Positions 1 through 64,000 of a DNA stretch of 64,000 bases are shown one piece after another. The notes below the pieces were generated by a model, which worked only from the letters and a program-made list of their open reading frames with translations, ran no database searches and was not told the DNA's origin. The position numbers and the translations under genes were made by a program. The stretch is from a virus (taxonomy: Duplodnaviria > Heunggongvirae > Uroviricota > Caudoviricetes): the IMG/VR virus record IMGVR_UViG_3300027710_001079, positions 64,833 to 128,832 of that record; one strand, given 5' to 3'. Each line of letters begins with the position of its first letter. The stretch's first letter is position 1.

Positions 1-345
1 AACAGTTTCAAGATTTATGTTTTTATTACGTGGTGACCGTCTGCCAAACATTGCACCTATGTCCGGGCCAAAATGGTGAAAGAATTGTTCGAATCCCGGA
101 GGAACTCCGCCAGTGTTTGCCTGTTGCCACCCACCAAGTGGATCTTGTCCAAACGGACTAGGATTGTCATATGCTGCTCGCTTTTCTGGATCTCCTAGTG
201 TGGCGTATGCTTCTTGAATTTTTTGGAAAGAGGCAGTATCACCGCCCTTGTCGGGATGGTGTTTTGAAGCCAGACTACGAAACGCTTTTTTAACTTCGTC
301 TTGTGTTGCTTCTTTTGAGATGCCTAAAGTATTGTAATAGTCCAT
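1..345 (-). CDS. dnaJ: DnaJ/CbpA-type co-chaperone, N-terminal part (runs off the window edge; absent from the ORF track)
   Basis: Manual translation from ATG 345: [36 protein letters not shown]...; J-domain HPD motif followed by a G/F-rich linker. Confidence 0.9.
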
Positions 346-362
346 AAGAAAAGGTATAGTTT

Positions 363-391
363 ATTATACTATACCTTTCTCTAATTGTCAA
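363..391 (-). promoter_or_regulatory. Consensus sigma70 promoter upstream of dnaJ
   Basis: Minus strand TTGACA (391-386), 17 nt spacer, TATAAT (368-363). Confidence 0.85.
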
Positions 392-397
392 CTAAGA

Positions 398-601
398 TTA
401 TTTCTTAGGTGCTTTTTCTGGAACTTTTGTTCCTTCATGCTTTTCGTGTATTTTTACAGTCCTGCACTTTTCAACTTCTTTTTGGGTCTTTGCATCTGTA
501 GTTTTAACACAAACTTTTTTAGTTTCTGGTTTAGCTTCTTGAGCCTGGACTCCTGTAGCTAATACTAATGCTAGACCTGCGACAAAAATAATATTTTTCA
601 T
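398..601 (-). CDS. Small secreted protein
   Basis: Signal peptide MKNIIFVAGLALVLATGVQA followed by a Lys-rich tail with two Cys. Confidence 0.7.
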   Translation of the reverse strand: MKNIIFVAGLALVLATGVQAQEAKPETKKVCVKTTDAKTQKEVEKCRTVKIHEKHEGTKVPEKAPKK

Positions 602-612
602 AGTTTTTCCTT

Positions 613-1143
613 TTATAGTTCTGGATCTGGGCCTTGCATAGGACCCGGTTTACCACTGCTTGACACAAATGTTGAGCTAGGAGTAAATGATGGCTGAGTT
701 ACTGGCGGCCTTGCTGCTGGTGCTCCGAAACTTGGGCCTGCTGCTGGTGCTCCGAAACTTGGCGTTGCTGCTGGTGAACCAAAGCTACTGGGTGTGCCGA
801 AGCCTCCTGCTGACGGCGAGCCAAATGCTGGGCCGCCGGTTGTTGGTGCGGAGATGCCCCCGTTGTTTGCTCCATTTAATTTCTCCTGAGTTCGACCAAA
901 TGCTGCAATACCTAACACAGCACCCATTGCGATGTGGAATAATCCAGCACCCTGTAGTGTTAACGGATTCCATTGTGTAATTTGTGTGCCTGTTGTAGTT
1001 TGTAATAAACTCCACAGTACTGGAAATATAACCATGTCCATAGTACAAACAACCATGTACATCCAACCCATCATTGGACGCCACTTGGAATTCATCCAAT
1101 CTTCTTTTTTCTTTTCGCTTTCGCTTTTAACTTCTTCTGACAT
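613..1143 (-). CDS. Putative holin (GTA 3TM-holin-like) with a low-complexity FG/P/S tail
   Basis: WRPMMGW...hydrophobic helices...GAVLG pattern; located in the lysis cassette. Confidence 0.6.
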   Translation of the reverse strand: MSEEVKSESEKKKEDWMNSKWRPMMGWMYMVVCTMDMVIFPVLWSLLQTTTGTQITQWNPLTLQGAGLFHIAMGAVLGIAAFGRTQEKLNGANNGGISAPTTGGPAFGSPSAGGFGTPSSFGSPAATPSFGAPAAGPSFGAPAARPPVTQPSFTPSSTFVSSSGKPGPMQGPDPEL

Positions 1144-1152
1144 GATCGCCCC

Positions 1153-1671
1153 TTATAGTGTAATTGGTAGCCACAGCCATAGTGCTTGGCTGACAAACAA
1201 ACTGCCCACAGAACCAACTACTAAGCTGATCCAAAACATTGGCATACTTACTGCTAATATGCTAGCAGTTAGTAATACAATAGCAATCTGTAGCACACTG
1301 CCGCCCCATGTAAACCATGGTGATTTCTCGCGAGCAACTGCACGCTCTGCTTCTAGTGCTTTAGCTTTCTCTGCTATTTCTTTCTTGTCTGCTTCCATTC
1401 GATCTTTTTCAGCTTCGAACTTGGCCTTAACTTTAGGATCAGTTGCACTGGCAGCGGCGGTTTCATATAGAACGCCTCGCACATTTTTCGCCTGATACCA
1501 ACTCCACTGATTATTGGCAGCAATAGTGTTGTTCATAATCTTGCTGCTGTTCTGTCCGCCGATCATAGTGCTGATGGCTAAGATAGCAGCAAGGATAACA
1601 ATTACGAATCCTGCTTTATCTTTAATCTTTGCTTCACGCTCTGAACGTGATAGTGGTTTTACTTCTGACAT
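1153..1671 (-). CDS. DUF4337-like membrane protein
   Basis: N-terminal TM helix, WSWYQAKN motif, coiled coil, two C-terminal TM helices. Confidence 0.65.
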   Translation of the reverse strand: MSEVKPLSRSEREAKIKDKAGFVIVILAAILAISTMIGGQNSSKIMNNTIAANNQWSWYQAKNVRGVLYETAAASATDPKVKAKFEAEKDRMEADKKEIAEKAKALEAERAVAREKSPWFTWGGSVLQIAIVLLTASILAVSMPMFWISLVVGSVGSLFVSQALWLWLPITL

Positions 1672-1698
1672 TGTCGCTCCTAATAAGTGTAGTGTTAA

Positions 1699-1968
1699 TT
1701 ATTTATTTGAATTATCAAATATTCGTTTCTGCTCAGTGTACCATTCATTCCAACCTTCTACCTTTAAACTGCATTGATAATAAAGTCCGTAATTCTCTAC
1801 TACAGTTTTTAGCAAATCTGTTATAGCAGGCTTTGATGGGTCTGCTTTTTGTAAAGCCTGACACTTTTCTAAAAGTTCTTTAGGTGCTTCAGGCCATTTT
1901 TGTTTTACGGGTACCGCAGTGGAACACGCTGACAGAAAAAATACAAGTGCTAAAATACCGTATTTCAT
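1699..1968 (-). CDS. o-spanin (Rz1-like) lipoprotein
   Basis: Lipobox FLSAC, Pro-rich segment, overlaps the end of the i-spanin candidate. Confidence 0.7.
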   Translation of the reverse strand: MKYGILALVFFLSACSTAVPVKQKWPEAPKELLEKCQALQKADPSKPAITDLLKTVVENYGLYYQCSLKVEGWNEWYTEQKRIFDNSNK

Positions 1969-2444
1969 TTCTTAGCTCCTTCTGCGGCTTTATTCATTTC
2001 AGTAGCAGCATTGTGTAACTCGATAATTTCTTTTGGAACTGGACAAGTTTCGATATATTTGACAATTTCTTCTTTCTTGATAATTTCTTTATCAATGTAT
2101 TTTGTAATATATTCAGTCTTGCCTTTGACAAACTCTTTCTGTTTTACAATCTTTTCTTGTATAATAGTATTTGTCTGTTTACTTTCTTGTTCGGCTATTA
2201 CTAACTTAGCTTCTAATTCTTTTACTCGTGCTTCCCACTTTGCTTCATTGGCAATTACTCCTTGGAAGTAAACGCCCACTAACAAAGCTAAAATACCGCC
2301 AACCTGTAAAGGCAAGCGGTATGTAGAAACAAACGGAATAAACTTGAGAACAAATGATGCCAACACTGCTAGCACGCCTGCTATTAATACTAATGCCCAA
2401 AACCAATCAGGTAACAGGCCCAGCATCCAAGTTAATTGCCACAT
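1965..2444 (-). CDS. i-spanin (Rz-like)
   Basis: N-terminal TM helices followed by a coiled coil and a late Cys; between endolysin and lipoprotein. Confidence 0.65.
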   Translation of the reverse strand: MWQLTWMLGLLPDWFWALVLIAGVLAVLASFVLKFIPFVSTYRLPLQVGGILALLVGVYFQGVIANEAKWEARVKELEAKLVIAEQESKQTNTIIQEKIVKQKEFVKGKTEYITKYIDKEIIKKEEIVKYIETCPVPKEIIELHNAATEMNKAAEGAKK

Positions 2445-2445
2445 A

Positions 2446-3072
2446 TTAAGCTCCTAGTACATGTAGGGCGTGATTGTAATGTTTAATGCGATCTTCGAGA
2501 CCAATAAAACCGCCGTTGATTTTTTTGGTCATTGTTTTGATATCGCCAGCATCCGCTTCTTTATTCAATCCAGTGCTTTCCCAGAACCAACATGCCGATT
2601 GTACAGCACCTTCAAATGTTGCTAGGTATTCAGGGACTTCTTCAACTGACATTTCTAAACTGGCTGCAAACCAAGAATAGTTTTCTTTACCAGTTAACTG
2701 AATCAACCCACGACCGCAGTAACGGAATCCGTCACCGCTTGCTTCGTCGCCGTTACCCATACGATTAGCATACACTCTATTAGCAATTGCTTCTTGCTTG
2801 TTTGCATACCGTGCAGCTAATTCATCTGAAGGAAAATATTTAGGAAATACTTTTCTTAGAGTCACTGCACGATAGTTTAAGTTTTCTTTTAATGCTCTGA
2901 AGCCGCCGCTTTCATGAGCACATTGAGCAACAAACGCTGCTACACGCTCCGGTGTGTTGATCTGATACTCTGGCAAAATTGCACACAATGCATCATACCA
3001 TTGATCCACATACGGATTACCGTGAATCATTTCTGCTAGATGTTCTTTTTTAAAATCAAATGTAAAGCTCAT
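2446..3072 (-). CDS. GH19-family endolysin
   Basis: FVAQCAHESGGF, YCGRGLIQLTGKENY and KINGG motifs. Confidence 0.9.
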   Translation of the reverse strand: MSFTFDFKKEHLAEMIHGNPYVDQWYDALCAILPEYQINTPERVAAFVAQCAHESGGFRALKENLNYRAVTLRKVFPKYFPSDELAARYANKQEAIANRVYANRMGNGDEASGDGFRYCGRGLIQLTGKENYSWFAASLEMSVEEVPEYLATFEGAVQSACWFWESTGLNKEADAGDIKTMTKKINGGFIGLEDRIKHYNHALHVLGA

Positions 3073-3121
3073 TATTACCTCTTATGTTTTCCGCCGCATT
3101 TTGGGCATTCTTCTTGATCCA

Positions 3122-3868
3122 TTACCATCGTTCCTTTTTAAAAACTAATGCAGTGTCTCCATTACGAACTAAAAATTTATCATTAATTTTATGTATTTCG
3201 TAAGGACCTAAATATTTTTCTAAGAAATTAACCTGGCTTTGACTAGCTTCGTCTAACTGAATAGCACCTTGTAAGCTATCTTGTATTTCTTGATACGGAC
3301 CCATTGCTAATAGTTCTAAATTAACAGATCCTGAAAACGGCTTAGAAATAGTAACGCTGTGATTCTCGTCAATTTTTACAGAATCAAACGGAGTTTTATC
3401 AAAGAATTCTTTAATAGCGTCTCCTTTAATTTCTAGCATTTTATTTCTGTAATCTTCTTCAGACAACGGAATGTCTTCTTGGATTGCCTGTTCGCTAAAT
3501 GCTCTGCTTTTTCCGCCTTTATGATATCGGTATCTCCAATCAACACTGTCGACTAGTTGTCCAACACCACTTAACAAATCTCTAATTTGTCCAGGCAAAT
3601 GTTTAGTTCTTTGTATTTCTACAAACACTTGATATTTGCCATCCTTTTCTTCTCCGCTGCTCATGTCAGCATCCAGTACAAAAGGATAACCCTTTTCAAT
3701 AAATTCCATTAAATCGATAGCAGGATGCTTATCGTTAACTTTGAATCCTAAAACTAACACATCGGAGTCTTGTCCCATTTTGCTAGTATATTGATCAATA
3801 GTAAAAGTTGTATCTACAAATCCTTGCAGATCACCTCTTCTAAGACCTTCAAACAACCGGTGCTTCAT
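3122..3868 (-). CDS. Hypothetical protein
   Basis: Long ORF; likely start MKHRLFEG at 3868 rather than the track start 3919. Confidence 0.7.
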   Translation of the reverse strand: MKHRLFEGLRRGDLQGFVDTTFTIDQYTSKMGQDSDVLVLGFKVNDKHPAIDLMEFIEKGYPFVLDADMSSGEEKDGKYQVFVEIQRTKHLPGQIRDLLSGVGQLVDSVDWRYRYHKGGKSRAFSEQAIQEDIPLSEEDYRNKMLEIKGDAIKEFFDKTPFDSVKIDENHSVTISKPFSGSVNLELLAMGPYQEIQDSLQGAIQLDEASQSQVNFLEKYLGPYEIHKINDKFLVRNGDTALVFKKERW

Positions 3869-4409
3869 TAGGTGCTCCTCCTGCAACTTCGCCGCCTGCC
3901 GCGGCTTCTTCCCCACCACCAGCTACAGCCGCTTGATTCGCTTGCTGCAACTGTTCGTATTTTAGAGAATCTGCTAACGCACTATTCTCTTTATCTTCAT
4001 GTCCTTGGAAGATATCCTGCATTAATTTTTTAGGAATAGTAATAGTCACAATCCAAACAGGATGTGCATCTAGTTTTCCTTTTTTAGTATTAGGTCTAAA
4101 ATCATCTGGACTGTATACTTTTCTAGGAACAAGCAGATTGTCTTTCTGATAGGTGATTTTACAACCGTAGTCTAACAATCTTTCTCCGCCACTAGGATCG
4201 GGCATCTCTTCACGAGGCCACATAAACTTGCAGGTAACCGAATACCTGTTTACAGTAGGACCTTCGATTAGTTCACCGTCTTCCCAGTTTTTAAACACAT
4301 AGATATCTAACTCGTCGATTACACGTTCAAAGTCTTTTAGGATTTGAAACGCAGTGTCGTTAGAGCTTAGAGTCTGTACGTTTTTAATAATATCTACAAT
4401 ATCGTGCAT
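3849..4409 (-). CDS. Hypothetical protein
   Basis: 186-aa ORF with a TATAAATA box 18 nt upstream. Confidence 0.75.
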   Translation of the reverse strand: MHDIVDIIKNVQTLSSNDTAFQILKDFERVIDELDIYVFKNWEDGELIEGPTVNRYSVTCKFMWPREEMPDPSGGERLLDYGCKITYQKDNLLVPRKVYSPDDFRPNTKKGKLDAHPVWIVTITIPKKLMQDIFQGHEDKENSALADSLKYEQLQQANQAAVAGGGEEAAAGGEVAGGAPNEAPVV

Positions 4410-4426
4410 AGGGGTTCTCTTTGTAA

Positions 4427-4434
4427 TATTTATA
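4427..4434 (-). promoter_or_regulatory. T4-type late promoter consensus TATAAATA
   Basis: Exact match on the minus strand upstream of the 4409 start. Confidence 0.6.
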
Positions 4435-4517
4435 CGATTCGAAAGAACCCTATTTGATTAGCTTTTTTATACTCTTGAGTAAATATCTGTGCAGGTCGCT
4501 CACAAAGGAGGCATAAT

Positions 4518-5258
4518 TTGTCTAGAGCAAAACGTAAGGAAAGAGTAATGGCTCGTCCTGAACAAGGTCAAAATCTGATTCAAATGAATCAATATCTGCG
4601 TAAGAAAACACAGGTCAATATAGTTCCGCGAAATTTATCGCAGGAAACATACTTAGAACTGCTGAAAAATCCTCGAAAATACATCATTTTTGCTATCGGT
4701 CCAGCCGGCACGGGTAAAACTATGCTAGCCGTTCAAATGGCTATTAAGTTGTTTAAAGAAGGTGCAATCAGTAAAATCATTGTAACCAGACCTGCGGTTA
4801 GCGTGGATGAGGAACACGGTTTCTTACCGGGTGATTTGAATGCTAAGATGGCACCTTGGACAAGGCCCATTTTCGATGTATTTGAGGAGTATTACCATCC
4901 AAAAGAAATAGCAGAAATGCTAGAGGATGGAGCGATTGAAATATCGCCGTTAGCTTATATGCGAGGCAGAACCTTTAAGAACGCCTTTGTCATTGCTGAC
5001 GAAATGCAAAACGCCACACCGTCACAGATGAAAATGTTATTAACTAGATTAGGCGACAACAGTCGCATGGTAGTCACAGGAGATTTGAATCAAGCGGACC
5101 GTCCTAGAGAGAACGGCTTGCTAGAATTTTGCAGTTTATACGCCCAAGGAGGTGAGTATCGTATGATTGCGATGGCAAGGTTTGAGACAAAAGACGTTGA
5201 GCGTCACCCTGTAGTTCGAGAAGTATTAAAGATCTATAAGGAATCAGATAACGAATAA
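4518..5258 (+). CDS. phoH: PhoH-family ATPase
   Basis: GPAGTGKT Walker A, RPAV, GFLPG, YMRGRTF and DEMQN motifs; TTG start after an AAGGAG SD; TAAATA at 4480-4485. Confidence 0.95.
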   Translation: MSRAKRKERVMARPEQGQNLIQMNQYLRKKTQVNIVPRNLSQETYLELLKNPRKYIIFAIGPAGTGKTMLAVQMAIKLFKEGAISKIIVTRPAVSVDEEHGFLPGDLNAKMAPWTRPIFDVFEEYYHPKEIAEMLEDGAIEISPLAYMRGRTFKNAFVIADEMQNATPSQMKMLLTRLGDNSRMVVTGDLNQADRPRENGLLEFCSLYAQGGEYRMIAMARFETKDVERHPVVREVLKIYKESDNE

Positions 5259-5288
5259 ACACCACATTCGCTAAACATAAATCGTACG

Positions 5289-5331
5289 ATCAGGTAGTGT
5301 AACCGTTTATCCGGCCTGCACACTACCTGAT
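5289..5331. terminator. Hairpin between the convergent phoH and clamp-loader genes
   Basis: ATCAGGTAGTGT / ACACTACCTGAT 12-bp stem, 19-nt loop, T-rich flank. Confidence 0.55.
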
Positions 5332-5335
5332 TTCT

Positions 5336-6259
5336 TTATTGTATTCTAGCTAATTTAATTATAGTTGCTGCCAGATTAATCTCTGGATCTGCAATAATAG
5401 TGTGGTCGACTAGTCCTTGTTTAATAATAAGGATGGCAGCATCTTTAGTATCTTCGTCAGTGCTAAACAAATCTAAGTTATCGTAAAGCCATCTAAAGAT
5501 CTCATCAATCTCTTCAGGCCTTGCTTTACTACATACTAGTGTCCTTGCTTCTTTGAACTTTTTCTTTTTAAAGAGATCAACCATATCAATCTTCCAATCC
5601 GATGTAGTGGAAGTTTCTGATGTTGGCTTAACCAATTGTCCGCCTTGCACATGCTGTTGTACAGTATTAATACATTTACGCAAGTCTGGATAAGTGGCTT
5701 TGACAAAAGTATCAAGATCGTCTAACTCAAATTCGATATTCTCTTCTACCAGGATGACCGCAACTCGTCCGGTGAACTCAGTTTGATCAACTCTGTCGAT
5801 GTGGAATCCTTGACATCTACTGTGGATAGCAGGGATAATACGAGCAGGATAATTGCAAGTAAGTATGAAACGAGCGGTCGAAGCAAACTGCTCCATGACT
5901 CCACGGAGGGCAGCTTGTGCATTAGGTGTAAGATAATCTGCTTCATCAAGTAATACAACTTTAAAAGGTCCAAAAGGAATCATCGAAACAAAGTTTGTAA
6001 TTTTGTCTCGAACATCTTCAACTGAGTTAGTACGACTAGCGTTGATCTCTAACACATCAAATTCTTCAATGCCTAACTCATTGATTAATAGTTTAGCCAT
6101 TGTGGTCTTGCCAATGCCAGCAGTACCACTGAGTAATAGATGAGGGATACTTTTGTCTTTAATCCAAGTATTGACCTGCCGGCGTTGTTGTGCATCTTTG
6201 AATACATAACCGTCAACAGTTTTCGGCCTATATTTTTCTACCCAGAGTTCTTTGCTCAT
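5336..6259 (-). CDS. Sliding-clamp loader AAA+ subunit (RFC / T4 gp44-like)
   Basis: LWVEKYRP, GTAGIGKTT, EINAS, LDEAD and SRC motifs. Confidence 0.95.
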   Translation of the reverse strand: MSKELWVEKYRPKTVDGYVFKDAQQRRQVNTWIKDKSIPHLLLSGTAGIGKTTMAKLLINELGIEEFDVLEINASRTNSVEDVRDKITNFVSMIPFGPFKVVLLDEADYLTPNAQAALRGVMEQFASTARFILTCNYPARIIPAIHSRCQGFHIDRVDQTEFTGRVAVILVEENIEFELDDLDTFVKATYPDLRKCINTVQQHVQGGQLVKPTSETSTTSDWKIDMVDLFKKKKFKEARTLVCSKARPEEIDEIFRWLYDNLDLFSTDEDTKDAAILIIKQGLVDHTIIADPEINLAATIIKLARIQ

Positions 6260-6666
6260 GATTTCAATGTTTCCATAGTGATAATTTTGTCAATTTCTTT
6301 GCCGAAGTCTGCATCGTTATTAATAACATAGAGACCGTTTGAACTGCGATCTGTCTTTTTATCATAGCGGCGTGTCTCTATAACTCTACCACCGTTGGCA
6401 TTATAAACAGTAAACTGAATTGCACGTTCTGGCTGATCAATACTTGGAGGACCTACACTTATTAAGGAACCGGATAGTCGATTTATTTTATTTGCCGATT
6501 CACGTTCTTGATTCTGACGTTTCTCATCTTCCCATACTTCGCGACTTATTTTTGCAAACCAGCGTTTAATAAACCCTGGTCGCTTAACTTTCTTTTTTTG
6601 TATTGCAGATTCAATTCTGTAGTCTACAGTTGACTCTTCTGCCGCGTATACTTGACCGTAACTCAT
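6256..6666 (-). CDS. Hypothetical protein
   Basis: 136-aa ORF with 4-nt overlaps to both neighbours. Confidence 0.75.
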   Translation of the reverse strand: MSYGQVYAAEESTVDYRIESAIQKKKVKRPGFIKRWFAKISREVWEDEKRQNQERESANKINRLSGSLISVGPPSIDQPERAIQFTVYNANGGRVIETRRYDKKTDRSSNGLYVINNDADFGKEIDKIITMETLKS

Positions 6667-7103
6667 TTGTATTCCTTATCTAAATTTACACTGGTTAGTC
6701 CAGCAATGATTTGGAAGTTATCCCACGCTTTCTTAGCGACTGGATTTGACTCCAGTTCACTACTTGGCAGAACTGCTTCTAGCCAAATTTCAGGACGGCG
6801 TGTAGGATGAGCTCCAAACTTACGGGGCTGATGGAACTTGCCGGATTCCCACAGCTCAATGGACACACTGCGAAACTGATCTTCATCAGTGTAGCCTGCC
6901 CATTCTGGGGCACTGCGACTGAATCCGCTAAATGAACTCATGTTCGGACCGCCACCGCCGTAACCATTCCAAATGCCTTGCCACTGGGCGTCATCATGCG
7001 GATCAAAATCAGTACGAGCAATAATGATTAAGACATCGTCAATGTCCACAACACCATCTACAATATCGCGAACGCATCGGCTATAACTCAGACCAATTTT
7101 CAT
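6663..7103 (-). CDS. Hypothetical protein
   Basis: 146-aa ORF in operon. Confidence 0.75.
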   Translation of the reverse strand: MKIGLSYSRCVRDIVDGVVDIDDVLIIIARTDFDPHDDAQWQGIWNGYGGGGPNMSSFSGFSRSAPEWAGYTDEDQFRSVSIELWESGKFHQPRKFGAHPTRRPEIWLEAVLPSSELESNPVAKKAWDNFQIIAGLTSVNLDKEYK

Positions 7104-7252
7104 TTCTTTTCTCTCAGTAGTTCTTGTTTCATTCTATCACGCCAGCGAATTGCGTCTTCTTCGTAATCGAAGTGCGGACTTAATTCGTGATCCTCGTCCA
7201 GGTCGTCGACCCACACATAAACTTCTTTATAGTCGTCACAGAGTAATTTCAT
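7100..7252 (-). CDS. Small hypothetical protein (50 aa, not in track)
   Basis: MKLLCDDYKEVYVWVDD...; fills the gap with ATGA overlaps at both ends. Confidence 0.65.
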   Translation of the reverse strand: MKLLCDDYKEVYVWVDDLDEDHELSPHFDYEEDAIRWRDRMKQELLREKK

Positions 7253-7710
7253 TCTTCAAACCTTGCTTTACGTTTGGCTTCGTGTTCTTCAAAATGTTTA
7301 TCACATACATTTTTAATCCAACCGGATGTTTGTTTAGTAGCAGGTGAACCGCAATCTTCACAAGCTCTTTCTGCCCAGCTCTCTGCCATCCTTACCATTC
7401 CGCTGATTTCATCGTCTCCACCATCGTAGTAGAAACGTAGTCCGCCAAATTTTTCTTTAATTTGACGAACTACAACTTGTGCTACTTCGTCTGGAATAGT
7501 GTGATTATACGGATTGTCTTCTAGCAATTGAGCACGAGTCTTATTCTTCCAATCGATATGACCCTGAATATTAACACACAATGCTTCAAGAATGGGCCAC
7601 CAGCCTTCACCACAGCAAAAACCTCCGTAGCCCTCTTCGAACATTTTTGGAAAGCGAGTTTCCATTTGTTCAGCAAACACCTCATACGGTTCTAGTTCAT
7701 CATCACCCAT
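7249..7710 (-). CDS. Hypothetical protein with a C-terminal CxxC...C-H zinc-ribbon-like motif
   Basis: KEKFGGLRFY and CEDCG...CDKH; likely start MGDDE at 7710. Confidence 0.7.
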   Translation of the reverse strand: MGDDELEPYEVFAEQMETRFPKMFEEGYGGFCCGEGWWPILEALCVNIQGHIDWKNKTRAQLLEDNPYNHTIPDEVAQVVVRQIKEKFGGLRFYYDGGDDEISGMVRMAESWAERACEDCGSPATKQTSGWIKNVCDKHFEEHEAKRKARFEE

Positions 7711-7711
7711 T

Positions 7712-8560
7712 TTACACCTCAAAAATAAAGTTATCGTCAAATTCTACTTCACCTGGATAACCTCTAGGGTTGCAGACAACTCTAGTATCCCCTACCATAT
7801 AGTCAAACTGTTGATGCATGTGACCATGAGTCCAAGCCTTAATCCTAGGATGATCTAGAATAAACTCACTCAGATTGCTGGCATATCCACCGTTCATCAA
7901 TGTGTCATCTTTGTACCGATCTCCTATGCTGAGAAACGTAGGAGCATGGTGAGTACATACAACTACTTTAGCATCTTGAGGCAGGCCTTGTACAACAGTT
8001 TGAATGTACTGCTTGGTCTTAATATGCTCAACCACAGCTCGCTTGGGTAAGAACTTTCTAAAGTTCTCATTAGCAATACGAATGACTTTAAAGTCGTTCA
8101 TCATATGCTCAATATGATACAGAGTAAGAGCATCGTGATTGTTCATGTCAGTCCAAAGTGTACCGCCTATGAAATAAACACCGTCAATTTCTTTAGTGTT
8201 ATTATCCAACAGATGCACATTGGTCAGACCCATTTTCGTAAATTCATCTCTCAAATATTTTGCACTTCGATCGAATTTACCGTGATAGTGTTCGTGATTA
8301 CCCATCACATAGATAACATGCGGGAATTGAAAACTAACACGCTTAAAGAAATCTCGGAATCTTTGTGCTTTGCCTGCTTGACGCTTAAGATCTTCTAATG
8401 CACCGGGACTCCAGGGATCAAACTGAGCCGCAGGATGGTCATGAAGATCTTGTGCTGTACAAATGTCGCCAGACAGCACCAAAACGTCCGCACCATTTTG
8501 GTTCTGGAGGTTCAGATCATGAAACTCTAAGTGGAGATCTGATGCTAATTGGATTTTCAT
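7712..8560 (-). CDS. Calcineurin-like metallophosphoesterase
   Basis: SDLHLE, GDI, GNHE and HGHMH motifs. Confidence 0.9.
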   Translation of the reverse strand: MKIQLASDLHLEFHDLNLQNQNGADVLVLSGDICTAQDLHDHPAAQFDPWSPGALEDLKRQAGKAQRFRDFFKRVSFQFPHVIYVMGNHEHYHGKFDRSAKYLRDEFTKMGLTNVHLLDNNTKEIDGVYFIGGTLWTDMNNHDALTLYHIEHMMNDFKVIRIANENFRKFLPKRAVVEHIKTKQYIQTVVQGLPQDAKVVVCTHHAPTFLSIGDRYKDDTLMNGGYASNLSEFILDHPRIKAWTHGHMHQQFDYMVGDTRVVCNPRGYPGEVEFDDNFIFEV

Positions 8561-9015
8561 TTTTTGCTTTCTGCTTCTGCCACACGCTTGCGTAGACTGC
8601 TGGAACTAAAACTGTGGTCTCTACCGTTAAAAACTAAGTTAATGCCTCTTTGTAAGCAAATAGCTTTACCAGTAAATTCTTTCTCTTTGTACTCTATACC
8701 TAATATTCTAACATCAATTGGTAAAATGAGCAAGAGATCTTCTAGGTCTTTTTCAGTATTATACACCACAATTTCGTCAACATAGCGAGTTGCAGCCAAC
8801 TGAATTTGCCGTTCTACAATGCTTTGTATTGGCTCATTCTTTTCTGGACGATCCCACTTGGCATTGTTTTGTAACCCTGCAATAAGGTAATCGCAGTGAT
8901 TGCGAGCTTCACTTAGCATAGCAATATGGCCTGCATGTAGCATATCAAATTGGCTAAAGGTAATGCCAATCTTCATTCCTTGCTTTTTAAGCTCTTGTAT
9001 TTTGTTGAAGATCAT
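8557..9015 (-). CDS. Cytidylyltransferase (TagD-like)
   Basis: FDMLHAGH (HxGH), ERQIQL, YVDEIVVY and SSSSLR motifs. Confidence 0.85.
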   Translation of the reverse strand: MIFNKIQELKKQGMKIGITFSQFDMLHAGHIAMLSEARNHCDYLIAGLQNNAKWDRPEKNEPIQSIVERQIQLAATRYVDEIVVYNTEKDLEDLLLILPIDVRILGIEYKEKEFTGKAICLQRGINLVFNGRDHSFSSSSLRKRVAEAESKK

Positions 9016-9185
9016 ACTAGTTCCTCAACAATGCCTAACACTTCTGCCATTATAAAACAAACACCTGCCATTAGCAAATTACCTGTAATCAAACAGCCAC
9101 CTGCTACAATGCGGGTAAAACTTTTTACAAGGCTAACATAAAAATGTCCCTTGCTAGTATCTTTAGGTTGAACTTCAATTTCCAC
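9012..9185 (-). CDS. Small membrane protein (GTG start, not in track)
   Basis: MEIEVQPKDTSKGHFYVSLVKSFTRIVAGGCL...; overlaps the next gene. Confidence 0.55.
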   Translation of the reverse strand: MEIEVQPKDTSKGHFYVSLVKSFTRIVAGGCLITGNLLMAGVCFIMAEVLGIVEELV

Positions 9186-9316
9186 GTTTAAATAATCCTT
9201 TGATTGATTGTATTAGATTGTAAAATCTAAAATGATAGTTTGTTAACATAGCGGGACGATGCGGGCACCGTCCTTGATTATAGTCGCAAGTTAATTCAAT
9301 TTCTTTTCGACAGATA

Positions 9317-9568
9317 TTACACTGCATTTCCACCTCCAAATTTTAAAGCGAACATAGTAGAATGTTTCTCTCCGTTATTCATAAAATTAAAAACAATTTT
9401 CTCTTCGGCTTGCAAAACAGCCCATTCAAAGTCTAGTCCCATTATAAGTCCTTGATCCTTGCACCATTCTGCAAGTTGTATTGCATGATTACTAGCGTGA
9501 TAAAGTTTCATAAAATCAAGTTTTCTATATTGTACTATAGTATCAAATGGTATTTGAATATTAATCAT
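9317..9568 (-). CDS. Hypothetical protein
   Basis: 83-aa ORF. Confidence 0.6.
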   Translation of the reverse strand: MINIQIPFDTIVQYRKLDFMKLYHASNHAIQLAEWCKDQGLIMGLDFEWAVLQAEEKIVFNFMNNGEKHSTMFALKFGGGNAV

Positions 9569-9875
9569 CTGGTAACATTAGATCTACAATATCTTCGAAG
9601 CCATTCAGAGATGTCACGTGGTAGTCTTTATCGCCGATCATATAACAACTTGTCCAACTAATCTGATTATTTGAGACCTCGTAAGGTTCCATCATTGCTA
9701 ATAATAACAGTGTTTGTTCTCGTTCTTTGCCTTCCAACGTTCTTTTAGGAGGACCCGTAACTTTACGCAAGAATTCTTTCAACTTCACTGGGTCGTTTAT
9801 AAGTCCAGCCATAAATTCTTCATAGTCAATTGGTTGTTTTGAGGATTTCAATGATCCGTTTTTGCTCTTGCTCAT
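9561..9875 (-). CDS. Hypothetical protein (start uncertain)
   Basis: 104-aa ORF overlapping the upstream ORF by 50 nt. Confidence 0.55.
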   Translation of the reverse strand: MSKSKNGSLKSSKQPIDYEEFMAGLINDPVKLKEFLRKVTGPPKRTLEGKEREQTLLLLAMMEPYEVSNNQISWTSCYMIGDKDYHVTSLNGFEDIVDLMLPDD

Positions 9876-10068
9876 GTAACCATTCCTCTTCTGGGCTAAA
9901 CGTTGGACATTCTTTTAATAGCTTATCTAATTGCCATTTAAGTTGATATAAATCTTGTTTAACACCCCACGCAACAAATCCGTCGTTGCGTGGATTGCTG
10001 CATTCTCGTGCTGCTGCACGAATTTGAGTAATAGCTTCGATAATATCGTAAGAATGTTTATAGCCCAT
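9826..10068 (-). CDS. Hypothetical protein
   Basis: 80-aa ORF directly downstream of a sigma70 promoter. Confidence 0.65.
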   Translation of the reverse strand: MGYKHSYDIIEAITQIRAAARECSNPRNDGFVAWGVKQDLYQLKWQLDKLLKECPTFSPEEEWLHEQEQKRIIEILKTTN

Positions 10069-10074
10069 GTAGAT

Positions 10075-10103
10075 ATTTTATAGATTAAAAAAGGGTCTGT
10101 CAA
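10075..10103 (-). promoter_or_regulatory. sigma70 promoter
   Basis: TTGACA (10103-10098), 17 nt, TAAAAT (10080-10075). Confidence 0.7.
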
Positions 10104-10111
10104 GACCCTTT
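10087..10111 (-). terminator. Intrinsic terminator after the MazG-like gene
   Basis: Minus strand AAAGGGTCT-TGAC-AGACCCTTT followed by a T run. Confidence 0.7.
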
Positions 10112-10115
10112 GGTG

Positions 10116-10481
10116 TTATTGCACGAACGGTTTAAGATCTGGTGGAGTCCAACCAATAGGTTTTAAAACCTTACCATCTTCACGCTTACGTACTTTGCCT
10201 GTTTCGCTATCAATCTTAGCAAAGTTAGTACGCATAACTTCTTTCCAACCGCCTTCTCCGTCAAATCCTGCACTATGGATAGCACCGACTGTGACAACAA
10301 TAAAGTCTAGTAGTGCATCTAATGTTTCTACATTGTCGTTATTGTCAATGGCAACACGAAGTTCTTTCCACTCTTCTTCCATAAGATTAAGATAGAGTTT
10401 AAATTGTTCTTGATTAAAGCCTTCGACGCTTTGATCGCAGGCCCGCATAAATTTCTCTTGGTCACGAAATGGATTTGTCAT
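10116..10481 (-). CDS. MazG/PRA-PH-like NTP pyrophosphohydrolase
   Basis: EEWKEL...DALLDFIVV, VMRTNFAK and REDGKVLKP motifs. Confidence 0.85.
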   Translation of the reverse strand: MTNPFRDQEKFMRACDQSVEGFNQEQFKLYLNLMEEEWKELRVAIDNNDNVETLDALLDFIVVTVGAIHSAGFDGEGGWKEVMRTNFAKIDSETGKVRKREDGKVLKPIGWTPPDLKPFVQ

Positions 10482-10858
10482 TATTTTCCTACATTAGAAG
10501 TATTTTCAGCCGGTGCTCCCACTTGGAAGGCAAATAGAGCATCATTCGGCATATCATCACTTGACATTAGTATAGCATTATTATCTACCATACGCAACTC
10601 GATCATTTCGCCATCTTCAAGTTCGTACTCAATGCTTCTAGTCCAACGACCGTGCTCTATAAGAATCCATTCGCCAACTTTAACTTCTTTTTGTTCAGGC
10701 CCGATAGCAAACACCTTAGCCCAACGAGGATGAATTCCCTGCACCTTACCGTTATCACTAGGAATGATAATACCTGAAAAAGTTTTCTGACTATCAAAAT
10801 TCATATCCGAAACAAGTACCTTGTCTCGAATAGGAACAATCTTACCTACAACTTTCAT
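10481..10858 (-). CDS. groES: GroES-like co-chaperonin
   Basis: PIRDKVLV, SGIIIP mobile loop, VFAIGP, VKVGEWIL. Confidence 0.85.
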   Translation of the reverse strand: MKVVGKIVPIRDKVLVSDMNFDSQKTFSGIIIPSDNGKVQGIHPRWAKVFAIGPEQKEVKVGEWILIEHGRWTRSIEYELEDGEMIELRMVDNNAILMSSDDMPNDALFAFQVGAPAENTSNVGK

Positions 10859-11073
10859 TTTTTACCTTTATTCATAGTGGCATTTGGATTACTTTCGTAA
10901 TATGAATTAATGGTGTCTTCACGCTTCTTGACAATTCTGCCACCTGGGCCCAGTTCGTCACCTCGGGCGTTCATTCGTACATTACCAACTGCTGGCATTA
11001 GTTGATTTTTTTCTAGAAGCTGATCCATGTCGACTTCTTTGCCCTTCATTGTTCTATATACTTTACGTGTCAT
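10855..11073 (-). CDS. Hypothetical protein
   Basis: 72-aa ORF coupled to groES. Confidence 0.7.
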   Translation of the reverse strand: MTRKVYRTMKGKEVDMDQLLEKNQLMPAVGNVRMNARGDELGPGGRIVKKREDTINSYYESNPNATMNKGKK

Positions 11074-11083
11074 TTTTGACTCC

Positions 11084-11611
11084 TTATTTTAAAAACTCAT
11101 GTATATCGAGTTTGTATTTGATACTGTCTACTTTATGGATACCTATTAGGTACAGCACATAACTGGCCACACTACTGCCCCTGCCTACACCCCACACTAT
11201 TTGATGTTCACGCATGGTGTCTACTAAGTATTTAAGATAAAATAACAAGTCGAACATGCCATGCTGGATAAACAGAGTTAATTCTTCGTCTACCCTAGCC
11301 TTTTCGGATTCAGTCGCACACTGCTCGTATAACCAATCTACAATAGGAAAGTTAGAGTATTCGTTAGGCATAAACCAATCGCATTGATTAGCTTCGTCGA
11401 AAAGCTCTTTAGAATCAATATCAGTAGGTTCTTGGTAAATCTTTAAAAGAGGAGTATCCTCAAAGTTTTCCTTAACAGCGGTATTGAATTGTTTAATTTC
11501 AGCAGTATTGTCAAATAAAATCTTATCGAGATTTTTGATTTTACCAGAATACAATGCCTTAAATGCATCGTCTGTGTTTAGTATTAACTGCCCGTAGTTG
11601 TCAGATCTCAT
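11084..11611 (-). CDS. Stand-alone fragment resembling DNA polymerase III alpha (DnaE)
   Basis: VWGVGRGSSVASYVLYLIGIHKVD matches the DnaE GRGS motif; only 175 aa. Confidence 0.75.
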   Translation of the reverse strand: MRSDNYGQLILNTDDAFKALYSGKIKNLDKILFDNTAEIKQFNTAVKENFEDTPLLKIYQEPTDIDSKELFDEANQCDWFMPNEYSNFPIVDWLYEQCATESEKARVDEELTLFIQHGMFDLLFYLKYLVDTMREHQIVWGVGRGSSVASYVLYLIGIHKVDSIKYKLDIHEFLK

Positions 11612-11628
11612 TTAACAAGTTTAACATA

Positions 11629-11871
11629 TTAGTCTACGTTAATCAAGTCATCAAGATTGCCATTGTTCTTTTTAGTTGCACCCTGCAGGGCAGCTTGATT
11701 TCGTTTGGCCATTTCTTCTCTATAGGTATTGAGTACAACAATAATTTGTGGTAATACCTGATTCATTCCTGTTCTGGCCGCAATACCATACTTTCTAGTT
11801 AGATCCAAAATTCTTTCTTCTAATTCTGTATCTTTTAAATCTGCAGGATTGGCCAGTAACGGATTAAACAT
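11629..11871 (-). CDS. Hypothetical protein
   Basis: 80-aa ORF. Confidence 0.7.
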   Translation of the reverse strand: MFNPLLANPADLKDTELEERILDLTRKYGIAARTGMNQVLPQIIVVLNTYREEMAKRNQAALQGATKKNNGNLDDLINVD

Positions 11872-12442
11872 TAGTATATGTGCCGATAAATTTTATGAAT
11901 ACAGTGTCTCCTGCATCGGCAGTTGATATTTCAAATACATGAGATACTTCTGTATTAGTTCCTAGAATGTGAGGTAATGTTAGACTTGCTTCTTTCTTCA
12001 ACGTATTACTACCTTGTGTAAAATTAATAGATCCTGTGGAAGTAGTTGCGTTTAAAATTTCAAACCTTACTGTTGAATATATGTTGCTGTCCGACGGCCA
12101 GTTAGTCACTGTCAAAGTTGCAGCCCCGTCAACTGTGACTTTATGATAGCCGCCTAATTGATAGTTTATCTGCGTACTTGATGATATATCTTCAAGCAAT
12201 GTTCCTGCAACTCCAGTAGCTTTGAGGACTCCGCGATATATACTGCCTTCGTAACCGTAGTCATTTACATCGTTTAGTTTTACAGAAGTTAATTCTAGTT
12301 GAGATAATTCTTGAGCAGCAGATTGCAGTGCATTTTTAATGCTGGCAAAATTATCTCGAAAACCTTGGGTATCATTGTCTACTCCTGGTACAGGGTATAA
12401 AACGTTGATATTGTTACTAAAATTGGTTACGGTGCTTGACAT
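11864..12442 (-). CDS. Putative virion structural protein
   Basis: Thr/Ser/Asn-rich, N-terminal coiled coil, ATAAATA box at 12467-12473 upstream. Confidence 0.55.
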   Translation of the reverse strand: MSSTVTNFSNNINVLYPVPGVDNDTQGFRDNFASIKNALQSAAQELSQLELTSVKLNDVNDYGYEGSIYRGVLKATGVAGTLLEDISSSTQINYQLGGYHKVTVDGAATLTVTNWPSDSNIYSTVRFEILNATTSTGSINFTQGSNTLKKEASLTLPHILGTNTEVSHVFEISTADAGDTVFIKFIGTYTNV

Positions 12443-12469
12443 ATGTTTCTCTCTAAGAACAGTAGATAT

Positions 12470-14044
12470 TTATCCGAAGATTGTAAGGGGTGTTGCAGAA
12501 TTAAAAATCTGGTATAATGCTTTTGCTGGCCCGCCTTGTAAGCTGCCCCAGTTAGTGTATCCTGAACCACCGTAGTAACTTTCGTTAACTTTCCATGTGC
12601 TGGCCGTAGAAGTTGTCCAATTTAAACATTGTTGTTGATTCATCCAAGGCCTTGCCTGTAATACACAAGCCAGTGCACCTACAACTTGTGGAGCGGCTTG
12701 ACTAGTGCCAGATATGGCATTTAGATAATAATTAGAATTTCTAGGATCTGCTACAGCAGGATATGCATATGCACTGTTTGCGTAAGCACCCATAATATAA
12801 TCTCCTGGTGCCCAAATATCTACTCCAGGACCGGTACAACTGAATTCTCTTTTATGCTCGGGATTAACCGAAGCAGTTGCAAATGCTGCAATTGCACCGA
12901 CACAGATTACACCATTAGTACCTGCAGGTGTTGCTCCTCTGTGATAGTAATAAGTAAAACCTGTATATTCAGTCCAGTAGTTATTGTAATCAAGACCACC
13001 GCTAACATCAATTTTATGACGATCGTTACCGGCAGCAGCCACTACAATAACTCCAGCATTTATACAACTTTCTATTTCTGCATTTAGTGCAGGATAGAAA
13101 TATCCGTGTACACCTATGCCACCTTCGGGGATTCCGATAGTTCCGTATGCAGCAGTAGTAGTTGATACTGCATAGTTAGTGTTACGATATCTAATACCTG
13201 TTAATCTCGTGTAACTGGAAAAGAAACCAAAACTGCAATTAACAATAGTTGGACGCTTATAGCCAGTTGCAGGGTCTACAGCTTTGGCTATGTGGAATGC
13301 TCTAATAGTTTGCCAGACTTCAAAATCATCTAACAGTCCTAATACCCTATTGTCAGTAATATCACGTTCTGTAGTAGCACCTGAACCTACAGATCTTAAA
13401 CTGTAGATATTAGCACCCGGTGCCCAACCTTGTGTGTTACCCGCCGCAATACTCGCACAGTTTGAACCGTGCCCGTCACAGTCCCCTAAAAACCCGCCGG
13501 TGGGTGCCGAAGCAATAATACCATGTTGAGTCCAATCATAATCAATTACTCTACTACCGCCAGTGCCATCTGTGTTAACTGCAAATTCTGGATGGTTAGG
13601 TTCAACACCTGTATCAATAATAATTATATCAACTCCACCGCCATTTAGATTAAAAGTAAATGGACCAGTACTAGAACTATATCCTGTTGGAAAATTAGTC
13701 ACAGTGCTTAGTCCTCTAACTAGTCCCCAATTTTTTGAAGTCTGAAAAGGTTCGATTGATTTGTTAAAAATACCTGTTCTAATACCTGTTGTTCTTTTCT
13801 TAACGCCCATTTCAATAGGGTCTCTATGAACTTCTTTGATCCTAAGATCAGACATCAGTGCCGCTGCTTCTTCGTCAGTTAACATCACAGTAGAATTGTG
13901 CTCACTGTGTGTCATCGGGTTAATGATTTCTACAGCACGTTCTGGAATTGCCTCATCTGAATAATCCGTAGTTAAATCTGCATGAACGCTGGGCTTATCA
14001 TTTGGATTTTCAACTACGACATAATATTTTCGTAACATTGACAT
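12470..14044 (-). CDS. Subtilisin-like (S8) serine protease
   Basis: Catalytic triad motifs IIDTG, HGSNCAS and SGTSQAAP; oxyanion-hole motif AAAGN. Confidence 0.9.
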   Translation of the reverse strand: MSMLRKYYVVVENPNDKPSVHADLTTDYSDEAIPERAVEIINPMTHSEHNSTVMLTDEEAAALMSDLRIKEVHRDPIEMGVKKRTTGIRTGIFNKSIEPFQTSKNWGLVRGLSTVTNFPTGYSSSTGPFTFNLNGGGVDIIIIDTGVEPNHPEFAVNTDGTGGSRVIDYDWTQHGIIASAPTGGFLGDCDGHGSNCASIAAGNTQGWAPGANIYSLRSVGSGATTERDITDNRVLGLLDDFEVWQTIRAFHIAKAVDPATGYKRPTIVNCSFGFFSSYTRLTGIRYRNTNYAVSTTTAAYGTIGIPEGGIGVHGYFYPALNAEIESCINAGVIVVAAAGNDRHKIDVSGGLDYNNYWTEYTGFTYYYHRGATPAGTNGVICVGAIAAFATASVNPEHKREFSCTGPGVDIWAPGDYIMGAYANSAYAYPAVADPRNSNYYLNAISGTSQAAPQVVGALACVLQARPWMNQQQCLNWTTSTASTWKVNESYYGGSGYTNWGSLQGGPAKALYQIFNSATPLTIFG

Positions 14045-14047
14045 TCC

Positions 14048-15130
14048 TTACGATATCACTGTTCTATCAGTGAATAGTCTCCAATTGGCTCCGTCATAGA
14101 AACAAGGCTGGCCACCACCCGCTGCATCTACTACATAAAGTATTGCACCTTGCCTTGTAATTGCACCTAACGCAGATAATTGTGCAGTAGTCGCAGTAGT
14201 TAATACAAAAGGACTGTTGACAGTAATTTGTCCAGCAGCACGTAAATTAAGATCGTTACCTGATTGAATAGTTGCAGCAGTGCTTACTCCGGTAACCGTT
14301 AAAGTTGAGATATACAGAGTTTGAACAGTGTAAGTATTGCCTACTACAGTAACAGCACCGGTTGCACCTAAATTACCTGTCGCCCCAATTAGACCAGTTG
14401 ATCCAGTTAGGCCTATTTGACCCGTTGCTCCAGTAATACCAGTGGCACCTGTTGCTCCTCTTAGACCAGTTGCACCATCTAATCCAGTAGCACCTATTCC
14501 GGTAGCACCGGTAGCACCTTGTCTTCCAGAGATTGTAAACGTCCAGTCTGAGTATGTACCAGTTCCGGTGAATGCAGTGACATTAATTAATAATGTGTTT
14601 CCAGTTAAGGTGTTAATAAATCCGCCAAGACCAAATGAGCTATCTGCCCCAACTGGTGTTATCTTTACAGAACTACCTGCAACAAATGCAGTTTCGGTGT
14701 CAAGTTTATTAAGAACAAATGTTTTAATACCTGTACTGATTGAGTGAGTTGAAGTAGAAGTTAATCCTTCGTATCCGGCACCACTTGCTCCAATTGCTCC
14801 TTGCGGTCCAGTTGCTCCTTGTGGGCCAGTAGCACCAGCAGATCCTGTGCTGCCTTGTGCAGCCGCAGTTCCAGGAATTCCCTGTACGCCAGTAGCACCA
14901 GCAGGCCCTGCTGATCCACTTTGTCCAGTAGCACCTGTAGAACCTGCAAACGCTACAGTTCCGTCTAAACCTCTAGGTCCTGTTGCACCCGGAATACCAG
15001 TAGCACCGGTTGCACCCCTAGGTAATGGACCTGCAACCCATGCCGTTGATGTACTGTTGTAAACCCATAGACTGCCGTTGTAAGTATAAACCTGACCGGC
15101 TGTTGGGCTTGATGGAAAATTTATTGCCAT
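14048..15130 (-). CDS. Collagen-like fibre protein 1
   Basis: G-X-T/G-X-Q triplets; N-terminal FPSSPTAGQVYT...W motif. Confidence 0.85.
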   Translation of the reverse strand: MAINFPSSPTAGQVYTYNGSLWVYNSTSTAWVAGPLPRGATGATGIPGATGPRGLDGTVAFAGSTGATGQSGSAGPAGATGVQGIPGTAAAQGSTGSAGATGPQGATGPQGAIGASGAGYEGLTSTSTHSISTGIKTFVLNKLDTETAFVAGSSVKITPVGADSSFGLGGFINTLTGNTLLINVTAFTGTGTYSDWTFTISGRQGATGATGIGATGLDGATGLRGATGATGITGATGQIGLTGSTGLIGATGNLGATGAVTVVGNTYTVQTLYISTLTVTGVSTAATIQSGNDLNLRAAGQITVNSPFVLTTATTAQLSALGAITRQGAILYVVDAAGGGQPCFYDGANWRLFTDRTVIS

Positions 15131-15133
15131 GTT

Positions 15134-18025
15134 TTATCCTATGTAAGCTACAGACCAGTTATCGTTAGCATCAAACGACAATGTTCCTACCGTTACTACT
15201 ACTTTCATTGTGTCGCCTGCTGCTAACTTAGCAATGGTACTAACACCTGCATGGTTCATTGTTGTATTGGCTCCAAATTCTAACATACATAAAGCTGTAG
15301 AACTATTTTTATAAACGATAGCCTGACTGATAGTGCTTGACGAGTTACTGCTTGTTCGCATAACTAAATGAGTTGAATATAATCCAGCAACTGGTGCTGT
15401 GAATATACCAGTCGATGTATTCAATGAGGTTCCTTGTTGATAATCTACAGTAAAGATAGTATTAGTTAATGTAGTTACAGAATTAATGGGTCCTCCAGTA
15501 CCTTCAACACGGAACGCTGGTCTTGTTGGCATAACAACATTGCCACCAACATGTAAGTTGCCGCCGATACCTGCACCGCCTACTACCTGCAATGCTCCGC
15601 TATTTGTTGAAGTTGCACTGGTTGTATTTGTAATAGTAAAGATACTGGTTAACGGATTTGCAATAGCACCAGTTGCACCAGCAGGACCGGTCGCACCTGT
15701 TAATCCAGTAAATCCTCTTGCACCAGTTAATGTAATAACCCAGTTTGAAAAAGTTCCTACTCCGGATACGCTATATGGCGTAATTGCTATATTTGTTCCA
15801 GTATACCAATTTATATATGCATCTGCACCAAATGCAAGGTTATCTAATGCAAGTAATCTAACTCTAGAATTAGGACCATATGCTGTTTGAGTATTTGCTA
15901 AATTTACAGTGAATACCATTGTAGTTGAAGTAAATGCCACACTGCTCGTTGATACTAAGCTAGCAAACCCTAAACCAGTAGCACCAAATTGTCCAGTGGC
16001 ACCTGTTGATCCCCACAATCCAGTAGCACCTGTTGATCCGTGTATTCCAGTTGCACCTGTTGACCCAAAAGATCCAGTTGCACCTGTTGCACCTGGGCCA
16101 GTTGCACCTGTTGCTCCTTCCAATCCGGTTGCACCTGTTGATCCTCTAGAACCTACTGCACCAGTTGACCCTTGTAAGCCGGAAGCACCTGTTGATCCAG
16201 AAGACCCCTGGAATCCAGTTGCCCCTGTTCCGCCGCTACCAGTAGCACCAGTTCCACCTTGAATACCTGTAGCACCTGTAGCACCCGACGAGCCTTGAAA
16301 TCCAATTGGTCCTGTAGCACCTGTAGCACCTGTAGTTCCAGTTAATCCTGTAGCACCTGTAGCACCAAACCCTGTTGCTCCGTTTGGTCCAATTTCTCCA
16401 GTAGCACCTTGTGCTCCAGTAGCACCAGTAGCACCACTTCCAGTAGCACCTGCAGGACCGGTAGCACCAGTAGCACCAGTAGCACCAGTACCGCCTTGAG
16501 CACCTGTAGCACCAAACCCTGTTGCTCCAGTAGCACCTTGAGCACCAGTTGCACCGATATTTCCCTCAGTTCCCTGCGGTCCTGTTGATCCTGTGCTGCC
16601 TTGCAGACCAGTAGCACCTGTTGATCCAATTTCACCTTGAGCACCTGTTGCTCCTTGGCCCGCAAATGTTCCAGGAATTCCTTGAACACCAGTAGCACCT
16701 TGGAGACCGGTAGATCCAGTAGATCCTTGAGGTCCAGTCGAACCTGTACTGCCTTGTAATCCTGTAGCACCAGTTGCACCTGTAGAACCGGTAGAACCAA
16801 TTTGTCCAGTAGCACCCGTAGCACCTGCACCAGTAGCCCCTTGCGGCCCTGTAGCACCAGTAGAACCAGTAGAACCAATTTGTCCAGTAGCACCCGTAGC
16901 ACCTGCACCAGTTGCTCCTTGAGCACCAGTAGCACCTGTTGATCCAATATCACCTTGAGCACCAGTAGCACCTGCACCAGTTGCTCCTTGAGGTCCAGTT
17001 GCACCTGTTGATCCCTGTCTTCCGGAAATTGTAAATGTCCAGTTTGAATATGTACCGGAGCCAGTGAACGCAGTTACATTAAGAGATAATGTGTTTCCGG
17101 TCAAGGTATTGATAAAGCCACCGAGACCAAAAGTTCCATCAACTCCTACTGGTGTTATCTTTACAGAACTACCTACTGTAAATGCAGTTTCAGTTGAAAG
17201 TTTATTAAGAACAAATGTTTTAATGCCTGCACTAATTTCATGAGTTGAAGTAGAAGTTAATCCTTCGTATCCAGCTCCGGAATCTCCTGCAGGTCCAGTT
17301 GCACCTGTTGCACCGTCAACTCCTGGTAATCCGCTTGCCCCAGTAGACCCCATAAAGGCCGCAGTACCTGGAATACCCTGAGCACCTGTAGCACCTGTTA
17401 AACCAGTTGCACCTGGGCCGCCGGTAAATCCTGTAGCACCGGTTGCACCTTGATATCCAGTTGCACCCGAAGCACCAGCCGCACCAGTTGATCCTGTTTC
17501 TCCAACTGATCCTCCTGGGCTTGCTGACACCCAAACCGTTCCATTGTAAGTAAACAGTTGACCTGTTTCTTGAGTGTCAAGCCACATATCTCCAGCAGCA
17601 GCCACTAACGGTCTTGATGTTGAAATTACCGCAGTTAACCTAGGTCCAGTTGCACCAGTTGATCCTCTAGTGCCAGTTGCACCACGAGCACCTGTTGCAC
17701 CCATTGAAACTACATTGACTACACCTTCAACGATTTCTAAGCCGTTGCCTACTATAATTGTTCCTAGAGTAGAAGTAGTTGCAGTAGTAGCTACAGTTGT
17801 TACATTTAAAAATCCTTCTTGGTCAACATTTAAGCCATCGCCAATTTTAATCCCACCAATAGTGCTGGTAGTTGCAGTTGACACATTAAATGTGACTAGT
17901 TCATTATTAATGAATTCGCCTAACTGTCCTACAGTCATTTGTTTTGTTAGGTTGCCATCAGCAACAGGCATACTAGTTGCCGTTGTTATTGAACCAATAA
18001 CAGGTAGATTACTAATGGTACTCAT
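15134..18025 (-). CDS. Collagen-like fibre protein 2 with a C1q/TNF-like C-terminal domain
   Basis: Long GATGAT collagen tract; C-terminal PAFRV...[12 protein letters not shown]...LAAGDT pattern. Confidence 0.85.
16791..16912. repeat. Exact 44-nt direct repeat with a 78-nt period inside collagen gene 2
   Basis: gtagaaccaatttgtccagtagcacccgtagcacctgcaccagt at 16791-16834 and 16869-16912. Confidence 0.9.
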
Positions 18026-20562
18026 TTAACTAAACACTCCACAATGCCTGATCCGCTTTCTAACGCAAATGCAAATGGCTGTCGACCATTGCTTTCTGTG
18101 CTGCCTTTGCCATCCATGTACGGCCAAATAGGTTCTCCTTTTAACACGTATCCTTCTACCTTAACTGGTACACGCCCAGTTAAAGCAATGTATGTACCGC
18201 CTTCTAATTCGCTGTTCATCATGTATGCAGGCTTGCCGGACACTACGCCAATAACATAACAGTCGCTAGTAGTTATTGCAGTAACTTCTGCAACACCGCC
18301 TATCATCATAACTGTACCAACTGAGTATTCCTGGTCTGCTAGATACTTTTCTGCCAAGTCAGCATATACTGCAACAGTAGCAGTTCCTCTAAAGAATGAT
18401 CCTCTAATATCGCCCAAGTCATCTCTTGCAACAATTGTGGCAGTAATATTATCTTCATATCCTTTTGCAAAATAACTAAACCCGCCTACATACGGTACAA
18501 TTTCTAAAGCTGCTGCCTGTGCATTACTCGCACCAGTAGCACCAGTTAAACCATCAGCACCAGTAGCACCTTGAGCCCCAGTAGCACCAGTTGATCCTTG
18601 AGCACCAGTTGCACCTGTAGCACCATCAAATCCAGCCGGTCCGGTAGAGCCCGACAACCCGGTAGCACCCGAACTACCAGTAAGTCCAATAGGTCCTTCT
18701 GGTCCTGTAGCCCCCATAGCTCCGGTTGCACCTGTAGAACCGATTGGACCAGTTGCACCATCTGGGCCAGTTGCACCGGTTGATCCCATTACACCTTCTG
18801 CTCCAGTAGCACCAGTTGAACCTGATGGGCCAGTAGCACCAGTTATAGGACCAACGCTGATTACAGAAGCATCGTTTAGTGTAAATTCAATTATGGTATT
18901 GCTAGAAGTTAGAGTAGCAGTAGTAATATATTTTCCAGCAGGACCAGTAGCACCAGTTGCTCCAGAAGCTCCTTGGTTGCCCTGTGTTCCAACTGCTCCG
19001 GTAGCTCCTGCAGGACCAGTTGCACCTGTAGCACCAGTAGTTCCTGGTATGCTAGGTCCTTCTGCTCCGGTAGCACCTGCAGGGCCTGTTGCACCTGTAG
19101 CACCAGTAGCACCTGTAGTACCTAATGGACCGGTAGCACCTGTGCTGCCCTGCAACCCTGTAGCACCTGTAGCACCAGTTGCTCCGATGGCACCTGTGGC
19201 ACCTGTAGCACCTTGGCCAGTAGCACCTGTAGCACCTGGCTCGCCTTGGTTACCAGTTGCACCTGTTGATCCTGTAGCACCAATACCAGTTGCACCCGTT
19301 GCACCTAACTCTCCCTGAATACCAGTTGCACCCGTTGCACCGTCTCCGCCAATTGGCCCAGTTGAGCCAGTAGCACCGTCTGGACCAGTTGCACCTTCAG
19401 CACCGGTAGCACCTGTAGCACCTAATCCAGTTGATCCTTGCGGCCCAGTTGCACCAGTTGCTCCTCGAAGGCCTGTTGCACCAGTTGCACCGAAGTTACC
19501 TGTAGCACCTGTTGATCCTAACGGACCAGTAGCACCTGTTGTGCCTAAGTCACCAGTTGGTCCTTGAATACCTGTAGCACCAGTAGCACCAAAATTTCCA
19601 GTTGCACCAGTACCACCGACTGATCCAGTTGCACCCGGACTGCCGATACCAGTTGAACCAGTTGATCCTTGTCCTGTAGCACCTGTGGCCCCAGCACCGC
19701 CAAATGGTGCACCTGCACTCCAGTTACCATCTCCGTTTTGTTTGATATATAACGTGCCAGTACCTAGTTCTAAGAATGCAAAACCGAACGGCCTATCATC
19801 ATACTGACTTCTTTCATCATACGGAGTTGGCCAATATCCTACAGCATCAATAACAAACGGTTGTCCAATCTCACCAGTAGCACCTGTAGATCCTTCACCA
19901 GTAGCACCTGTAGCACCAATAGGACCAGTTGAACCAGTGCCACCTTGTCCTGCAAATGTTCCAGCAATACCAGTTGCACCTTGTAGGCCAGTAGCACCGG
20001 TTGATCCTTGAGCACCAGTTGCACCAGTACCGCCTTGTCCGGGAATACCTTGCGGCCCAGTTGAACCAGTGCCACCTTGGAATGCTGCTACTCCGGGAAT
20101 TCCTTGGAGTCCTGTTGCACCTTGCTCGCCAGTTGCACCTTGGGCACCTGTAGAACCAGTAGCACCGCTGCCTGTAGCACCTTGACTACCTGTAGCACCT
20201 GCACTGCCAGCAGGACCTTGAGATCCAGTAGCACCAGTAGCACCCATAAACGCAGCAGTGCCCGGAATACCTTGCGGCCCGGTTGCACCAGTTCCTCCTG
20301 GATATCCTATATCACCTTTTGGACCTGTAGACCCAGTTGAACCGTCTTGACCTGTTGCACCAGTTGATCCGCTGCCCGTAGCACCTCGTAATCCAATTGG
20401 TCCAGTAGCACCGCTTGCACCTACCGCGGTCTCTCTACTAAAAAATGTTCCTAATGTTTCTACAGTTGTATAGTATGTTTGTCTGGTAGAAGTATCTGCT
20501 ACTGGTATCAGAACAGCATTGGTTAGTGTGTTTAACGGTGGTAAATTACTTATTGTGCTCAT
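18022..20562 (-). CDS. Collagen-like fibre protein 3 with a peptidase-G2/chaperone-like C-terminal domain
   Basis: G-X-T repeats; C-terminal ADLAEKY...[11 protein letters not shown]. Confidence 0.85.
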
Positions 20563-20565
20563 CTT

Positions 20566-23295
20566 TTATTCAACTAGTAGTGCGTTTCCGTCAGAGTCAG
20601 TAATAATGATACCGTCTGGACCAGCCAGCACATTTAATGGTTGTACATCATCAACATTCTTAATTGGGAACTTGAGATATTTATCGCCACTGTAATCTAG
20701 TGTTTGATCAATAATTAATCTGTCAACTTCGAAATCAATTAATTTAAAGTCAAATCCATTGAGCTCAATCTTTCTTTTAATTTTATAACCTTCACCAGGC
20801 AACGCATAACAAATTGGCATTGCTTTAATAAAGCCTAACGGTGCTCCAGTTGCCTGTTGAATAGTTCTCATAAATCTAGGACGTAAATATTCGTCTACTT
20901 TAATAGTTTTGCCGTATATTTGAACGCTTTCGAGACTATTTTGCCAGTTTTCGATGCTATTACTGTATAAATTGACCAGCCCCTGATTAATTAAGAAACT
21001 GATATTATCGGGACTTTTTCCTAACATATTGCTTTGACTGTCAATAATATCAACATATACTAGATCGTAAACATAATTTCCCTGCTCATCTTCTGCAGGA
21101 ATTGTTTTTACATCTCCAAAGTAAAATCTTTTGTTGTAAAAATAATTCTGTAGCCCTACTACATACTCAGCTAAGTTTAATCTTTCAATTCCGTATTCTA
21201 AAGTCATTCGAATATCTTTTTGTAAACCAAATGCAGGGTCTGCTGGGCGATATAATACTTTAGGATCAAATACATCTCTGTTATTAATAAAATCTCTGTA
21301 GACTTTTCGGCGTTGGCGTGCCATAAATGGACGCATATACACACTGCTAAACGGAGTAGGATCATTATCACCGATAAGAATTGTAAACTCTTGATCAATT
21401 GTTGCTAGTCGATAAGCATTAGTAGCTTCTACGGTGAACGTATATGCACGATCAAAGGTAGTTCCGCCACCGTCAATGGTAAATTCTGTAGGTTGATAGT
21501 AATCAACTTCAGTAGTTCCACCATAAGGAATTTTTCCTACAATACTTCCGTCATTCTTAAATTCTAAACCTGCAGGCAATTCACCTTCTACAAACCTATA
21601 TTGAATTCCTAAGTCAGGTAAATTCTCATGTTGTGCTACTACTGATAGCTCGCTTTGATATCCTGCTGCAATTGTACCTACGGTGGATGTAGTAATCCAT
21701 TGTAAATCGGTGTTTACACTGCCTTGTAGTCTTAATTGAAATACTCTATCGCTTTTACTTTGATCTCCAGTTTTGGGATCAGTTTTAATCATCCTAATAG
21801 TAAATTTGTAATCTTCACTATATGCAGGTATGTATGGAATTTGTCCGTATAAGTCTCCGGACGTTTCATTTAAATTAAATCCAGGCGGCTTTTGACTCTC
21901 ACTTCCAATGAATAGAATAGTGTTGTCTGGAATGTCGTCTCTTAATGTAGTGTCGTATACTACAGTATCGCCTACAAGTACAGGACTGTGTTTAATACCA
22001 ATCACACACGTTGAAGTAGTTCCTGTTACTGAACTAATTGTATAAGTGGTATCGTATATTGCATCAGGTACATATGTGTCTAATCTAAGTAATTGTCCAA
22101 CTTGAGGTAAGCTAGACACACTCTTTAAATGTACTTCACTCATACCGGCACGATTATACTTAGGCAAAAAGTCTGCACTTTCCCAAGTTGTCCCGTTCCA
22201 GACATAGCTGACAGTTTCATCTAATACATTGTACAAATCACCGATAGTATTAACTAATGGCAATTCGGCAAATGTATCAACTACACCTCTTACAGTTACA
22301 GGAAGACCACTAGGTCCGGTATTATACTGAGTATCAGCAATTGCTCGAACTTCTGGATTTACACTGATATTATCCCAAATCCAATTAACTGCACCTAGTT
22401 CGGGGTGCGGATCGTATGTTTGTATCCTAACAATTTGATAGTTAGCAGCACGACGAATACCTAAGTTTGCTGGACTTAACCAAGCTGGTGCATACAAGTA
22501 ACTGTCTCCTGCTTGGAAACATCTTGCATCTGCTGAAATATACCCTGTGTCTGCACGTAAACTGTTTACGTCAACTACTTGCAATTTAAATAATTTACGA
22601 CTACTATTGAAACCGTCAGTTGCAGTTACATAGAATTGATAAATTTTCTTAATGTACTTTGGACGATTAGTTTTATTTTCAATAATGAAAGCACTATCAT
22701 ACGGATAACGATCATATTTTTCAGTATCATATCCGTTACCTGAAACGCCGACTGGCTCTTCTTGCACAGTTATCTCGTCAATGATACCAGTTAGTCTACC
22801 GTCTTCGTTCAGTTTTATTCCTTTAGGTAGTTGTCCGTCACCGTCTGCAATATAATACCTTAGTTTCATATTTTCAAACAAGACATTGGCTACTGCGGAC
22901 AATTGATAATCTACAATATGTTCGTTGACTGCAAAGCACTCACCGCTAGTTCCTACTGCTAAAAATCCACTAGGAGTTACCCAGACTGGATCTTGATTAC
23001 TAGTTACATCTACTGAAAAAGTACGGTCAGCTACACCCTGTGCATTTTTTGCACGAACTACAAATTGACTTCTAATTGTAGAAGGTACACTCATAGGGTT
23101 TCCAATAATAAACCCAGTTGTAGTAGTTGATGTAGCGGTAGTTACTAATTGTAAAACCATTCCGTCTGGAAGCTTCCCGCTGATAACACTAAATGTAGAT
23201 CCGGTGCCTTCGACTGAAAATGGTATATTAACAGCAGTTCGTTCTGTTAACGTGCCCAGGAACCCCGCATTGGTAATCCATACTGGTGCTGTCAT
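20566..23295 (-). CDS. Putative baseplate/tail protein with Ig/cadherin-like repeats
   Basis: Repeated P-x-W-x-T-x-x-G...G-x-LP-x-G...F-T-V-x-A modules. Confidence 0.6.
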   Translation of the reverse strand: MTAPVWITNAGFLGTLTERTAVNIPFSVEGTGSTFSVISGKLPDGMVLQLVTTATSTTTTGFIIGNPMSVPSTIRSQFVVRAKNAQGVADRTFSVDVTSNQDPVWVTPSGFLAVGTSGECFAVNEHIVDYQLSAVANVLFENMKLRYYIADGDGQLPKGIKLNEDGRLTGIIDEITVQEEPVGVSGNGYDTEKYDRYPYDSAFIIENKTNRPKYIKKIYQFYVTATDGFNSSRKLFKLQVVDVNSLRADTGYISADARCFQAGDSYLYAPAWLSPANLGIRRAANYQIVRIQTYDPHPELGAVNWIWDNISVNPEVRAIADTQYNTGPSGLPVTVRGVVDTFAELPLVNTIGDLYNVLDETVSYVWNGTTWESADFLPKYNRAGMSEVHLKSVSSLPQVGQLLRLDTYVPDAIYDTTYTISSVTGTTSTCVIGIKHSPVLVGDTVVYDTTLRDDIPDNTILFIGSESQKPPGFNLNETSGDLYGQIPYIPAYSEDYKFTIRMIKTDPKTGDQSKSDRVFQLRLQGSVNTDLQWITTSTVGTIAAGYQSELSVVAQHENLPDLGIQYRFVEGELPAGLEFKNDGSIVGKIPYGGTTEVDYYQPTEFTIDGGGTTFDRAYTFTVEATNAYRLATIDQEFTILIGDNDPTPFSSVYMRPFMARQRRKVYRDFINNRDVFDPKVLYRPADPAFGLQKDIRMTLEYGIERLNLAEYVVGLQNYFYNKRFYFGDVKTIPAEDEQGNYVYDLVYVDIIDSQSNMLGKSPDNISFLINQGLVNLYSNSIENWQNSLESVQIYGKTIKVDEYLRPRFMRTIQQATGAPLGFIKAMPICYALPGEGYKIKRKIELNGFDFKLIDFEVDRLIIDQTLDYSGDKYLKFPIKNVDDVQPLNVLAGPDGIIITDSDGNALLVE

Positions 23296-23296
23296 A

Positions 23297-23821
23297 TTAT
23301 AACCTAAACAAACTTACTTGAGCACGCCACGAAATTACATTAGTAGCAGTCAGTCCAGAAACATTATAGGCCTGGACTCTAACTCGATTGTCATAAATTG
23401 ATGTATCTACAATATCCCAGTTTGCATTGCTAGTACTACCATTTTCGAACAAGCTCACAATTCCTGTGCCCAACACATGACTTGTAGTACTGTTCCACGT
23501 TACCATATAGCTGCTTCCAGAATCTTGTGTATCAGTAGTCTGATTCTCGGCTAGGATATCTATGCTGGCACCCCTGTATATTCTTTTATCAAATTCAAAA
23601 AGTTGTACAGCCGTAGAGTTGTCTCCTGGTAAGGTAAATGTTCCTCCGAATGATTGTAATTCAATGGCAGGAACTTCACCGCTGTCACTAATAACAACAG
23701 ATGATGTACTGGAACTTTGAACTTGTGCAAAGTTTTGATTAATTTTGTGGAATGCTACTCGGAGACTGTCACCGTCTCCTTTGTTTGCACTTGTTCCAGT
23801 GTTGATGTATTGTAATGCCAT
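23297..23821 (-). CDS. Virion protein with a T4 gp10-like N-terminus
   Basis: INTGTSANKGDGDSLRVAFHKINQNF resembles the T4 gp10 N-terminal INIG..DDGTGD.LR....KINENF. Confidence 0.6.
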   Translation of the reverse strand: MALQYINTGTSANKGDGDSLRVAFHKINQNFAQVQSSSTSSVVISDSGEVPAIELQSFGGTFTLPGDNSTAVQLFEFDKRIYRGASIDILAENQTTDTQDSGSSYMVTWNSTTSHVLGTGIVSLFENGSTSNANWDIVDTSIYDNRVRVQAYNVSGLTATNVISWRAQVSLFRL

Positions 23822-26800
23822 TAAATTCTCCCTACTACAACTTCAATGACGCCAATTGTTTGACCATCATAATCTTCTAATGCTTTGCCAATTACTGAAC
23901 CCATTGCAGGATTCTTTTCAGCAGTTGCAACACCCGGAGCACCACTAGAAATTAACATATCGCCTTTGCGTACTTTGCCTACAACTTTACATGGTACACG
24001 ACCAGTTAGTGCAATAAAAATTCCGCCTTCTAATTCGGCATTCATTTTAAACGCCGGATTGGTTGCAACTACTCCAGCAATCCTGCGGTCCATAAATTCT
24101 ACCGCAGCAGTAACTTCTTTTGCACCTCCAAACACCATAACAGTGCCCGGCTCATAGTGTGCATCTGGCAAATATTTTTCAGCCAAGTCACCGTATTTTG
24201 CATAGTAAGCAGTACCGTATACTGTTCCAAACAAGTTGTCGCTTTGACCAATGTCTCCAACTCCGTTAGTACCGCTCTTTGTGATACTAGGAACAGTTGG
24301 AGTACCGGTTATGTTACCGCTAAATGTTGCAGTAACAGTACCTGCATTAAAGTTACCACTGCCGTCTCTAAACACTAATGTACTTGCACTATTAGAGCTT
24401 GTACCGTTAGAAGTAACAGTGAATGTTTGAGTCTCACCAGTTGTACTACCGCTTAGACCATAGCCGCTAGTTGCACCAGTAGCAACATAATCACCAGCAG
24501 TATCTGTTCCAAGTGCCACACTATTTGCTGAGATAGTTGTTGCAATATTAATGCCAGCTGATCCGCTAAAACTTGCAGTACCAGTTACATCGCCGCTCAG
24601 TTGAATAGTAACAGCAGCATCTAAACTTTGTGCAGTAGTTGCAGTTCCTTGGAATCGGTTTGCATATACATTAACATAACGCTTGCCGTTCTCACCAATG
24701 TCGTATGTTAAGTTTGCACTTGGTTCTAATTTCTGTGTAACTAGAGTACCAACCATAGTGTCGCCACTGGTGTTTACATAATTAAGTTCAGTCCAACGTT
24801 TGTTTGTTGCGTCTTTATCAGCAACAGGATCAGCCATGTTAACAATACGGTTGTCTCCCATCTTGATAGTGTCGAGCATTTCTAAAACGCCTCCACGATC
24901 TAAGAATCCATTACCGATTGGACTGACACCTGCCGTTGTATTGTTTCGGTTTAGGCCTAAACGGCTATTAACATAAGTTTGAATAGCACGTTCAGTTGGA
25001 ACACTGTTATTGCTGTTGCCGCCCATTGTGCCGTCAACGCTAAACACCTGTACTAATGTTTGACCACGTTTAAAGCTAATGCCGTCTACATTGGTCAAAC
25101 TAATCGGAGCACTGATACTAACAGTACCGCGACCTTGGTCAACACTAAAGAACTTACCAACTTTGAAGTTACCGTCTTGGTCAGTAGTAGCATAGTATAC
25201 ACGACCTTTTCCTACTTCTTGAGTTTCTAATGCCGCATCTGGCGGATTGTTTGGAGGTCCGTATAGATCGTTTGGATACTTACTGTCAGCATAGCCGCCT
25301 GTACCAACGTTCAACATGTCGTGTCCAGTAACACGCATAGTAGAAATACGTACAGTGATATCACCTGCCTGGTTAGCTGTAATACCTGCTTTCAATGCTG
25401 TAGATAAAACTTGATGTTGTAGGGCGGAACCATCACTGACTCTCTCAACAACAATTTCACCCCATTCGTTATAAGTCTCGTCGCTGTTAATATAGTCTGT
25501 AATTTTATACAAATTACCTGCATGACCAAACACAAAATAGTAAGGAGTACTTGCAGTTAGACCAGCACCAATCCTTGCTTGATCTTCAGCGTCAATGTCA
25601 ACAACTTTAATTCTGTTATTACCAGTTTCACCATCTGGGTAGGCTGTTACAGTGGCTGTAGCAGAACCTCCGGTGATTGTGATATTTCTAACACTGGTTC
25701 CGGCGTAGCCTGCACCTTGATTAGTTAAAATAACTTTAAAAATTTGACCACTGCTGTTAGCTTTTCCGTAACCAACTGCTTGTGTTCCGGAGAATGTTAA
25801 TCCAGTGCCGTTCGTCCATGTCCATGTTCGGTCAACTCTAACCTGTGTAGAACTAGAATTAACCCAAGTTACATAAGTTGCAGCACCGTTAGGATCAGTT
25901 CCGCCGGATGTTAAAGTTACACGGCTACCTATCATTATAGTTCCGCTTGCACCACTGATAGTAATTAAATCAGTGTCTGTTGCGGTACCATTAACTGATG
26001 CTGTTCCTGCTGTACTTGGTGCAGGTATTGTTGCAGTATAATTTGTAGTAGTCGAACCAAATCCAGCACCACCGCTGGTAATTGTCAGTGTACCTAAGCC
26101 TTGTCTATATAAACCGTTGCTCTCAGTCCATGGAGTTAAGTTGATATAATTGTAAGGAGTATCACTTTCTGCAAGTGCAGTATCTCCACCTAAGTCTGTA
26201 TATTTTAATATACGATAAACATATGTCGGGTCTTCGTCTAATGTCAATACAGTACTAGGTCGGCTTAATGTTGCTGCATTTACATCTAATAATTCTTGAT
26301 TGTAATATACACGTAGAGTAGCTTTCTCACCGTTAGCAATTGCCGCTCTTAGTCCTTGTCCTTGTCCGTCATCTAATGATAGAGAATACACAGTACTGTC
26401 AAATGTGTCTTGTACCGCACTCTTAACATTATAAAGAACAACAGTTCCGCTATGGTTAACTTCAAGTTGACTCTGTGCAATAGGTGCGTAAGACAAACCA
26501 GTTACATACAAGGTTGCATCTTCGGCTTTGTTTGTGTATGTGCCTGCTGCGGTGATTGTAGCAATCTGGCTAGTAGCACGTTTGTTTCTTACTGCAATTG
26601 GCACTTCAGTTGGATCGCTGCCTTCTGACTTAAGACCGTTTAGACCGTAGGAAGTAGAACCAGCAATACTACGACATTGAGCACCATTTAAAGAATAGTA
26701 CGCACTATAGCAGTAGTAAGTAAACATGGAAACGTTTTCTACTAAACCACCGTTAGTTGCAAAAATACCGTAGCCTAAGTCATTCATCTGTGTGAAGTCG

Positions 26801-29800
26801 TTAGCCAACATACTTCTATTACCAGCAGTGATTAAAGTAATCTCGCTTGGTAAAGGATGTGCCGGTGTTACAATAAACCCAGATTTAATTGTGGCCACAT
26901 ACGCTAGTCCAGTACCAAATGTTACATATGGATCTGAATTATACCCGCTACCTTCTGTGCTAATAGTAATACCAGTAATTGCACCATTACCGTCTACACT
27001 AGCCACTGTTGCGGCAGCATTTGTGCCACCGGAACTTGGGAAGTTGATAACTGTTCCGATTGCGTATCCGACGCCGCCGTCAATAATTTCGTAACCAGTA
27101 ATTGCACCTGAACTATTTCTAGTCCAGCTGATTCGAGCACCACCGATAACAATATTTGGGCAACCTTCAGTTGTTCCAAAGGTGAACGAACCGTTTGCAT
27201 ATCCTGATCCCGGGAATGATATAGAAACACTGGCAACATTACCAGTCACTCCGATCACCGCAGTACCAGTTGCATTTAAGCCACCAGCTTGTGTTGGAGC
27301 ACTGAATCTTACCGGAACAGTTCCTGCATTGGCTTTAAATCCTGTAGCAATATTTCCTGCATTAGTAATAGAAGCAATACCGCCTGGACGTAACGGATTT
27401 AGGTTTAAACTACCAGTACCATTTGTTGGATTAAAGTTACTGACAAAGCTGACTTCGTATGTAACACCGCTGTGAACAAAGAAGCAAGGAACTTGCGGAC
27501 GTATAAATCCTTCACCGGGCACAACACTTGGACGACCAATGCTGCCAGTAGTTAATGCTGAATTAATTTTTACTGGGTAGCCTGTACCTGTTGCAGTCGT
27601 AATGCTAGCAGGAGTCATTTTAGTATTGCCGGAGAATCCGTCAATAAACATACCGCCTGCAAATACGTGTCTGTTTTTGCTCTTAGAGAAACTAGAAGCA
27701 GTTTGGGTATATGGAGACTTAGCAAGAATTTGACCGTCTGGGTCAAGTACCTTCATGAAGCCGCCATGTCCTTGACAACTAATATATCGATTAATGGTTG
27801 CATCGTTCATTAAGAACACATCCATCTGGTCGTTATACTTAGGAGGGTTAAATGCCGGATCGTTGTTAACGATGCGTGAGCAGGCCTGCACTAAGTCTGC
27901 TAAGATAGCATCGGACCCACTACTGACTAATGTTCCGCCAACTGGATCAGTAAACACTTGGTCTTCAACTGTTTGATAAGAAGTAACAGGTTGTTGATTC
28001 TTAATAATACGTTGACCAATTGTGTTAATATGATTAATAACTGCAACAGTTGCTGTAATTGCAGTAGTTACATAACTGTCACCAGCATTGATGGTGCGAT
28101 TATCACCACCGTTAATTAAGTCATAGGCAATTGAATCGATAACAAATCCTATGTCTTTATTGAACTTAGTTTCGTCAAATACATAGCTAGGATATATTGT
28201 ATCTAAGAACCCAACACATTCTGCTTTAATAAATTCTTTGTTGAGTAATAAAATATCACCAGCATTGTTATAACCACCACTGTTAGTTTGTGTAGTTAAT
28301 GTATTAACTGGACGGCTAGCATCTCTTAGATAATGATATCCGTATTTGTACGGCTCGTATATATGCCAATCACCGTAAGCAATGGTGTTACCTACTGTAT
28401 AATTGTACGCACTCTTTTCAAAATTAACTTCGTTCTGTGCTAGAGAAACTGCAAAAGTATTGCTGCTTACTGCTCGAACTTCACCTTGTGCAGAAACAGT
28501 ACCACTGGTTTTGAAAATCTTTCCTATCCAATTAGTACTAACAACTCCTGCATCTACAGTAACAGTGACAGTTTTTGTAACTGGGTCATTATCAGTTGAG
28601 CTAATAGTAACGCCTGCTGCACCTGCATAATCAGTCGCAGTGTTTAATTGTGTTACAATAATTCCGTCAATCTGTGCATCTCTAAAGAAATATGTGTTAG
28701 CCCACTTAGAACTACTGATACCAGGAAGTCTTGTTCCAACTAATGGTGCTGGCTTGATAACACTTCGGCGGAATTCATCACCACGGATAGAACAGTTTTC
28801 TGGAACCTTAATCGGGTATTGATCGTTGTGCTCACCTGACTCTACCATAATGGTAGATTGATTTTTGTTCTGTTTTTGACCCCACTGTAACTCTTCATTT
28901 AATTCAAAGTCGGCAGCATAAACATGCCACTTATCATAGTCAACAACATCTCCGTCTTGAAGCCCTAAACCATCTTTAAACTCGACTACAATAGTATCTC
29001 TTACGTTTTGATCATCATCTAGTTCTTGGATGATTCTACTGATATATCCGTAGCTTTTAACTCCGTAGCTAGCGTCAGTAATAACAAATTTATAACCAAT
29101 CCAGAAATCTGGAATATCAATGCTATCTGCAACGTCTAATAAGAACGCACATTCTGTAATAGCACCACCAGATGTTACATATGCATTGTAGCTAAACGGT
29201 TCTGGCTCAACAGCCATACGATACGGTTTAGCGTAATCAACTGGGGTAATGTCATAATATTCGTAACCGTTTACATCGTCAAGAGTAATAGCTTCAACTA
29301 GACCAATTGCTTCGCTACTTGCACCAATGATGTAGTTTCCTGGGAAAATGCTTTTATTGATAAATGGGTCTGATCCAATATTAAAACTAGCCGGATCTAA
29401 TGTTAATCTTAAACGGATTCCAAAAGAGCTAGTGTCTAACAGTGTACTAGGTGCAATAGAAGTAACAACAGGATTTGCTACGCCGTTACTCATTGAAATA
29501 GTTTTTTGGTAAGGTCCTAGTACAATTTGGCTCGCTGCAATAAACTGTTCTGCTGCTGCTGCGGCACGATTAACTGTTTTAAATGCATATGCAAATGCAC
29601 GACCTCTCTTATAGCTAGGTAAAGAATATTGATGGTCGTCTCCACTTAAACTTACAAAGAAGTTCTGTCGACTTGCAAAACCACTGTTATCAACTAGTTC
29701 GTCGACATATGCTTTGTTAACAATGTGTGTAGAACTTGTAGGGCTTGCTAACAATGCTACATTGTCTCGAATGGTGCTTAACCCGTTATAAATGCTTTCA

Positions 29801-30288
29801 CTAACACTGGTATTATCGTATCTAGTAATACCGTCGCGATTAACAAAGTTCTCAAACACCCATTTACGACTAACTGCATCCCAGTCTGCATGTGGGCCTG
29901 TGTTGTCCATGTTAATAATACTGAAGGCATTTTCACCGCTGATATCTGCTGCCAGTGTCGGATTCTTATCACTTGATAAGCTAGATGCGGTATTAATGAT
30001 TCTAATTTCAGTTGAGCTTGTAACAAAATCAATGTTGATACCTGTGCCAGCTACTAAAATTTTATTAAGGAATTTATTACCTTCTGCGTTAACTTGTAAA
30101 ATAGCATTGGGTCTTAATGTGCTAGGAGCTTCCTTGAGTCTTAAAAAGCTGAATCCGGCACCAAAACCCAACAATGTATAGATGTCTGTGAAGTTAGAGT
30201 TAACTTTCTGAAAAGCTGCATAGACGCTGTCGCCTGTTCCATCGTTTGGCTCGCTACCGATATTGATGATCTGTTGATTTAGTGGCAT
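23821..30288 (-). CDS. Giant tail fibre/baseplate-attached protein (2155 aa)
   Basis: gp10-like N-terminus INIGSEPNDGTGD; GxGY-type repeats; C-terminal GDLAEKY...IALTGRVP domain; ATAAATA at 30310-30316. Confidence 0.75.
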   Translation of the reverse strand: MPLNQQIINIGSEPNDGTGDSVYAAFQKVNSNFTDIYTLLGFGAGFSFLRLKEAPSTLRPNAILQVNAEGNKFLNKILVAGTGINIDFVTSSTEIRIINTASSLSSDKNPTLAADISGENAFSIINMDNTGPHADWDAVSRKWVFENFVNRDGITRYDNTSVSESIYNGLSTIRDNVALLASPTSSTHIVNKAYVDELVDNSGFASRQNFFVSLSGDDHQYSLPSYKRGRAFAYAFKTVNRAAAAAEQFIAASQIVLGPYQKTISMSNGVANPVVTSIAPSTLLDTSSFGIRLRLTLDPASFNIGSDPFINKSIFPGNYIIGASSEAIGLVEAITLDDVNGYEYYDITPVDYAKPYRMAVEPEPFSYNAYVTSGGAITECAFLLDVADSIDIPDFWIGYKFVITDASYGVKSYGYISRIIQELDDDQNVRDTIVVEFKDGLGLQDGDVVDYDKWHVYAADFELNEELQWGQKQNKNQSTIMVESGEHNDQYPIKVPENCSIRGDEFRRSVIKPAPLVGTRLPGISSSKWANTYFFRDAQIDGIIVTQLNTATDYAGAAGVTISSTDNDPVTKTVTVTVDAGVVSTNWIGKIFKTSGTVSAQGEVRAVSSNTFAVSLAQNEVNFEKSAYNYTVGNTIAYGDWHIYEPYKYGYHYLRDASRPVNTLTTQTNSGGYNNAGDILLLNKEFIKAECVGFLDTIYPSYVFDETKFNKDIGFVIDSIAYDLINGGDNRTINAGDSYVTTAITATVAVINHINTIGQRIIKNQQPVTSYQTVEDQVFTDPVGGTLVSSGSDAILADLVQACSRIVNNDPAFNPPKYNDQMDVFLMNDATINRYISCQGHGGFMKVLDPDGQILAKSPYTQTASSFSKSKNRHVFAGGMFIDGFSGNTKMTPASITTATGTGYPVKINSALTTGSIGRPSVVPGEGFIRPQVPCFFVHSGVTYEVSFVSNFNPTNGTGSLNLNPLRPGGIASITNAGNIATGFKANAGTVPVRFSAPTQAGGLNATGTAVIGVTGNVASVSISFPGSGYANGSFTFGTTEGCPNIVIGGARISWTRNSSGAITGYEIIDGGVGYAIGTVINFPSSGGTNAAATVASVDGNGAITGITISTEGSGYNSDPYVTFGTGLAYVATIKSGFIVTPAHPLPSEITLITAGNRSMLANDFTQMNDLGYGIFATNGGLVENVSMFTYYCYSAYYSLNGAQCRSIAGSTSYGLNGLKSEGSDPTEVPIAVRNKRATSQIATITAAGTYTNKAEDATLYVTGLSYAPIAQSQLEVNHSGTVVLYNVKSAVQDTFDSTVYSLSLDDGQGQGLRAAIANGEKATLRVYYNQELLDVNAATLSRPSTVLTLDEDPTYVYRILKYTDLGGDTALAESDTPYNYINLTPWTESNGLYRQGLGTLTITSGGAGFGSTTTNYTATIPAPSTAGTASVNGTATDTDLITISGASGTIMIGSRVTLTSGGTDPNGAATYVTWVNSSSTQVRVDRTWTWTNGTGLTFSGTQAVGYGKANSSGQIFKVILTNQGAGYAGTSVRNITITGGSATATVTAYPDGETGNNRIKVVDIDAEDQARIGAGLTASTPYYFVFGHAGNLYKITDYINSDETYNEWGEIVVERVSDGSALQHQVLSTALKAGITANQAGDITVRISTMRVTGHDMLNVGTGGYADSKYPNDLYGPPNNPPDAALETQEVGKGRVYYATTDQDGNFKVGKFFSVDQGRGTVSISAPISLTNVDGISFKRGQTLVQVFSVDGTMGGNSNNSVPTERAIQTYVNSRLGLNRNNTTAGVSPIGNGFLDRGGVLEMLDTIKMGDNRIVNMADPVADKDATNKRWTELNYVNTSGDTMVGTLVTQKLEPSANLTYDIGENGKRYVNVYANRFQGTATTAQSLDAAVTIQLSGDVTGTASFSGSAGINIATTISANSVALGTDTAGDYVATGATSGYGLSGSTTGETQTFTVTSNGTSSNSASTLVFRDGSGNFNAGTVTATFSGNITGTPTVPSITKSGTNGVGDIGQSDNLFGTVYGTAYYAKYGDLAEKYLPDAHYEPGTVMVFGGAKEVTAAVEFMDRRIAGVVATNPAFKMNAELEGGIFIALTGRVPCKVVGKVRKGDMLISSGAPGVATAEKNPAMGSVIGKALEDYDGQTIGVIEVVVGRI

Positions 30289-30449
30289 AATTTCCTCTGT
30301 ACTACACCATATTTATTCTGGTAAAATTCTGTCAAAATAACAGCAGGTAGTATTCTACAAGTATTTATTTTAAGTTACTCAAAGGGTGTTAAATGAAATT
30401 CCTGTAATAGTAAATAAAGTATCGAGTTAATACTTTTAAGGAGATATCG

Positions 30450-30794
30450 ATGTTTAAAGCAATTAAAGAATTCTTCCTAGGCAAGCCAGTTGAAACACCG
30501 GCAGCACCCAAGGTTGAAGAAACAAAGCCTGTACAGGCAAATGATGTGCCACTGCAACCAGTTGTTGAAGAAGTTCAACCGGTAGTAGAGGCAAAGGTTG
30601 ATCCGGTATCAGTCGCATTGGATTTAGAACCAATGGATTTTGCAACCGCTACTACTCCGGTAACTGCTAAGAAGCCACGTAAACCACGTGCTCCTAAAGC
30701 TGTGGTTGCAACTCCGGCAAAAGCAACAAAACCTAAAGCAGAAAAAGCTGCACCAAAAAAGGTAGCAGCAATTAAAGTAAAGAAGGTAAAATAA
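30450..30794 (+). CDS. Lys/Ala/Pro-rich protein with an H1-like basic tail
   Basis: PAKATKPKAEKAAPKKVAAIKVKKVK; AAGGAG SD; TAAATA at 30411-30416. Confidence 0.8.
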   Translation: MFKAIKEFFLGKPVETPAAPKVEETKPVQANDVPLQPVVEEVQPVVEAKVDPVSVALDLEPMDFATATTPVTAKKPRKPRAPKAVVATPAKATKPKAEKAAPKKVAAIKVKKVK

Positions 30795-30820
30795 AAAGGG
30801 CTCTTAGAGCCCTTTTTATT
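30790..30820. terminator. Bidirectional intrinsic terminator
   Basis: AATAAAAAGGGCTC-TTA-GAGCCCTTTTTATT perfect 14-bp stem between convergent genes. Confidence 0.9.
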
Positions 30821-31832
30821 TGGTTAAACTATATTCGTATAGTGCCTTAGAGGCTAAGTTTTTAGCTTTAGACTCACACATAATATCAAAGTCTTTCCTG
30901 AAAGTTAAGGCCCAATCATTAACTGACTTGTTCCAATAGAAGTTACTGTGTGCTCTCATTTTCTGTTTTTTGTAACCGTTTTCTAGCAACAATGCATGAT
31001 CAGGTAACGTAATTGGACAATGACCTACTAGCACATCTTCCCTGCTAACACTATAATGAATAACAGGGCGAACACCACGCCATGATTCGATTACACGCTT
31101 ACATCTATCGTCGGTGGCTTGAATGTACTCTCCTGTACGGATCCAGTGATGGTGTATATCAAGTACGAGGGCACAATGTTTTGCGAGTTCGATGCTCGAG
31201 TCGATGCCCCAGCAGTTTTCGTCGTTTTCGATTGTGATGCAGTTTCTTGCTTCTGGGGATAACTTTCCCAATGCGTCAATGATGCCTTCGGGACCGCGTT
31301 TACCCGAGATGTGAACATTGATTTTAAGATCTTGGAAGGTCTTACCGAAACCCATCCAGCGGGCCATATCCACATGATATTCAAACTCCTCAATTGAACG
31401 TTCTACAATGCCGGGATTTTCACTAGCCAGCACAGTGAACTGACCAGGATGAAATGACAAGCGAACGTTATTAGTGCGAGCCAAAGCACCCACTTGGGCG
31501 AAGTGCTTTTCCGCATAAGCACGAACGTCTGGTAGACGCCAAAAGTAGCTATAATCAGGCTGGGTATAGACAGGAAGTATATCACTGCTAATACGAACCA
31601 TTCGTAGAGATTCATCTAATGTACCTACTTTTTCTACCAGCTTACGGACAGCTTCAATATTACCTTTCATCAGGTCCCACAGCTTTTCCTCTGCAACTAA
31701 TTGGCTTTGACGTTTAAGCCAAGCCACAGTAGTAGATCCTGTGTTATATTGTTTAGCATCATCAGTAGATTTAATACCGTCAACTTGACCAGCATGATCA
31801 ATCCACTTGCAGGCAAAGCCTATTTTACCCAT
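30816..31832 (-). CDS. uvsE: UV-damage endonuclease
   Basis: KIGFACK, RISSDILP, RLSFHPGQF, ITIENDE and LDIHHH motifs; start corrected to MGKIG. Confidence 0.92.
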   Translation of the reverse strand: MGKIGFACKWIDHAGQVDGIKSTDDAKQYNTGSTTVAWLKRQSQLVAEEKLWDLMKGNIEAVRKLVEKVGTLDESLRMVRISSDILPVYTQPDYSYFWRLPDVRAYAEKHFAQVGALARTNNVRLSFHPGQFTVLASENPGIVERSIEEFEYHVDMARWMGFGKTFQDLKINVHISGKRGPEGIIDALGKLSPEARNCITIENDENCWGIDSSIELAKHCALVLDIHHHWIRTGEYIQATDDRCKRVIESWRGVRPVIHYSVSREDVLVGHCPITLPDHALLLENGYKKQKMRAHSNFYWNKSVNDWALTFRKDFDIMCESKAKNLASKALYEYSLTK

Positions 31833-32001
31833 TATCTTCTTTCTTAGTAAGAGTCCAAGATCCGTCATTGTTATCGTGCCAATTTAGCACATCTCCAAAA
31901 TCCCAACCTACTTGTGCTAGCATGTCGGGAGTAAAGGGCAAAATTAGATCTCCTGTTTTAGGATCTTCTTCAAGTGTCACTGTCCAGCGTTTTTGTTCCA
32001 T
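31825..32001 (-). CDS. AbrB/MazE-like small protein (not in track)
   Basis: MEQKRWTVTLEED...LILPFTPDMLAQVGWDFGDVLNW swapped-hairpin pattern. Confidence 0.65.
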   Translation of the reverse strand: MEQKRWTVTLEEDPKTGDLILPFTPDMLAQVGWDFGDVLNWHDNNDGSWTLTKKEDNG

Positions 32002-32284
32002 GATCTATAATTTTAACGGTTATTACACGCATAGTCTTGAAACTACGCCATTCTTGTTTGTCTGTATCAAAAACCGGAATGGTTTCTAAATCTAGCAGAC
32101 GGGTTTGATGATGTTCGCGAATTGCTTCACTAGGCATCCAATCTTTATGAAGAGTACACTTCATAACTCGATGTTCCCCACTTACTTTAGTAAACTCAAC
32201 TTCGCAGACGCCTTGGTAGAGGATGTCTTTGATAACTTGATACTGTGTTTCTACAGGGTTAGATGTACCAGCAAAATCAATCAT
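31970..32284 (-). CDS. WYL/SH3-fold-like phage protein
   Basis: EVEFTKVSGEHRVMKCTL...VFDTDKQEWRSF. Confidence 0.65.
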   Translation of the reverse strand: MIDFAGTSNPVETQYQVIKDILYQGVCEVEFTKVSGEHRVMKCTLHKDWMPSEAIREHHQTRLLDLETIPVFDTDKQEWRSFKTMRVITVKIIDHGTKTLDSDT

Positions 32285-32457
32285 AGACGAATCTTAATAA
32301 GTTTATAGTTGACGTAGGCAAGGAAGAAATCAACAACTGCCCAGATGTATCTGCCCTCAGCAAGGGCATCAATACCAGCAAAGCTCAACCATCCAATGAT
32401 AAACCAAGTAATTTGATCTTGGTTATGAATATACCAATTACGAAATGAATTCCACAT
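32281..32457 (-). CDS. Small membrane protein (not in track)
   Basis: MWNSFRNWYIHNQDQITWFIIGWLSFAGIDAL...; directly after a consensus promoter. Confidence 0.65.
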   Translation of the reverse strand: MWNSFRNWYIHNQDQITWFIIGWLSFAGIDALAEGRYIWAVVDFFLAYVNYKLIKIRL

Positions 32458-32481
32458 AAAACACCTTTCTAATAATGTCTT

Positions 32482-32510
32482 ATTATACAGGAGTTATATC
32501 GAATTGTCAA
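32482..32510 (-). promoter_or_regulatory. Consensus sigma70 promoter
   Basis: TTGACA (32510-32505), 17 nt, TATAAT (32487-32482). Confidence 0.85.
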
Positions 32511-33675
32511 TCAACTCTACTACTTGTTTTGCCGTTGCAGGACTCAAAGTCCAACCCAAATGTCCGTGTCCTGCATGATAGAAAATGTTGCTGATCTTTT
32601 TACTTTGTCGTATAACTGGCATCATATTTGGAGTCATTGGACGTAAACAGGCCCATTGTGTATAATCACGGGTGTCAATTTTAGGAAAGTTTGTATGTAC
32701 CCAATCTAACAATGGCTGGATACGATCTCTGCGAATGTCATAGTTTTCACCTGTTAATTCAGCAGTACCTGCAACACGGAAACGGTTACCCAATGTACTG
32801 GTAACAATCTTTGCCTGATCATCTAATAAACTTACTGTAGGCAAATATTTTTTATCAACATTATTGATTGTAATGCTGTATCCTTTAACTGGATAAATGC
32901 CCAAGCTATCACCTATACTATTAGCTAACTGTTCAGAACCTACTCCTGCCGCAACTACCACTGCGTCATATTCATTTGAAATAAATTCGAGCGTTGCAGG
33001 TTTACAGTTATAATAGAATATAACACCGTATTTCTTTTCTAATACATTTGATAATTTATAACAGAATTTGTGTATATCGCCAGTCCAATCATGCCATGTC
33101 CATGCACCGCCTACAATATCTTTAACATCAACAAGTGTTTTATCTAATGCCTTGGTCTGCATTGGACCTAGTATATCCCACGCTACACCATTACTTTGAT
33201 AGATAGATTGTGCTTGTTTAGCATGTTCAAAGTATGTATGATCTTTGTAAAAATGTAGGATTCCGCTAGGACTTTGGTCGTATGATAACCCTTCTTCGAT
33301 GCCCATTTCTTTATAAAGTTTACTGGCTTCTAAACCTAAACGAATAGTTTCTTTAGTGTTATTTTCGTAAGCACCGGTTGCAGTGTAATACAAAAACTTA
33401 GCCATCCACTTCCATTGTGCCCAATCTAGTCGGGGACGGATTAGCAGTGGTGCATCTTTTTTGAACATCCACTTGATGCCCTTCTTGACATTTCCCCAAG
33501 TGGTCCATACCTCGCTATTGCTAACAGAGACCTGCCCGCCATTGGCAAAGCTAGTCTTCATTGCAGGATAGCGTTCTGCTTCGTATACAGAAACGCTATA
33601 TCCTTTCCGAGCAAGATAGTAAGCAGTAGTAAGTCCGGCAATACCTGCACCGATAACTGCTACTTTTTTGTTCAT
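32494..33675 (-). CDS. dadA: D-amino-acid dehydrogenase (FAD-dependent)
   Basis: VIGAGIAG Rossmann motif, TSFANGGQ, YPVKGYS, LRPMTP and GHGHLGWTL; start corrected to MNKK (ATGA overlap with queD). Confidence 0.9.
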   Translation of the reverse strand: MNKKVAVIGAGIAGLTTAYYLARKGYSVSVYEAERYPAMKTSFANGGQVSVSNSEVWTTWGNVKKGIKWMFKKDAPLLIRPRLDWAQWKWMAKFLYYTATGAYENNTKETIRLGLEASKLYKEMGIEEGLSYDQSPSGILHFYKDHTYFEHAKQAQSIYQSNGVAWDILGPMQTKALDKTLVDVKDIVGGAWTWHDWTGDIHKFCYKLSNVLEKKYGVIFYYNCKPATLEFISNEYDAVVVAAGVGSEQLANSIGDSLGIYPVKGYSITINNVDKKYLPTVSLLDDQAKIVTSTLGNRFRVAGTAELTGENYDIRRDRIQPLLDWVHTNFPKIDTRDYTQWACLRPMTPNMMPVIRQSKKISNIFYHAGHGHLGWTLSPATAKQVVELIDNSI

Positions 33676-34178
33676 GCAAACAGATCCTCGTTCCACTCTC
33701 TATGGCCTTCTCGGAAAGCCATGTTGCTCTGTGTTTCACGCACTTCTACGCGATAACACCAAAGGCGTTTGCTTTCTGCATCGCCCCACATGTCCGGAAT
33801 GTAAACTCCGTTGACATACTTGTACAGCATATCGCTCAGTGCTTCACAGCCTAATGCTGGAAGGATAGTAAGTTTAGCCAACTTACGGCGTTCCATTTCT
33901 TTGTAGAATTCAAGTTCTGGATCATCAGCGGCCACTAGGGTTGTATGATCAAATTGATCCTCTAAGATTTTTTTAAGTTCTTTTAGACCACCGTAGTCAG
34001 CCGCCCAATTACGAACGTCTAAGTCGTTGGTCCCAAAATAGAACTTCATTGAAAAACTGTAACCGTGATTCATGTTACAGTGACTATCAGCACGCCATTG
34101 GCGATACGCACACGGGAAGGCGTCGTGATATTCTTTTGTTGATGTGTACTTATATTGTACGGGTTGTAGATTTGCCAT
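33672..34178 (-). CDS. queD: 6-pyruvoyl-tetrahydropterin synthase / QueD family
   Basis: CNMNHGY, DYGGLK, FDHT and EVRET motifs; AAGGAG SD. Confidence 0.85.
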   Translation of the reverse strand: MANLQPVQYKYTSTKEYHDAFPCAYRQWRADSHCNMNHGYSFSMKFYFGTNDLDVRNWAADYGGLKELKKILEDQFDHTTLVAADDPELEFYKEMERRKLAKLTILPALGCEALSDMLYKYVNGVYIPDMWGDAESKRLWCYRVEVRETQSNMAFREGHREWNEDLFA

Positions 34179-34264
34179 CTCTAGTCTCCTTTGTAAGGTA
34201 GCAAGTTTGACGACATGCAGAATTTATAAAGCGGGGTGAAAGTCGTTAAAGACCGCTAGTAACT

Positions 34265-34293
34265 ATTATATAGGCAGATATTTATTCTGTCAA
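34265..34293 (-). promoter_or_regulatory. Consensus sigma70 promoter for queD with an internal TAAATA box
   Basis: TTGACA (34293-34288), 17 nt, TATAAT (34270-34265); TAAATA at 34284-34279. Confidence 0.85.
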
Positions 34294-34297
34294 GTAG

Positions 34298-35377
34298 TTA
34301 GGCTCTAATTTCACCAAAATTCTTCCAAGTGCCCGGAGTGCCAGTTCTGACACAAACCCACCCAATAAAACCCTGAGGTAGAGGATTGTCATTCCACACA
34401 ATGTCACCTTGTTGATAAGCACCTTGTGTTGGCGGCTCAACTCCACGCATCTGTAGCTTGCCCCCAATTCGAACGTTGCCACCAACTTCAAATGCTTCAG
34501 TTGGATTCTTTACGTTAATAGCCAGCTTACCGTATGCACGAATAACTGTGCTGTCGCGGAGCTCATGTCCAAATGTAATATGTCCCTGTTCGTCAACACT
34601 TACTCGAACTTGATCATCTGTAATAATATCCAGTGCTTTGGTATTCAAAGTACCAATACGACCACGACCACGATCGTCTGAGTCAATTACTACTTCAACA
34701 TTATTTGGATAATCGTAAACTGTAAACAATGCAGTAGGAGCATCTTGTCCTAAGCTAAATCTATTAGCAACTGGATTGTAAAAAACAAAGTCGTTGAAGT
34801 TTACAGCACCACTTACATTTAGGTCACGGAGTGTTCCTACAGTTTTTAAACTGGAATTAACAATGCCACTACCTAAACTTTCGCTTGTTAGTACACTGCT
34901 ACCGCCAATAAGATAGTTTCTGCCTTTGGCAATTTCAATGCTTTCTGTACTAAAGAATCGATCAGGCCCAGCCATTAATACCAATTGTTTATTATAAGGA
35001 GCACCTGGCCATAACAATCCTGTGCCTACGTTTGTACCACTTTCTCCGTGTGCAAACTCTAGGTATTGCTTTTCATAAATCTGATTAGTGATAATTTCTG
35101 TAGTACGAACAAATCCTGCATCTAATACACCGTAGATTTTAACATCCCCTCGGAATGTAGTGTTACCTTCGATATTCTTTACATTCAGCGTCTGTACTGT
35201 GATTTTATCATCTTCTACAACTAATGTCTGTTTTGTAGCAAGATCTTTAATACCTGTGCTACCAAAATTGGTAATTGTACCGCCGTCGATAACATCGCCG
35301 CTAAAATCGTTCTCTACGATTAGTAAGCTACCGCGTGGAATATTTTCTAGATTACCTGCATCAAATGTCTTTACCAT
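34298..35377 (-). CDS. Putative virion protein
   Basis: Beta-rich; C-terminal GDIVWNDNP...GWVC...GTPGTW motif typical of tail/fibre proteins; TAAATA at 35426-35421. Confidence 0.6.
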   Translation of the reverse strand: MVKTFDAGNLENIPRGSLLIVENDFSGDVIDGGTITNFGSTGIKDLATKQTLVVEDDKITVQTLNVKNIEGNTTFRGDVKIYGVLDAGFVRTTEIITNQIYEKQYLEFAHGESGTNVGTGLLWPGAPYNKQLVLMAGPDRFFSTESIEIAKGRNYLIGGSSVLTSESLGSGIVNSSLKTVGTLRDLNVSGAVNFNDFVFYNPVANRFSLGQDAPTALFTVYDYPNNVEVVIDSDDRGRGRIGTLNTKALDIITDDQVRVSVDEQGHITFGHELRDSTVIRAYGKLAINVKNPTEAFEVGGNVRIGGKLQMRGVEPPTQGAYQQGDIVWNDNPLPQGFIGWVCVRTGTPGTWKNFGEIRA

Positions 35378-35400
35378 GGTGTTGTTCCGTAAATGTGAGA

Positions 35401-35439
35401 AGCCCCTAAGTGCTTTTGTGTATTTAGCACATAGGGGCT
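35401..35439 (-). terminator. Hairpin after clpP containing a TAAATA box
   Basis: AGCCCCTA/TAGGGGCT plus GTGCT/AGCAC stems. Confidence 0.6.
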
Positions 35440-35456
35440 CTACAGTTTAGGAACGA

Positions 35457-36077
35457 TTATACGGGTCTATTTTCCACTACTTGATCAGCAAGACCGTGCT
35501 GTACAGCCTCTGCGGCACTTAAAAATGTGTCAAACTTCATTGTTTCGAACATTTCTTCGTATGTTTTGCCAGCAGTATTGTGCTTAACGTACAGTTGAGT
35601 CAGGCGTTCATTTACTCGTTTAGATTCTTCAAAGCTACGTTTTGCATCTTCAAATTGCAGATCTTGTACGTGTACTGATCCGCTTGTGCCCCGTGTTCCT
35701 GAACTAACACGATGGATCATTGTGCGAGACTCCGGAAGTACGAATCGTTTACCCTTGGCACCTGCTTGTGCAAGGAACGACCCCATAGAGCAGGCTTGCC
35801 CCATAACATAAGTGCAGACATCCGGTTTGATAAACTGCATAACATCATAAATGCTAAGTCCAGCAGTAACTACTCCGCCTGGACTATTAATATAAAAATG
35901 AATGTCTTTGCTAGCATCTTGACTTTCAAGGTGAAGCATTTGTGCCACGATAAGATTGGCACTGTGGTCGTCAACTGGACCATTTAAGAAAACAATTCGT
36001 TCGTTTAGCAGTCGACTAAAAATGTCAAATGCACGTTCTCCTGAACTTGTCTTTTCGATTACCATTGGTACTAGCAT
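35457..36077 (-). CDS. clpP: Clp protease proteolytic subunit
   Basis: [15 protein letters not shown] (Ser), MIHR (His) and FDTFLSA (Asp). Confidence 0.95.
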
Positions 36078-36106
36078 AATTTTTCCTTTGTTTATTGTAG
36101 CACAGT

Positions 36107-36454
36107 TTAAAAAATAACTCTATCTTTCATTGCTCGGTCTGAATAAATTTGTAGACCTTTTTCACGAATTAGGTCAGCACAGAATTGCGGTTCAGCTTCC
36201 CATTTAGCTCTCCAGAACTGTTCGTCAAGTTCTTTGCTACAATCAATAGCGTAAATTTCATAATGACGTTGCGAGTTAAATCTTGCCCGCATTGTTAGAT
36301 TACTAATTATATTGTTTAATGGGTTATGTTCTTTTTTACGCTCGGCTAGGATGTTAATGAGATTTCTTTTATCCATATCCTCGTATTGAGTAATAGGAAC
36401 AATAGCTTCTACACCGTTACAGTCCCAGCTGAATATAAATGCATTAGTTGTCAT
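36107..36454 (-). CDS. Hypothetical protein
   Basis: 115-aa ORF. Confidence 0.7.
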
Positions 36455-37221
36455 TTTGAAAGATGCTTATCTAAAAATTCTTTTGTTCGGTTTCTTGAAA
36501 GGCGATCTGCTTCTGAATTGTACTCCATGTAGTATCCATATGCAACTCTTGATGGGAATTGCATATCAAATGCGTGGGTAGCATTTTTATACATGTGTAG
36601 GTCATATTTCTCTATGTTAGTACACCACTCCGGAGGAGTCCATGTGTCTTTGTCCCCGAAATGAATTTGAACAGGAAACTGAGGCTTAGTCCAGTCCCTA
36701 CCTATGAAATTGTACCTCTTGGACCAGCAACTTGGATAGTATGCTACTGCCGCATCTACTCCTCCGACCCTATCGTTATTTGCTAGATTTAACACAGTGC
36801 TTCCTCCGTGACTAAATCCTATCACTGCTATCTTTCCTGTATGCCACGGTTGTTGTTTAATATAATCAACTAACTTACCAATGTCATAAGATCTTAATTC
36901 TGGATTAACAGCAGAGCTTCGATTGTTGCAGAGATTAGTAAACCCTCTTGGCAAAAAAGAGTCTACCATAACACCGTTATATCCCCAGCGACTAACCTGT
37001 ACTAGCCATTCCTTATAGGAATGATTTTGGGTACCGTCGCACCCGTGTGCAATAATAACGGTAGGCCTAGGCGTATGTTTTACTTCTTTAAAAAGATACT
37101 TCTCTTCAATGTTAACTCCGTTAGTATAATAATTTGTATCCTTTGTTGGATAAAACGGTTCTGTGGTACTGCAACCAGTTATAAACAAAGTGAAGCATAT
37201 TGTTAAGATAGTCTTTTTCAT
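36451..37221 (-). CDS. Dienelactone-hydrolase-family alpha/beta hydrolase, probably a lipoprotein
   Basis: Lipobox FITGC; AHGCDG, GFSHGG nucleophile elbow, GDKD and THAFD. Confidence 0.85.
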   Translation of the reverse strand: MKKTILTICFTLFITGCSTTEPFYPTKDTNYYTNGVNIEEKYLFKEVKHTPRPTVIIAHGCDGTQNHSYKEWLVQVSRWGYNGVMVDSFLPRGFTNLCNNRSSAVNPELRSYDIGKLVDYIKQQPWHTGKIAVIGFSHGGSTVLNLANNDRVGGVDAAVAYYPSCWSKRYNFIGRDWTKPQFPVQIHFGDKDTWTPPEWCTNIEKYDLHMYKNATHAFDMQFPSRVAYGYYMEYNSEADRLSRNRTKEFLDKHLSK

Positions 37222-37236
37222 TCAGCTCTTTCTAAA

Positions 37237-38451
37237 TTATTTGAACACCTTCAAAATCATAATATCTACATTCATGCGTCCGTTCATAATAGTCTCTGTG
37301 GCTTTAATTTTACCAAACCAATCTGTAACCCGCTTCTGCGTGTTTTGTTCCTTAAACTCACGCAACTGGTCTGCTGGCTTACGTAGAGTTTTCTGGAAAC
37401 TCTTTTCAGTAAAGTCAATAATACTAGTACCCTTGACGCTCAATCCTGAAGATGTCTTAGCAATATAAATGCCAATTTTTCGAGTCTTGCTATTGTAAAT
37501 GACAGCGGCTTGGGCCCCAATCAATCCTGCGGCTGGAACTGACACTGCACCAAGTTTATCATCAATAGTTTTAAACTTTAGCTTGGCCACTAATTCTTCT
37601 GCTGGTTTGACTTTCTTAGCACGTGGCTTCTTCAAGATTTTCTGTTCTGCGGCAATCTGCTCACATGCAGCCATAATCATTTCGTAGAACTCAATCAGCT
37701 TACGAACATTCTTTCGACTGTTGTGCTTGTACGCTTCACGCAACTGTTCATCGGCGTTACCACTAGCTAGTTCAGCTAACTCGTCAAAGTTACGCTGGAA
37801 GTATTGTTTAATGAATCGCGAATGTGCAGCCTTGGCACCTTTGCCTCGCAACAGATTGACAATCTTAATATCTTTAGGGTTGAATGCCTCTGGATCTAAA
37901 ATCCAGCTGTCAATTGCGATATCAAGTTCTTCGGTCATAGCACCTGCGGCTTCACGCATACGATCTTGAATAGTAGGTTGTACTACTGTGGTTTTCACTG
38001 TCTTTACTTCGCCGTCGTCTTCAACTTCGTCATCTTGACCTTGTTCAATTACCTTGGCAATCTCGTTCCGCAACCATTGTGCAGTATCTCGGCCTTGATT
38101 AAAGCCCTCGTGAACTTCTGGCATTCCGCGAAGCAGGCAAGCGGCAACGGCACCCATAGTCATACCACAACGGCTGTCCTTAGTGTCTTTAAATGCTTTA
38201 ATGTCTGATTTGTCGTATCCGTTTGCGGCCATCCAGTTAATAACCAAAGGCTTAAGATCCTTATTGGACTTTTCCAAACGGTAGTAGGCCATAGCACCAC
38301 GGAAGTGGCGATTGAATTGTTCCCCAGTCAGACCTTCAGTATTGTCCCACTTTGGACTATAATCACGTTTGGCATTCTCACGAATGCTTTGGCTAGTGAC
38401 TTTTTCTTTTTTAACTTTGGGTTTAATCTTAATGCCTGCGACTGTAGCCAT
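37237..38451 (-). CDS. Hypothetical protein (404 aa), probably early
   Basis: Long ORF with an AAGGAG SD and a sigma70 promoter. Confidence 0.8.
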   Translation of the reverse strand: MATVAGIKIKPKVKKEKVTSQSIRENAKRDYSPKWDNTEGLTGEQFNRHFRGAMAYYRLEKSNKDLKPLVINWMAANGYDKSDIKAFKDTKDSRCGMTMGAVAACLLRGMPEVHEGFNQGRDTAQWLRNEIAKVIEQGQDDEVEDDGEVKTVKTTVVQPTIQDRMREAAGAMTEELDIAIDSWILDPEAFNPKDIKIVNLLRGKGAKAAHSRFIKQYFQRNFDELAELASGNADEQLREAYKHNSRKNVRKLIEFYEMIMAACEQIAAEQKILKKPRAKKVKPAEELVAKLKFKTIDDKLGAVSVPAAGLIGAQAAVIYNSKTRKIGIYIAKTSSGLSVKGTSIIDFTEKSFQKTLRKPADQLREFKEQNTQKRVTDWFGKIKATETIMNGRMNVDIMILKVFK

Positions 38452-38482
38452 TTTGTGCTCCTTGCTGTTTCAGTATAGTTAT

Positions 38483-38511
38483 ATTATACAGCCAGAACGG
38501 CTGTAAGTCAA
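38483..38511 (-). promoter_or_regulatory. sigma70 promoter with an inverted repeat in the spacer
   Basis: TTGACT (38511-38506), 17 nt, TATAAT (38488-38483); TACAGCC-AGAAC-GGCTGTA at 38487-38505. Confidence 0.8.
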
Positions 38512-38789
38512 GAGGTGGTAATACCAGTTTTATCCAAAAACTCCGAATATTTCAACAGAAACATTGTGCGTTTTGGCTCGTTGTAAAAATCCAAATGTAT
38601 AGATTCTTTGAGGTACTTATGTCCAAAATCCGAATCTAACTTCCATACTGCGTGTCTCCTAACAGTAAATCCTAAAAAAGACTTCATCTTATCTCGAATA
38701 AGCATTACACTAGGAGGGGTATCTTTAGTCAGTTGGGTGTGCAGTTTGGCCCATTGTTCCAAATTTAATACAATTGGTTTGCTCATCAA
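38508..38789 (-). CDS. Hypothetical protein
   Basis: 93-aa ORF, coupled overlap. Confidence 0.7.
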   Translation of the reverse strand: MMSKPIVLNLEQWAKLHTQLTKDTPPSVMLIRDKMKSFLGFTVRRHAVWKLDSDFGHKYLKESIHLDFYNEPKRTMFLLKYSEFLDKTGITTS

Positions 38790-39322
38790 AATTCATCATT
38801 TTGGTCCACGACTATCCAACCAAGTCGTTTTAGGTCTTCTCGAATCTCATCAGTGACTACTGATTCGGGTACATATCCATTGGGAAACTTAATGTTCAAT
38901 TCTGGGTCATAATTATTGTCATTGCGGATACCTGAACAGTACCAATCAATGTAGTCGCCTTCTTGACGCATGTCTGCAATAATTCCACCCGCACTACGCC
39001 ACGAGGCACTCCAAGTTTTATTAGACAAGATAGGAATAACTGCTAACTTTTGGAAATCATTGTTACAGATTGCGGCATAAAGATTTTGAGCATAGGATTC
39101 GCTAACACGAACTTTTTCTAGTATCCAATCGGTAGTTACTAGGTCGTACTCCATACTATCAACTTTAGATTCAGGGGTTTGCCATTTTTTGTCAGCATCT
39201 TCTAGAATCTTTTGAAACATGTCTAGGTAATCAGGATTAGGTTCTTCGCCTTTTTCTTTCATGCGTTCGACATATCCTTCTTTTTGAAAGGTATGTCGGT
39301 CTGGACTTTTACTAGGCTTCAT
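38786..39322 (-). CDS. Hypothetical protein
   Basis: 178-aa ORF, coupled overlaps. Confidence 0.75.
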   Translation of the reverse strand: MKPSKSPDRHTFQKEGYVERMKEKGEEPNPDYLDMFQKILEDADKKWQTPESKVDSMEYDLVTTDWILEKVRVSESYAQNLYAAICNNDFQKLAVIPILSNKTWSASWRSAGGIIADMRQEGDYIDWYCSGIRNDNNYDPELNIKFPNGYVPESVVTDEIREDLKRLGWIVVDQNDEF

Positions 39323-39510
39323 ACAGTTACTCGTTTTGTATTTGAACGAATTTTACGGCATTCTTCTTTAACTGCGATCGGATAATCGGGATGGAACTCT
39401 GCAATATCACAGTTGTAATAATGCACTCTAGGCAACCCATTATTGACTAACATCAATATAGGAATGCTTAGAACTATTGCAATAATTATTATTCTTAGGA
39501 TCATGTCCAA
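39319..39510 (-). CDS. Small protein with an N-terminal TM helix
   Basis: Hydrophobic N-terminus, two Cys. Confidence 0.6.
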   Translation of the reverse strand: MDMILRIIIIAIVLSIPILMLVNNGLPRVHYYNCDIAEFHPDYPIAVKEECRKIRSNTKRVTV

Positions 39511-40337
39511 AGACTATTACGTACTTTGATCAGACGAATCATCATTGCTTCATCTTCTTTTTCATAAGCTGCTTCAATCTTTTGAAGTAGCTTGTGGGCT
39601 TTGTTGCTGGCTTTCTGATCTGCAGGATCTTTCGAGTTTAGACTAGACATGAAGCTACCCGGATACTTGACACGCATAGCTTCGCAGTGAGCCGTCCAGC
39701 CGCTTGCGTCATATGGATCAGGACGATTGCGATAAGTGTCAGTCCACCATACATACAGCTCTTTGAGTTCTTTAGCGTTAACGGCTTGCAGAGTGGGCTT
39801 GTTGTAATCTGGATGATCTGGCTCGCACCACTCTGAATTAGTCAATGTCATTTCCCAGTCAAGATGATCTAGCCCAGCTTGCGGGCTACGCCATACACGC
39901 CAGCGAAACCAACCGCTTGCCCAGAATGGAGGATTATATTTTGCACGGGTTTCTTTATCGCCCCAAGCAATATGACTCCATGCTTTTTCTATTTCAATAA
40001 AATCAACCAGCTCATTGAATAGGCAAGGCAAAAAGCGGTTCCCCACGTCCTGCCACTGGCCAGGCTTAATATCCCGGGAATGAGCGGTAAGACTATGAGT
40101 GCGACTAACCCAACGGTTGTTAATGTAATATTTGATAGCATGTAGTTTATCCGTAGGCCAATAGACAATCTTTTGAGCAATATCCAATCCTTCTTCCGCT
40201 AGCCAATATCGGAAGTTGTGCTTCATTTGTGCAGTAGTGGTCCATTCGTCCCACTCTTCTGCTGTGCCAGCTTTGAGCTTGGCTGTGCCGCGAATCCAGT
40301 CGGCAAATTTTGAGCAAGTCCAATAGTGATTACGCAT
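39501..40337 (-). CDS. Trp-rich hypothetical protein
   Basis: 278-aa ORF. Confidence 0.75.
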   Translation of the reverse strand: MRNHYWTCSKFADWIRGTAKLKAGTAEEWDEWTTTAQMKHNFRYWLAEEGLDIAQKIVYWPTDKLHAIKYYINNRWVSRTHSLTAHSRDIKPGQWQDVGNRFLPCLFNELVDFIEIEKAWSHIAWGDKETRAKYNPPFWASGWFRWRVWRSPQAGLDHLDWEMTLTNSEWCEPDHPDYNKPTLQAVNAKELKELYVWWTDTYRNRPDPYDASGWTAHCEAMRVKYPGSFMSSLNSKDPADQKASNKAHKLLQKIEAAYEKEDEAMMIRLIKVRNSLWT

Positions 40338-40641
40338 TTACTTTTCCAAACTTTAAATAAAATTCTGATAGTTTTTTCTTTTCTAACTCAGCTATTATAG
40401 CATATTCGTAGCCCATTGTCAAGTGGCTATGGTTCCTATGCCATTCAGGTTTATCCACAGAATTTTTCATGACATATTGTCCAGCTTCGGTGTTTTCCCA
40501 TTCCCATAGTGGTTGGGCGGCATATAGGTCTGGGTCGTCAACATCGCCCATTCGAAACCGATGAACTACAACTTTGTGGATTTCTTCCACACGGTCAACA
40601 CCATTTTCTTCAATAACTCGACATCTTATTGACATGACCAT
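40330..40641 (-). CDS. Hypothetical protein
   Basis: 103-aa ORF. Confidence 0.7.
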   Translation of the reverse strand: MVMSIRCRVIEENGVDRVEEIHKVVVHRFRMGDVDDPDLYAAQPLWEWENTEAGQYVMKNSVDKPEWHRNHSHLTMGYEYAIIAELEKKKLSEFYLKFGKVNA

Positions 40642-40973
40642 TTGAGATTAAAAATTGTAAGGAACTTATCTGCATCGGCACGTTTCCAAAACTTCCATTC
40701 CTGATAGCTTAGTCGATTGACCATTTTCCAATCTTTTAACTGCTCAGCAGACCAATCGCATCTGCTATCAAGATTTCCGTAGTCGGCAGTATAGTACAGG
40801 TACTGTTCGTCTTCAGAGACGTGCTCCCAATCTTCTTCAATGCGTATTCTCCATGCTAGATTTACTTTTCTAAGAACTACTCGAATCTTAGGTGCATGTT
40901 CCGACATATACTTAAGGTCTTGATACTTAGGTTCTAATTGTTCGAGGACACCAATCCAGGGATCACTGTTCAT
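40626..40973 (-). CDS. Hypothetical protein
   Basis: 115-aa ORF. Confidence 0.7.
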   Translation of the reverse strand: MNSDPWIGVLEQLEPKYQDLKYMSEHAPKIRVVLRKVNLAWRIRIEEDWEHVSEDEQYLYYTADYGNLDSRCDWSAEQLKDWKMVNRLSYQEWKFWKRADADKFLTIFNLKWSCQ

Positions 40974-40975
40974 TA

Positions 40976-41458
40976 TTATTTTTTCTTTTTAAAGTATCTA
41001 CGCTTAGGTTTGTCTGTTTTTAAATTTAAAGGCTCGTGTGCAGTGTCTTTTAAACTCTTATCAAGTGCCGCATGAATTTCTTCAACTGAAGGACCTTCGT
41101 CGTATCCTGCAAGTTCTTCGTTAATTTCTTTAGCAATTTCTTCGAGAGGATTTGGACCATCTACTGGCATCTTAATGCCTACTTTATTTAAGTATCGTTG
41201 ATTCTTTAGGATGTCAGTTTTAATGTTCCTAAACAAATTAATAGGTCCTTTAGCATCAGGACTGATTTGATCATAATCTCTAACTTCGTAAACGTCGTCA
41301 ATGCCTGTTTTAATTTCGATAATATACAGTTCTCGATCTGAACTGTGTCCTTCTTTTAAGTGAGCTAGATCAACGATTTCTACCACTCTGCCTTCTACAA
41401 GTCTGCGTTCACCTAAATGAATCCAAACTTTGTCTTTGATGTTATATTCTTTTTTCAT
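40976..41458 (-). CDS. Hypothetical protein
   Basis: 160-aa ORF. Confidence 0.7.
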   Translation of the reverse strand: MKKEYNIKDKVWIHLGERRLVEGRVVEIVDLAHLKEGHSSDRELYIIEIKTGIDDVYEVRDYDQISPDAKGPINLFRNIKTDILKNQRYLNKVGIKMPVDGPNPLEEIAKEINEELAGYDEGPSVEEIHAALDKSLKDTAHEPLNLKTDKPKRRYFKKKK

Positions 41459-41811
41459 ACTATTAGTACTGCTACAATTACTAGATAAACTAGTTGGTGG
41501 GCCATTTGATCAAGTCCTAGATGATTCCAGAACTGAGGAGTGGTGATGTCTCTATTACCTTTATTCATTTTGGTCCAATCAATATGATAATGCAATACGA
41601 AATCAATAAATCCTAGTAAGACTGCCCAGCTTACTGGAGTGAATAAGAACAAGATAGCCGCAGTAGCAATTCCGTGTTTAAGGCTGTGCTTAATGCCCAG
41701 CCAATTAAGATAAATGCCTTTGTGTTTTACTTCTTCGTCTGTTTGATTAACAAAGTCAATATACCAATGTTTAATCTGAAACAATGCCAATATGATTAAT
41801 ATTTCGATCAT
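41455..41811 (-). CDS. DUF3307-like membrane protein
   Basis: KHWYIDF, HSLKHG, LHYHIDWTK and GLDQMAH His-rich motifs. Confidence 0.75.
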   Translation of the reverse strand: MIEILIILALFQIKHWYIDFVNQTDEEVKHKGIYLNWLGIKHSLKHGIATAAILFLFTPVSWAVLLGFIDFVLHYHIDWTKMNKGNRDITTPQFWNHLGLDQMAHQLVYLVIVAVLIV

Positions 41812-42812
41812 GGATTACTCACTAGTTCTTTGTAAAGAGTCGATCGGTACCATTGTAGTGCATCTTTTACAATAGTTTTACAATCGCTTGATTTTGGTTC
41901 CCAACCTAACACTGCTTTTGCTTTTGATATATCTGCATAGTTCATTGGTATATCGCCCGGTCTACGAGCACCGATGCTGAATTGTATACCTTGCCCTACT
42001 TGCAATTGATATTCTGCAAATACCTGCAACACACTCTTTCCTGAGCCAGCACCAATATTAAATGCATTAGTAACGCCACCAGCTTCTAAGTATTGAAGTG
42101 CTTTGACGTGTGCATCTGCAATATCCCAAATATGTGTAAAGTCACGAACAGCAGTACCATCTGGCGTAGGATAGTCATTGCCGTTGAATCTAAACTCAAC
42201 AGCTTTACCGTCTATTACATTTTGAATACTAGGGATAAGATGTGATGGCTTAGGACGATACTCTCCAATAGCACCATCGGGTGCCGCACCACTTGCGTTA
42301 AAATATCTCAAACTGACTGAACGAATATTATGTGCAACACTAACATCACGCAACATACATTCTACTGCCCACTTGCTAGCACCGTAGCTAGTAACAGGAG
42401 TTTTAGGATGATCCTCGGTAGTAGGTAATTTTGAAATATCTACTTCACCGTACACTGAGCTAGTAGAACTAAAGATAACTTTGTCTACACCGTATTTGGC
42501 ACATGCTTCTAATAGTGTTGCAGAACCGCCTACATTATTTTGATAGTAGCGAAGAGGGTCAGTGACACTAGCACCTACTTCGCTACTTGCCGCAAGATGG
42601 ATCACTGCATCAAATTTGTATTTTTCAAAAAGCAGAACTAAAGACCATTTGTTGTTTATGTCGCCACAAATTGCAGGCCAGTAGGGACTTGCCCACGGCC
42701 TTGCTTTTGCCTGCATGTCAAATACAACAGGAAAATACCCGTGTTCGAAAAGCATTTTTGCGACATGACTACCTACGTAGCCACTACCGCCAGTGACTAA
42801 TATATGTTTCAC
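41808..42812 (-). CDS. galE: UDP-glucose 4-epimerase
   Basis: TGGSGYVGSH, FSSTSSVYG, YGASK, LRYFN and RDFTHI. Confidence 0.9.
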   Translation of the reverse strand: MKHILVTGGSGYVGSHVAKMLFEHGYFPVVFDMQAKARPWASPYWPAICGDINNKWSLVLLFEKYKFDAVIHLAASSEVGASVTDPLRYYQNNVGGSATLLEACAKYGVDKVIFSSTSSVYGEVDISKLPTTEDHPKTPVTSYGASKWAVECMLRDVSVAHNIRSVSLRYFNASGAAPDGAIGEYRPKPSHLIPSIQNVIDGKAVEFRFNGNDYPTPDGTAVRDFTHIWDIADAHVKALQYLEAGGVTNAFNIGAGSGKSVLQVFAEYQLQVGQGIQFSIGARRPGDIPMNYADISKAKAVLGWEPKSSDCKTIVKDALQWYRSTLYKELVSNP

Positions 42813-42967
42813 TTTACGTTAGCTACCTTAGTTTCTAACAATTCTTTGATGAATTTCAAAGCCTTGCGGTCAGTATCGTATACGAACTCTTTTTCGTTGT
42901 TCTCGTCATCTCTGATTAGAATAACAATACCGTTCTCGACTTTTCTCAATTCAATACTTTCGAACAT
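42809..42967 (-). CDS. Small hypothetical protein (52 aa, not in track)
   Basis: MFESIELRKVENGIVILIRDD...; fills the gap. Confidence 0.6.
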   Translation of the reverse strand: MFESIELRKVENGIVILIRDDENNEKEFVYDTDRKALKFIKELLETKVANVK

Positions 42968-42979
42968 GGTGATCTTTCT

Positions 42980-43678
42980 TTATTTTGGAACACTTAAATT
43001 ATAGTTAAAGTGGAAGATACCGATATGGCTAACTTCCTTACTCAACTCCTGATCGCACCAAACTTCATAACCTGCCTTCTGTGCTTGTTGACAGAAATAG
43101 ATATCTTCACCAATCTCAAGATTGAGTTCAGGAATATATTCTTGCAGGTAGTGAGGTTGGGGGATTTTTTCATAAACTGAACGATGTACTAACACACAGC
43201 CATGTGGTAAGACATCGATCAATTCCATTGGAGGGCTGTCATCTCTAGTTTCGAATTCACGGAACTGTCCATTAGACCCTAGCATACCTGTAAAGTTAGC
43301 ATTAGGGAAACGGCGTCGACGATAGTTTACTCCAACAATCGGTTTGTTTCTTTTGAGCAATCGAATAGGTGCATCAATAGGGAACTTCATATCTGAGTCA
43401 ACCCACCAAATATAGTCGAAGTCGCTTTTGAGAAAGATATCAGTTAAGTTGCGGCGAGCAATAGTAATAACTGAACCAATGTTGAATGCACAGTTAATCT
43501 TAATTCCGTTGGCAACAAGATTAGCTGCCGCCATTGCTAAGTGCTGTGCAAATTCAGCATTGACCATTTCCATTGCTGGAACAGCGATCATAATGCTAGG
43601 TGCTCTACCTTGTTGTGCAGGTGCAGCCGCAGGTGCTGCCGGTGCCGGCTTAACATTGAACTTGGGTTTGTTTTTCAT
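42980..43678 (-). CDS. GT-A fold (GT2-like) glycosyltransferase
   Basis: ITIARRNL, WVDSDM (DxD) and IGEDIYFC. Confidence 0.8.
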   Translation of the reverse strand: MKNKPKFNVKPAPAAPAAAPAQQGRAPSIMIAVPAMEMVNAEFAQHLAMAAANLVANGIKINCAFNIGSVITIARRNLTDIFLKSDFDYIWWVDSDMKFPIDAPIRLLKRNKPIVGVNYRRRRFPNANFTGMLGSNGQFREFETRDDSPPMELIDVLPHGCVLVHRSVYEKIPQPHYLQEYIPELNLEIGEDIYFCQQAQKAGYEVWCDQELSKEVSHIGIFHFNYNLSVPK

Positions 43679-43739
43679 GGGATCCTTTGTTTTATTCTTT
43701 TAATTATCTAAGATCAAGCACCTACTATTGCGTTCTTGA

Positions 43740-44336
43740 TTATCGACGTGCTTGATCTAAAACTTCAGTAGCAGTCTGGTCCAGCGTCTTGCCGCCGACT
43801 CTACCTTCAAGTTTTACCTGCTTGTTTTGATCATAAGTAGCCGCCATAGCCTTAACATCTTGTTGACTGATTTTTAGCATAACAAATACTCTAAAGTTAT
43901 TTGCTTCTGGATTAAAGATGACCATTTTCTTTTCGACACCGTAAGTACGTACTACGCTCTCGGCAATCAAATTTACAATCACATCTTGACTCTGAGCTCG
44001 ACCTGTTGGGCGATCTGGTGAGCCAGTTTCGTCGTATCGAATAATTGTACGATTATTCATTTCGCCGTTAACTCGATCTGCAATTTTTGCTTTTGCCTTA
44101 AGTGTAGCTTTCTTCATAGCCATTTCCATTGAAGGGCTAACATCTTCGGCTACTGCATAATACATACCGTTTTTATCCCAAGGCTTGTACCATGCTTTCA
44201 TTTCCGACCCTACGTCGACATGATCAAGATACCAAGTGGGCACAGTCTTTTTATCTAAATTCTCAGTCATCAGTTCTGTCATAGACGAACATGCAGACAA
44301 CGCTAGTACTGCTAGAACAATTGAAATACGCTTCAT
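43740..44336 (-). CDS. Lipoprotein (LPP20-like)
   Basis: Lipobox ALSAC; MAMKKATLKAKAKIA helix. Confidence 0.7.
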   Translation of the reverse strand: MKRISIVLAVLALSACSSMTELMTENLDKKTVPTWYLDHVDVGSEMKAWYKPWDKNGMYYAVAEDVSPSMEMAMKKATLKAKAKIADRVNGEMNNRTIIRYDETGSPDRPTGRAQSQDVIVNLIAESVVRTYGVEKKMVIFNPEANNFRVFVMLKISQQDVKAMAATYDQNKQVKLEGRVGGKTLDQTATEVLDQARR

Positions 44337-44461
44337 TTTACATTCTCCTGAATGATAATTTTAGTTTGATCAACACCTCTGTCGACGATTTTTGCAATGC
44401 CGGAAGCCCCGACAGTAGCTAGGATGATTCCAAAGATTGTCCCAACAATAAAGTTTGTCAT
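44333..44461 (-). CDS. Small membrane peptide (42 aa, not in track)
   Basis: MTNFIVGTIFGIILATVGASGIAK...; ATGA overlap with the next gene. Confidence 0.55.
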   Translation of the reverse strand: MTNFIVGTIFGIILATVGASGIAKIVDRGVDQTKIIIQENVK

Positions 44462-44481
44462 AACTACTCTTTCTGTGTGTG

Positions 44482-45060
44482 TTAAAATTTGTCAACTATG
44501 ATCCATTTTGTTGGACCATATCTGCAAACAATTCCTTGAAACTGTATAATGTCTTTACCATTCCAACCAGTTTCGAGATACCATCTACATTCTTCTCCGT
44601 TGTGGTAAAATGCATTGGGATAATTTGTATGGGATCGTAATCTACGAACATCATCTATAATTGTTCCAATTTTAGGATTTAAAAGAGGTCTATCTTTTTC
44701 TTCCTGCTCTTTACAAACTACGAAAGTCTCACTTGTTATTGTACTTGAATATAGTCCTGTGAGCAAATTTTTCTTTGCCAATTCAGTTGCGGCCCCGCAG
44801 GCTTTGGCATGACTGTAGTCACCTGACCAGATAAATTCACCTTTACCTTGATGCCACTTTCCGCCAGTGTATCCTTCTAGACTGGCTGTGCATTTGTATT
44901 GCCCTTTACCAAACGGATTAACTTCGGCTACTACATTTTTAATTTCATGTATCCGCCCAACTTCTTTTGAAGTTGTTCGCTCTTTCATAATGCAATCTTG
45001 TGCAATTGCAGAATTGGTAAAGAGTACAGCAGTTAGTAAGATTTGTGTCGAAAGTTGCAT
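44482..45060 (-). CDS. Secreted Cys-rich protein
   Basis: Signal-like N-terminus ending NSAIA; six Cys. Confidence 0.65.
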   Translation of the reverse strand: MQLSTQILLTAVLFTNSAIAQDCIMKERTTSKEVGRIHEIKNVVAEVNPFGKGQYKCTASLEGYTGGKWHQGKGEFIWSGDYSHAKACGAATELAKKNLLTGLYSSTITSETFVVCKEQEEKDRPLLNPKIGTIIDDVRRLRSHTNYPNAFYHNGEECRWYLETGWNGKDIIQFQGIVCRYGPTKWIIVDKF

Positions 45061-45389
45061 CTGTAGTAAATCTCATCTATGTTTGCGTTAATCAAATAGT
45101 CTATACGGCCATCTGCAATTTCTTTGTTTTTAGGAAACTCTTTAGAAAAGCCGCCCCAGGAGGTTACTTCAAGGTAAGCATCTCGACGCTCACGTTGAGT
45201 AGGACGGATACTGCGTAACCATTCAACTTGCTCTTTGGCAATGTTACAATCTGGTTTGAAACTGCCCAAAGCGTGTGATGACGGAAGAATTCGTTGTGCA
45301 GGACTTGCACATCCTACTAGACTAGCGGCCGTTGCAATCAGTACGAATTTGCCAAATTTTGTGCTTAATAGCGTTAATGCTGGCACCAT
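45033..45389 (-). CDS. Putative lipoprotein (start uncertain)
   Basis: Lipobox LVGC. Confidence 0.6.
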   Translation of the reverse strand: MVPALTLLSTKFGKFVLIATAASLVGCASPAQRILPSSHALGSFKPDCNIAKEQVEWLRSIRPTQRERRDAYLEVTSWGGFSKEFPKNKEIADGRIDYLINANIDEIYYRCNFRHKSY

Positions 45390-45564
45390 TTGATTTTGTG
45401 TCTTTCTCTGCAAATTGCAGTTGTTCAGTTAACCATCCGTTAATTCGATTTTTATTCCAGCAATCAATTGGAATATTACTAACTTCTGTAGGAGTTAGAA
45501 TTCGATAGCTAGTAGTCGAACAGCCAGCTAACAAAATGATCACTAAAGAAAAAACCTTAAACAT
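45322..45564 (-). CDS. Putative lipoprotein
   Basis: MFKVFSLVIILLAGC lipobox; start corrected; promoter immediately upstream. Confidence 0.65.
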   Translation of the reverse strand: MFKVFSLVIILLAGCSTTSYRILTPTEVSNIPIDCWNKNRINGWLTEQLQFAEKDTKSNGASINAIKHKIWQIRTDCNGR

Positions 45565-45570
45565 GTGTAT

Positions 45571-45599
45571 ATAATACAGCACATTTAAGGTTTTGTCAA
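45571..45599 (-). promoter_or_regulatory. sigma70 promoter
   Basis: TTGACA (45599-45594), 17 nt, TATTAT (45576-45571). Confidence 0.7.
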
Positions 45600-45615
45600 G
45601 TATTGATTTTACCAA

Positions 45616-46341
45616 TTATCTGTTTAAACGGTCTAAACTTTTATAAACTTTTTTGATTAATTTACGTAAAACTGGATGGTTAACATCTTTGGAAAATGCG
45701 TTAACATACGCCCAAAGATTAACACTGTCTTCGATTGCAATGTCTTTAACTTTGTTTAATTTTTCAATTACTTGTGGATAACTATTTCTATCTAATAATT
45801 CGTTAGCAATGTTATATGCATAGGCATTGATTTCATCTGGACTACTTAGATACCAGCGATTTTCTTCTGCTTCGTCGTACTCGTCATCGCCTTCTTCATA
45901 TGCGGTTTCAAAGTCCCATTTTTCAACTTCTAAGAAATCTCTTGCACGGAATTGTTGCATGTGGATAACTTCGTGACTCAATGTGTCTGCAATTTTTCTT
46001 GTGATAATGTCAAATTGTGGTTCATCAATCAACATAACATCTTGCATTGGGTTAGTAACCAAATATATCTCAATGGCAACATCCCCAGCCTCGTCTAAGC
46101 CTCCGTCGTAGTATCCATTGAGCTCGATATCGTTTTGATCCACTTGTGTAGCTTCTGCGTGTTTAACATCAATGTTAAAACGCTTTCCAATGAATACCCC
46201 GAGATCCTGAATTAATTCGTCAACTGCATAAAATTGGTTTACTATTTTAGGTTTGATATCATCAAATATTTCAAGAACTTCTTTTCTTGTTGGAACCACT
46301 ACTTTTCTATCTAACTTTGGGCAGCAGTTGAATTTTTTCAT
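45616..46341 (-). CDS. HEXXH zincin-like protein (paralog B)
   Basis: LSHEVIHMQQ...EINAYAYNIA; start corrected to MKKFN. Confidence 0.7.
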   Translation of the reverse strand: MKKFNCCPKLDRKVVVPTRKEVLEIFDDIKPKIVNQFYAVDELIQDLGVFIGKRFNIDVKHAEATQVDQNDIELNGYYDGGLDEAGDVAIEIYLVTNPMQDVMLIDEPQFDIITRKIADTLSHEVIHMQQFRARDFLEVEKWDFETAYEEGDDEYDEAEENRWYLSSPDEINAYAYNIANELLDRNSYPQVIEKLNKVKDIAIEDSVNLWAYVNAFSKDVNHPVLRKLIKKVYKSLDRLNR

Positions 46342-46355
46342 TTTTGTTCTTTTAC

Positions 46356-47093
46356 TCACTTTTTTAACCAATCAGATGTTTTATAAGGCTTTGCTATTTC
46401 CTCGGCATTAGGAATATAATTCATTACCTTCTTTTTTAATTTACGGATTACTCTGTGACTGTGATTGTGATCAAATGCATCTAGATACATTCTGAAGCCG
46501 TCCTTTTTTAATCTCTTATCATTGAGATCAGTGTTTAGATAATTTACTATAGATGTTTTATCCTCCCCGAACCTGTCAAGAAGCTGACAAGCAATGTTAA
46601 AGCTGTATGCATCAATTTCGTCACTGTTTCCTAGGTATATTTGTTCGTTGCGTTTTCTTGCTAGGTTTGCAGAACTTTCATACCCGGGAATGTCTTTGTA
46701 ATCACGTCTGCGATATTGTCGCATGTGAATAACTTCGTGCATTACTGTGTCTGCTATTGCCATGCAGACTCTGCGAAATAAATGCTTATTTGCTTTAATA
46801 ATTACGTCAGGTGAATGATATTGTATACAAAGCGTGATAGACGTTTTGCCTTCCTGATCTAATACACTGTCATATAAGCCGCCCACCCATACGCAGTTTT
46901 TTTCTGTTTTAGTGTTGTAGCAGGATCTAACTTTGACAGGTATTTTAAAAAATCTTAAGATTTCTCGTAGCTTGTTAGAAAAACTAGTCGGTGATAAGGA
47001 CTTGCCTACAACATTGTAGCTTGTAAAGTTTACCATTTCTGCTATTAGATTCCTATCTAACGCAGACCAATCAAAAGTAGCAGCTTTAGTCAT
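46356..47093 (-). CDS. HEXXH zincin-like protein (paralog A)
   Basis: VMHEVIHMRQ...EIDAYSFNIA. Confidence 0.7.
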   Translation of the reverse strand: MTKAATFDWSALDRNLIAEMVNFTSYNVVGKSLSPTSFSNKLREILRFFKIPVKVRSCYNTKTEKNCVWVGGLYDSVLDQEGKTSITLCIQYHSPDVIIKANKHLFRRVCMAIADTVMHEVIHMRQYRRRDYKDIPGYESSANLARKRNEQIYLGNSDEIDAYSFNIACQLLDRFGEDKTSIVNYLNTDLNDKRLKKDGFRMYLDAFDHNHSHRVIRKLKKKVMNYIPNAEEIAKPYKTSDWLKK

Positions 47094-47154
47094 AAATCCC
47101 TCAGCTATTTTACATAATTATTCTTAAATCAGTCCACGTTATCAGGGTAGTTAA

Positions 47155-48093
47155 TTATGATAAAATGTTAACCCATTTGTCAATAACGTGCTGCCAGTCG
47201 TAACTTTTAGCATGTTCTTGGATTTCCAAGCATCGTTGTCTGTACTTGTTAGGGTTATCTTTATAATAACTTAAAATTTCCACAGTTTTTTCTAAGAATT
47301 CGTCTTCTGCTACGGGCACAGCATGTCCGCCTGCATCACCAATTCTCTGGGCCCAGTGTCCAACATTAGTACCGATTACTAGCTTGCCGGCCGCACCGCC
47401 CTCCATTACAGGAAGTCCAGCACCTTCTTCTGTACTAGCTGCGATAACAGCGTCTATGCCTTTGTAGAATCCCGGCATAGTGATAAAACTATTGTGATAT
47501 TGCTGTGCAACTCTAAACTCTAATCCGGCACGTTTTACTGCTTCTTCAACTAGCCAGCCACGCTTATGATACTTAGGCTGTGCTAGATCGCTAGCAACCA
47601 TATCTTGTGCAAACTCTTCTTTTCTGTGGAAGCTGCCTGTGTATCCTACAACTTTTAAATTGTCGTTAGGTGTGCTGTAAAAAGTATTATAGTTAATAGC
47701 CACAGGAGTTAGTTCAGCAGGCCGCTCGATACCTAGTTCTTTACTAAGATCAACTAGCCATTGGCTAACACAACCGTATCTACGGAAACGTTTAAAGTCT
47801 TCATATCCGTGATGATGAATCAGTTCAGTCATGTCTAATTTAGCATGACTGATAATAACACACTGTTCGGGTGCTACTGTAGCATAGTTATATCCTAAGA
47901 ATCTCCATCCGTGGGGAGTAGTTACAAAAATATCAGTTGTGGAATTTAATTCCAACATTTCTTCTCTAGTGTAACTTTTGTTCCAAGGAAGTAGTTGACA
48001 GTTAAATCCGTGTCCCCATAGATATTTGAACAGCTCGTAATGAACTGTTCCGAATGCCCAGTTAGGCTCAAAGTAAAAAACTACTCTTTTCAT
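47155..48093 (-). CDS. GT-B fold (GT4-like) glycosyltransferase
   Basis: [24 protein letters not shown] (E-x7-E) motif. Confidence 0.75.
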
Positions 48094-49247
48094 TTCTTGT
48101 CCATCGGTGGATAGTACTTACGCAACCAATCAAGGTTTTCTCGATCTGGATGATCCTGGTACCATCCTTTGCCGCTATGCACATCGTAGACCATCTGGAA
48201 GTATTCTTCATACATCGGTGCAACTCGTTCTAGGCTAAAGTTCTCACCAAACGCACGACACGCGGCCGGATCAATCTTATCGATGTTTTCAGCAGCCCAA
48301 ACAAACTGATCAAAGGTTCTGCAACGATATCCAGTAACTCCGTGTACATTATTTTCTGTAAATGATCCCCAGTCTGTTGTGATAGTAGGAGTACCACTTA
48401 ACAACATCTCTACTTGCACACCACCGAATGGTTCTGTGTACAGACTAGGAACAAATGCCCCTTTGGCACGACTCATTAATTTCTTACGAGTCTCTACATC
48501 TGCGTATCCCACAAACTCGACGTGGTCTGGAGTTTCTGCGTAACCCATTGATGCTAAGTTGTTTTGACCAGCCATGATTAATTTTGCACCAATCTTTCTA
48601 GTTACTTCGATTGCAAGGTGTGCTCCTTTGCCTTCATATACTCGCCCTAAGAACAAGAAGTAATCTTCTTTCTTTTCTGGCTCATAAGTAAAGTCTTCTA
48701 AGTCGAAGTAGTTAGGGACAACACCGTGATACCAATCTTGATTGCATGTTCCTACACTTTGTAATCCAAAGAAGGCATGCATAATAGCATAGCTTTCAAA
48801 GATCTTCCAACGTGCCCAATGACCGCCTGCATATCCAATACCCGGTTCAACAACAATTAAATCGTTGTGTGCATCGCATACTGCACGAACACCTGATCCC
48901 CAGAATGGTAGAATAAAATCTTTAGGTTGTTTACGTAGTCCAATTTCTCGAATAGCGTTTGCATAGAATGTTTGATATGCGTGATCGCCTGTATCAAACT
49001 TAAAGAAATTTTTACGCCAGTCGTAACTGCCGTAGGCAATTTCTAAATCTTTGTTTGTGGTAACAGTGACATGCTCGTCGCATACTAGGTCGCTGTCTTC
49101 ATGTCCATAGTGGATAACATAATGCCCACGCTCTTTCATCATCTTGCCGAATTTAACGACTTTCTGAGTATAAGCACAGGCATTATATTCTTTACTGGAT
49201 ACTGTGTGGGGCAAGCCCAATATGTGGAATCTGAATTTTTGGCTCAT
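48090..49247 (-). CDS. GT4-family glycosyltransferase
   Basis: [10 protein letters not shown] and [16 protein letters not shown]. Confidence 0.9.
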
Positions 49248-49259
49248 AATTTAATTGGT

Positions 49260-49335
49260 TGGTGCTGCCTGTCGGAATCGAACTGACGACCTTCGGATTA
49301 CAAAACCGGTGCTCTACCAACTGAGCTAAGGCAGC
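49260..49335 (-). tRNA. tRNA-Thr(UGU)
   Basis: 76 nt; GCTGCCT/AGGCAGC acceptor, encoded CCA, D arm GCTC/GAGC, TTCGATT T loop, anticodon TGT; weak anticodon stem. Confidence 0.9.
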
Positions 49336-49343
49336 GATGTTTT

Positions 49344-49388
49344 TATTTAAGTAACTACTATATTAGCGTTATTAGATCTGAATGTCAA
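49344..49388 (-). promoter_or_regulatory. Tandem sigma70 and late-type promoters for tRNA-Thr
   Basis: TTGACA (49388-49383), 17 nt, TAATAT (49365-49360); TAAATA at 49349-49344. Confidence 0.65.
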
Positions 49389-50023
49389 GTTTCTCTGATC
49401 TCTTTAAGTTTGCTCCAGTACTGGATAGTAAATCTATCATACTCTGGATTTCTGTCTTTTTTTACTACAGGAGTTACACAGTGGTATACTCTGCTAGGAA
49501 AGATAACTAATCTATTATTTTTAAATTCAATAGTTTTAAGAGGTTGTTTAGTTTCCCAATCTCCGAATACAAAATCTCCACCTGTAAATTTAGATGGATC
49601 TTTAGCAAACATATAGTTCATTGTGGCAGTAGGATTATAATCTCTATGCCAACTGTAATGATCCTCATGGGTATATTTGCTCATTAGCATCTGACTAGAA
49701 TCAGTATATAACATGCTGGTAAAGAGGGAATCATTTGCTTCAAGTAATATTTTCTTTACTTCGTCGGACCAAATTCTTTGTTCAAGATAAGTTGAGATTT
49801 GAAAACTATTTGGTCGTGAAGCGTATTGCTGGAACAGCCACATATTCTTACTGCTTTTTGACCCGGGACTAATGACAATACCCTGGTTACTATTAACCTT
49901 GCTAGTAACCATTCCGGGAATTAATCTACAAGCTTCATTAATAATCTGCAAATTGTACACCCACGGTACAAAATCATCTATCACAATATGAACAAATGGT
50001 TCTTTAAAAATTTCGTATTTCAT
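49385..50023 (-). CDS. Fe(II)/2-oxoglutarate oxygenase (prolyl-hydroxylase-like)
   Basis: WHRD...FTGGDF...IFPSRVYHCV...R. Confidence 0.85.
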   Translation of the reverse strand: MKYEIFKEPFVHIVIDDFVPWVYNLQIINEACRLIPGMVTSKVNSNQGIVISPGSKSSKNMWLFQQYASRPNSFQISTYLEQRIWSDEVKKILLEANDSLFTSMLYTDSSQMLMSKYTHEDHYSWHRDYNPTATMNYMFAKDPSKFTGGDFVFGDWETKQPLKTIEFKNNRLVIFPSRVYHCVTPVVKKDRNPEYDRFTIQYWSKLKEIRET

Positions 50024-50751
50024 TTAGGATACATGTATAACCAGATCATTGTGCTAGGTCTTGCTTCAACACACAATAACATTTTATCATAGTCATCTAA
50101 ATCGTCAATTAACGGCATATAGGGATTTTTATTCCCTTGCCTTATCAGTTTAATATTGTGAGTTTCTGCAAATCGTGCAACTAATTTATCAGTTAGACCA
50201 GGTCTATTACAGTCATGACTTTCAACCATAACTGAAGTTTTTGCTAACTCGGGCACCACTGTGAGATCAAGGATGTCTTCTTCTGCACCTTCGCAATCCA
50301 TAAAGATAAACGGATTGTCAGCGGTGGCAAGGAATGATCTATAGTTGCTTATAGTGCAATCTGTGCTGAATAGAATTTTGTTTACACCGTTAGCGGCAGC
50401 ATTTTCTCTTGCAATGTCTACAGCAGTTTTGTTTACATCGAACACTACAGTTTTTGTCTGTGTTCTTTTTGCTAGACCTATGCCATAGTAACCTTCAGCA
50501 CAACCTATGTTTAAGATTAAATCGTGCGGCTGATTAATAACTCGCTCAATGTCTTCAAACAATTCACACTCGTATAATCCTAGTAATTTACTAGCACAGT
50601 CGCCGTCGCCCCAGCTAAACTTGTGCAAGATTTTCATTGCTTGAAACGGTCCTTGGTATACGAATCCCTGTGTCCTTTGGTACACTAATTCTGTGAGTTC
50701 GGCTCTACGTGCCCATGAGGCTCTGATATAATTGTTTTTAACTTCTGACAT
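50020..50751 (-). CDS. SAM-dependent methyltransferase (FkbM-like)
   Basis: NIGCAEGYYG motif I; FMDCEGAE. Confidence 0.75.
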   Translation of the reverse strand: MSEVKNNYIRASWARRAELTELVYQRTQGFVYQGPFQAMKILHKFSWGDGDCASKLLGLYECELFEDIERVINQPHDLILNIGCAEGYYGIGLAKRTQTKTVVFDVNKTAVDIARENAAANGVNKILFSTDCTISNYRSFLATADNPFIFMDCEGAEEDILDLTVVPELAKTSVMVESHDCNRPGLTDKLVARFAETHNIKLIRQGNKNPYMPLIDDLDDYDKMLLCVEARPSTMIWLYMYPK

Positions 50752-50752
50752 T

Positions 50753-51448
50753 TTAAGAATTCTTTTTTATTAAGTTAATTAGTTCGGGTGCTGACAAACT
50801 GTCAAAGTCCAGGCCTATGTTCATTCGAATACCAGTGCTGAACTTATGTACACTATGCCATTCTAAATGATTAAACACATACCAATATCCTGGCTCTATT
50901 TGAGCACTGACCACATGTTCGATTTTATCTAAATCTGGTATTCTAGTAGTGTGAATAATTTCAAATGGTTCTTTTTCTCTGTACCATCTAGTCTCTTCTC
51001 CGTTACCTTCGAGTAGCATAAACAAAGAACTTTTTCGTTTATGGCCTTTATGTGGCGGTAGGATTTCTCCTCCGTGACTAATTTGAAATATAGGAACTGG
51101 CTCGCCGGGAGTGGGCTCTTTTAAAAACTCCGGAGTTAGTGAAAGGAATTCGGAAGTATCTTGTTCTGTAAGAAAATATTGAGTAAAGTTAATAACGTTA
51201 CTTTCTGTAAAGTATTCCTTGATTTGCCGTCCTCGGCGAATCAATTCTTTTGAATCTCGACTGCCTATTAAATTAAATGTAGCTCTCGGATTGTTTCTAG
51301 GGTCGTCATAGTTGTTTCTAAAAACAAGGTTATCAGTACTTGTCTTAACACGACCTAGCAGACTTTGACAAAAATCATCTGCAAATTTTAAATTTGTTTT
51401 GTATATGTATTTGTCGGCATCAACATCCGATATTATAGTTTTAATCAT
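50753..51448 (-). CDS. Cupin/2OG-oxygenase-like protein
   Basis: ILPPHKGH...WYVFNHLEWHSV...R double-stranded beta-helix pattern. Confidence 0.6.
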   Translation of the reverse strand: MIKTIISDVDADKYIYKTNLKFADDFCQSLLGRVKTSTDNLVFRNNYDDPRNNPRATFNLIGSRDSKELIRRGRQIKEYFTESNVINFTQYFLTEQDTSEFLSLTPEFLKEPTPGEPVPIFQISHGGEILPPHKGHKRKSSLFMLLEGNGEETRWYREKEPFEIIHTTRIPDLDKIEHVVSAQIEPGYWYVFNHLEWHSVHKFSTGIRMNIGLDFDSLSAPELINLIKKNS

Positions 51449-51462
51449 ACTTTACTAAAATT

Positions 51463-51563
51463 TGGTACGGTCGGTAGGCTTCGAACCTACAAGGGCAGTG
51501 TCTAGGACTGTGCCCGGTCCCCGCAGTGAACTTTGGGAGCTTTTCCAATTTGCTCACGACCGC
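51463..51563 (-). ncRNA. Atypical 101-nt tRNA-like RNA (class II/Leu-like scaffold, TCA at the anticodon position)
   Basis: GCGGTCG/CGACCGT acceptor + ACCA; D arm AGC-AAATTGGAAAA-GCT; T arm GTAGG-TTCGAAG-CCTAC; poorly paired anticodon arm; extra-long variable arm. Confidence 0.75.
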
Positions 51564-51565
51564 AA

Positions 51566-52360
51566 TTAATTATAACTTATTTTCTTCTCCGACGCAAGTC
51601 CTAGAAACATCAAAGTTTGGATAACATATCGACCTGGATCAAACTGCCACCATTCTTTTCCAATCTGCCAACTACCCGGAGCAGAGTGATGGTTATAGTG
51701 CCAGCCTTCACCGAATGTTAAGTACGACCACCACCAAACATTATGTGATTGATCTCGATAGTCAGTTGCAACCCGTGTTCCGAACATTGGGCTATGATCA
51801 ATCCAATTACTCAATCTAGAAGCCATTGTGTTAAAAAATACAGGGATAATGTAGAGAAATACTGCAATCATTGGATCAATTGCCACTAACACTGCTACTA
51901 CTAGTAAGACTATTAGCATATAGTACTCGTGCATAAATCTATGAACAGGGTCGTTTATAATATCTTTTACAGACCATTTGTTAAATTTTCCACCGTAGTC
52001 ACCAACGAACGCACCTATTGGGCCTAGTACTACTGGGCTGTGCGGATCACCGGGTTTGTCTGCAAATTTATGATGTGCTCTATGTACAAATACCCATCCC
52101 ACTGAGCTACCAGTACAGCCTAAATTTCCAAAGAAGCTAAACAAATATTCTAAGGGTTTCCAAAGTTGATACGATTTATGTGTCAACAATCTATGAAAAG
52201 TAACTGTAATACCGAGACAGGTAATTAAAAAATATCCAACTAAAGAAAGTAGCCAGTAGTTCCAACTAATAGGAGTTACTATTGCCCACACAAAAATACC
52301 AGCAGCGGCTAACTGCATTGCAATAAAAAACCACTCTCGTGGATAAAAATACTGTTTCAT
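51566..52360 (-). CDS. Membrane fatty-acid desaturase 1 (delta-9/DesC-like)
   Basis: His boxes HRLLTH, HRAHH and WHYNHH; start corrected to MKQYF. Confidence 0.9.
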   Translation of the reverse strand: MKQYFYPREWFFIAMQLAAAGIFVWAIVTPISWNYWLLSLVGYFLITCLGITVTFHRLLTHKSYQLWKPLEYLFSFFGNLGCTGSSVGWVFVHRAHHKFADKPGDPHSPVVLGPIGAFVGDYGGKFNKWSVKDIINDPVHRFMHEYYMLIVLLVVAVLVAIDPMIAVFLYIIPVFFNTMASRLSNWIDHSPMFGTRVATDYRDQSHNVWWWSYLTFGEGWHYNHHSAPGSWQIGKEWWQFDPGRYVIQTLMFLGLASEKKISYN

Positions 52361-53115
52361 TTTTTTACAATCCTTATCACGTAAGATATTAAATCTACTT
52401 CCCACCAATGTTCTTGCAAGTTCCATTTACTGGGATTTGTATGATGGTTATTGTGCCATCCTTCGCCCCATAGTAAAATTGCAAAAGGCCATAAATTTTT
52501 ACTTTCATCACGGTGCTGGTGGTTAGTATAACCGTGACTGTGTCCAAAATATGTAAAGCTGTTTAATGCAAGATGAGTCATTGCAAGTGGCACAGCCCAT
52601 GCAAAATAAAATAGCCAAGGACTTATTAAAAATAACAACCCTGCCCACCCTATTACTAAAATCTTATAATATTTGTTAATCCATAGATGATGGTAGGTAA
52701 AGAGATCTCTAATTAGATATCTTTTTAATTCTCCACCATAATTTAAAATGTGTGGGAAAAACACTCTCCAACCGTTGATATTAGGTGCATGAGGATCTTT
52801 TTCAGTATCGCTGTACGCATGATGTTCTCGATGAATGTGAACCCATCCTAAAATGCTTCCTCTACCTGCCTGGATAGCAAACCAACTGAACAGCCATTCT
52901 AATATAGGATATTTGAATTGAAAACTTTTATGGGTCCAATATCTATGCATCATCATGCTGACCCCTACTCCTGCATACAAAAAGTACCCAAGTAAGATAG
53001 TCAATGCTTCGGTAACTCCTATGTCGAAAATCCAAAAGCCGGCTACAGCAATCAATAGACTGATGATCTGTAAAAAGGATACGAATCCCGAGCTTGCTGC
53101 AAAGATATTTTTCAT
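52357..53115 (-). CDS. Membrane fatty-acid desaturase 2
   Basis: His boxes HRYWTH, HREHH and WHNNHH. Confidence 0.9.
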   Translation of the reverse strand: MKNIFAASSGFVSFLQIISLLIAVAGFWIFDIGVTEALTILLGYFLYAGVGVSMMMHRYWTHKSFQFKYPILEWLFSWFAIQAGRGSILGWVHIHREHHAYSDTEKDPHAPNINGWRVFFPHILNYGGELKRYLIRDLFTYHHLWINKYYKILVIGWAGLLFLISPWLFYFAWAVPLAMTHLALNSFTYFGHSHGYTNHQHRDESKNLWPFAILLWGEGWHNNHHTNPSKWNLQEHWWEVDLISYVIRIVKK

Positions 53116-53193
53116 ACCTATATTTATTAGGAGTTTTTTCCAAGAAAAAATTTAGCAGTTATATACCTACTAAATAAAATTTTAAAAGGATTC

Positions 53194-54561
53194 ATGATGG
53201 AAATTATCACAGCCTCTCTGCTTTTTATGCTGACAATGTTTGGTGTATTAATGTATGCAGGAAGAAATTGGAGTTCGAGCAATATGAGTTTTTTGTTTGC
53301 CAATAGATCGTTAAATTACATTCCCGCTGGCCTTGCAATCAACGCTCATTGGTTTTGGGCTATTGCATTATTTGTAGGACCAACAGTGGCGTATAATTGG
53401 GGCTGGATAGGTTTATTATGGTTTGCTATTCCTAATGCATTGAGTTTATTAGTAATGGCATTTATTGGGTCCAGGATACGTAACAACTACACAGACGGAT
53501 TTAGTTTAAGCGAGTACATCCAAGAAAATTTTAGTCCAAGACTTGCAAAATTATTTCAGTTAAAATTTGCATTAATTTCATTTGCAGGATTGTTATTGTC
53601 CTTTACCGCTATTGGCAAGCTATGGGCATTCTTAGGACTGGCAGCGTTTGTAGATCCTGTTTATGCAACACTGGTTGTGGGGCTTATTACATTAGGATTT
53701 ACTCTGCGTGGCGGTATAAGAAGTAGCATTTTTAGCGGTGCAACTATGACCCTCTTGTGGATTCTATTTTTTGGAGTCTCGGCATTCAGTGTGTTTACTT
53801 CAGATGTTTCGATTCTCGTAACAGGAAAGAATGCACTGGAAACTATTTGGAATGAAAAGTTTTTAACTAATTTTGCATTGGCATTTTTAGTTGCTATCGG
53901 CGTGGGTGCTACTAGTCACGGAATGATGTGGCAAAAGACATTCTCAATGCCTAAAGAAAATATTTGGCCTAGTTTTATAATTGCTTCAATAATATTTGTT
54001 CTAATGGTACTATCATTAGGAAGTTTATCACTATTCACATTTGCTTCCGGAACAGCAGTAAGTCATCCTGAATTATCTGCATTAGCTGGAATAGCAACAC
54101 TGTTTGGGGCAAGCGGCCTACTTGTATTTTCTATTCTGTTAATAGGTCAAACGTCTACTATCATGGATTCTGCAATCACCTACATGGCCAGTCTAAGTTC
54201 ACGAGAATGGGTAAAGAAGGACGATCCTAAGGTCAGTAAAATTGCTATGATTCTGTTTATAACTGCGGCATGGATTGTTTCATTTTTAAAGTTAGAAATC
54301 TGGACCATCTTTATGTTGATGGGAGCTATTAGAATAGTGATGTTTGCTACAATTTCTACTCATGCGTTAGGTTTAAAGATTTCAGAAGCAGCAAGTTTTT
54401 ATAGTTCTATAGTAGCAATTATTGGTGCAATTTATCTTTCTTATACTGCAAGAATTGATAAGCTCCCAATATATGATATGTATTCTGCATATTTTGCTAT
54501 CGGCTTACCTTTGTTAGCAATAGTCGGAAGCCACTTCTTTAACAAATTTAAAAGGCATTAA
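53194..54561 (+). CDS. Sodium:solute symporter (SSS family)
   Basis: About 12-13 TM helices; FLFANRSL, AHWFWA and GGIRSSI patterns; TAAATA at 53171-53176. Confidence 0.75.
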   Translation: MMEIITASLLFMLTMFGVLMYAGRNWSSSNMSFLFANRSLNYIPAGLAINAHWFWAIALFVGPTVAYNWGWIGLLWFAIPNALSLLVMAFIGSRIRNNYTDGFSLSEYIQENFSPRLAKLFQLKFALISFAGLLLSFTAIGKLWAFLGLAAFVDPVYATLVVGLITLGFTLRGGIRSSIFSGATMTLLWILFFGVSAFSVFTSDVSILVTGKNALETIWNEKFLTNFALAFLVAIGVGATSHGMMWQKTFSMPKENIWPSFIIASIIFVLMVLSLGSLSLFTFASGTAVSHPELSALAGIATLFGASGLLVFSILLIGQTSTIMDSAITYMASLSSREWVKKDDPKVSKIAMILFITAAWIVSFLKLEIWTIFMLMGAIRIVMFATISTHALGLKISEAASFYSSIVAIIGAIYLSYTARIDKLPIYDMYSAYFAIGLPLLAIVGSHFFNKFKRH

Positions 54562-55779
54562 ATGTTATCATCGAGATCTAATGTTGGATATTACAAAACC
54601 GGCAACAAATTATTCACTGAAAAAATTGAAGCAGTTATCGAGGCGAACAAAACTAAGGCCGATGTAGAGTGGGAATTCAATAATGATATCTGGGATGCAG
54701 TAGACTGGACTGTTGAGCCTACACTAAGTTTAAATGAACTGTATAAACTTCGTGCTCAACAAATTCGCGACAAGTATGATTATCTTGTTTTATTTTCTAG
54801 CGGCGGTTCTGATAGCAGGAACATGGCTTATGCATTTTTAAAAAACGGAATTCATCTTGATGAGATTGTTGCAGGTTCTCCGGCGTCGGGCTTAAACAAT
54901 TGGAACAATGATTTAACCTCTCATAATCCTGAAAATACTATTACTGAAACCGTTGTTGCACAGATGCCTTTCATGCACGAAATATCAGTTAACTATCCTA
55001 ATGTAAAGTTAACAAATCATGATTATTTCATCGATATGGTTAATTATAAACCGGATGAGTGGATTAGAAAATGCGGCAATTATATACACCCGACATATGC
55101 AGCTAGATATAATCTAGAAAGATATTCTCATCTTAAAAAAATATTAGACTCTGGAAAGACAATTGGTTTTATATACGGAATAGACAAGCCCTTTATTACT
55201 ATTCATAAGGGCATGGTATGGTCGTTAATATACGATTACGGAGTCAGCAATGCGTTCCAGTCAATTGACCATCCGCTCGCAGATGTTGAATTATTTTATT
55301 GGTCGCACGAGTTGCCTGAAATAGTAATTAAACAGAGCCATGTAGTTACCAAGGCTGCTCATGTTCCAGAAAACGTGCATAGTATAATGGATACTATTCA
55401 TAATGATTCTAGAGAGAACTATAAAGAAATTTATAGTAAACACTCCGCTAGATATCAACGTGCAATCATTCCTTACATTTACCCCATGCTTGAAGAATTT
55501 CCCTGGCAGTGTGCTAAACCTGCATTAGTGTTTATGGGAGAACACGATGCTTGGTTTGATAAATTGCACAAAGGAACAATAGTTCATCAAAAAATAATGT
55601 CAGACTATGATCGATTTATTAAAAGTATTGATCCTAAATACTTTAGAACAAGGCAACAAAATTGGGATATTGAAGTAGACGAACATTCTCATTTAGATCC
55701 TAACTATGTTATCGGCTTTAAACCCTGCATGTTAAAAAAGAAAATTGGTCCAGTTTCTAATTTCCTACCAAAGTTATGA
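54562..55779 (+). CDS. PP-loop (adenine nucleotide alpha-hydrolase-like) protein
   Basis: YDYLVLFSSGGSDS (SGGxDS) ATP-pyrophosphatase motif. Confidence 0.65.
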   Translation: MLSSRSNVGYYKTGNKLFTEKIEAVIEANKTKADVEWEFNNDIWDAVDWTVEPTLSLNELYKLRAQQIRDKYDYLVLFSSGGSDSRNMAYAFLKNGIHLDEIVAGSPASGLNNWNNDLTSHNPENTITETVVAQMPFMHEISVNYPNVKLTNHDYFIDMVNYKPDEWIRKCGNYIHPTYAARYNLERYSHLKKILDSGKTIGFIYGIDKPFITIHKGMVWSLIYDYGVSNAFQSIDHPLADVELFYWSHELPEIVIKQSHVVTKAAHVPENVHSIMDTIHNDSRENYKEIYSKHSARYQRAIIPYIYPMLEEFPWQCAKPALVFMGEHDAWFDKLHKGTIVHQKIMSDYDRFIKSIDPKYFRTRQQNWDIEVDEHSHLDPNYVIGFKPCMLKKKIGPVSNFLPKL

Positions 55780-57023
55780 ACATAGCTATATTTGGAAGCA
55801 ATCACTGTTTACATTTTTTCTCTCAGTATCTGGAAAAATATGAAAACGTTAATAATGTCTATCACTATTCTGCAGGACCCCTACATGTACCTACTGAAAA
55901 ATATCATCCTATAATTTTTAAAGAAACTTTAGAAGAATATTTAAATGAAGTTGATACGTTAAAAGAAAAAGAAATAGATTTAATCATACCGTTAACACTG
56001 CCTTTCCAATTATGGTCTAAGTTTCAAAATAAGATTAGAAGTACAGGAATCTCGGTATTGTCGCCAACTTCAGATCTTGCGATGTTAGAATGGTCTAAAA
56101 TTTACGGTAAAAAGTTTATGCAGTCAATTGGTGTACCGACTGCTAAACATAAGACATTGTTGTATGACGAGGTTATAGATAATTTTTTTACAATAGAACG
56201 TCCCTTTGTTTTAAAATTTGATCAGGATTTTAGATTTGGCAGACAGTCGATAGTTGTTACAGAAAATAACTTAAATGAAGTTTATACAAACTTTTTGGAT
56301 ACTGGTAAAACAAGGATGTCTGATCTGCTTAAAAAAGGTGATCATACTGATTACATAATAGAAGAATTTTTAGCAGGCCCTGAATATTCTTTGCATATTT
56401 TATGTAACGGAACTAATTGGTCATACTTAGGATCTTCAAGAGACTACAAAAAAGAGTTTAACAGTGACACTGGAAATAATGTGTGTAGCATGGGATGCTA
56501 TTCTGTAACTGATCCTATAAATGATCAAGCTGTTCAAATTGTTAACCAAGTACTAACAGCACTGGAAAATAACGGCACTCCTTATGTAGGGGTTTTATAT
56601 CTGGGAATGATAATACATAACGGAGTACACAAAGTACTAGAGATTAATACTCGCCCAGGTAATCCAGAATTTAATACGATATTGTCTATGATAGACGATA
56701 ACATAGTAGAATTATTTTTTAATTGCGTCAATAACAATGTAAAAAAATCTATTAGATTTAAATCAGGCAGTGCTGTTACTATACAACTGGTCCATAAAGA
56801 TTACATTTTAGAATATCGAGAAAACGTAAAATATCCTATATTGAAAGACATCCCACCTGACATAATTGTTAGTTACGGATCATTAGACCCGCACCTTCGA
56901 TATTGTAATCTTACTGCTACAGGAGAAACACCTCAGCTAGCTTCTGAAAAAATATCAGATTATTTAGATAAACAATATTTGGGCGATTTTAGATACAGGA
57001 CAGATATAGGTATTTTACCTTAA
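55776..57023 (+). CDS. Diverged PurD/GARS-like ATP-grasp ligase
   Basis: LEWSKIYGKKFM, IIEEFLAGPEYS, DTGNNVCSMGCYS, LEINTRPGNPE and YRTDIG follow the PurD layout. Confidence 0.8.
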   Translation: MNIAIFGSNHCLHFFSQYLEKYENVNNVYHYSAGPLHVPTEKYHPIIFKETLEEYLNEVDTLKEKEIDLIIPLTLPFQLWSKFQNKIRSTGISVLSPTSDLAMLEWSKIYGKKFMQSIGVPTAKHKTLLYDEVIDNFFTIERPFVLKFDQDFRFGRQSIVVTENNLNEVYTNFLDTGKTRMSDLLKKGDHTDYIIEEFLAGPEYSLHILCNGTNWSYLGSSRDYKKEFNSDTGNNVCSMGCYSVTDPINDQAVQIVNQVLTALENNGTPYVGVLYLGMIIHNGVHKVLEINTRPGNPEFNTILSMIDDNIVELFFNCVNNNVKKSIRFKSGSAVTIQLVHKDYILEYRENVKYPILKDIPPDIIVSYGSLDPHLRYCNLTATGETPQLASEKISDYLDKQYLGDFRYRTDIGILP

Positions 57024-58481
57024 AAGAGTTTCAAGATATTTCATTATTCTTGTAACTATTCTTGATCGTATTTCTTCTGAATATGTATTATTAGTTGAAG
57101 TTATAATTTTTCTTATTTCCGGCCAGGTGTAGTCAAGCCCTGCAAGTCCCACAGTATCGCCCCATCTCATAGTTGGTTTTTTGTTCTTTGATTCTAGATA
57201 AGAAATACTGTTCTTTGATATTTCAATAGCGTCAGAGTATGTCAATCCCATATTGTTAATCCAACCTTGCTCGTTAGTTGAGTAACCGTACTTTGTAGGG
57301 TTTTTCATAAACTCACTACTCCATGCAAAATTTTTAATAGTTGGATCTAAAAATAATGGATTTATATTTGCAGCATCTAGTTTGAATGCATCGCTACCTA
57401 CTATTTCAATCCATTCTTCTGCTGACTTTTTATCTTCGTAGGGTAGTCCTATCATAAAATTACCAATTGTAAAGACATCATCACCCCATATGTCTTTACA
57501 TTGTTGAAGAGTATCTATTATTTTTTCTCTAGAAAGTCCTTTTCCGATTGCTTTATTTCCTCGATCGTTTAGGCTTTCAACTCCAAATAATGCAACTTTT
57601 AATCCACTTTCTTTTAATAATGAGATTGTCTTTGGGTGTGCATGTAATAAATCTAACCTCAAATAAGTTACAAAATTAATTTTAAAAGGTAATTTTGAAT
57701 ACACATTATCATATAGTATTTCTAATTTTTCAACACTATCATTGTGTGTATCGTCTAAGTAGACGTAATTTGTTGTACGATATCTTTCGTAATTTTTTAA
57801 AAATTGATTTTTTAATATTTCAGTTTCTTTTAAGTAGTCTAATTTCTTTTTACCGTTTAACGGAAATGAACAAAAATTACACCTAAATATACAACCTCTA
57901 GATATTTCTATCGGCAATCCTTCTCGGTAATCAATAGCATCTGACTGGTGCCACGAAAATTTATCTGTACTAAAATTAAATGTAGACGCTGTAATATCGT
58001 CATTAACAATAACACACCCATCTTCTACTGTATATTTAAAAAATGGATTTTTATCCTCGCACCATTTAGTAAAATTAATAACTGATGTATCGGCATATCC
58101 TTCTATATAAGTATCAAACAACTCTCCGCTGTCTCTTTTAAATGCTTTTGCACCGCCAGATACAAACCGGCATTTAGATTTTTTTGAAGAAACTAAATTT
58201 TTAATTTTCTCAGTTTGTTCTTTTGTAAACAGTGTTTGGGAAGAAGCCATTGCAGGAGTAAGGAATGTAGTTGAAAATCCAATCCAAATTGTTCCTTCAT
58301 CAACATGCCGATCTAATATACTTAAAAATTTGTCAAACCCGATTTTTAAAATTTGAGGGAAATATTCAACAACTTGAACTGTGTAACCATTGTTCCTTAA
58401 TTGGTTTGCAATTTGATATGCTCCAATTGATCTAAAAGGGATTGAAAAACCCACGCCAGTGAAAATTATAATTTGTGCCAT
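57015..58481 (-). CDS. Cobalamin-binding-type (class B) radical SAM enzyme
   Basis: B12-binding-like N-terminus (IGAYQIA, IGFST, SGG); SRGCIFRCNFC, LDDT, FGVES and MIGLPYE. Confidence 0.85.
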   Translation of the reverse strand: MAQIIIFTGVGFSIPFRSIGAYQIANQLRNNGYTVQVVEYFPQILKIGFDKFLSILDRHVDEGTIWIGFSTTFLTPAMASSQTLFTKEQTEKIKNLVSSKKSKCRFVSGGAKAFKRDSGELFDTYIEGYADTSVINFTKWCEDKNPFFKYTVEDGCVIVNDDITASTFNFSTDKFSWHQSDAIDYREGLPIEISRGCIFRCNFCSFPLNGKKKLDYLKETEILKNQFLKNYERYRTTNYVYLDDTHNDSVEKLEILYDNVYSKLPFKINFVTYLRLDLLHAHPKTISLLKESGLKVALFGVESLNDRGNKAIGKGLSREKIIDTLQQCKDIWGDDVFTIGNFMIGLPYEDKKSAEEWIEIVGSDAFKLDAANINPLFLDPTIKNFAWSSEFMKNPTKYGYSTNEQGWINNMGLTYSDAIEISKNSISYLESKNKKPTMRWGDTVGLAGLDYTWPEIRKIITSTNNTYSEEIRSRIVTRIMKYLETLLR

Positions 58482-58486
58482 CGTCC

Positions 58487-58498
58487 TATTTATAAATA
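58487..58498. promoter_or_regulatory. Palindromic back-to-back late promoter TATTTATAAATA
   Basis: A TATAAATA octamer on each strand, 5-6 nt from the two divergent ATGs. Confidence 0.7.
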
Positions 58499-58504
58499 TG
58501 GGTT

Positions 58505-59401
58505 ATGCAGCCTATTAATTTTTATTACGAACTATCGCCAGAACAAAATCATTTTCCTGTTATATATGTTGATATTACTCATCGATGTAACATGGAGTGT
58601 GCTAATTGTTTTATTCCTAACAGAGATGTTCCAGATATGGATAAGGATAGACTTTATGATGTATTAAAACGATTACCCTTTAAAACTGAGATCAGAATGT
58701 TAGGAGGGGAACCAACTGTTCGAAAAGACATATTTGAAATCGTAGAAAAAATTAGAGAGCTAGGACACAGACCAAATATGCAGTCTAACGGTCTTATGCT
58801 TGCTAAACCAGGATATGCTAAAGACTTAGCCAAGGCAGGTATGCGTAGCATCTATATTAGTGTTAACGGTGCAGATGATAATGATGTTTACGAGACCATG
58901 GACGGAATGCGATGTGCTGAAAGAAAAATTGCAGCATGGCAAGCGTGTGTTGATGCTAAGATGAATGTTAATTTGGGGTGCATCATGCAAAAAGGCACTA
59001 ACGATCATATCCCAGCTAGACTATTTGAACTGTCAAAGACCATCGGTGGCAATCCTATTTTTAGATTTAGAAACGTTGGACAAATTGGAAGATACACATT
59101 AGAGCAAGATCAAAATTGGACATTTGAGGAAACTATAAACAATGTATGTGCAGTGTTTGGAAAAGACCCAGAATGGGCTAAGAATAGAAACACTATTGCG
59201 GGATTCACTGAGCCCAACATTATTTTCTTTCCGTTAGATGAAACTAAAAAATTAAAAACGCCTTGGGTAAAAATTACAAACTGGAGCCCCACAGATGGTA
59301 AAGTTCCTGATCCAGGCAGCAAGAGAAGAGGTCGATTAACTCAAAATTTTAAAATTGCTCCTCATTTTGAACATATCATTTTAAATGAAAATGTCTATTA
59401 A
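58505..59401 (+). CDS. Radical SAM enzyme (MoaA/PqqE-like core)
   Basis: CNMECANC, LGGEP, SNG and ISVNG. Confidence 0.9.
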   Translation: MQPINFYYELSPEQNHFPVIYVDITHRCNMECANCFIPNRDVPDMDKDRLYDVLKRLPFKTEIRMLGGEPTVRKDIFEIVEKIRELGHRPNMQSNGLMLAKPGYAKDLAKAGMRSIYISVNGADDNDVYETMDGMRCAERKIAAWQACVDAKMNVNLGCIMQKGTNDHIPARLFELSKTIGGNPIFRFRNVGQIGRYTLEQDQNWTFEETINNVCAVFGKDPEWAKNRNTIAGFTEPNIIFFPLDETKKLKTPWVKITNWSPTDGKVPDPGSKRRGRLTQNFKIAPHFEHIILNENVY

Positions 59402-60128
59402 ACCTCTTAGTACTCCGTGGAACGATTGTACAGACACCTTGTTACATTCTAAATCTCTTGACGAGTGGTACACAGATAAACCTAAATTAGGATACAATGT
59501 TTTTAAGTTGCCTAGTCAGTATTCTTTTAATCTCAAAGAAATGCAAGACCAAGTTTCTTCTCTTTTAGAAAAACAAAATACAATAAGCATTTCTAAAAAT
59601 GCCAAAGGTGAAAAATTCAATAGGTACAAGGGACTGGGATTTTTTTCTAGACCTAATTGTGCAACTCCGCTCGAGGATCATTTTACCAGAAGAGATGTTA
59701 AGCACGGTGTAACATATGCCGACGATCTGCATCTAAATGCGAATCTACCAGACTTGATAGAAAACGATTTTACAGAAACTACCTGTATAATGAACGAGTA
59801 TTTTAATAATATCTTTTCGTCTTTTAAATCAAAGATTACAAAGGCTAGCTTATTAGAATTGCGGCCTATGGGATGGTTAGGATCGCATGTTGATTTTCCT
59901 TACTATAAAACAGTAAGGTTACATACTAGCATATTTGGTAATGAGGGTGCTTGGTACGAAGTTGAAGGAGAAAAATTTCAACTACCTCAAGACGGGCATT
60001 GGTATTTTATAGATACTGGAAAGTATCATTCTGTTTGGAACCACGGACCAAACAGTAGAATCACCTTAAATGTAAATTTAGAAATTCAAAGTGATCCTAG
60101 AGAATTAGCATTACTGGGTCTTTTGTAA
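59385..60128 (+). CDS. Asp/Asn beta-hydroxylase-like Fe(II)/2OG oxygenase
   Basis: GSHVD...RLHTSI...GHWYFIDTGKYHSVWN...R. Confidence 0.75.
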   Translation: MKMSIKPLSTPWNDCTDTLLHSKSLDEWYTDKPKLGYNVFKLPSQYSFNLKEMQDQVSSLLEKQNTISISKNAKGEKFNRYKGLGFFSRPNCATPLEDHFTRRDVKHGVTYADDLHLNANLPDLIENDFTETTCIMNEYFNNIFSSFKSKITKASLLELRPMGWLGSHVDFPYYKTVRLHTSIFGNEGAWYEVEGEKFQLPQDGHWYFIDTGKYHSVWNHGPNSRITLNVNLEIQSDPRELALLGLL

Positions 60129-60353
60129 AGACTTAATGTAGTCAATAACCATCTGCACTGTTTCAATAGTTTCGGCAACCTCCTCGTCTATTTCTAATCC
60201 AAATTCATCTTCAACAGACAGTAACATTTCTACAGTATCTAAGCTGTCGCCACCTAAGTCTTCAACAAACTTCATGTTGGGCTGTATATTTTTAATATCA
60301 ATCCCTAGCTGTTTACTGATAATTTTTTTTACTTTTAGTTCTACTTCATCCAT
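60111..60353 (-). CDS. acpP: Acyl carrier protein
   Basis: DLGGDSLDTVE phosphopantetheine-attachment Ser motif; EDEFGLEI. Confidence 0.95.
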   Translation of the reverse strand: MDEVELKVKKIISKQLGIDIKNIQPNMKFVEDLGGDSLDTVEMLLSVEDEFGLEIDEEVAETIETVQMVIDYIKSLQKTQ

Positions 60354-61116
60354 GATCTTTCCTTAATGCTATTAATTTAATTAGCTGTGCTGACATATCA
60401 AATTCCCACCATTTGATTTTTTGATTCCATTGTTGTGGATTTTTATGATGGTTGTTATGCCATTCTCCAACAATGTACCCTACAAAAATATTGTTGAAAG
60501 AGCCATCGCCCGTATTGAAATTTCTATAATTTAATATTGCTTCTCGATGATTTAAAATATTAATCGATATATAAGCTAACCACAGCAACAGTACACTTAC
60601 ATTATATACAAGTGCTAACCTAAAGTCAATGAATCCAAGTATTACATAAAATAATAGAATAATTCCTAGATAGTAGTTGTGTGCTATCATTATCCATTTA
60701 TCGTTTAGAGATTCCGCAGTCCGTATCGGAATCTTTTTAAAGTTCCAATCAAACATTGCTATTTTAAAAAAACTTAGATACTTGCCGTGTGGATCTTTTT
60801 CTGTATCTGAAAATATATGATGTGCTCTGTGCGACATAGCATATGCGTAAGGTGAACCTGCACATGCCAGCGGCGATGCAATACTCATGATAACATGCCA
60901 AAATCTAGTTGTTTTAAATGAGTTATGTGAAAAATATTTGTGTAATGCAATATTATGCAGTACCTGCATAAAAGCATAAAACAACAAGGCTGAATACAGT
61001 ATAAAAGAGTATTGCCCTGTTTGGACAAAATATCCCAATGCTGCTGTGCCTAATAATACTTGTAAGATAATAGTGCGTGTTGTAGTTGCAGCACTGCCCC
61101 GAAACATTTTTTTCAT
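60346..61116 (-). CDS. Membrane fatty-acid desaturase 3
   Basis: His boxes HKYFSH, HRAHH and WHNNHH. Confidence 0.9.
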   Translation of the reverse strand: MKKMFRGSAATTTRTIILQVLLGTAALGYFVQTGQYSFILYSALLFYAFMQVLHNIALHKYFSHNSFKTTRFWHVIMSIASPLACAGSPYAYAMSHRAHHIFSDTEKDPHGKYLSFFKIAMFDWNFKKIPIRTAESLNDKWIMIAHNYYLGIILLFYVILGFIDFRLALVYNVSVLLLWLAYISINILNHREAILNYRNFNTGDGSFNNIFVGYIVGEWHNNHHKNPQQWNQKIKWWEFDMSAQLIKLIALRKDHG

Positions 61117-61907
61117 TAGCGTTTTCTAATAAGAGGAATAAACCATTTTGAAATATCAATTTCTCCTGGCTTATGTGCATAGTCATATTCCCAGGGCCGT
61201 GCGTGATGATTGTTGTGCAGGCCGAGACCTAATGTAAACCAATTGAACCAAGGAACATTTTGACTTGTGTCTCCGCAATCTGGGTAGTTTTGATAACTGC
61301 CTTTATGCGGAATATGTCCCCATGTATTAATTAGACCAGATAAATGGAACTCTATTACCGTTGCTGCACTTATAGAAAACACAGCTAGTCTCCAATCAAT
61401 TAAGGCTAGCAATAAAAAAGTACCCCAATATATAGAATAATAACGTTGATGATAAAACTTTAATACAGGATCTTTAATCATGTCTTTGACTAACCACATT
61501 TTTTTAAAATCCCATTTATGATTTAACCAAAGGAAATAACTCCACCAAAACCCTCGAGTAGGACTGTGTGGGTCTTTGTCAGTGTCAGAATATTTGTGAT
61601 GCAACCCTTGATGTAACACTCTCAACATTAACGGACTACCTGTGCCTGATAGCATTCCTAAGTATGCTCCTAGTTTAGCAATCCACGGATATGTTTCAAA
61701 ACTTTGATGGCAGTAATATTTGTGAATAAAAATTCCAAATCCGATATGTCCAAATAGGAACCATGAAGGGTAGATTAGCAATAACCACCATAGTGATGTA
61801 TCTCCTGTTCCTAAAGACATTAATCCTAGTAAGAATATAATGTGTTGTGGGATATACACTCTTCTAAAATTCTCTCCAAGTTCGTTCCAATAATTTAATA
61901 GTTTCAT
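61116..61907 (-). CDS. Membrane fatty-acid desaturase 4
   Basis: His boxes HKYYCH, HQGLHH and LHNNHH. Confidence 0.9.
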   Translation of the reverse strand: MKLLNYWNELGENFRRVYIPQHIIFLLGLMSLGTGDTSLWWLLLIYPSWFLFGHIGFGIFIHKYYCHQSFETYPWIAKLGAYLGMLSGTGSPLMLRVLHQGLHHKYSDTDKDPHSPTRGFWWSYFLWLNHKWDFKKMWLVKDMIKDPVLKFYHQRYYSIYWGTFLLLALIDWRLAVFSISAATVIEFHLSGLINTWGHIPHKGSYQNYPDCGDTSQNVPWFNWFTLGLGLHNNHHARPWEYDYAHKPGEIDISKWFIPLIRKR

Positions 61908-61945
61908 TAAAATATTTATCTGTATTCCAGGCCACTAAATAAAAG

Positions 61946-62515
61946 ATGCTTCCGGTAAACTCTAACCCCCACGATGATTTAAGCACAGAAGAGCTTCAAA
62001 GATTTTCTAAAGTTTTAATTATAGAAAATGCTATCAGCGATAAAGTATGTGATGAATTGGCCATATTAGGAACTTGTCAAGTATTTCCTGCGGTTAAAAA
62101 ACACACATATCAAAATAATATGAATCTAGAACATTGTTTTCTTGAAAAAGATCATATGATTCATAGTCTAATATCGCACCACTGGGAGAGAGCAGCGGAC
62201 GAATTCAACTTTGACATTTCTTTTTTAGAGCCGCACAAATTGCAAACCTATGCAAGTGGCGGATATTTTAATTCTCACATCGACAATTATCACGGATTAA
62301 ACTTACCTGTTGATAGGAAATTATCAGCAACTATACAACTAACTCACGAAACACATTACGAAGGCGGTGATCTCATAATCGGAAATACCTCAATGCCTAG
62401 GACAAAAGGAACTATGATTATTTTTCCAAGTTTCTATCCTCATAAAGTAACAGAAGTTACAAAGGGAAGGCGATGGTGTGTAGTTGCATGGGCATGGGGA
62501 CCTTATTGGAAATAA
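61946..62515 (+). CDS. Fe(II)/2OG oxygenase (PKHD/prolyl-4-hydroxylase-like)
   Basis: SHID...KLSATIQL...YEGGDL...FPSFYPHKV...GRR. Confidence 0.9.
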   Translation: MLPVNSNPHDDLSTEELQRFSKVLIIENAISDKVCDELAILGTCQVFPAVKKHTYQNNMNLEHCFLEKDHMIHSLISHHWERAADEFNFDISFLEPHKLQTYASGGYFNSHIDNYHGLNLPVDRKLSATIQLTHETHYEGGDLIIGNTSMPRTKGTMIIFPSFYPHKVTEVTKGRRWCVVAWAWGPYWK

Positions 62516-62516
62516 T

Positions 62517-63020
62517 ATGTATAATAGATTTTTTTGTAAAGCATTAAAAGATTTTGATCAAGATTGGTTATCTCAGATAGCATCATCAACGGAAAAAATA
62601 TGGTGGACTGCAAAAAATAATTCTGACGGTAGCTTAACATTTGTAAAAAATAAACCCAATGCTCAGTTTTACATGGCCAAACTACAGCATTTTCCTAATA
62701 TTGTTGATAAAATTTTAGAACAATATCCAGATGCTATGATTAAGAATAGTTATGTTACTAAATGTTTTCCGGGGTATCATATGGTGCCGCATATTGATCC
62801 TAATAGAACAACAGCTATCATTATTCCATTAGGCGATAATAAAGGCAAGATAAGTTTTTATTTTAAAAAATTTAAATTATTCACTCACACTTATAAATCG
62901 CCTACTCTTACAAGAGTGAATATTTTGCATAGTGCGGAGAACAATAGCGATCAAATCAGATATTCTGTTACATTAGAAGTTCCAGGCAGTTACTGGACTA
63001 ATGTAATTAAGTATCAATAA
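62517..63020 (+). CDS. Cupin/2OG-oxygenase-like protein
   Basis: MVPHID...ILHSAEN...RYS; start corrected to MYNRF. Confidence 0.65.
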   Translation: MYNRFFCKALKDFDQDWLSQIASSTEKIWWTAKNNSDGSLTFVKNKPNAQFYMAKLQHFPNIVDKILEQYPDAMIKNSYVTKCFPGYHMVPHIDPNRTTAIIIPLGDNKGKISFYFKKFKLFTHTYKSPTLTRVNILHSAENNSDQIRYSVTLEVPGSYWTNVIKYQ

Positions 63021-63627
63021 CCGTTCCTCTATAGTCAGTGTAATTCTGACCTTTTAAGATTTCTACTCGGTGCTCTTGTTTTAATACAAACATCCTTACT
63101 ACTACATCGGACCACTCGCACACATCTCTAAATATGTCAAAGGCCTCTATATTTGTAAGTTGGCCTCGAGGTGCAACACTTTCGTCAAACCAAGAATATC
63201 GTCTTGCCATCGGACTATGTTTTTTTATTATCTTATTTCGTATATTGTGAAGACTCTCAGGTGCAGTCATCCAAAATTTAAAATAGCCCTTAGACTCCAT
63301 TCTGGATATCATTAACTCTAACGCAGGCACCATCATGGGTGCAGTCTTACTAAAATGATTTGTGCTTTCCAATACCTTGGTTAACCCAATATACCAGCCA
63401 CCTATTCTCGGTAATTCAAACCCTACATACATACACAAAGGAGAGTCGTTTTCATCGAACACCATTGAAATATGAGTAATTCCCTTTTGTATTCTTTCTT
63501 TTAATATTGCAATCTTTTTATCCAATTGCTCGTCAGTTAGCTCTACTCTAACTGATCTTCTATCTTTTGAAAATAGTGTTTTTATTAAATGTACTTCGTC
63601 CGCCGTGATAAATCTAGTAGTATGCAT
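63007..63627 (-). CDS. Hypothetical protein, possibly GNAT-like
   Basis: 206-aa ORF; alpha/beta pattern loosely GNAT-like; TAAATA 6 nt upstream. Confidence 0.55.
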   Translation of the reverse strand: MHTTRFITADEVHLIKTLFSKDRRSVRVELTDEQLDKKIAILKERIQKGITHISMVFDENDSPLCMYVGFELPRIGGWYIGLTKVLESTNHFSKTAPMMVPALELMISRMESKGYFKFWMTAPESLHNIRNKIIKKHSPMARRYSWFDESVAPRGQLTNIEAFDIFRDVCEWSDVVVRMFVLKQEHRVEILKGQNYTDYRGTVIDT

Positions 63628-63679
63628 AATCTTTATTTAGTGGCCAGGTTTAAGGATAAATAGTATTAGGAGAATCTAT

Positions 63680-64000
63680 ATGCCAATTACAGTTACATTT
63701 CATGCCCAAAGAAATAATCTTGATCATGAATTCTTTTGGGAGTCAACTGACCCTGAAATTCTTGAAATTACAACTATGGTCAACGAACTAGCAAACTCTA
63801 GTGACATTGTACATACATTTAATAAGTCGGAAGATGGTCTGAGTGCAGAAAGTAGTTTCTATCTGTTAAACTACGATTATTGGATGGCGTTTGTTGGATT
63901 AATTCGATACAGTTCAAATAGCGATTCTTTAGGAAAACGAGATTTGTATTTTAAAAATGCTGGACACACATTGACATTTCGAGTTACTGAGCAGGACACT
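63680..64000 (+). CDS. Hypothetical protein (runs off the window edge; not in track)
   Basis: MPITVTFHAQRNNLDHEFFWES... after an AGGAG SD; TAAATA at 63657-63662. Confidence 0.7.
   Translation, partial: MPITVTFHAQRNNLDHEFFWESTDPEILEITTMVNELANSSDIVHTFNKSEDGLSAESSFYLLNYDYWMAFVGLIRYSSNSDSLGKRDLYFKNAGHTLTFRVTEQDT

Follow-up and report, generated by a model that had tools for sequence, protein, structure and literature searches.

A 6.6-kb block at 57.0–63.6 kb of the window (the whole 64,000-nucleotide stretch of DNA that was analysed) is the sole core-type block that recurs among about 170 related phage loci compared. With confidence that is evenly poised, it is read as a functional module that tailors fatty-acyl chains, attached either to a phage ACP or to membrane lipid of the host. 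The core gene set consists of a GNAT-fold protein, one or two desaturases, an ACP, an LpxO-family hydroxylase, and a MoaA/Tes-like and a class-B-like radical SAM enzyme. No published description of this conserved core was found in a literature search. Gene families were called by Pfam and NCBIfam, and open reading frames without a Pfam match were checked by motif, structure model and Atlas. The block contains the following features:

57015–58481, minus strand: class-B-like radical SAM enzyme, core (Radical_SAM)
58487–58498, no strand: palindrome TATTTATAAATA, located between the pair of radical SAM genes and readable on either strand as a T4-type late box
58505–59401, plus strand: MoaA/Tes/TrsS-like radical SAM enzyme of 298 aa, core marker (Radical_SAM)
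59385–60128, plus strand: LpxO/OlsC (Asp/Asn beta-hydroxylase) family Fe/2OG oxygenase, core (PF05118 Asp_Arg_Hydrox)
60111–60353, minus strand: AcpP-type ACP with a GGDSL motif, core (TIGR00517, 93 bits against a cut-off of 70.45)
60346–61116, minus strand: desaturase B (Pfam FA_desaturase)
61116–61907, minus strand: desaturase A, core (Pfam FA_desaturase, 7e-19)
61946–62515, plus strand: PKHD/YbiX-like Fe/2OG oxygenase (2OG-FeII_Oxy_3, 3e-14)
62484–63020, plus strand: Fe/2OG oxygenase-fold protein of no Pfam family, semi-core (invariant HxD...H...R residues)
63007–63627, minus strand: GNAT-fold acyltransferase-type protein, core (model pLDDT 88.7; GNAT matches)

Desaturase A, the ACP and the 298-aa radical SAM enzyme occur together in all seven loci found with desaturase A, and in all radical-SAM-anchored loci of at least 57% identity that reach far enough. 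The core is kept through three gene orders, and a desaturase adjoins the 298-aa radical SAM gene in every locus of at least 47% identity that reaches far enough. Beyond the close relatives, most members of this radical SAM family are not accompanied by a desaturase (46 of 80 loci). The orthologues of desaturase A (58–87% identity) fall into 27 protein clusters on at least 15 contigs, and those of the LpxO-like hydroxylase are 56–71% identical in relatives. The class-B-like radical SAM gene comes after the 298-aa gene in two loci (L042 and L043). In relatives, desaturase A and the ACP are directly preceded or followed by the GNAT gene, which adjoins the semi-core oxygenase gene in five of them. 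An acyl-directed pathway had been proposed in the preliminary description; it is plausible, since the desaturase/ACP-centred sub-block is co-inherited in at least 15 other phage contigs, but the peripheral genes are not linked to it.

Related arrangements are found in bacteria. In nine of the ten Bdellovibrionales loci (contigs of up to 587 kb), a desaturase adjoins a radical SAM gene, and an LpxO-like gene sits ahead of the desaturase in the chromosomes of this order. The neighbours at one such locus (L188) are an FA_hydroxylase-family gene, two LpxO-like genes and a B12 radical SAM gene. From these gene neighbourhoods, it appears that the oldest unit comprises the LpxO-like, desaturase and radical SAM genes, forming an operon also in the chromosomes of predatory Bdellovibrionales. 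Since these operons are devoid of an ACP, membrane lipid as opposed to acyl-ACP may be the substrate of the oldest unit.

This conservation bears on the suggestion that there is no pathway at all, and that the region is a dumping ground for separately useful or neutral redox accessory genes, comparable to the hyperplastic regions of cyanomyoviruses. The mosaic content, the varying copy numbers, the lower G+C content of the island (0.32–0.35 versus about 0.40 for the remaining window) and the frequency with which this phage group carries 2OG oxygenases and AspH-like genes (PMC7029224) are all in keeping with it. It is nonetheless considered unlikely, as the core set persists over three gene orders and down to 47% radical SAM identity, the oldest unit forms an operon in bacterial chromosomes, and start/stop overlaps point to co-translation. 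Neighbouring genes of the island overlap at their start and stop codons, which indicates co-translation of the core genes; desaturases A and B are translationally coupled to the ACP.

In addition to desaturases A and B, the island encodes a second pair, and a fifth desaturase lies elsewhere in the same genome:

51566–52426, minus strand: desaturase D, SCD/DesC type (Pfam FA_desaturase, His boxes)
52357–53115, minus strand: desaturase C, first gene of a minus cassette (Pfam FA_desaturase)

The true start of desaturase D is likely an internal ATG near 52360. Its orthologues in other phage contigs are 68–91% identical, while desaturase C has a 54% orthologue in one locus (L017) and desaturase B has its sole orthologue in the closest relative (L006, 56%). 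All four island desaturases are of the SCD/DesC membrane type. Three His boxes (HRxxxH, HRxHH and HNNHH) show no variation among the five paralogues, and the desaturase profile gave an almost full-length match to SCD1 (4YMK) at 4e-28. The known substrates of SCD/DesC-type desaturases are acyl-CoA or acyl-lipid, and none is known to use acyl-ACP.

The ACP is the sole PP-binding gene in the record. Its best PDB matches are bacterial AcpP, and roughly half of the positions are identical in a 76-residue alignment with gammaproteobacterial AcpP. The GNAT-fold protein, which was missing from the preliminary gene list, has no Pfam match; its model was matched to GNATs by Foldseek and VIA, with Z up to 14.5 for acetyl-CoA enzymes versus 11.6 for the acyl-ACP enzyme FeeM. 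The usual Q/RxxGxG/A CoA-binding signature after strand 4 is absent from the ten GNAT orthologues. A model of the GNAT/ACP complex reached an ipSAE of 0.46, compared with 0.01 for the highest-scoring control, and was graded weak. In calibration, 58 of 80 solved complexes attained the 0.46 mark, as did two of 110 mismatched pairs, with just seven of the solved complexes but both passing mismatches falling between the mark and 0.60. At least 46% of contacts agreed among the model runs, with a partner pLDDT of at least 76.

It had been predicted that the pathway would rely on genes outside the window, and the record agrees with this. A FabF-like ketosynthase lies approximately 50 kb downstream in the same record, and also occurs in two related records, those with four to five desaturases. 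The record covers approximately 55% of a genome estimated at about 350 kb, and within it no phosphopantetheinyl transferase, acyl-AMP ligase, PlsC-type acyltransferase, 2Fe-2S ferredoxin or rubredoxin was found, nor was a thioesterase identified. Counted against the preferred acyl-tailoring reading are the substrate preference of SCD/DesC enzymes, the ACP-less Bdellovibrionales operons, the oxygenase families that hydroxylate proteins, a GNAT match to acetyl-CoA enzymes at least equal to that to FeeM, the mostly desaturase-free occurrence of the 298-aa radical SAM family outside close relatives, and the absence from the record of a phosphopantetheinyl transferase, a loader and electron carriers.

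Bacterial polyynes require an ACP together with a triad of desaturases (PMC9828172). The coupling of two membrane desaturases to an ACP could suggest that the A/B/ACP operon is a JamABC or cay/pgn-type thiotemplated cassette, in which an alkyne or polyyne fatty acid would be made while bound to the ACP. This is extremely improbable. The record holds no fatty acyl-AMP ligase or rubredoxin and no identified thioesterase, and desaturase B is absent from all relatives except one. The third His box is HNNHH here (SCD/DesC type), whereas the cay/pgn enzymes carry HxxHH/QxxHH (JamB-like or delta-12-like), and the ACP is of the housekeeping AcpP type, whereas polyyne ACPs form a separate clade (PMC9828172).

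Regarding the radical SAM enzymes, the preliminary description had assigned one to class B, and this one is class-B-like: the best NCBIfam matches of 57015–58481 are all B12-binding radical SAM families. This enzyme is paralogous to a 470-aa radical SAM protein beyond the window. The best PDB sequence matches of the 298-aa enzyme are tetraether synthase (7TOL) and MoaA. Among the oxygenases, the nearest solved structure to the LpxO-like hydroxylase is Cpz10 (7V4F), the 61946–62515 enzyme has one orthologue (L008), and the 62484–63020 model (pLDDT 81) adopts a double-stranded beta-helix (DSBH) like YcfD, AspH and Cpz10.

Proteins are also among the hydroxylation substrates of AspH-family and PKHD-type oxygenases. 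It could be postulated that the oxygenases and glycosyltransferases decorate protein or polysaccharide, either collagen-like tail fibres or host LPS against superinfection, with the desaturases as independent membrane-fluidity genes. Tail-fibre genes at 15–30 kb of the window lie just upstream, two of them carrying many collagen-like G-X-Y runs, and GalE (called by Pfam/NCBIfam) and two GT4 genes are nearby. In the Pelagibacter phage Mosig, an AspH-like gene and a desaturase lie beside sugar-modifying genes and tail fibres. The hypervariable “host recognition clusters” of pelagimyophages, with glycosyltransferases and radical SAM cassettes, have likewise been interpreted as decoration (PMC7029224). 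However, the G-X-Y runs contain few prolines, protein hydroxylation offers no role for an ACP within the operon, and the LpxO-like gene is tied to desaturase and radical SAM genes in phages and Bdellovibrionales, not to glycosyltransferase or fibre genes. Decoration is thus judged quite unlikely.

Upstream of the core block are three genes that make up an operon and a separate recurrent module:

53194–54561, plus strand: SSS family sodium:solute symporter (Atlas structural match, TM 0.92 to PF00474 clusters)
54562–55779, plus strand: PP-loop ATP pyrophosphatase-type protein, Asn-synthase/QueC-like (SGGSDS motif)
55776–57023, plus strand: PurD-like ATP-grasp ligase (GARS_A, 5e-27)

The nearest named Atlas clusters of the transporter are “pantothenate permease”, and the PP-loop model matches Asn-synthase/QueC-type clusters at TM 0.50–0.56. 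The ligase was rejected as a PurD equivalog (TIGR00877, 158 against a cut-off of 288). The PP-loop family is phage-wide, with 358 relatives in viral contigs, and its gene lies less than 10 kb from the core in several arrangements. Its orthologues adjoin PurD-like genes in four contigs and SSS genes in two, with a 50%-identical SSS copy directly upstream in L104/L105; elsewhere, they adjoin TctABC transporters. Judged by sequence, the module would combine uptake with two ATP-dependent amide-forming enzymes, and may supply an amine acceptor for the core.

The remaining features of the island are the following, of which the glycosyltransferase cassette, the oxygenase and the methyltransferase are peripheral:

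47155–48093, minus strand: GT4-type glycosyltransferase a (Pfam Glyco_trans_1_4, Glycos_transf_1)
48090–49247, minus strand: GT4-type glycosyltransferase b (Pfam Glycos_transf_1, 2e-17)
49260–49335, minus strand: tRNA-Thr(TGT) (ARAGORN)
49385–50023, minus strand: PKHD/YbiX-like Fe/2OG oxygenase (2OG-FeII_Oxy_3, 1.7e-11; NCBIfam PRK05467)
50020–50751, minus strand: SAM-dependent methyltransferase (Pfam MTS, Methyltransf_25)
50753–51448, minus strand: protein listed as a cupin in the preliminary description (no Pfam, NCBIfam or PHROG match)

Pfam and NCBIfam bore out the four desaturases, ACP, two radical SAM enzymes, methyltransferase, two GT4 enzymes and PurD-like ligase of the preliminary description, and its PP-loop enzyme and SSS transporter were recovered by motif and Atlas. 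Of its five Fe/2OG or cupin oxygenases, four could be verified; no tool tried, Pfam, NCBIfam and PHROG among them, supported a cupin at 50753–51448, which has a 94%-identical copy in two related contigs.

The phage is large, uncultured and from freshwater, with a T4-like gene context, and the island lies just downstream of its tail-fibre genes in a hypervariable accessory region. The genes sit in eight cassettes, the strand alternating eight times, and the packing is tight, with 370 of 16,846 bases intergenic (2.2%). The claim that TAAATA boxes head these cassettes is upheld: nine of 15 boxes fall in the intergenic bases (binomial P about 5e-12), each oriented towards a cassette's leading gene, and the motif is depleted across the whole window (33 observed versus 84 expected). 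The box at 49344–49349 lies 8 nt ahead of the tRNA gene, the first element of the glycosyltransferase cassette; those at 53121, 61913 and 63634 head the desaturase C/D minus cassette, desaturase A and the GNAT gene, respectively. The preliminary description closed the island at 63627, but it continues approximately 6 kb past the window with a Rieske oxygenase, a GNAT and a third radical SAM enzyme, extending the total to 23 kb.

The preliminary description had treated the 16.5 kb as one cluster, and either this or the extended 23 kb could make a single acyl-based product that is glycosylated, exported or surface-attached. The tight packing and the same late-type box at all cassettes accord with this, as does the stability of the arrangement in a second lake population, where 50393–64000 has a colinear counterpart of about 99% identity on a 20.8-kb contig of a different lake study. 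Comparable combinations of enzymes (desaturases, ACP, radical SAM, Rieske, GNAT, PP-loop and transporters) also recur as near neighbours in related phages. Against this, shared late boxes are expected of any T4-like phage late genes, cassette order is shuffled, with order and content different in every relative, and desaturase copies vary from one to five per related record. The GT4 pair, the methyltransferase and 49385–50023 have no homologue in the roughly 170 loci, and the nearest DNA relative of GT4b is a glycosyltransferase of the cyanophage Synechococcus phage S-CAM7 (75% nucleotide identity). Differing nearest neighbours, named beforehand as evidence against a pathway, are thus seen for these genes, but the core is co-inherited. 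Other partners for the peripheral genes are already seen in part. A single cluster is accordingly very improbable.

The acyl-tailoring reading forms part of a broader explanation, held jointly at the same even level of confidence. The stretch would be the AT-rich outer part of the post-tail-fibre accessory region, a mosaic of eight or more short cassettes, in which the core would have unrelated neighbours in the GT4 pair with GalE, the methyltransferase and the PKHD-type 2OG genes. Each cassette would have a T4-type late promoter of its own, and be shuffled and exchanged independently. The phage ACP would be activated by host AcpS and loaded with acyl chains by host fatty-acid synthesis, aided by the phage FabF-like ketosynthase. 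The membrane desaturase(s), hydroxylase and radical SAM enzymes would then modify the chain at unactivated C-H positions, introducing a double bond, a hydroxyl group and either a methyl group or a C-C link, while it is ACP-bound or once it is already in membrane lipid. Transfer of the finished acyl group to an amine acceptor may be the task of the GNAT-fold protein.

The enzyme island of this freshwater T4-like phage (about 47155–63627 of the window) is a hypervariable island that carries phage lipid-desaturase auxiliary genes, with a core at 57.0–63.6 kb whose function is inferred. Four FA_desaturase genes, one acyl carrier protein (ACP), two radical SAM enzymes, a GARS-type ATP-grasp ligase, a methyltransferase and two group-1 glycosyltransferases were recovered by Pfam and NCBIfam where the preliminary description had placed them. 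The same description had counted five Fe/2OG or cupin oxygenases. Two 2OG-FeII_Oxy_3 genes and one Asp_Arg_Hydrox gene stand, as does ORF 62484–63020 by its fold, its HxD, H and R residues being invariant and its model a 2OG-oxygenase double-stranded beta-helix. The putative fifth, ORF 50753–51448, drew no family or fold evidence from any tool applied. The GNAT-fold ORF 63007–63627 was absent from the original list.

Features of the core and its surroundings (window coordinates, except those prefixed G000:C1, which refer to the whole 192.8-kb record; L-numbers are fetched loci)
15–30 kb: tail-fibre genes
35457–36077: ClpP, between tail fibres and island
36451–37221: dienelactone-hydrolase (DLH) family alpha/beta hydrolase, between tail fibres and island
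41808–42812: GalE, above equivalog cut-off, between tail fibres and island
51566–52426, minus strand: desaturase D
52357–53115, minus strand: desaturase C
57015–58481, minus strand: class-B-like radical SAM
58505–59401, plus strand: 298-aa radical SAM, MoaA/Tes-like
59385–60128, plus strand: LpxO-like hydroxylase
60111–60353, minus strand: ACP
60346–61116, minus strand: desaturase B
61116–61907, minus strand: desaturase A
G000:C1:128816–134814 (L005:817–6815): island extension, with two unlabelled ORFs, a Rieske oxygenase, a 303-aa protein, a GNAT, two more ORFs and a 470-aa class-B-like radical SAM
G000:C1:178621–179847 (L015:8622–9848), minus strand: full-length FabF-like beta-ketoacyl-ACP synthase, TIGR03150 276 bits, below the equivalog cut-off

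The window spans bases 64833–128832 of the record, which is ~55% complete (CheckV), and the full phage genome is probably near 350 kb. Across window 54–64 kb the G+C content drops from ~0.40 to 0.32–0.35. Near-identical DNA is present in 20 public sequencing runs from 15 studies, mostly of lake water, and a 20.8-kb contig from another lake study is colinear with 50393–64000 at ~99% identity; the arrangement of the island is thus real and stable in nature. Among the public runs that matched, no RNA data set is listed. Contigs from four DNA runs cover the whole region. Joints or loose ends at 46347/56966, 52363/59376, 51463 and 62008–62869 were rejected as population variants, their sides being short or their source a single contig of low depth. 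The core is widespread in lakes.

Two tail-fibre proteins of 963 and 846 aa (window 15134–20562) contain collagen-like G-X-Y runs of up to 35 triplets, and these runs account for a local G+C peak of 0.49–0.50. Collagen prolyl-hydroxylation of the tail fibres is another use to which the oxygenases could be put; the fibres do carry G-X-Y runs, but these hold few prolines, and the idea is kept only as part of a rival explanation. GalE and the two GT4 genes may form a sugar module. Further along the record (G000:C1:156531–160017; L201:92–3578) lies a possible deoxy-sugar or keto-acid module, an operon that encodes an RfbH-like dehydrase (above its NCBIfam cut-off), an enzyme resembling aspartate aminotransferase and the N-terminal half of a TPP enzyme of the acetolactate-synthase kind.

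The description of the island as cassettes in alternating orientation headed by a TAAATA box is borne out. The strands switch eight times, and nine of the 15 boxes fall within the 370 intergenic bases out of 16,846 (binomial P ~5e-12), each intergenic box facing the first gene of a cassette. The hexamer is depleted in the whole window, with 33 copies found vs 84 expected. T4-type late promoters carry a TATAAATA box a short way ahead of the point where late-gene transcription begins. In full, this octamer is present only at 58487–58498, and the shorter TAAATA heads every cassette. Every divergent gap (58482–58504, 61908–61945, 63628–63679 and 53116–53193) holds two TAAATA boxes facing outward. 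In five cases the box ends 4–6 nt ahead of the start codon, where a Shine–Dalgarno site would not fit; this short distance suggests that the late mRNAs may be leaderless or near-leaderless. A tRNA-Thr(TGT) gene at 49260–49335 lies 8 nt behind the TAAATA box that heads the glycosyltransferase cassette, and it seems to share a transcript with protein-coding late genes. ARAGORN calls no tRNA in the 117-nt gap (51449–51565) between ORF 50753–51448 and desaturase D.

The comparison drew on seven loci that carry desaturase A, 80 that carry the 298-aa radical SAM, 80 that carry the PP-loop protein and annotated metagenome contigs, and every island protein was compared against all fetched loci. The proposal that the island is a single biosynthetic cluster, inherited as a unit, did not survive it: only the 57.0–63.6 kb stretch recurs in the ~170 related loci. 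The GT4 pair, the methyltransferase and the 2OG gene at 49385–50023 have no homologue in these loci, and the nearest DNA match of the second glycosyltransferase (GT4b) is Synechococcus phage S-CAM7. On this comparative evidence the island is a mosaic, made up of a single conserved core, one or two satellite modules and a number of neighbours unrelated to them.

Every locus with close orthologues has desaturase A, the ACP and the 298-aa radical SAM together, and most of these loci also have the GNAT-fold protein, the LpxO-like hydroxylase and the 62484–63020 oxygenase. Three gene orders were seen. The first is convergent, as in the window; the second has radical SAM, desaturase, ACP and GNAT genes co-directional, without the hydroxylase; and the third runs desaturase, hydroxylase and radical SAM, followed in two contigs by a class-B-like radical SAM and a Rieske gene. 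The 298-aa radical SAM keeps a desaturase beside it down to 47% identity, and beyond this 46 of the 80 loci are without a desaturase within 10 kb. The enzyme run also continues past 63627 into the extension, where the 303-aa protein has orthologues in four related loci and a DUF2828/DUF7788 protein follows. A 33-kb contig binned as Crocinitomicaceae (L199) carries two desaturase/radical SAM pairs, one class-B-like and one of the 298-aa type, with homologues of the GNAT and 303-aa proteins; it has the look of phage DNA placed in a bacterial MAG by binning.

A scan of prokaryotes at one genome per species returned 15 relatives of the 298-aa radical SAM; 10 belong to Bdellovibrionales/Pseudobdellovibrionaceae MAGs, where the contigs reach 1.9 Mb. 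A desaturase lies directly beside the relative in nine of these 10 loci, and an LpxO-like gene lies ahead in four. One locus also has, on the same strand, a second AspH-family gene, an FA_hydroxylase-family gene and a B12-binding radical SAM. No ACP was seen in the Bdellovibrionales loci examined. Since hydroxylase, desaturase and radical SAM lie together in these loci, this set is, as far as gene neighbourhoods indicate, the oldest unit, in a setting of lipid-type membrane oxygenases.

The record encodes five desaturases that are mutually 28–34% identical, the fifth lying a further 10 kb on from the island extension. All score above the PF00487 cut-off. The HRxxxH, HRxHH and HNNHH boxes are invariant in all five paralogues, with SCD spacing and DPH and GEGxHNxHH contexts, and a profile of the five matches mouse SCD1 (4YMK) at E 4e-28 with the His boxes in register. 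By these boxes they are membrane desaturases of the SCD/DesC (delta-9 “first”) type, a class marked by delta-9 regiospecificity and by acyl-CoA or acyl-lipid as substrate. Desaturases other than A have their own orthologues in different contigs, at 46–91% identity, and related records hold one to five desaturase genes. When desaturase A was compared with cultured phages by tblastn, Pelagibacter phage Mosig was the sole match, at 30% identity; cultured cyanophages gave none at E up to 1e-5. Two marine metagenome contigs (L021 and L022) carry a tandem desaturase pair, one member of which is a very abundant marine enzyme (172 collection blocks), amid four or five radical SAM genes (one SPASM), an FA_hydroxylase-family gene and an NMO-type oxidoreductase. 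They show a marine parallel to the pairing of desaturase with radical SAM.

The cyanophage delta-9 lipid desaturases (vFAD) are single genes (Roitman et al. 2018, PMC5776448). They share with the desaturases described here the DesC/SCD first-desaturase type, the three His boxes and a location in the variable region of a T4-like phage. Whereas vFAD genes stand alone, the present record has five deeply diverged paralogues, one of them fixed in an operon together with genes for an ACP, a GNAT-fold protein, a hydroxylase and radical SAM enzymes. A close setting in the literature is the hypervariable “host recognition cluster” of pelagimyophages and cyanomyophages, which lies beside tail-fibre genes and holds glycosyltransferases, radical SAM cassettes and AspH-family genes; its proposed role is a change of the host surface, tied to the glycosyltransferases (Zaragoza-Solas et al. 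2020, PMC7029224). The same study reported fabF and a stearoyl-CoA desaturase in freshwater pelagimyophages. The island resembles this cluster in its position by the tail fibres and its mosaic content, but that report describes neither an ACP-centred conserved module nor multiple desaturases or a link to Bdellovibrionales. Pelagibacter phage Mosig EXVC030M has an AspH-like gene followed by a desaturase, with three MoaA-like radical SAM genes, a GNAT and a TauD nearby. No published description was found in the literature searched of the conserved core, or of a phage combination of desaturase, radical SAM and acyl carrier protein.

The phage ACP is of the AcpP type by equivalog cut-off and DSL serine motif. 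It scores 93.4 bits over its full length against TIGR00517 (cut-off 70.45), GGDSLDTVE is invariant in 10 orthologues, and its best PDB matches are bacterial AcpP. The FabF-like gene lies ~50 kb downstream of the island, flanked by ClpS/Hsp20 on one side and, on the other, by a heme oxygenase with two bilin reductases, and is also found in two related records with four or five desaturases. Because the ACP is of the housekeeping type and the ketosynthase FabF-like, their sequences suggest that the phage ACP would be served by host AcpS and host fatty-acid synthesis. Neither a phosphopantetheinyl transferase nor a PlsC-type acyltransferase was found in the ~55% complete record, and a PF00501 AMP-binding enzyme was likewise not found there at E up to 0.1.

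Membrane desaturases encoded with a dedicated carrier protein are also a feature of JamA/B/C and of the cay and pgn polyyne clusters (PMC9828172), and the idea of desaturation on an ACP-bound chain, as in these clusters, could apply to the core. The cay/pgn desaturases are JamB-like or delta-12-like, with HxxHH/QxxHH boxes, and form a triad (PMC9828172). The core was rejected as a Jam/polyyne cassette: the loader, an acyl-AMP ligase, was not found in the ~55% complete record, the boxes are of SCD type, the ACP is a housekeeping AcpP, and only one desaturase is conserved with the ACP. These differences set it apart from cay/pgn as published. Such cassettes further include a releasing thioesterase and a rubredoxin or ferritin as electron donor. 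No thioesterase was identified among the annotated genes, and a DLH-family alpha/beta hydrolase lies at 36451–37221. Neither a 2Fe-2S ferredoxin (Fer2) nor a rubredoxin was found in the record, which at ~55% completeness is not proof of absence.

Class B (cobalamin-dependent) radical SAM enzymes combine a CxxxCxxC core with a B12-binding domain at the N terminus. The class-B-like radical SAM has the core CxxxCxxC region, and its best NCBIfam matches are all B12 radical SAM families, mostly over the core; a Pfam B12-binding domain was not detected in it, nor was a PDB sequence match. Its N-terminal domain is common to the 470-aa radical SAM paralogue beyond the window. The 298-aa radical SAM has archaeal tetraether synthase and MoaA as its nearest relatives of solved structure. 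In the LpxO-like hydroxylase, the PF05118 match is limited to the catalytic core (profile positions 55–154 of 157), with no NCBIfam equivalog match, and the nearest solved structure is Cpz10 (7V4F), a small-molecule beta-hydroxylase. The LpxO/OlsC 2-hydroxylases of lipid acyl chains belong to the same family, and the lipid-enzyme neighbours of the phage gene would fit a lipid substrate.

The GNAT-fold protein is modelled at pLDDT 88.7, with Z up to 14.5 and an rmsd of 2.7 over 154 residues. The Q/RxxGxG/A signature for binding the acyl-CoA pyrophosphate is not visible in the alignment of its orthologues. A wide structural search with the model placed acetyl-CoA enzymes at the top and FeeM at rank 49 (Z 11.6), so that donors were not discriminated. 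A complex model with the ACP gave a weak pass (ipSAE 0.46 vs 0.01 for the best control), in a range where passes are oftener wrong than right unless the pairing is likely beforehand. A sphingolipid pathway, with the GNAT as a ceramide synthase alongside the ACP and hydroxylases, was rejected: the sole class I/II aminotransferase in the record is aspartate-aminotransferase-like, not of the serine palmitoyltransferase type, and adjoins the RfbH-like gene.

The PP-loop enzyme, the PurD-like ligase and the SSS transporter make up a satellite module. The PP-loop assignment of the preliminary description agrees with a SGGSDS motif at residues 80–85, invariant in four orthologues, and with Atlas structural neighbours in Asn-synthase/QueC clusters (TM 0.50–0.56). 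The SSS transporter (53194–54561) has no Pfam sequence match and is upheld by its LeuT-type fold, the Atlas model reaching TM 0.92 to clusters composed entirely (100%) of PF00474. Among named Atlas clusters, the nearest bear the automatic label “pantothenate permease”, pantothenate being the compound from which the ACP prosthetic group derives. The PurD-like ligase aligns end to end with TIGR00877 and has PDB PurD matches of ~1e-27; its score of 158 bits, below the equivalog cut-off of 288, led to its rejection as a true PurD (phosphoribosylamine–glycine ligase). A single-sequence search returned no PP-loop relatives in viral contigs and an alignment-based search 358. In other contigs the recurrent partners of the PP-loop gene are the PurD-like ligase (four contigs), the SSS gene (two) and parts of a TctABC transporter (two more), and the core is often a few kb away.

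Taken together, the core would tailor fatty-acyl chains, introducing a double bond, a hydroxyl group and radical methylation or C–C chemistry, and the GNAT-fold protein may then pass the tailored chain to an amine. The most complete version of this proposal is a speculative one, which we consider unlikely as a whole. Giant freshwater T4-like phages would possess their own lipid-editing line, in which a viral AcpP and FabF-like enzyme, up to five desaturases, an LpxO-type hydroxylase and two kinds of radical SAM build a virocell-specific, multiply modified chain (unsaturated, hydroxylated, and either methylated or cross-linked). The GNAT-fold enzyme would join this chain to an imported, ATP-activated amine, giving a new N-acyl lipid or signal.

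To our knowledge, phage lipid genes have so far been known as single desaturases. A conserved module centred on a carrier protein, with desaturation, hydroxylation and radical chemistry in one set, would establish that large phages remodel the lipids of their host, or produce a lipid-like compound, late in infection. It would also supply enzymes of uncharacterised chemistry, in the form of a radical SAM paired with an SCD-type desaturase, a pairing kept to 47% identity. At 6.6 kb and seven or eight genes, the core is small; it is conserved and undescribed, and can be tested by expression and lipidomics. If the proposal is true, two kinds of predator of Gram-negative cells, these phages and the predatory Bdellovibrionales, would have in common, through the chain-editing trio, a means of rewriting envelope lipids.

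Follow-up and report, generated by a model that had tools for sequence, protein, structure and literature searches.

A tRNA-Leu-like RNA gene of a freshwater phage belongs to a conserved family of probable non-decoding tRNA mimics

A 64,000-nucleotide stretch of phage DNA, hereafter the window (C1:64833-128832 of G000, a 192.8-kb IMG/VR virus record that is about 55% complete), carries an RNA gene that we consider likely to be a functional gene for a non-decoding tRNA-Leu mimic, a member of a conserved phage family. That the element is a real RNA under selection is almost certain, and that it does not decode is very probable. Judged by sequence, the RNA has retained the features required by LeuRS, whereas those required by the ribosome are gone. 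The record comes from a large myovirus-like freshwater phage, in which tail-fibre genes are present, and the RNA gene is single-copy in this phage. Apart from it, 38 tRNA genes were found, 37 of them in one array outside the window, and three normal tRNA-Leu genes are among the 38. The parts of the element and its immediate surroundings are listed in Table 1.

Table 1. Positions, within the window, of the putative tRNA-Leu-mimic gene, its parts, its promoter and the next ORF
Feature	RNA position	Window position	Strand	Basis or remark
Whole RNA gene (putative tRNA-Leu mimic), 101 nt		51463..51563	minus	sequence and family model R1
Acceptor stem, 5' strand, GCGGUCG	1-7	51557..51563	minus	pairs with RNA 91-97
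Acceptor stem, 3' strand, CGACCGU	91-97	51467..51473	minus	pairing and family alignment
Leu-type D arm: 3-bp stem AGC/GCU, loop AAAUUGGAAAA with G18G19	10-26	51538..51554	minus	family invariance, T4 tRNA-Leu loop layout
Arm 1, at the anticodon-arm position: CCC/GGG base around AAAGUUCACUGC, includes the non-conserved TCA	27-45	51519..51537	minus	
Arm 2, long variable arm: GGGCA/UGCCC, internal loop, then GU/AC around CCUAG	49-71	51493..51515	minus	
T arm: GUAGG-UUCGAAG-CCUAC	74-90	51474..51490	minus	100% of cells paired; pair 50-64 covaries (UA, CG, GC)
Discriminator A73 and encoded CCA		51463..51466	minus	A73 in 55/55 and CCA encoded in 51/55 sequences
-10 box TATAAT		51569..51574	minus	ends 5 nt before RNA base 1, same position family-wide; overlaps last codons of upstream ORF
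Weak -35 box TTGCGT		51592..51597	minus	17-nt spacer, within upstream ORF; promoter 9/12 matches
231-aa ORF directly downstream of the RNA		50753-51448	minus	virus-only protein family

The tRNA-like architecture described in an earlier note on this DNA is present in full, namely a 7-bp acceptor stem, an A discriminator, an encoded CCA, a Leu-type D arm with GG and a canonical T arm. The acceptor stem has G1.U72 on top, U8 is present, and the acceptor, D and T arms come with the elbow nucleotides of a canonical tRNA (G18G19, U54 U55 C56 and A58). Both the 7/5 fold, as opposed to the 8/5 fold of tRNA-Sec, and the second arm, GGGCA...UGCCC, were confirmed. The 7-nt loop CCUAGAC that had been read in this second arm does exist, on a CAGU/ACUG stem, but in the window sequence only; the tip shared by the relatives is a short stem of G-C plus U-A/A-U that carries a C-N-U-A-G loop. 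For the single window sequence, the minimum-energy fold is not the cloverleaf (-37.4 kcal/mol vs -30.6 kcal/mol for the cloverleaf). A default ARAGORN run calls a tRNA-Thr as the sole tRNA in the window and does not call the element, and Rfam gives no match to a 451-nt slice containing it, RF00005 included, at the gathering threshold or at E up to 10; under the same settings no Rfam family was found for the loci of three relatives. In intron mode, ARAGORN does return a 'tRNA-Pyl(cta)', but at the price of a poor stem and a 23-nt intron, and we regard this call as a forced fit.

Homologues were collected from IMG/VR and the JGI metagenomes by pattern searches. An exact 20-mer from the T arm and acceptor matched four IMG/VR contigs, two degenerate patterns returned about 50 IMG/VR viral contigs and 76 metagenome contigs, and a third pattern with other fixed positions gave about 28 further members; a loose pattern, which yielded mostly chance matches, was dropped. 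Over 80 distinct sequences of the RNA family are present in these collections. A family covariance model, R1, was built from 14 sequences, and gives the family members 60-134 bits and real tRNAs at most 46 bits. The window RNA matches this model over its full length at 96 bits (E about 1e-18), well above the real tRNAs, the best non-member being T4 tRNA-Leu with 46.2 bits. Other outsiders score lower, with 38 bits for a bacterial tRNA-Leu(UAG) and 31 and 29 bits for the phage's own tRNA-Leu(CAA) and tRNA-Leu(UAG), respectively. Among 185,579 species genomes that were scanned, a single true match came up, on a 6-kb contig binned to a Crocinitomicaceae MAG that is probably phage DNA, the other matches being ordinary tRNAs or chance, and no match was obtained by BLASTN of three family types against 50,697 GenBank phage records. 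Hence, across these sequence collections, the family looks restricted to uncultivated phages, large and mostly freshwater ones. It is apparently undescribed, and may be among the unnamed tRNA-like RNAs of a 2023 survey that predicted thousands of structured RNAs in IMG/VR (PMC10690425).

Covariation among homologues, which had been named beforehand as a check of the fold, is observed in its helices across 56 distinct sequences. In alignments that were fitted to the R1 model, and are to that extent biased toward the structure, 99.0% of the cells are paired and 16 of the 31 pairs show changes on both sides, as was also seen with 26 sequences; when the partners are slid by 1-3 columns as a control, 30-45% are paired. 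Compensatory changes are found in the acceptor stem (at five of its seven pairs, with 100% of the cells paired), in the T stem and in arm 1 at its apical helix, and the variable arm shows them in both its helices. Furthermore, the 3 bp at the base of arm 1 covary in the less biased set (CCC/GGG, CUC/GAG, CUU/AAG and CCA/UGG), the outer helix of arm 2 has double changes at three of its five pairs, and the inner pair of arm 2 occurs as AU (34), GC (9), UA (7) and CG (4). Given the 96-bit model score and the helices that covary over 56 distinct homologues, the element is not a chance look-alike.

U8, A13-15, G18G19, A58 and A73, all of which the search pattern left free, are invariant in 55 distinct sequences. 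In a second set, where the positions in question were free, conservation or covariation extends to U48, to the 3' side of arm 1, which is rich in G, and to most of the 3' half of the D loop. Invariance elsewhere is partly imposed by the search, since AAAGCTCCC, GGGGA and TTGNAGGTTC were fixed in one set and AGCAAA and the T arm in the other, so that all positions are free only when both sets are combined.

The genes that surround the element differ between lineages. In the window, the RNA gene starts 2 nt past the stop codon of a desaturase-like ORF and is separated by a 14-nt gap from the downstream ORF, with a methyltransferase, a 2OG oxygenase and tRNA-Thr(UGU) further downstream on the same strand; the island around it comprises desaturase-like, 2OG-oxygenase, methyltransferase and ATP-grasp genes. 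The 231-aa product of the downstream ORF has no family in Pfam, PHROG or NCBIfam, and an Atlas feature search gives a weak lead to 2OG or Asp/Arg hydroxylases (0.89). In the relatives L004 and L007 this gene is missing and the methyltransferase directly follows the RNA. Desaturase-like and methyltransferase genes are the neighbours in the window's own group, which belongs to the second of three classes that the form of arm 1 defines (see below). Class I loci have a radical-SAM gene on one side of the RNA and an Hc1-like/ThyX block on the other; an unrelated 244-aa family is found downstream of the RNA in other class II loci, and class III members sit inside tRNA arrays, one of them 6 nt from a tRNA-Ser. 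BLASTP showed no relationship between the ~244-aa proteins of those class II loci and the methyltransferase of the window.

Two further observations were made on the gene content of these loci. A conserved 64-aa Hc1-like (PF07432) histone-like gene is located about 43-45 nt past the RNA in class I loci (L008:5173-5367 and equivalents in the others), with ThyX next. Unusually long tRNAs occur in the tRNA array of the phage, outside the window (G000 C1:137807-137896 and C1:147200-147291), and in other contigs (L156:2144-2234 and L161:3715-3807); one of the array tRNAs is a 90-nt 'tRNA-Pro(UGG)' with a long extra arm and G73, and the other, a tRNA-Ile(UAU) of 92 nt that recurs in related contigs, has about 20 nt in its extra arm.

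Promoters were scored against TTGACA-N16-18-TATAAT within the upstream 45 nt, over 12 positions. At least 10 of the 12 consensus positions are matched in 45 of 69 distinct loci, with a -10 box ending 5-6 nt before base 1, compared with 0.2% of random positions in the same loci. The window combines a weak -35 box with a perfect sigma-70-type -10 box at the family's usual distance. Given this placement, the transcript should start at or beside base 1, that is, at or beside the mature 5' end, which leaves no leader for RNase P to remove. In the window the RNA is not followed by a terminator, and for this reason it is probably released from a longer transcript there and may be one segment of an operon transcript. 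From public RNA runs, only short contigs at a low share were obtained; none covers the RNA in an RNA library, and one run, which is probably DNA, contains T-arm ends of relatives.

The same layout could also serve a role in cis, in which the element would be a tRNA-like 'punctuation' or a 5' cap, with the promoter mainly serving the downstream gene and the element, devoid of a function in its own right, either being cut by tRNA-processing RNases or protecting or defining the mRNA end. Indeed, the promoter starts at the first base of the RNA, no terminator lies behind it in the window, and in every locus the RNA is found 6-80 nt upstream of a same-strand gene or tRNA (14 nt in the window and 15 nt in L004). 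However, what lies downstream changes from locus to locus, being the unknown 231-aa protein, the methyltransferase, the unrelated 244-aa family, the Hc1-like protein or the tRNA-Ser, and neighbours that are not conserved argue against a purely cis role for one downstream gene. Moreover, a processing signal needs no invariant A73, A14, A15 and G18G19, no Leu-type D loop and no long variable arm. A cis-acting element, of which a generic processing signal or 5' cap would be the more tenable form, is an unlikely explanation.

The identity of tRNA-Leu for E. coli LeuRS resides in A73, the A15-U48 pair, G18G19, A20a and the D/T-loop pairs, independently of the anticodon and the variable arm, and the enzyme still charges a tRNA-Leu from which anticodon arm and variable arm are both missing, provided that A73 and the elbow are undamaged (PMC9976931). 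As related in the same source, minimalist tRNA-Leu bodies without a working anticodon arm, in which A73 and the D/T-loop tertiary pairs were kept, are leucylated by E. coli LeuRS (Larkin et al. 2002); these are laboratory constructs, whereas the phage RNA keeps and even enlarges its variable arm. The window RNA contains A73, A14, A15, U48, G18G19, A20a and the D/T-loop partners, and this set, which is that of E. coli and may not be that of the host, is invariant in the family wherever the search left it free. The RNA is probably chargeable with leucine, and as to its being leucylated in vivo we regard the chances as even. In 4 of 55 members, and in several of the second, differently biased set, CCA is not encoded but A73 is kept, which suggests that the host CCA-adding enzyme completes the 3' end, as it does for tRNA. 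Together with the members located in tRNA arrays, these A73-only ends are signs of tRNA-type handling.

Since all LeuRS determinants are kept and decoding is lost, one may think of a dedicated leucyl donor for non-ribosomal chemistry, an RNA that would stay off the ribosome and so reserve leucine for island enzymes, for a host Leu/Phe-tRNA protein transferase or for a cyclodipeptide-type enzyme. In the window the gene keeps company with desaturase-like, 2OG-oxygenase, methyltransferase and ATP-grasp genes; an aminoacyl donor for the surrounding island had been among the options of the earlier note, and the retained determinants are compatible with it. The link to the island does not hold, since the neighbours are not conserved: class I is found at radical-SAM and Hc1/ThyX genes and class III in tRNA arrays, so that a role tied to the enzyme island is weakened. 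Nor was an aminoacyl-tRNA-dependent transferase found nearby or in the phage: the flanking proteins contain no Fem, L/F-transferase or other aminoacyl-tRNA-using domain, and Pfam searches of the about-55%-complete phage record detected no Leu/Phe-transferase (PF03588) and no CCA-adding enzyme. We consider such a donor improbable.

The strength of selection on the element was estimated from its closest relative, L002, which is 91% identical to the window over 4 kb. Four flanking genes, compared at their third codon positions, have 209 differences in 955 sites (21.9%) between the two. In the RNA, the 60 core bases, which make up the acceptor, the D arm, the base of arm 1, the junction, the T arm and CCA, show 0 changes (P = 3.7e-7). 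The 41 central bases differ at 8 positions (19.5%), which is indistinguishable from neutral. The sequences compared here point to strong purifying selection on the acceptor stem, A73-CCA, U8, the Leu-type D arm, the top three anticodon-stem pairs, the long variable arm and the T arm, and to a lower anticodon arm that is rebuilt or drifting.

In the best-scoring outsider, T4 tRNA-Leu (NC_000866 72370-72456), as in the phage RNA, the acceptor has 7 bp, A73-CCA and U8 are present, the 3-bp D stem carries an AAAUUGG-NAAA loop, the T arm is canonical, and the long variable arm ends in YUUG just ahead of the T stem. The phage RNA departs from this tRNA in having neither a 5-bp anticodon stem nor a 7-nt loop or conserved triplet, and in a variable arm that is longer and interrupted by an internal loop; its Rfam score stays under the tRNA threshold, and ARAGORN does not pick it up in default mode. 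The D loop is identical in one phage tRNA-Leu(UAA). Taken together, the D-loop layout of T4 tRNA-Leu, the YUUG junction and this identical D loop indicate that the family descends from a phage tRNA-Leu, and by this descent arm 2 is the variable arm and arm 1 occupies the former place of the anticodon arm.

A body derived from tRNA-Leu that carries a degenerate anticodon arm is also what a functionless, decaying tRNA-Leu pseudogene would look like, as had been proposed for the element. The origin in a phage tRNA-Leu stands but the decay does not: the absence of change in 60 core bases against a neutral rate of 21.9%, the wide family with compensatory changes in five helices and the consensus promoter conserved at a fixed distance already contradict it, and we hold a pseudogene to be very improbable.

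Arm 1 occurs in three unrelated forms, with an apical part that differs by class. In class I (29 of 55 sequences) a 3-bp base bears, by way of an internal loop, a helix of 5-6 bp that covaries and is capped by the conserved loop C(C/U)CA(U/C)AG, and the arm has about twice the length of an anticodon stem. In class III (15 sequences) it is a simple hairpin of 7 bp, with a bulged C and 3-4 nt in the loop, and in class II (10 sequences, window included) a 3-bp base closes a poorly paired stretch of 12-17 nt. When the homologues are compared, the canonical combination of a 5-bp anticodon stem, a 7-nt loop with U33 and a conserved anticodon is not found. In the window itself, the anticodon arm proposed earlier, CCAAA-GUUCACU-GCGGG, pairs at two of five positions (C-G, C-G, A.G, A.C, A.G), exactly as had been stated. 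Arm 2 was also considered as the true anticodon arm, with CUA, UUA, GUA or AUA in its loop, and was rejected, as it is ~10 layers long, has C at position 33 and carries loops of 3-6 nt in the relatives.

Without a conserved anticodon loop that an anticodon nuclease could recognise, the idea of a decoy for such nucleases is not supported. An opal (UGA) suppressor tRNA, in which the arm-1 TCA (canonically placed, 7-9 bases into a 7-base stretch, with U before it) would read UGA, is the least probable explanation of all and is ruled out by a TCA confined to the window among the 10 class II members (CCA in L002, and TCC, TCT or TGC in the others), a central region of 41 nt that drifts neutrally, a stem paired at two of five positions, closed hairpins with 3-5-nt loops in the other classes and the use of TGA as a normal stop. 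Indeed, TGA ends 41 of the 145 ORFs of at least 150 aa in the phage, in agreement with the earlier view that UGA is not globally recoded, and reading through TAG or TGA in the phage record gives no recoding signal and no hint of recoded genes.

Several side observations concern the stop codons and the two arms. Among the 145 ATG-ORFs of at least 150 aa in the phage record, TAG is the stop of one, compared with 103 for TAA and 41 for TGA, and the TAG trinucleotide occurs at 0.96 of expectation. Class I members (L008:5019-5129, L015:871-981 and others) carry the same pentanucleotide in the loops of both arms, C-C-CAUAG in arm 1 and CAUAG or CGUAG in arm 2, and from their sequence these could be two copies of one protein-binding site; the window keeps the arm-2 version only, as CCUAG. 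By default, ARAGORN labels class III members as a 99-nt 'tRNA-Pro(tgg)' (L157:689-787, L159:439-537, L161:479-577 and L164:179-277), which is again a forced fit.

Stable tRNA-like RNAs of T4 and T5 (T4 RNA C and D; T5 RNA1-3) have been known since the 1970s. T5 RNA1 and RNA2 (NC_005859, annotated 'tRNA-like stable RNA with unknown functions') and T4 RNA C and D resemble the mimic in being stable phage RNAs with tRNA-like parts. In T5 RNA1 (L256:2502-2645, minus strand), a D arm of the E. coli tRNA-Leu type, whose loop is GAAUUGGUAGA, and a T arm flank a central insert of ~75 nt; this RNA is a Leu-bodied tRNA mimic too, and is not detectably homologous to the family. A T arm is also present in T4 RNA C. 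With R1, the T5 RNAs score 15.5 bits (RNA2), 11.5 bits (RNA1) and 6.1 bits (RNA3), all below the ordinary T5 tRNAs and with no homology detectable, and T4 RNA C gives no match. Furthermore, the T5 and T4 stable RNAs differ in size, with 119-144 nt, and in the annotated records T5 RNA1 and T4 RNA C have no A73-CCA end, unlike the mimic. T5 RNA1, T5 RNA2 and T4 RNA C are the nearest described analogues only, not homologues. As late as 2022, the T4 pair, RNA C and RNA D, was described as being of unknown function (PMC9697503).

Other RNAs that borrow from tRNA differ more clearly. The YrlA-type bacterial Y RNAs (RF02553, bound by Ro60/Rsr) are, like the phage RNA, non-coding and contain a tRNA-mimicking module, but this module is internal and their ends form the Ro-binding stem, whereas the ends of the phage RNA form a normal acceptor stem with CCA; Rfam gave no match that would link the element to YrlA, and Pfam TROVE was not detected in the phage record. 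Bacterial tRNA-Sec has an 8-bp acceptor and a 5-bp T stem, a 6-bp D stem, G73 and a conserved UCA, in contrast to the 7/5 fold, 3-bp D stem, A73 and unconserved TCA of the phage RNA, and no Rfam match to tRNA-Sec was obtained for the element. In tmRNA, the alanine identity G3.U70 is combined with a tag reading frame; the phage RNA has G3-C70, and an ARAGORN tmRNA search of the element was negative.

In the mechanism that we propose, the RNA would be transcribed from a sigma-70-type promoter starting near base 1, or be cut from an operon transcript, and would fold as a class II tRNA. Enzymes of tRNA would then process it, by 3' trimming, by CCA repair and quite possibly by leucylation through the host LeuRS, which would be blind to the anticodon. 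Since the RNA cannot pair with a codon in the ribosome, it would act off the ribosome, and would there occupy or feed a protein by which the tRNA body or its 3' end is recognised. Most likely, therefore, the RNA engages proteins recognising the tRNA body or 3' end, possibly in a leucylated form. Tentatively, it may serve as a decoy or sponge and capture proteins with an affinity for tRNA ends or elbows. A more speculative possibility is that a leucine-chargeable tRNA body, made early from a strong promoter and kept from decoding, acts off the ribosome either as a decoy for host anti-phage enzymes that hit tRNA 3' ends or elbows (for instance CCA-modifying toxins) or as a private leucine carrier.

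The family is widespread and easily recognised, and its constraints are sharply defined. Its genes are missed by tRNA finders or receive spurious tRNA-Pro, tRNA-Pyl or suppressor calls, and so give rise to false annotations. With the LeuRS set and the 3' end frozen and the decoding arm free, its partners are narrowed to readers of the tRNA body or end. If the RNA does prove to be a decoy or a leucine carrier, it would represent a new functional class of viral RNA and would offer a role for the tRNA-like stable RNAs of T4 and T5.

Follow-up and report, generated by a model that had tools for sequence, protein, structure and literature searches.

A predicted phage operon joins a symporter-like transporter to a PP-loop enzyme and a divergent PurD-like ligase

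As a rule, the auxiliary genes of phages copy host enzymes and reinforce a pathway already known. Which reaction would be served by an operon of a large freshwater T4-like phage in which two of the three proteins come from lineages that appear essentially confined to viruses, and the third looks like a purine enzyme rebuilt for another substrate? In the window (the whole stretch of DNA analyzed, 64,000 nt), the genes and the signal preceding them are placed as follows:

53170–53176, + strand: CTAAATA heptamer, a T4-type late-promoter-like candidate, 17 nt upstream of the gene 1 start
53194–54561, + strand: gene 1 (P0001), ORF of 455 aa, predicted SSS/SLC5-like transporter
54562–55779, + strand: gene 2 (P0002), ORF of 405 aa, predicted PP-loop, asparagine-synthetase-like enzyme
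55776–57023, + strand: gene 3 (P0003), ORF of 415 aa, PurD-like ATP-grasp ligase

The stop codon of gene 1 (TAA, 54559–54561) directly precedes the start codon of gene 2 (ATG, 54562), and genes 2 and 3 overlap in an ATGA (55776–55779), just as the first-pass annotation had described in reporting three abutting or overlapping plus-strand genes. These TAAATG and ATGA junctions suggest that genes 1–3 form a single translationally coupled phage operon. A TAAATA had been placed at 53171, correctly, since CTAAATA occupies 53170–53176; AGGA sits between the heptamer and the gene 1 start codon. The heptamer is to be read as a candidate promoter only, as the window as a whole shows no excess of it (10 observed versus 16.5 expected); four of its 10 copies lie immediately upstream of gene starts. 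Scanning the operon for sigma-70 promoters and terminators gave counts no better than those of shuffles.

The three reading frames are real, because the operon stretch is near-identical in contigs from four runs of four studies and because all 10 listed SNPs across lake metagenomes, whose codon positions were assigned by hand, fall at third codon positions (six in gene 1, three in gene 2, and one in gene 3). A near-identical operon set was found in lake metagenomes of about a dozen studies. As the third-codon SNPs show, the operon is under purifying selection.

Gene 1 belongs to the phage family phrog_20720 (E = 7e-28). Its AF2 model (pLDDT 89.5) matches CHT1 in Foldseek with a TM score of 0.78 (E = 2.7e-10), and the top 24 matches are all SSS/SLC5 proteins (CHT1, SiaT, SGLT, NIS, and DUR3; TM 0.67–0.78). 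The earlier assignment as an SSS transporter is thus upheld by the fold, even though no Pfam or NCBIfam family, Pfam SSF (PF00474) included, matches at E ≤ 0.1. By this model, gene 1 is predicted to be an SSS/SLC5 symporter of the LeuT type. It shares the LeuT fold with CHT1, SiaT, vSGLT/SGLT, NIS, and DUR3 across the whole protein but differs from them in being phage-borne and in lacking the SSF match. Two motifs are near-invariant in the family, AIxxHWxWAIA in TM1 and QTSTxxDS in TM8. The latter, rich in hydroxyl groups, lies where SSS proteins bind Na+ and suggests a candidate Na+ site.

Gene 2 contains the SGGSDS PP-loop noted earlier (residues 80–85), in which S80, G81, G82, D84, and S85 are invariant among 30 sequences. 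No Pfam or NCBIfam family, Asn_synthase (PF00733) included, matches it at E ≤ 0.1, and its family profile finds no chain among the PDB sequences at E ≤ 10. Its neighbors in the Atlas carry Asn_synthase. When the AF2 model (pLDDT 90.7) was compared with known structures using an exhaustive aligner, it matched ASNS/AsnB (Z 10.5 over 280 residues for 9b6c; Z 10.4 over 291 residues for 1ct9), as well as beta-lactam synthetase (Z 9.2), TsnB9 (Z 8.4), and CarA (Z 8.0); Foldseek against the PDB returned only weak matches to the PP-loop core (E > 1e-3). PP-loop-only matches rank lower (Z 7–9), and the values for tRNA-modifying PP-loop enzymes are 9.1 for TilS/MesJ, 7.7 for NcsA, and 6.1 for QueC. By fold, gene 2 is predicted to be a PP-loop ATP pyrophosphatase of the asparagine-synthetase type, the match to AsnB-type synthetases being moderate (Z about 10, rmsd about 5 Å, 9–11% identity).

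A glutaminase domain with a catalytic cysteine is absent from gene 2: there is no GATase match, no cysteine is conserved, and only about 55 residues lie upstream of the helix that enters the PP-loop. Since none of its three cysteines (171, 317, and 389) is conserved across the 30 homologs, the protein also has no QueC-type Cys cluster, as had been stated. A QueC or 7-deazaguanine role was rejected for want of this cluster and of any QueC match, with a fold Z of 6.1; NadE, GuaA, or ArgG identity was rejected on fold Z values of just 6–7.5 and no profile matches. A role as lasso-peptide cyclase was judged improbable, as no precursor, B-protein, or Asn_synthase match was found. A pattern scan of viral contigs with the single sequence gave nothing, and an alignment-based scan was required; the latter yielded more than 500 viral-contig relatives, compared with three MAG contigs among 185,579 species genomes. 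A tblastn search of the cultured-phage collection with gene 2 gave no match. The family thus appears essentially confined to viruses.

Gene 3 matches PF01071 (GARS_A) with 95.5 bits against a cut-off of 27 and has no GARS_N Pfam match. It had been said to follow PurD throughout, and it does align with TIGR00877 (PurD) from residue 1 to 412 of 415 (E = 3e-46), sharing the full-length N-B-A-C ATP-grasp architecture, yet its score of 158 bits lies below the curated equivalog cut-off of 288 bits. Its closest solved relatives are all GAR synthetases (the PurD structures compared were 2xcl, 2yw2, 1gso, and 2qk4). Residue roles in these enzymes come from the human and G. kaustophilus proteins (PMC2978367; PMC8880213). 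In human GARS, Arg13 and Glu14 of the GGREHA motif make up the sulfate and PRA-ribose site, the proposed PRA site, and the GLAAGKG B-loop, conserved across the GARS enzymes discussed, contacts the ATP gamma-phosphate (PMC2978367). Neither motif is found in gene 3. The counterpart of GGREHA is SNHCLH, the motif being absent from all 17 clade members and present in all nine aligned canonical PurDs, and the B-loop has become DFRFGRQ, with a clade consensus of D[WF]RxGxQT.

Other parts of the active site are kept. The ATP-grasp domain of gene 3 has the ATP-binding lysine K147 and the Mg-binding E-x-N (E289 and N291); these residues, together with K225 and N235, also of the ATP and Mg sites, are invariant in the clade, and so are D223, R293, and E298, the equivalents of the human glycine-site residues Asp217, Arg292, and Glu297. 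The C-terminal YRxDIG motif is retained as well. The altered motifs that had been pointed out, GNNVCSMG as a relaxed form of GPNTGGMG and RPGNPE in place of RFGDPE, are both present, but the D-to-N change in the second is not clade-wide: the position of human Asp295, the proposed general base, is N296 in gene 3 and varies among the clade members (D in seven, N in five, S in three, and C in two). A profile search of 1.84 billion representatives found about 75 PurD-like clusters at 241 bits or more, none with the B-loop motif and nearly all without GGREH; canonical PurDs, which carry both, begin at about 231 bits in the same search. In the cultured-phage collection, gene 3 matches just bacterial-type purD at 22–31% identity, mostly in mislabeled or contaminant records. 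Judged by its sequence, gene 3 is a divergent PurD-like ATP-grasp ligase that has lost the PRA-site and B-loop motifs.

The last two genes recur as a pair. A PP-loop gene adjoins the PurD-like gene, in either order, in 24 of 31 distinct genes, and the two overlap by 4 nt, again in either order, in 15 of the 24 viral loci that the PurD-like profile retrieved. Labeling the PurD-like tree with the clades of the partner PP-loop proteins gives nine label changes, where the minimum is eight and the shuffled mean 19.6. At two loci with two pairs each (L117 and L122), each ligase clusters with those that have a partner of the same PP-loop clade. The two trees appear to mirror each other, which suggests co-diversification, some label clustering being expected from shared ancestry by itself. 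At least three arrangements bring all three families together: transporter, PP-loop, and PurD-like gene in the window; PurD-like, PP-loop, and transporter gene on the minus strand of L122; and, in L129 and L130, a PP-loop gene divergent from a transporter gene followed by the PurD-like gene. Part of what had been named as a possible refutation, a lack of co-occurrence in other genomes, does not hold: the genes do co-occur.

Transport genes of other kinds accompany the PP-loop family more widely, for of 113 distinct genes 44 have a secreted binding protein of the TctC type directly beside them and 10 one of the DctP type. No TctC gene is present in the sequenced part of the window's phage (the record is about 55% complete), which has the symporter instead, and the nearest relative of the window's PP-loop protein (50% identity) is likewise linked to a symporter. 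Up to three to five paralogs of the family occur per phage. About 80% of its members have no PurD-like neighbor, and most symporter-family loci in IMG/VR have no close PP-loop neighbor; this makes the trio one module among several rather than a fixed system.

Two further features follow the operon:

57015–58481, − strand: B12-binding class-B radical SAM enzyme (Radical_SAM Pfam), in convergent orientation to gene 3, with a 9-nt overlap
58505–60128, + strand: radical SAM/SPASM-type enzyme (298 aa) and Asp/Arg-hydroxylase-like oxygenase (247 aa), both by Pfam

The first of these has weak NCBIfam matches to the PhpK, HpnJ, and BzaD-type B12 radical SAM families. Its cluster (c10) adjoins the PurD-like gene in six loci (L004, L014, L025, L100, L103, and L110), a recurrent neighbor that is loosely associated. 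The SPASM-type enzyme and the hydroxylase-like protein are 69% and 58% identical, respectively, to genes next to the trio in L129, from a related phage. In the window, an ACP and four desaturase-like genes lie near the operon.

We propose, with a probability of roughly 0.5, that the operon serves uptake-coupled, two-step ATP-dependent C–N bond formation on a small metabolite, the individual steps all being taken from the chemistry of the families. The symporter would bring a small polar solute, probably one bearing a carboxylate, into the infected cell. The PP-loop enzyme would adenylate a carboxylate, releasing AMP and PPi, and transfer its acyl group to an amine or ammonia, like the synthetase domains of AsnB, beta-lactam synthetase, and TsnB9; because it has no glutaminase domain, the nitrogen would come from free ammonia, from another amine, or from the substrate itself. 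The PurD-like enzyme, its acyl-donor site kept and its acceptor site rebuilt, would activate a small glycine-like amino acid by phosphorylation, with release of ADP and Pi, and couple it to an amine other than phosphoribosylamine. At the level of sequence analysis, folds, motifs, and linkage thus favor the first-pass view of an import-activate-ligate module that does not serve purine synthesis.

The island also encodes oxygenases, radical SAM enzymes, desaturases, and an ACP, and the substrate could be lipid-linked or macromolecular instead. One alternative is that the operon is part of a lipid or acyl-chain pathway of the island, in which the ligases place an amino-acid head group on an acyl or lipid carboxylate to give an amino-lipid or N-acyl amino acid. 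In many loci the pair has desaturase-like genes (c2), the B12 radical SAM gene (c10), an ACP, and an AMP-binding ligase no more than a few kb away, and L129 keeps the window's neighbors at 58–69% identity. Conservation at the level of gene overlap is, however, confined to the PurD-like/PP-loop junction, the desaturase and ACP genes lying on other strands or transcripts at variable positions, and a polar-solute symporter and carboxylate-binding proteins better suit water-soluble substrates. We consider the lipid pathway unlikely.

Still harder to credit is a macromolecular target: an amino-acyl or amide group would be added to phage DNA bases, tRNA, or a virion or host protein, in the manner of PP-loop and ATP-grasp enzymes that modify nucleic acids or peptides, with the transporter incidental or supplying the donor. 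The resemblance of gene 2 to TilS/MesJ, NcsA, and QueC and the radical SAM enzymes and 2OG oxygenases next door would fit such a role, but the AsnB-type matches span 280–291 residues, compared with 176 for TilS, and gene 2 has no tRNA- or DNA-binding domain outside its AsnB-like core. The commonest neighbors of the family are secreted solute-binding proteins and the symporter, which points to small molecules. The number of paralogs per phage also argues against a macromolecular target, and the three proteins match neither the PADLOC defense models nor known modification families.

Least probable of all is that gene 3 is a fast-evolving phage PurD, an auxiliary purine gene with two unrelated neighbors in a mosaic island: in its favor are the whole-length PurD match, the GAR synthetases as best solved relatives, the retained glycine-site and YRxDIG residues, and the name phosphoribosylamine--glycine ligase that JGI gives to relatives, but against it stand the score below the curated cut-off, the clade-wide loss of GGREHA and the B-loop, the varying general-base position, a coupling to and co-diversification with the PP-loop gene for which a stand-alone purine enzyme offers no reason, and, as weak evidence because the phage record is just about 55% complete, the failure to find purM there.

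A bolder form of the small-metabolite reading, which we regard as doubtful, is that freshwater T4-like phages can make a small amide or pseudopeptide metabolite by a self-contained route that needs no NRPS. An organic acid would be imported, a glycine-like residue added by the repurposed PurD, a carboxylate closed or amidated by the AsnB-like enzyme, and tailoring done by the neighboring radical SAM enzymes and oxygenases; the product (e.g., an inhibitor, signal, or cofactor analog) would act on the infected cell or its competitors. If true, this would be phage-made secondary metabolism built on virus-only enzyme families. The literature on phage purD and on asparagine-synthetase-like and ATP-grasp enzymes in phages, including the pelagimyophage paper, yielded nothing relevant.

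Identification of the products would reveal which compounds abundant freshwater phages produce, during infection, from the solutes that are imported, give a function to a PP-loop family with hundreds of uncharacterized viral members, and supply biocatalysis with new stand-alone amide ligases. For annotation, the PurD-like clade serves as a warning: pipelines label it phosphoribosylamine--glycine ligase, and phages would therefore be wrongly credited with purine synthesis.

Comparison with known systems sets the proposal in context. From PurD, gene 3 differs in its surroundings, since its type in most cases adjoins a PP-loop gene and not purine genes. Gene 2 shares SGGxDS and a fold of about 280 residues (Z 8–10.5) with the synthetase domain of class II amidotransferases (E. 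coli AsnB, human ASNS, beta-lactam synthetase, CarA, and TsnB9), and would likewise be expected to adenylate a carboxylate, which a nitrogen nucleophile then attacks; it differs in missing their N-terminal Ntn glutaminase, in its virus-only distribution, and in its partnership with transport proteins or the PurD-like ligase. The NRPS-independent pathways to E-64 (Fe/2OG oxygenase, ATP-grasp enzyme, and amide bond synthetase) and dapdiamide (DdaG/DdaF) likewise pair an ATP-grasp ligase with an adenylating amide ligase, two stand-alone amide-forming enzymes of the acyl-phosphate and acyl-adenylate classes in one cluster (PMC12568646). As in these pathways, 2OG oxygenases lie near the phage trio and an organic acid is the likely starter. 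Their adenylating enzymes are, however, of the ANL type, whereas gene 2 is of the PP-loop type, and they belong to cellular (fungal or bacterial) secondary metabolism, whereas the trio consists of phage genes. Solute-binding proteins are also known among the auxiliary uptake genes of phages, for example PstS of cyanophages. In both cases the phage supplies an uptake component; in the trio, in contrast, the uptake protein appears to be translationally coupled to the putative enzymes that would convert the solute.

Three plus-strand open reading frames, lying exactly where the first-pass annotation had placed them, make up the operon:

53194–54561 (+), gene 1, 455 aa, SSS/SLC5-like symporter
54562–55779 (+), gene 2, 405 aa, PP-loop enzyme
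55776–57023 (+), gene 3, 415 aa, PurD-like ATP-grasp ligase

The TAA stop codon of gene 1 (54559–54561) is followed directly by the ATG start of gene 2 at 54562, genes 2 and 3 have the ATGA at 55776–55779 in common, and a candidate promoter, CTAAATA, is found at 53170–53176, 17 nt 5' of the first ATG. All the motifs quoted earlier for the two enzymes (SGGSDS, GNNVCSMG, and RPGNPE) were confirmed. The operon is colinear across contigs from four runs of four studies, and every listed SNP (10 out of 10) falls on the third position of a codon in one of the three frames, which is strong evidence that all three genes are coding and under purifying selection.

The IMG/VR virus record containing the operon spans 192.8 kb, with a completeness of about 55% according to CheckV. 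T4-like phage genes, collagen-like tail-fibre genes among them, occupy the left part of the window; two large collagen-repeat tail-fibre genes at 15134–20562 have a G+C content of 0.49–0.50, compared with about 0.40 in their surroundings. From about 47 kb of the window onward, the G+C content drops from about 0.40 to 0.32–0.35, and this stretch is rich in enzymes, encoding two GT1 glycosyltransferases, one methyltransferase, 2OG-Fe(II) oxygenases, four desaturase-like proteins, an acyl carrier protein (ACP), two radical SAM enzymes, and one Asp/Arg-hydroxylase-like protein. At 60111–61907 on the minus strand, two desaturase-like genes precede that of the ACP (80 aa, TIGR00517, 93 bits), and the same ACP–desaturase pair adjoins the three-gene set in L129, a related viral locus. 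A 23-nt gap (58482–58504) between divergent radical SAM genes at 57015–58481 (−) and 58505–59401 (+) contains the palindrome TATTTATAAATA, with TATAAATA, the consensus of T4 late promoters, on either strand (58487–58494, −; 58491–58498, +), making it a possible bidirectional late promoter. ARAGORN detected no tRNA at 51000–58000. In 19 public runs, mostly of lake and freshwater metagenomes and drawn from about 13 studies, near-identical copies of the operon's 3.8 kb are found.

The initial assignment of gene 1 to the SSS transporters draws its support from fold and not from sequence membership, as the protein has no Pfam or NCBIfam match and its sole family assignment is phrog_20720, of unknown function. 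Its homologues are metagenomic, some being automatically named Na+/proline or urea symporter by JGI. The predicted model is confident (pLDDT 89.5) and matches SSS/SLC5 transporters over its full length, namely CHT1 (TM 0.78, E 2.7e-10), SiaT, SGLT1/2, NIS, and DUR3. Two motifs are kept in the family, AIxxHWxWAIA in TM1 and, in TM8, the hydroxyl-rich QTSTxxDS, which would correspond to the region where SSS proteins bind Na+.

Gene 2 has no family match in Pfam, NCBIfam, PHROGs, or PADLOC. Its relatives, hundreds of "hypothetical" proteins with 35–93% identity, have an invariant S80-G-G-x-D84-S85, and none of its three cysteines is conserved, in agreement with the reported lack of a QueC-type Cys cluster. 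Exhaustive structural comparison of the predicted model, which is likewise confident (pLDDT 90.7), returned the synthetase domains of human ASNS (Z 10.5) and E. coli AsnB (Z 10.4) as best fold matches, with 280–291 residues aligned, followed by beta-lactam synthetase (Z 9.2), TilS/MesJ (Z 9.1, 176 residues), TsnB9 (Z 8.4), and CarA (Z 8.0). Among its ESM Atlas neighbours, viral clusters come first and Asn_synthase-bearing clusters after. A glutaminase domain could not be traced in the protein, which leaves no room for one. The family is essentially virus-only: more than 500 matches were found in IMG/VR, whereas 185,579 species genomes gave three, each of them on a MAG contig. Beyond the window, the same phage record has a weak match (E 2e-5) to the PP-loop region of the gene 2 profile at G000:C1:135540–135680, inside a 325-aa frame that probably encodes another PP-loop enzyme. 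Further PP-loop families, distinct from that of gene 2, are present in related islands (L006:1526–2398, L006:6313–7566, L132:4028–4957, L133:2286–3410, and L129:8558–9436); these proteins of about 290, 309, 374, and 417 aa have SGGIDS-type motifs and weak QueC, NadE, or LarE matches at most. The phages of these islands carry a whole radiation of orphan PP-loop enzymes.

Gene 3 matches PurD end to end, but its 158 bits stay below the cut-off of 288, and in Pfam the A domain alone was detected. We aligned nine canonical PurDs and the 17 proteins closest to gene 3, taking residue roles from human GARS and the PurD literature (PMC2978367, PMC8880213). Residues for ATP and Mg are retained in the clade, as are the glycine-site Asp/Arg/Glu (D223, R293, E298) and YRxDIG at the C terminus; GGREHA and the GLAAGKG B-loop are missing from every member in this alignment. 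Arg13 and Glu14 of GGREHA make the sulfate site and are proposed to orient PRA, and the Asp of GDPE is the proposed general base, contacting the PRA amine (PMC2978367, PMC8880213). The position of this Asp is occupied by N in gene 3 and by D, N, S, or C across the clade. On the simplest reading, gene 3 would encode an ATP-grasp ligase in which activation of a glycine-like acid is preserved but the amine that the acid is joined to has changed. Among 1.84 billion representatives searched by profile, about 75 clusters at ≥241 bits have the altered signature, and canonical PurDs, including fused GART forms, start just lower, at about 231 bits, with normal motifs.

With all loci pooled, 24 of 31 distinct PurD-like genes adjoin a PP-loop gene, which overlaps the PurD-like gene by 4 nt, up- or downstream, in 15 of the 24 viral loci that the PurD-like profile retrieved. 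PP-loop proteins with a PurD-like neighbour fall in at least six supported clades of a tree of 122 PP-loop proteins (8 changes; shuffled mean, 20.6), and the partner PP-loop clades are mirrored nearly without exception by the PurD-like tree (9 changes against a minimum of 8 and a shuffled mean of 19.6), shared ancestry inflating such label-change statistics. Two loci, L117 and L122, hold two pairs each, and each ligase clusters with ligases partnered in the same PP-loop clade; these duplicated pairs indicate that the pairing is old and retained. Genes for a B12-type radical SAM enzyme (57015–58481 in the window) and for desaturase-like proteins also turn up repeatedly near the pair, without conserved junctions. 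The symporter is a less constant partner, adjoining more distant SGGIDS PP-loop proteins elsewhere, yet all three families are still found together in three arrangements:

Window: transporter, PP-loop, PurD-like
L122 (minus strand): PurD-like, PP-loop, transporter
L129/L130: PP-loop, divergent from the pair transporter then PurD-like

The radical SAM and hydroxylase genes of L129/L130 share 69% and 58% identity with the window's neighbours. At about 4923–7044 of L103 and L110, a PurD-like gene that lacks a PP-loop neighbour is followed by the gene of a 264-aa protein that starts with a P-loop (GLPGSGKT) and may be an alternative partner of the ligase; genes for an SDR, a TctC protein, and a B12 rSAM lie nearby.

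Immediate same-strand neighbours of PP-loop family genes (113 distinct genes, 78 viral loci):
TctC-type binding protein with signal peptide, 44/113
PP-loop paralogue, 33/113
PurD-like ligase, 13/113
DctP-type binding protein, 10/113
Symporter, 2/113

One enzyme family is thus adjoined by three unrelated kinds of solute-uptake protein. The window's phage, in whose record (192.8 kb, about 55% complete) no TctC gene was found, would use the symporter, and in the PP-loop tree the nearest relative of its PP-loop protein is another symporter-linked one. The DctP-type protein adjoining the PP-loop gene at L020:9378–10334 starts MSQSKKIVWVIAHD, with no obvious signal peptide, whereas the TctC-type neighbours have one; this DctP-type protein may be cytoplasmic.

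In the best-supported model, with a probability of about 0.5, uptake is followed by two ATP-dependent steps, one of each classical kind, that both form amides. Import of a small solute would precede both ligase steps, in which the PP-loop enzyme would form an amide via an acyl-adenylate and the ATP-grasp enzyme via an acyl-phosphate. That the pathway runs in a lipid-linked version is doubtful. Modification of a macromolecule is less likely still, the three kinds of uptake protein beside the PP-loop family being the main ground for preferring a small imported substrate. Plain purine synthesis by gene 3 is the least probable alternative, and purM was not found in the 192.8-kb, about 55% complete record. 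The remaining probability goes to none of these readings.

The superfamilies of all three proteins are already known. A literature search found no paper on any of the three families, nor a studied member of one, and a rebuilt PurD paired with both a virus-only AsnB-like enzyme and a symporter appears not to have been described before. The model of uptake and two amide-forming steps has its counterpart in the NRPS-independent pathways of E-64 and dapdiamide, which follow the same two-ligase logic and resemble the proposed phage pathway in combining acyl-adenylate and acyl-phosphate amide formation (PMC12568646).

Follow-up and report, generated by a model that had tools for sequence, protein, structure and literature searches.

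Several groups of aquatic phages carry fatty-acid desaturase genes. Cyanophages encode DesC-like delta-9 lipid desaturases (Roitman et al. 2018, PMC5776448), and single acyl-CoA desaturase genes were reported in freshwater pelagimyophages and in Lake Baikal phages (PMC7029224, PMC7678222). These known phage desaturases are described as single genes whose products act on glycerolipids of the host, with no mention of a carrier protein. Phages also encode acyl carrier proteins (ACPs), and the cyanomyoviruses P-HM1 and P-HM2 have both an ACP and an ACP synthase (Sullivan et al. 2010, PMC3037559). In bacteria, SCD-type membrane desaturases use ACP-bound chains in alkyne and polyyne pathways (PMC9828172, PMC8406139).

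Here, we analysed a window of 64,000 nucleotides from a Caudoviricetes genome (positions 64,833 to 128,832 of IMG/VR record IMGVR_UViG_3300027710_001079), in which two desaturase genes and an ACP gene adjoin one another. In window coordinates, the features are:

61913-61919, minus strand: ATAAATA box resembling a T4-type late promoter, putative promoter
61116-61907, minus strand: Des1, predicted membrane di-iron fatty-acid desaturase of the delta-9/SCD type, 263 aa
60346-61116, minus strand: Des2, predicted divergent second desaturase, 256 aa
60111-60353, minus strand: ACP, predicted AcpP-type acyl carrier protein, 80 aa

Like the known phage desaturases, these enzymes belong to the same Pfam family, present three His boxes, and are auxiliary genes of T4-like aquatic phages. 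Unlike them, they come as five paralogues per genome, two of which lie in an ACP operon within a GNAT/cupin/radical SAM module. With moderate confidence in both parts taken jointly, we propose that Des1, Des2, and ACP are expressed as a single late operon in a large T4-like freshwater phage resembling a pelagimyophage, and that this operon may serve, as part of a lipid-tailoring module, to desaturate acyl chains carried by the phage ACP. Such a desaturase-ACP coupling is absent from the literature consulted on phage desaturases and phage ACPs, and the modification of fatty chains on a carrier of viral origin is not yet described.

At the level of gene layout, we read the junctions directly from the sequence. 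Des1 and Des2 overlap by 1 nt (TAATG at 61116), and Des2 and ACP overlap by 8 nt (ATGGATGA at 60346-60353). The preliminary description of this DNA had reported three genes with these overlaps under one TAAATA box, and we confirmed its coordinates and overlap lengths. A single ATAAATA (61919-61913) lies 5 nt upstream of the Des1 ATG, and the Des2 and ACP starts have no such box of their own. TAAATA occurs within 40 nt upstream of 35 of the 208 crude gene calls, vs. about 5% in shuffled upstream regions, and within the island it stands at -10 to -12 before the first gene of every cassette. Therefore, this pattern is real, and its function would be that of a promoter.

Both gene junctions were bridged by contigs from four independent freshwater or subsurface runs, which rules out an assembly artefact as the source of the operon. 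About 13 studies contributed the roughly 18 lake, freshwater, or subsurface runs in which the exact stretch was present, with no RNA run listed among them, and a megablast of positions 58000-64000 against isolated phage genomes gave no match. A related desaturase was seen in a single isolate, a Pelagibacter myophage, and the virus is not evidently a cyanophage.

Both desaturases matched the FA_desaturase family (PF00487, cut-off 29.7 bits), Des1 with 69.1 bits and Des2 with 37.9 bits. Their His-box regions align to the solved stearoyl-CoA desaturases 4ZYO and 4YMK, with an E-value of 5e-12 for the alignment of Des2 to SCD1. SCD1 has nine His ligands, which are those of the Hx4H, Hx2HH, and Hx2HH boxes and one on the fourth helix. 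In Des1, the boxes are HKYYCH (62-67), HQGLHH (99-104), and HNNHH (231-235), with NTWGH at 194-198; in Des2, they are HKYFSH (59-64), HRAHH (96-100), and HNNHH (220-224), with NILNH at 186-190. All the iron-binding His residues are present in each enzyme, in agreement with the complete tripartite boxes first noticed, and the nine ligand columns are invariant across the five paralogues. From these features, Des1 and Des2 are assigned to the SCD/DesC (delta-9) type of PF00487. Enzymes of this type have four transmembrane helices arranged as two hairpins; in Kyte-Doolittle windows, Des1 has hydrophobic stretches near residues 43-61 and 159-193, and Des2 has them near 13-56 and 152-185.

The second box of Des1 (Hx3HH) has a one-residue insertion when compared to Hx2HH. 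This variant HQGLHH box had also been pointed out before, and it is real: 20 Des1 orthologues keep H99, H103, and H104 without exception. The same one-residue insertion is found in the fifth paralogue, outside the window (HRGYHH).

Des1 has 27 orthologue clusters with 58-87% identity, and all its SNPs across lake metagenomes were synonymous (6/6), which points to selection on this gene. Des2 is fast-evolving and presents some non-synonymous variants, being 57% identical to its orthologue in the relative L011 vs. 87% for Des1; this counts against our preferred reading. Des2 is inserted between Des1 and ACP in a single sub-lineage, with orthologues (51-67% identity) at this place in L011, L256, and the P0122 contig, and most Des1-ACP loci lack Des2.

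The best cellular identity to Des1 was 33%, and its top cellular relatives were not cyanobacterial DesC. Against a cyanobacterial DesC1, Des1 and Des2 presented 28-30% identity; with such values and a Pelagibacter myophage as the nearest isolate match, we rejected the cyanophage DesC-like lipid desaturase class for these proteins. Phage desaturases as a whole form a very large radiation, with up to ten paralogues per locus.

The ACP scored above the AcpP equivalog cut-off (TIGR00517, 93.4 bits; cut-off 70.45) and matched Pfam PP-binding with 53.9 bits. Its motif is DLGGDSLD with Ser37, and 14 relatives all keep D36, S37, L38, and D39, so that the canonical ACP with GGDSL of the preliminary description is well founded. 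Among solved structures, proteobacterial AcpP proteins match best (E 5e-20). By these matches, the phage ACP is of the housekeeping AcpP type and not a specialised carrier. This is in line with the ACPs of P-HM1/P-HM2 and of many jumbo phages (PHROG 5934), which are also AcpP-like, belong to large phages, and sometimes come with their own phosphopantetheinyl transferase. Those ACPs lack an assigned client enzyme, whereas here the ACP has a fixed neighbour, Des1.

The own record spans 192 kb and is about 55% complete, so gene absences from it are provisional. In this record, the ACP is the only PP-binding gene, and searches for PF01648, PF00501, PF00301, PF00975, PF00111, and PF01553 were all empty: we found no phosphopantetheinyl transferase (PF01648), no acyl-ACP synthetase/ligase, and neither ferredoxin nor rubredoxin. 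In the L018-L022 lineage, a divergent AcpS-type transferase (PF01648, 54 bits) adjoins the operon, and in L011, L013, and L256 a divergent AcpS-like gene lies between the desaturase and the ACP. A FabF-like ketosynthase encoded elsewhere in the same genome is another potential ACP client. Among viral ACPs similar to this one, a desaturase was nearby at 13 of 80 loci and none was near at the other 67; thus, phage ACPs clearly have other uses, and the idea that all of them serve desaturases was rejected.

In all 17 orthologous loci (about 12 distinct contigs), Des1 is followed on its own strand by ACP, insertions aside: in three lineages, Des2 and/or a small AcpS-like gene is inserted between them. 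At loci without an inserted gene, Des1 and ACP overlap by 3-43 nt. The GNAT, cupin, and radical SAM genes vary in order and strand around this fixed pair. Moreover, ACP adjacency appears in several separate desaturase lineages, with at least nine changes on the tree. L040, with its Des-ACP-Des-Des operon, is an example, and a Des-Des-ketosynthase operon is found in another phage lineage. Among the 80 nearest bacterial desaturase loci, none had an ACP within 5 kb. A pairing that recurs in many related phages, often together with the carrier's activating enzyme, and not in these bacterial loci suggests that such phages may modify fatty chains while these are bound to a phage-made carrier.

It had been suggested that these enzymes may desaturate or acetylenate chains on a dedicated phage ACP instead of membrane lipids. 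The dedicated carrier gained weight from the constant linkage, the AcpS genes of relatives, the operons of other phages, and the bacterial comparison; the acetylenation analogy did not. Gene linkage by itself does not show in which form the desaturases take their substrate. As a proxy for an ACP-docking surface, we compared net charge between ACP-adjacent desaturases and the others and found no difference (p 0.62). An uncontrolled complex prediction for Des1 and ACP scored 0.27, under the mark of 0.32, and gave no verdict either way.

Among relatives of this enzyme type, those characterised from cyanophages and bacteria use glycerolipids or acyl-CoA as substrates. Des1 and Des2 could be acyl-lipid (DesC-like) or acyl-CoA delta-9-type enzymes that raise host membrane unsaturation, with ACP, AcpS, and FabF as a separate, co-expressed boost of fatty-acid synthesis. 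We regard this explanation as a serious rival, though somewhat unlikely. It agrees with the SCD/DesC type indicated for both enzymes by Pfam and the SCD1 alignment, with the three further desaturases of this genome, none of which has an adjoining ACP, and with the failure to find a ligase or thioesterase for a thiotemplated pathway in the own, about 55% complete, record. Phages are known to carry single desaturases as auxiliary genes (PMC5776448, PMC7678222), and fabF together with a stearoyl-CoA desaturase was reported in freshwater pelagimyophages (PMC7029224). However, it leaves unexplained why ACP always follows Des1 (17/17) amid shuffling neighbours, why AcpS is inserted between desaturase and ACP, why the linkage is missing in bacterial homologues (0/80 loci), and why GNAT (16/17), cupin (10/17), and radical SAM (17/17) genes accompany the pair.

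The same architecture also recalls alkyne/polyyne synthesis, in which Des1 and Des2 would be desaturase/acetylenases on ACP-bound chains, like JamB/JamC or the Cay/Pgn triad, and yield a reactive alkyne or polyyne lipid. As in the JamABC, Cay, Pgn, and Ccn cassettes (PMC9828172, PMC8406139), SCD-type desaturases have a dedicated ACP gene beside them, and the polyyne cluster on a Streptomyces sp. Mg1 plasmid (L089) shares the local Des-Des-ACP arrangement. ACP dependence is plausible as well, and an AU test on a weak deep tree did not reject a single clade of Des1 and the polyyne enzymes (p 0.54). Nevertheless, polyyne formation requires an intact triad with a delta-12-like enzyme (PMC9828172), whereas the operon has only two delta-9-type enzymes with no delta-12-like third desaturase, and most relatives have one. 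Fatty acyl-AMP ligase (PF00501), PF00975 thioesterase, and rubredoxin (PF00301) gave no match in the own record (about 55% complete) or in the records of four relatives, in a search that covered, among thioesterases, PF00975. Unlike in those cassettes, the phage ACP is AcpP-like, and its partners are GNAT, cupin, radical SAM, and, in relatives, AcpS.

Identity to polyyne desaturases was 24-28%, no higher than to DesC/acyl-CoA desaturases. In the free tree, whose polyyne members were the Streptomyces DesI and DesII, these two joined the cellular delta-9 enzymes (SH-aLRT 99) and stood away from Des1 and Des2. With the defining partners not found and no specific sequence affinity seen, the analogy to JamB/JamC or caryoynencin-type acetylenation made in the preliminary description is not supported, and we consider alkyne or polyyne formation highly improbable here. 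An ACP gene adjoining an SCD-type desaturase, with no fatty acyl-AMP ligase, is also seen in a Ralstonia megaplasmid cluster (L090) that comprises ferritin, a CFA-synthase-like gene, a thioesterase, acpP, a delta-9 desaturase, a patatin, and a lysophospholipase. It differs from the phage operon in being bacterial, in its partner enzymes, and in its low identity (about 26-28%). To our knowledge, this Ralstonia cluster is uncharacterised.

The operon is flanked by the following genes:

58505-59401, plus strand: predicted radical SAM enzyme with a MoaA/SPASM-like core, 298 aa (PF04055, 72 bits)
59385-60128, plus strand: predicted cupin of the Asp/Asn beta-hydroxylase family (PF05118, 35.6 bits)
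61946-62515, plus strand: predicted 2OG-Fe(II) oxygenase, 189 aa (PF13640, 54 bits; phrog_61)
62484-63020, plus strand: conserved protein of 167-178 aa with an HxD...H pattern (phmmer synteny)
63007-63627, minus strand: predicted GNAT-fold protein, 206 aa (AlphaFold2 model, pLDDT 90.2)

Judging by family matches, the GNAT-fold protein, Des1, ACP, an AspH/LpxO-family cupin, and a MoaA/SPASM-like radical SAM enzyme make up a conserved phage module. The 206-aa protein had no Pfam match; its model matched GNAT N-acyltransferases in Foldseek (E 2e-8, TM 0.54-0.59), and it appears GNAT-fold and acyltransferase-like. Its gene is present in 16 of 17 Des1 loci, and in relatives it is found directly upstream of Des1 or downstream of ACP. 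The cupin gene is convergent with the ACP gene, overlaps it by 18 nt, and adjoins ACP in 10 of 17 Des1 loci. It belongs to PF05118, the family of LpxO and OlsC, and its closest solved relative is the Cpz10 beta-hydroxylase (7V4F, E 1e-7).

The radical SAM enzyme is found in all 17 Des1 loci. We do not name it TrsS, Tes, or MoaA because its NCBIfam matches to them were partial, far below the cut-offs, and limited to the common core. For this enzyme and the cupin, the ESM Atlas returned only virus-specific clusters of the same Pfam families and no functional lead. The HxD...H protein accompanies the module in 8 of 17 loci, with H103, D105, and H149 invariant; this 178-aa protein showed no relation to the cupin (hhalign) or to solved structures (profile comparison), and we leave it unassigned to any family. 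The 2OG-Fe(II) oxygenase gene is divergent from Des1 and has its own TAAATA box, and the P0122 contig presents the same divergent layout.

The whole module lies in a hypervariable island beside tail-fibre and glycosyltransferase genes. Such a location would also fit a pathway in which ACP tethers another small substrate, and the desaturase-fold enzymes, GNAT, cupin, and radical SAM tailor a small molecule or a phage or host surface modification. The desaturase-fold superfamily also includes hydroxylases. The solved protein closest to the cupin is a hydroxylase of an amino-acid-nucleoside antibiotic intermediate (PMC9814697), and Pelagibacter phage Mosig has a similar cupin/desaturase/MoaA-like radical SAM island with no ACP. 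However, the ACP is of the housekeeping AcpP type, the desaturases retain the SCD-type ligand set, and the FabF-like ketosynthase in the genome points to fatty chains; we judge a non-fatty-acid substrate improbable.

Our preferred reading, desaturation of acyl chains on the phage ACP, starts from what is observed: which genes are present, how they are conserved and linked, and that their catalytic residues are intact. The biochemical steps are all our proposal from sequence, and so are the acyl-ACP form of the substrate, the double-bond positions, and the product. First, the phage ACP would be converted to its holo form, by a phage AcpS in relatives and in this phage by the host AcpS or by an enzyme encoded in the half of the genome that was not recovered. 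Loading of the ACP would then fall to the host type II fatty-acid synthase, aided by the phage FabF-like ketosynthase. Des1 and Des2 would put double bonds into the ACP-bound chain, with electrons from ferredoxin-type donors of the host. Finally, the modified chain may pass to host acyltransferases and into membrane lipids, or it may be handed to the GNAT, cupin, and radical SAM enzymes to give a tailored lipid.

The second route could extend to a self-contained thiotemplated pathway, with ACP and AcpS, acyl-ACP desaturases, GNAT transfer to an amine acceptor, and finishing by cupin and radical SAM, although we hold this version as doubtful. If true, the phage would make a specialised lipid during infection, e.g., an N-acyl amine that is unsaturated and hydroxylated, or a species like lipid A or ornithine lipid. 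A lytic phage would then carry a biosynthetic gene cluster, and membrane-bound desaturases would act on acyl-ACP outside alkyne pathways too.

So far, phage desaturases have been viewed as single genes tuning host membrane fluidity, and phage ACPs have had no assigned partners. With a fixed desaturase-ACP pair, an activating enzyme, and three more tailoring enzymes, both gene classes acquire a function that can be tested. Should acyl-ACP prove to be a substrate of the desaturases, membrane-bound acyl-ACP desaturation would no longer be confined to rare alkyne and polyyne pathways but would extend to phages that abound in fresh and marine waters. The radiation of phage desaturases hints that the lipid chemistry of infected aquatic bacteria may be more elaborate than assumed.

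The source record of the window is an IMG/VR viral record of 192,832 bp with an estimated completeness of ~55%. The locus comprises two membrane di-iron fatty-acid desaturases (Des1 and Des2) and an acyl carrier protein (ACP):

61907-61116, minus strand, Des1, 263 aa, Pfam FA_desaturase 69.1 bits (cut-off 29.7)
61116-60346, minus strand, Des2, 256 aa, Pfam FA_desaturase 37.9 bits (cut-off 29.7)
60353-60111, minus strand, ACP, 80 aa, Pfam PP-binding

The preliminary description had claimed that the three genes overlap and share one TAAATA box, and the sequence bears out both points. The Des1/Des2 junction is TAATG and the Des2/ACP junction is ATGGATGA; the ACP start is preceded by an AGGA-type ribosome-binding site. 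Upstream of Des1, an ATAAATA box stops 5 nt short of the start, and none was found upstream of Des2 or ACP. Genome-wide, TAAATA lies at most 40 nt upstream of 35/208 crude gene calls (~5% after shuffling), and within the desaturase island every cassette has it at -10 to -12 of its first gene. Given this pattern and a box only before Des1, we can fairly infer that Des1-Des2-ACP would be a single late-type transcription unit. Both gene junctions are spanned, almost without differences, by contigs from four independent lake/subsurface metagenomes, and the desaturase-ACP stretch is near-identical in ~18 sequencing runs from ~13 studies. The ACP and cupin genes converge and share 18 nt at their 3' ends (window 60111-60128), a tail-to-tail overlap also seen in relatives (6 nt in contig L005).

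At the protein level, Des1 and Des2 were aligned across their His boxes to solved stearoyl-CoA desaturases. The genome has five desaturase paralogues (four inside the window, one outside), and all nine His ligand columns are invariant among them, confirming the complete boxes described earlier. The variant second box of Des1 (HQGLHH), also pointed out before, holds up as a one-residue insertion, invariant in position over 20 orthologues and common to Des1 and the fifth paralogue. The ACP scores 93.4 bits, above the AcpP equivalog cut-off of 70.45, and among solved structures it best matches proteobacterial AcpP. Metagenome variants of Des1 are all synonymous (6/6), which points to purifying selection. 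For Des2, 4/5 variants are non-synonymous (window 60400, 60919-60974), but most of the variants lie near contig ends in one run; its constraint may be weaker. A second overlapping desaturase gene pair (window 51566-53115; 286 and 252 aa) has a TAAATA box to itself and is kept paired in related contigs L007 and L008, without an adjacent ACP.

When the Des1 profile was scanned over the genomes of 185,579 species, the best cellular identity was 33%, and none of the best 80 cellular loci had an ACP within 5 kb of the desaturase. Among viral loci, 30/83 had an ACP within that distance. From the ACP side, a desaturase was nearby for 13/80 similar viral ACPs; thus, the pairing is specific to certain desaturase lineages and not a general property of phage ACPs. 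Among cellular loci, a Ralstonia megaplasmid cluster (L090:6444-11705) encodes a ferritin, a CFA-synthase-like gene, a thioesterase, acpP, a delta-9 desaturase, a patatin and a lysophospholipase, a bacterial ACP-desaturase operon without fatty acyl-AMP ligase. A contig binned to a Pseudobdellovibrio MAG (L175:4251-10747) carries two desaturases along with homologues of two module members, the radical SAM enzyme and the cupin; this may represent a prophage, a phage contig placed in the wrong bin, or a cellular counterpart of the module.

Orthologues of Des1 fall into 27 clusters (58-87% identity), every one of metagenomic origin. We compared synteny around Des1 orthologues at 17 loci, which represent about 12 distinct contigs. 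In 17/17, the ACP is the next carrier-related gene 3' of Des1 on the same strand, with an overlap of 3-43 nt except where a gene is inserted. A 298-aa radical SAM gene is present in 17/17, a 206-aa protein in 16/17, a PF05118 cupin (lipid hydroxylases such as LpxO and OlsC belong to this family too) in 10/17, and a 178-aa protein in 8/17. The order and strand of these other genes differ among lineages, whereas the Des1-ACP pair is constant. The 206-aa protein had no match in Pfam or PHROG; its predicted structure (pLDDT 90) has a GNAT N-acyltransferase fold, and ESM Atlas features likewise indicate GNAT. Among solved structures, the cupin is closest to the caprazamycin hydroxylase Cpz10 (PMC9814697). 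Genes for the tripartite tricarboxylate transporter TctA, TctB and TctC lie beside the module in related phages (L008:12260-14245 and 6425-7342; L018:4602-5498).

Des2 is confined to one sub-lineage, with orthologues 51-67% identical in the same slot of three other contigs. Two Des2-bearing contigs (L011, L256) have a 99-aa gene between Des2 and ACP, and L013 has the same kind of gene between Des1 and ACP. It encodes a divergent AcpS-like phosphopantetheinyl transferase, with a weak Pfam match and ~30% identity to the clear AcpS (PF01648, 54 bits) of the L018-L022 lineage, a gene that adjoins a radical SAM/Des1/ACP/GNAT operon in divergent orientation. No AcpS-type gene was found within the 192-kb record of our phage (~55% complete). 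A full-length ketosynthase lies ~50 kb from the operon in the same genome, outside the window, beside ClpS, Hsp20 and heme oxygenase/bilin reductase genes:

G000:C1:178621-179847 (L254:6622-7848), minus strand, FabF-like ketosynthase, 408 aa, TIGR03150 276 bits, below its cut-off

In another phage lineage, a B12-type radical SAM gene, two Des genes and a ketosynthase gene form an operon (L257:1811-5928, on a 179-kb contig), a protein of which occurs on at least 24 contigs of up to 363 kb.

The best-supported reading, to which we give about an even chance on these genomic data, is that the phage would supply a carrier system plus desaturases acting on the carrier-bound chain, together forming the centre of a conserved lipid-tailoring module of five to six genes. 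The strong rival is ordinary acyl-lipid desaturation, with an ACP that is co-expressed but functionally separate; we regard it as possible, if somewhat doubtful. Several observations speak for carrier-bound desaturation: the Des1-ACP pair is invariant, AcpS is inserted inside the relatives' operon, the carrier is AcpP-like, a second ACP client (the ketosynthase) is present, the desaturase-ACP linkage was absent from the best 80 bacterial loci, and Des1 appears to be under purifying selection.

The polyyne-type analogy proposed in the preliminary description was not supported beyond the local gene order. A genuine polyyne cluster from a Streptomyces plasmid runs fatty acyl-AMP ligase, Des, Des, ACP, Des, hydrolase, rubredoxin and P450, and its local Des-Des-ACP order equals that of the window. 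Polyynes require a ligase, a thioesterase, a desaturase triad and an electron carrier (PMC9828172, PMC8406139), and none of these was found in our record or in four relatives' records. Every pairwise identity fell at 24-34%, whether between two of the five phage paralogues or between a paralogue and DesC1, an acyl-CoA desaturase, the ACP-linked Ralstonia desaturase or the polyyne desaturases. A tree of 161 sequences placed the cellular references, both polyyne enzymes of the delta-9 type among them, in one clade apart from Des1 and Des2; the AU test did not reject a union of the Des1 clade and the polyyne enzymes (p 0.54), so the tree speaks neither for nor against membership.

Phage desaturases have radiated into a far greater diversity than is seen in our cellular references. 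Yet another phage lineage has a Des-ACP-Des-Des operon (L040:3138-5756; also L039 and L053). The operon lies directly 3' of a tail-fibre-like DUF4376 gene. Its first desaturase (293 aa) has a long branch and shows a weak grouping with the third polyyne desaturase, a delta-12-like enzyme. Its parts list resembles the bacterial polyyne triad, but without ligase or thioesterase. Tandem arrays of 7-10 membrane desaturase paralogues occur on viral contigs (L031:7196-12730, L080:2648-13597, L070:712-9719, L034:1595-16626); an ACP is part of some of these arrays, and in L080 there is an AcpS as well, at 413-700.

Finally, tail-fibre genes flank the locus, as does an extended series of genes for oxygenases, methyltransferases and glycosyltransferases, and it sits in a hypervariable island typical of T4-like aquatic myophages. 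Among isolated phages, only Pelagibacter phage Mosig has a related desaturase (30% identity); its island likewise combines a cupin adjoining a desaturase with MoaA-like radical SAM genes, but contains no ACP. Previous studies reported single phage desaturases (PMC5776448, PMC7678222), fabF and a desaturase in freshwater pelagimyophages (PMC7029224), and an ACP together with ACP synthase in two cyanomyoviruses (PMC3037559). As far as we searched the literature on phages, desaturases and acyl carrier proteins, the desaturase-ACP coupling and the module are nowhere described. The coupling occurs widely in lakes and lends itself to direct testing.
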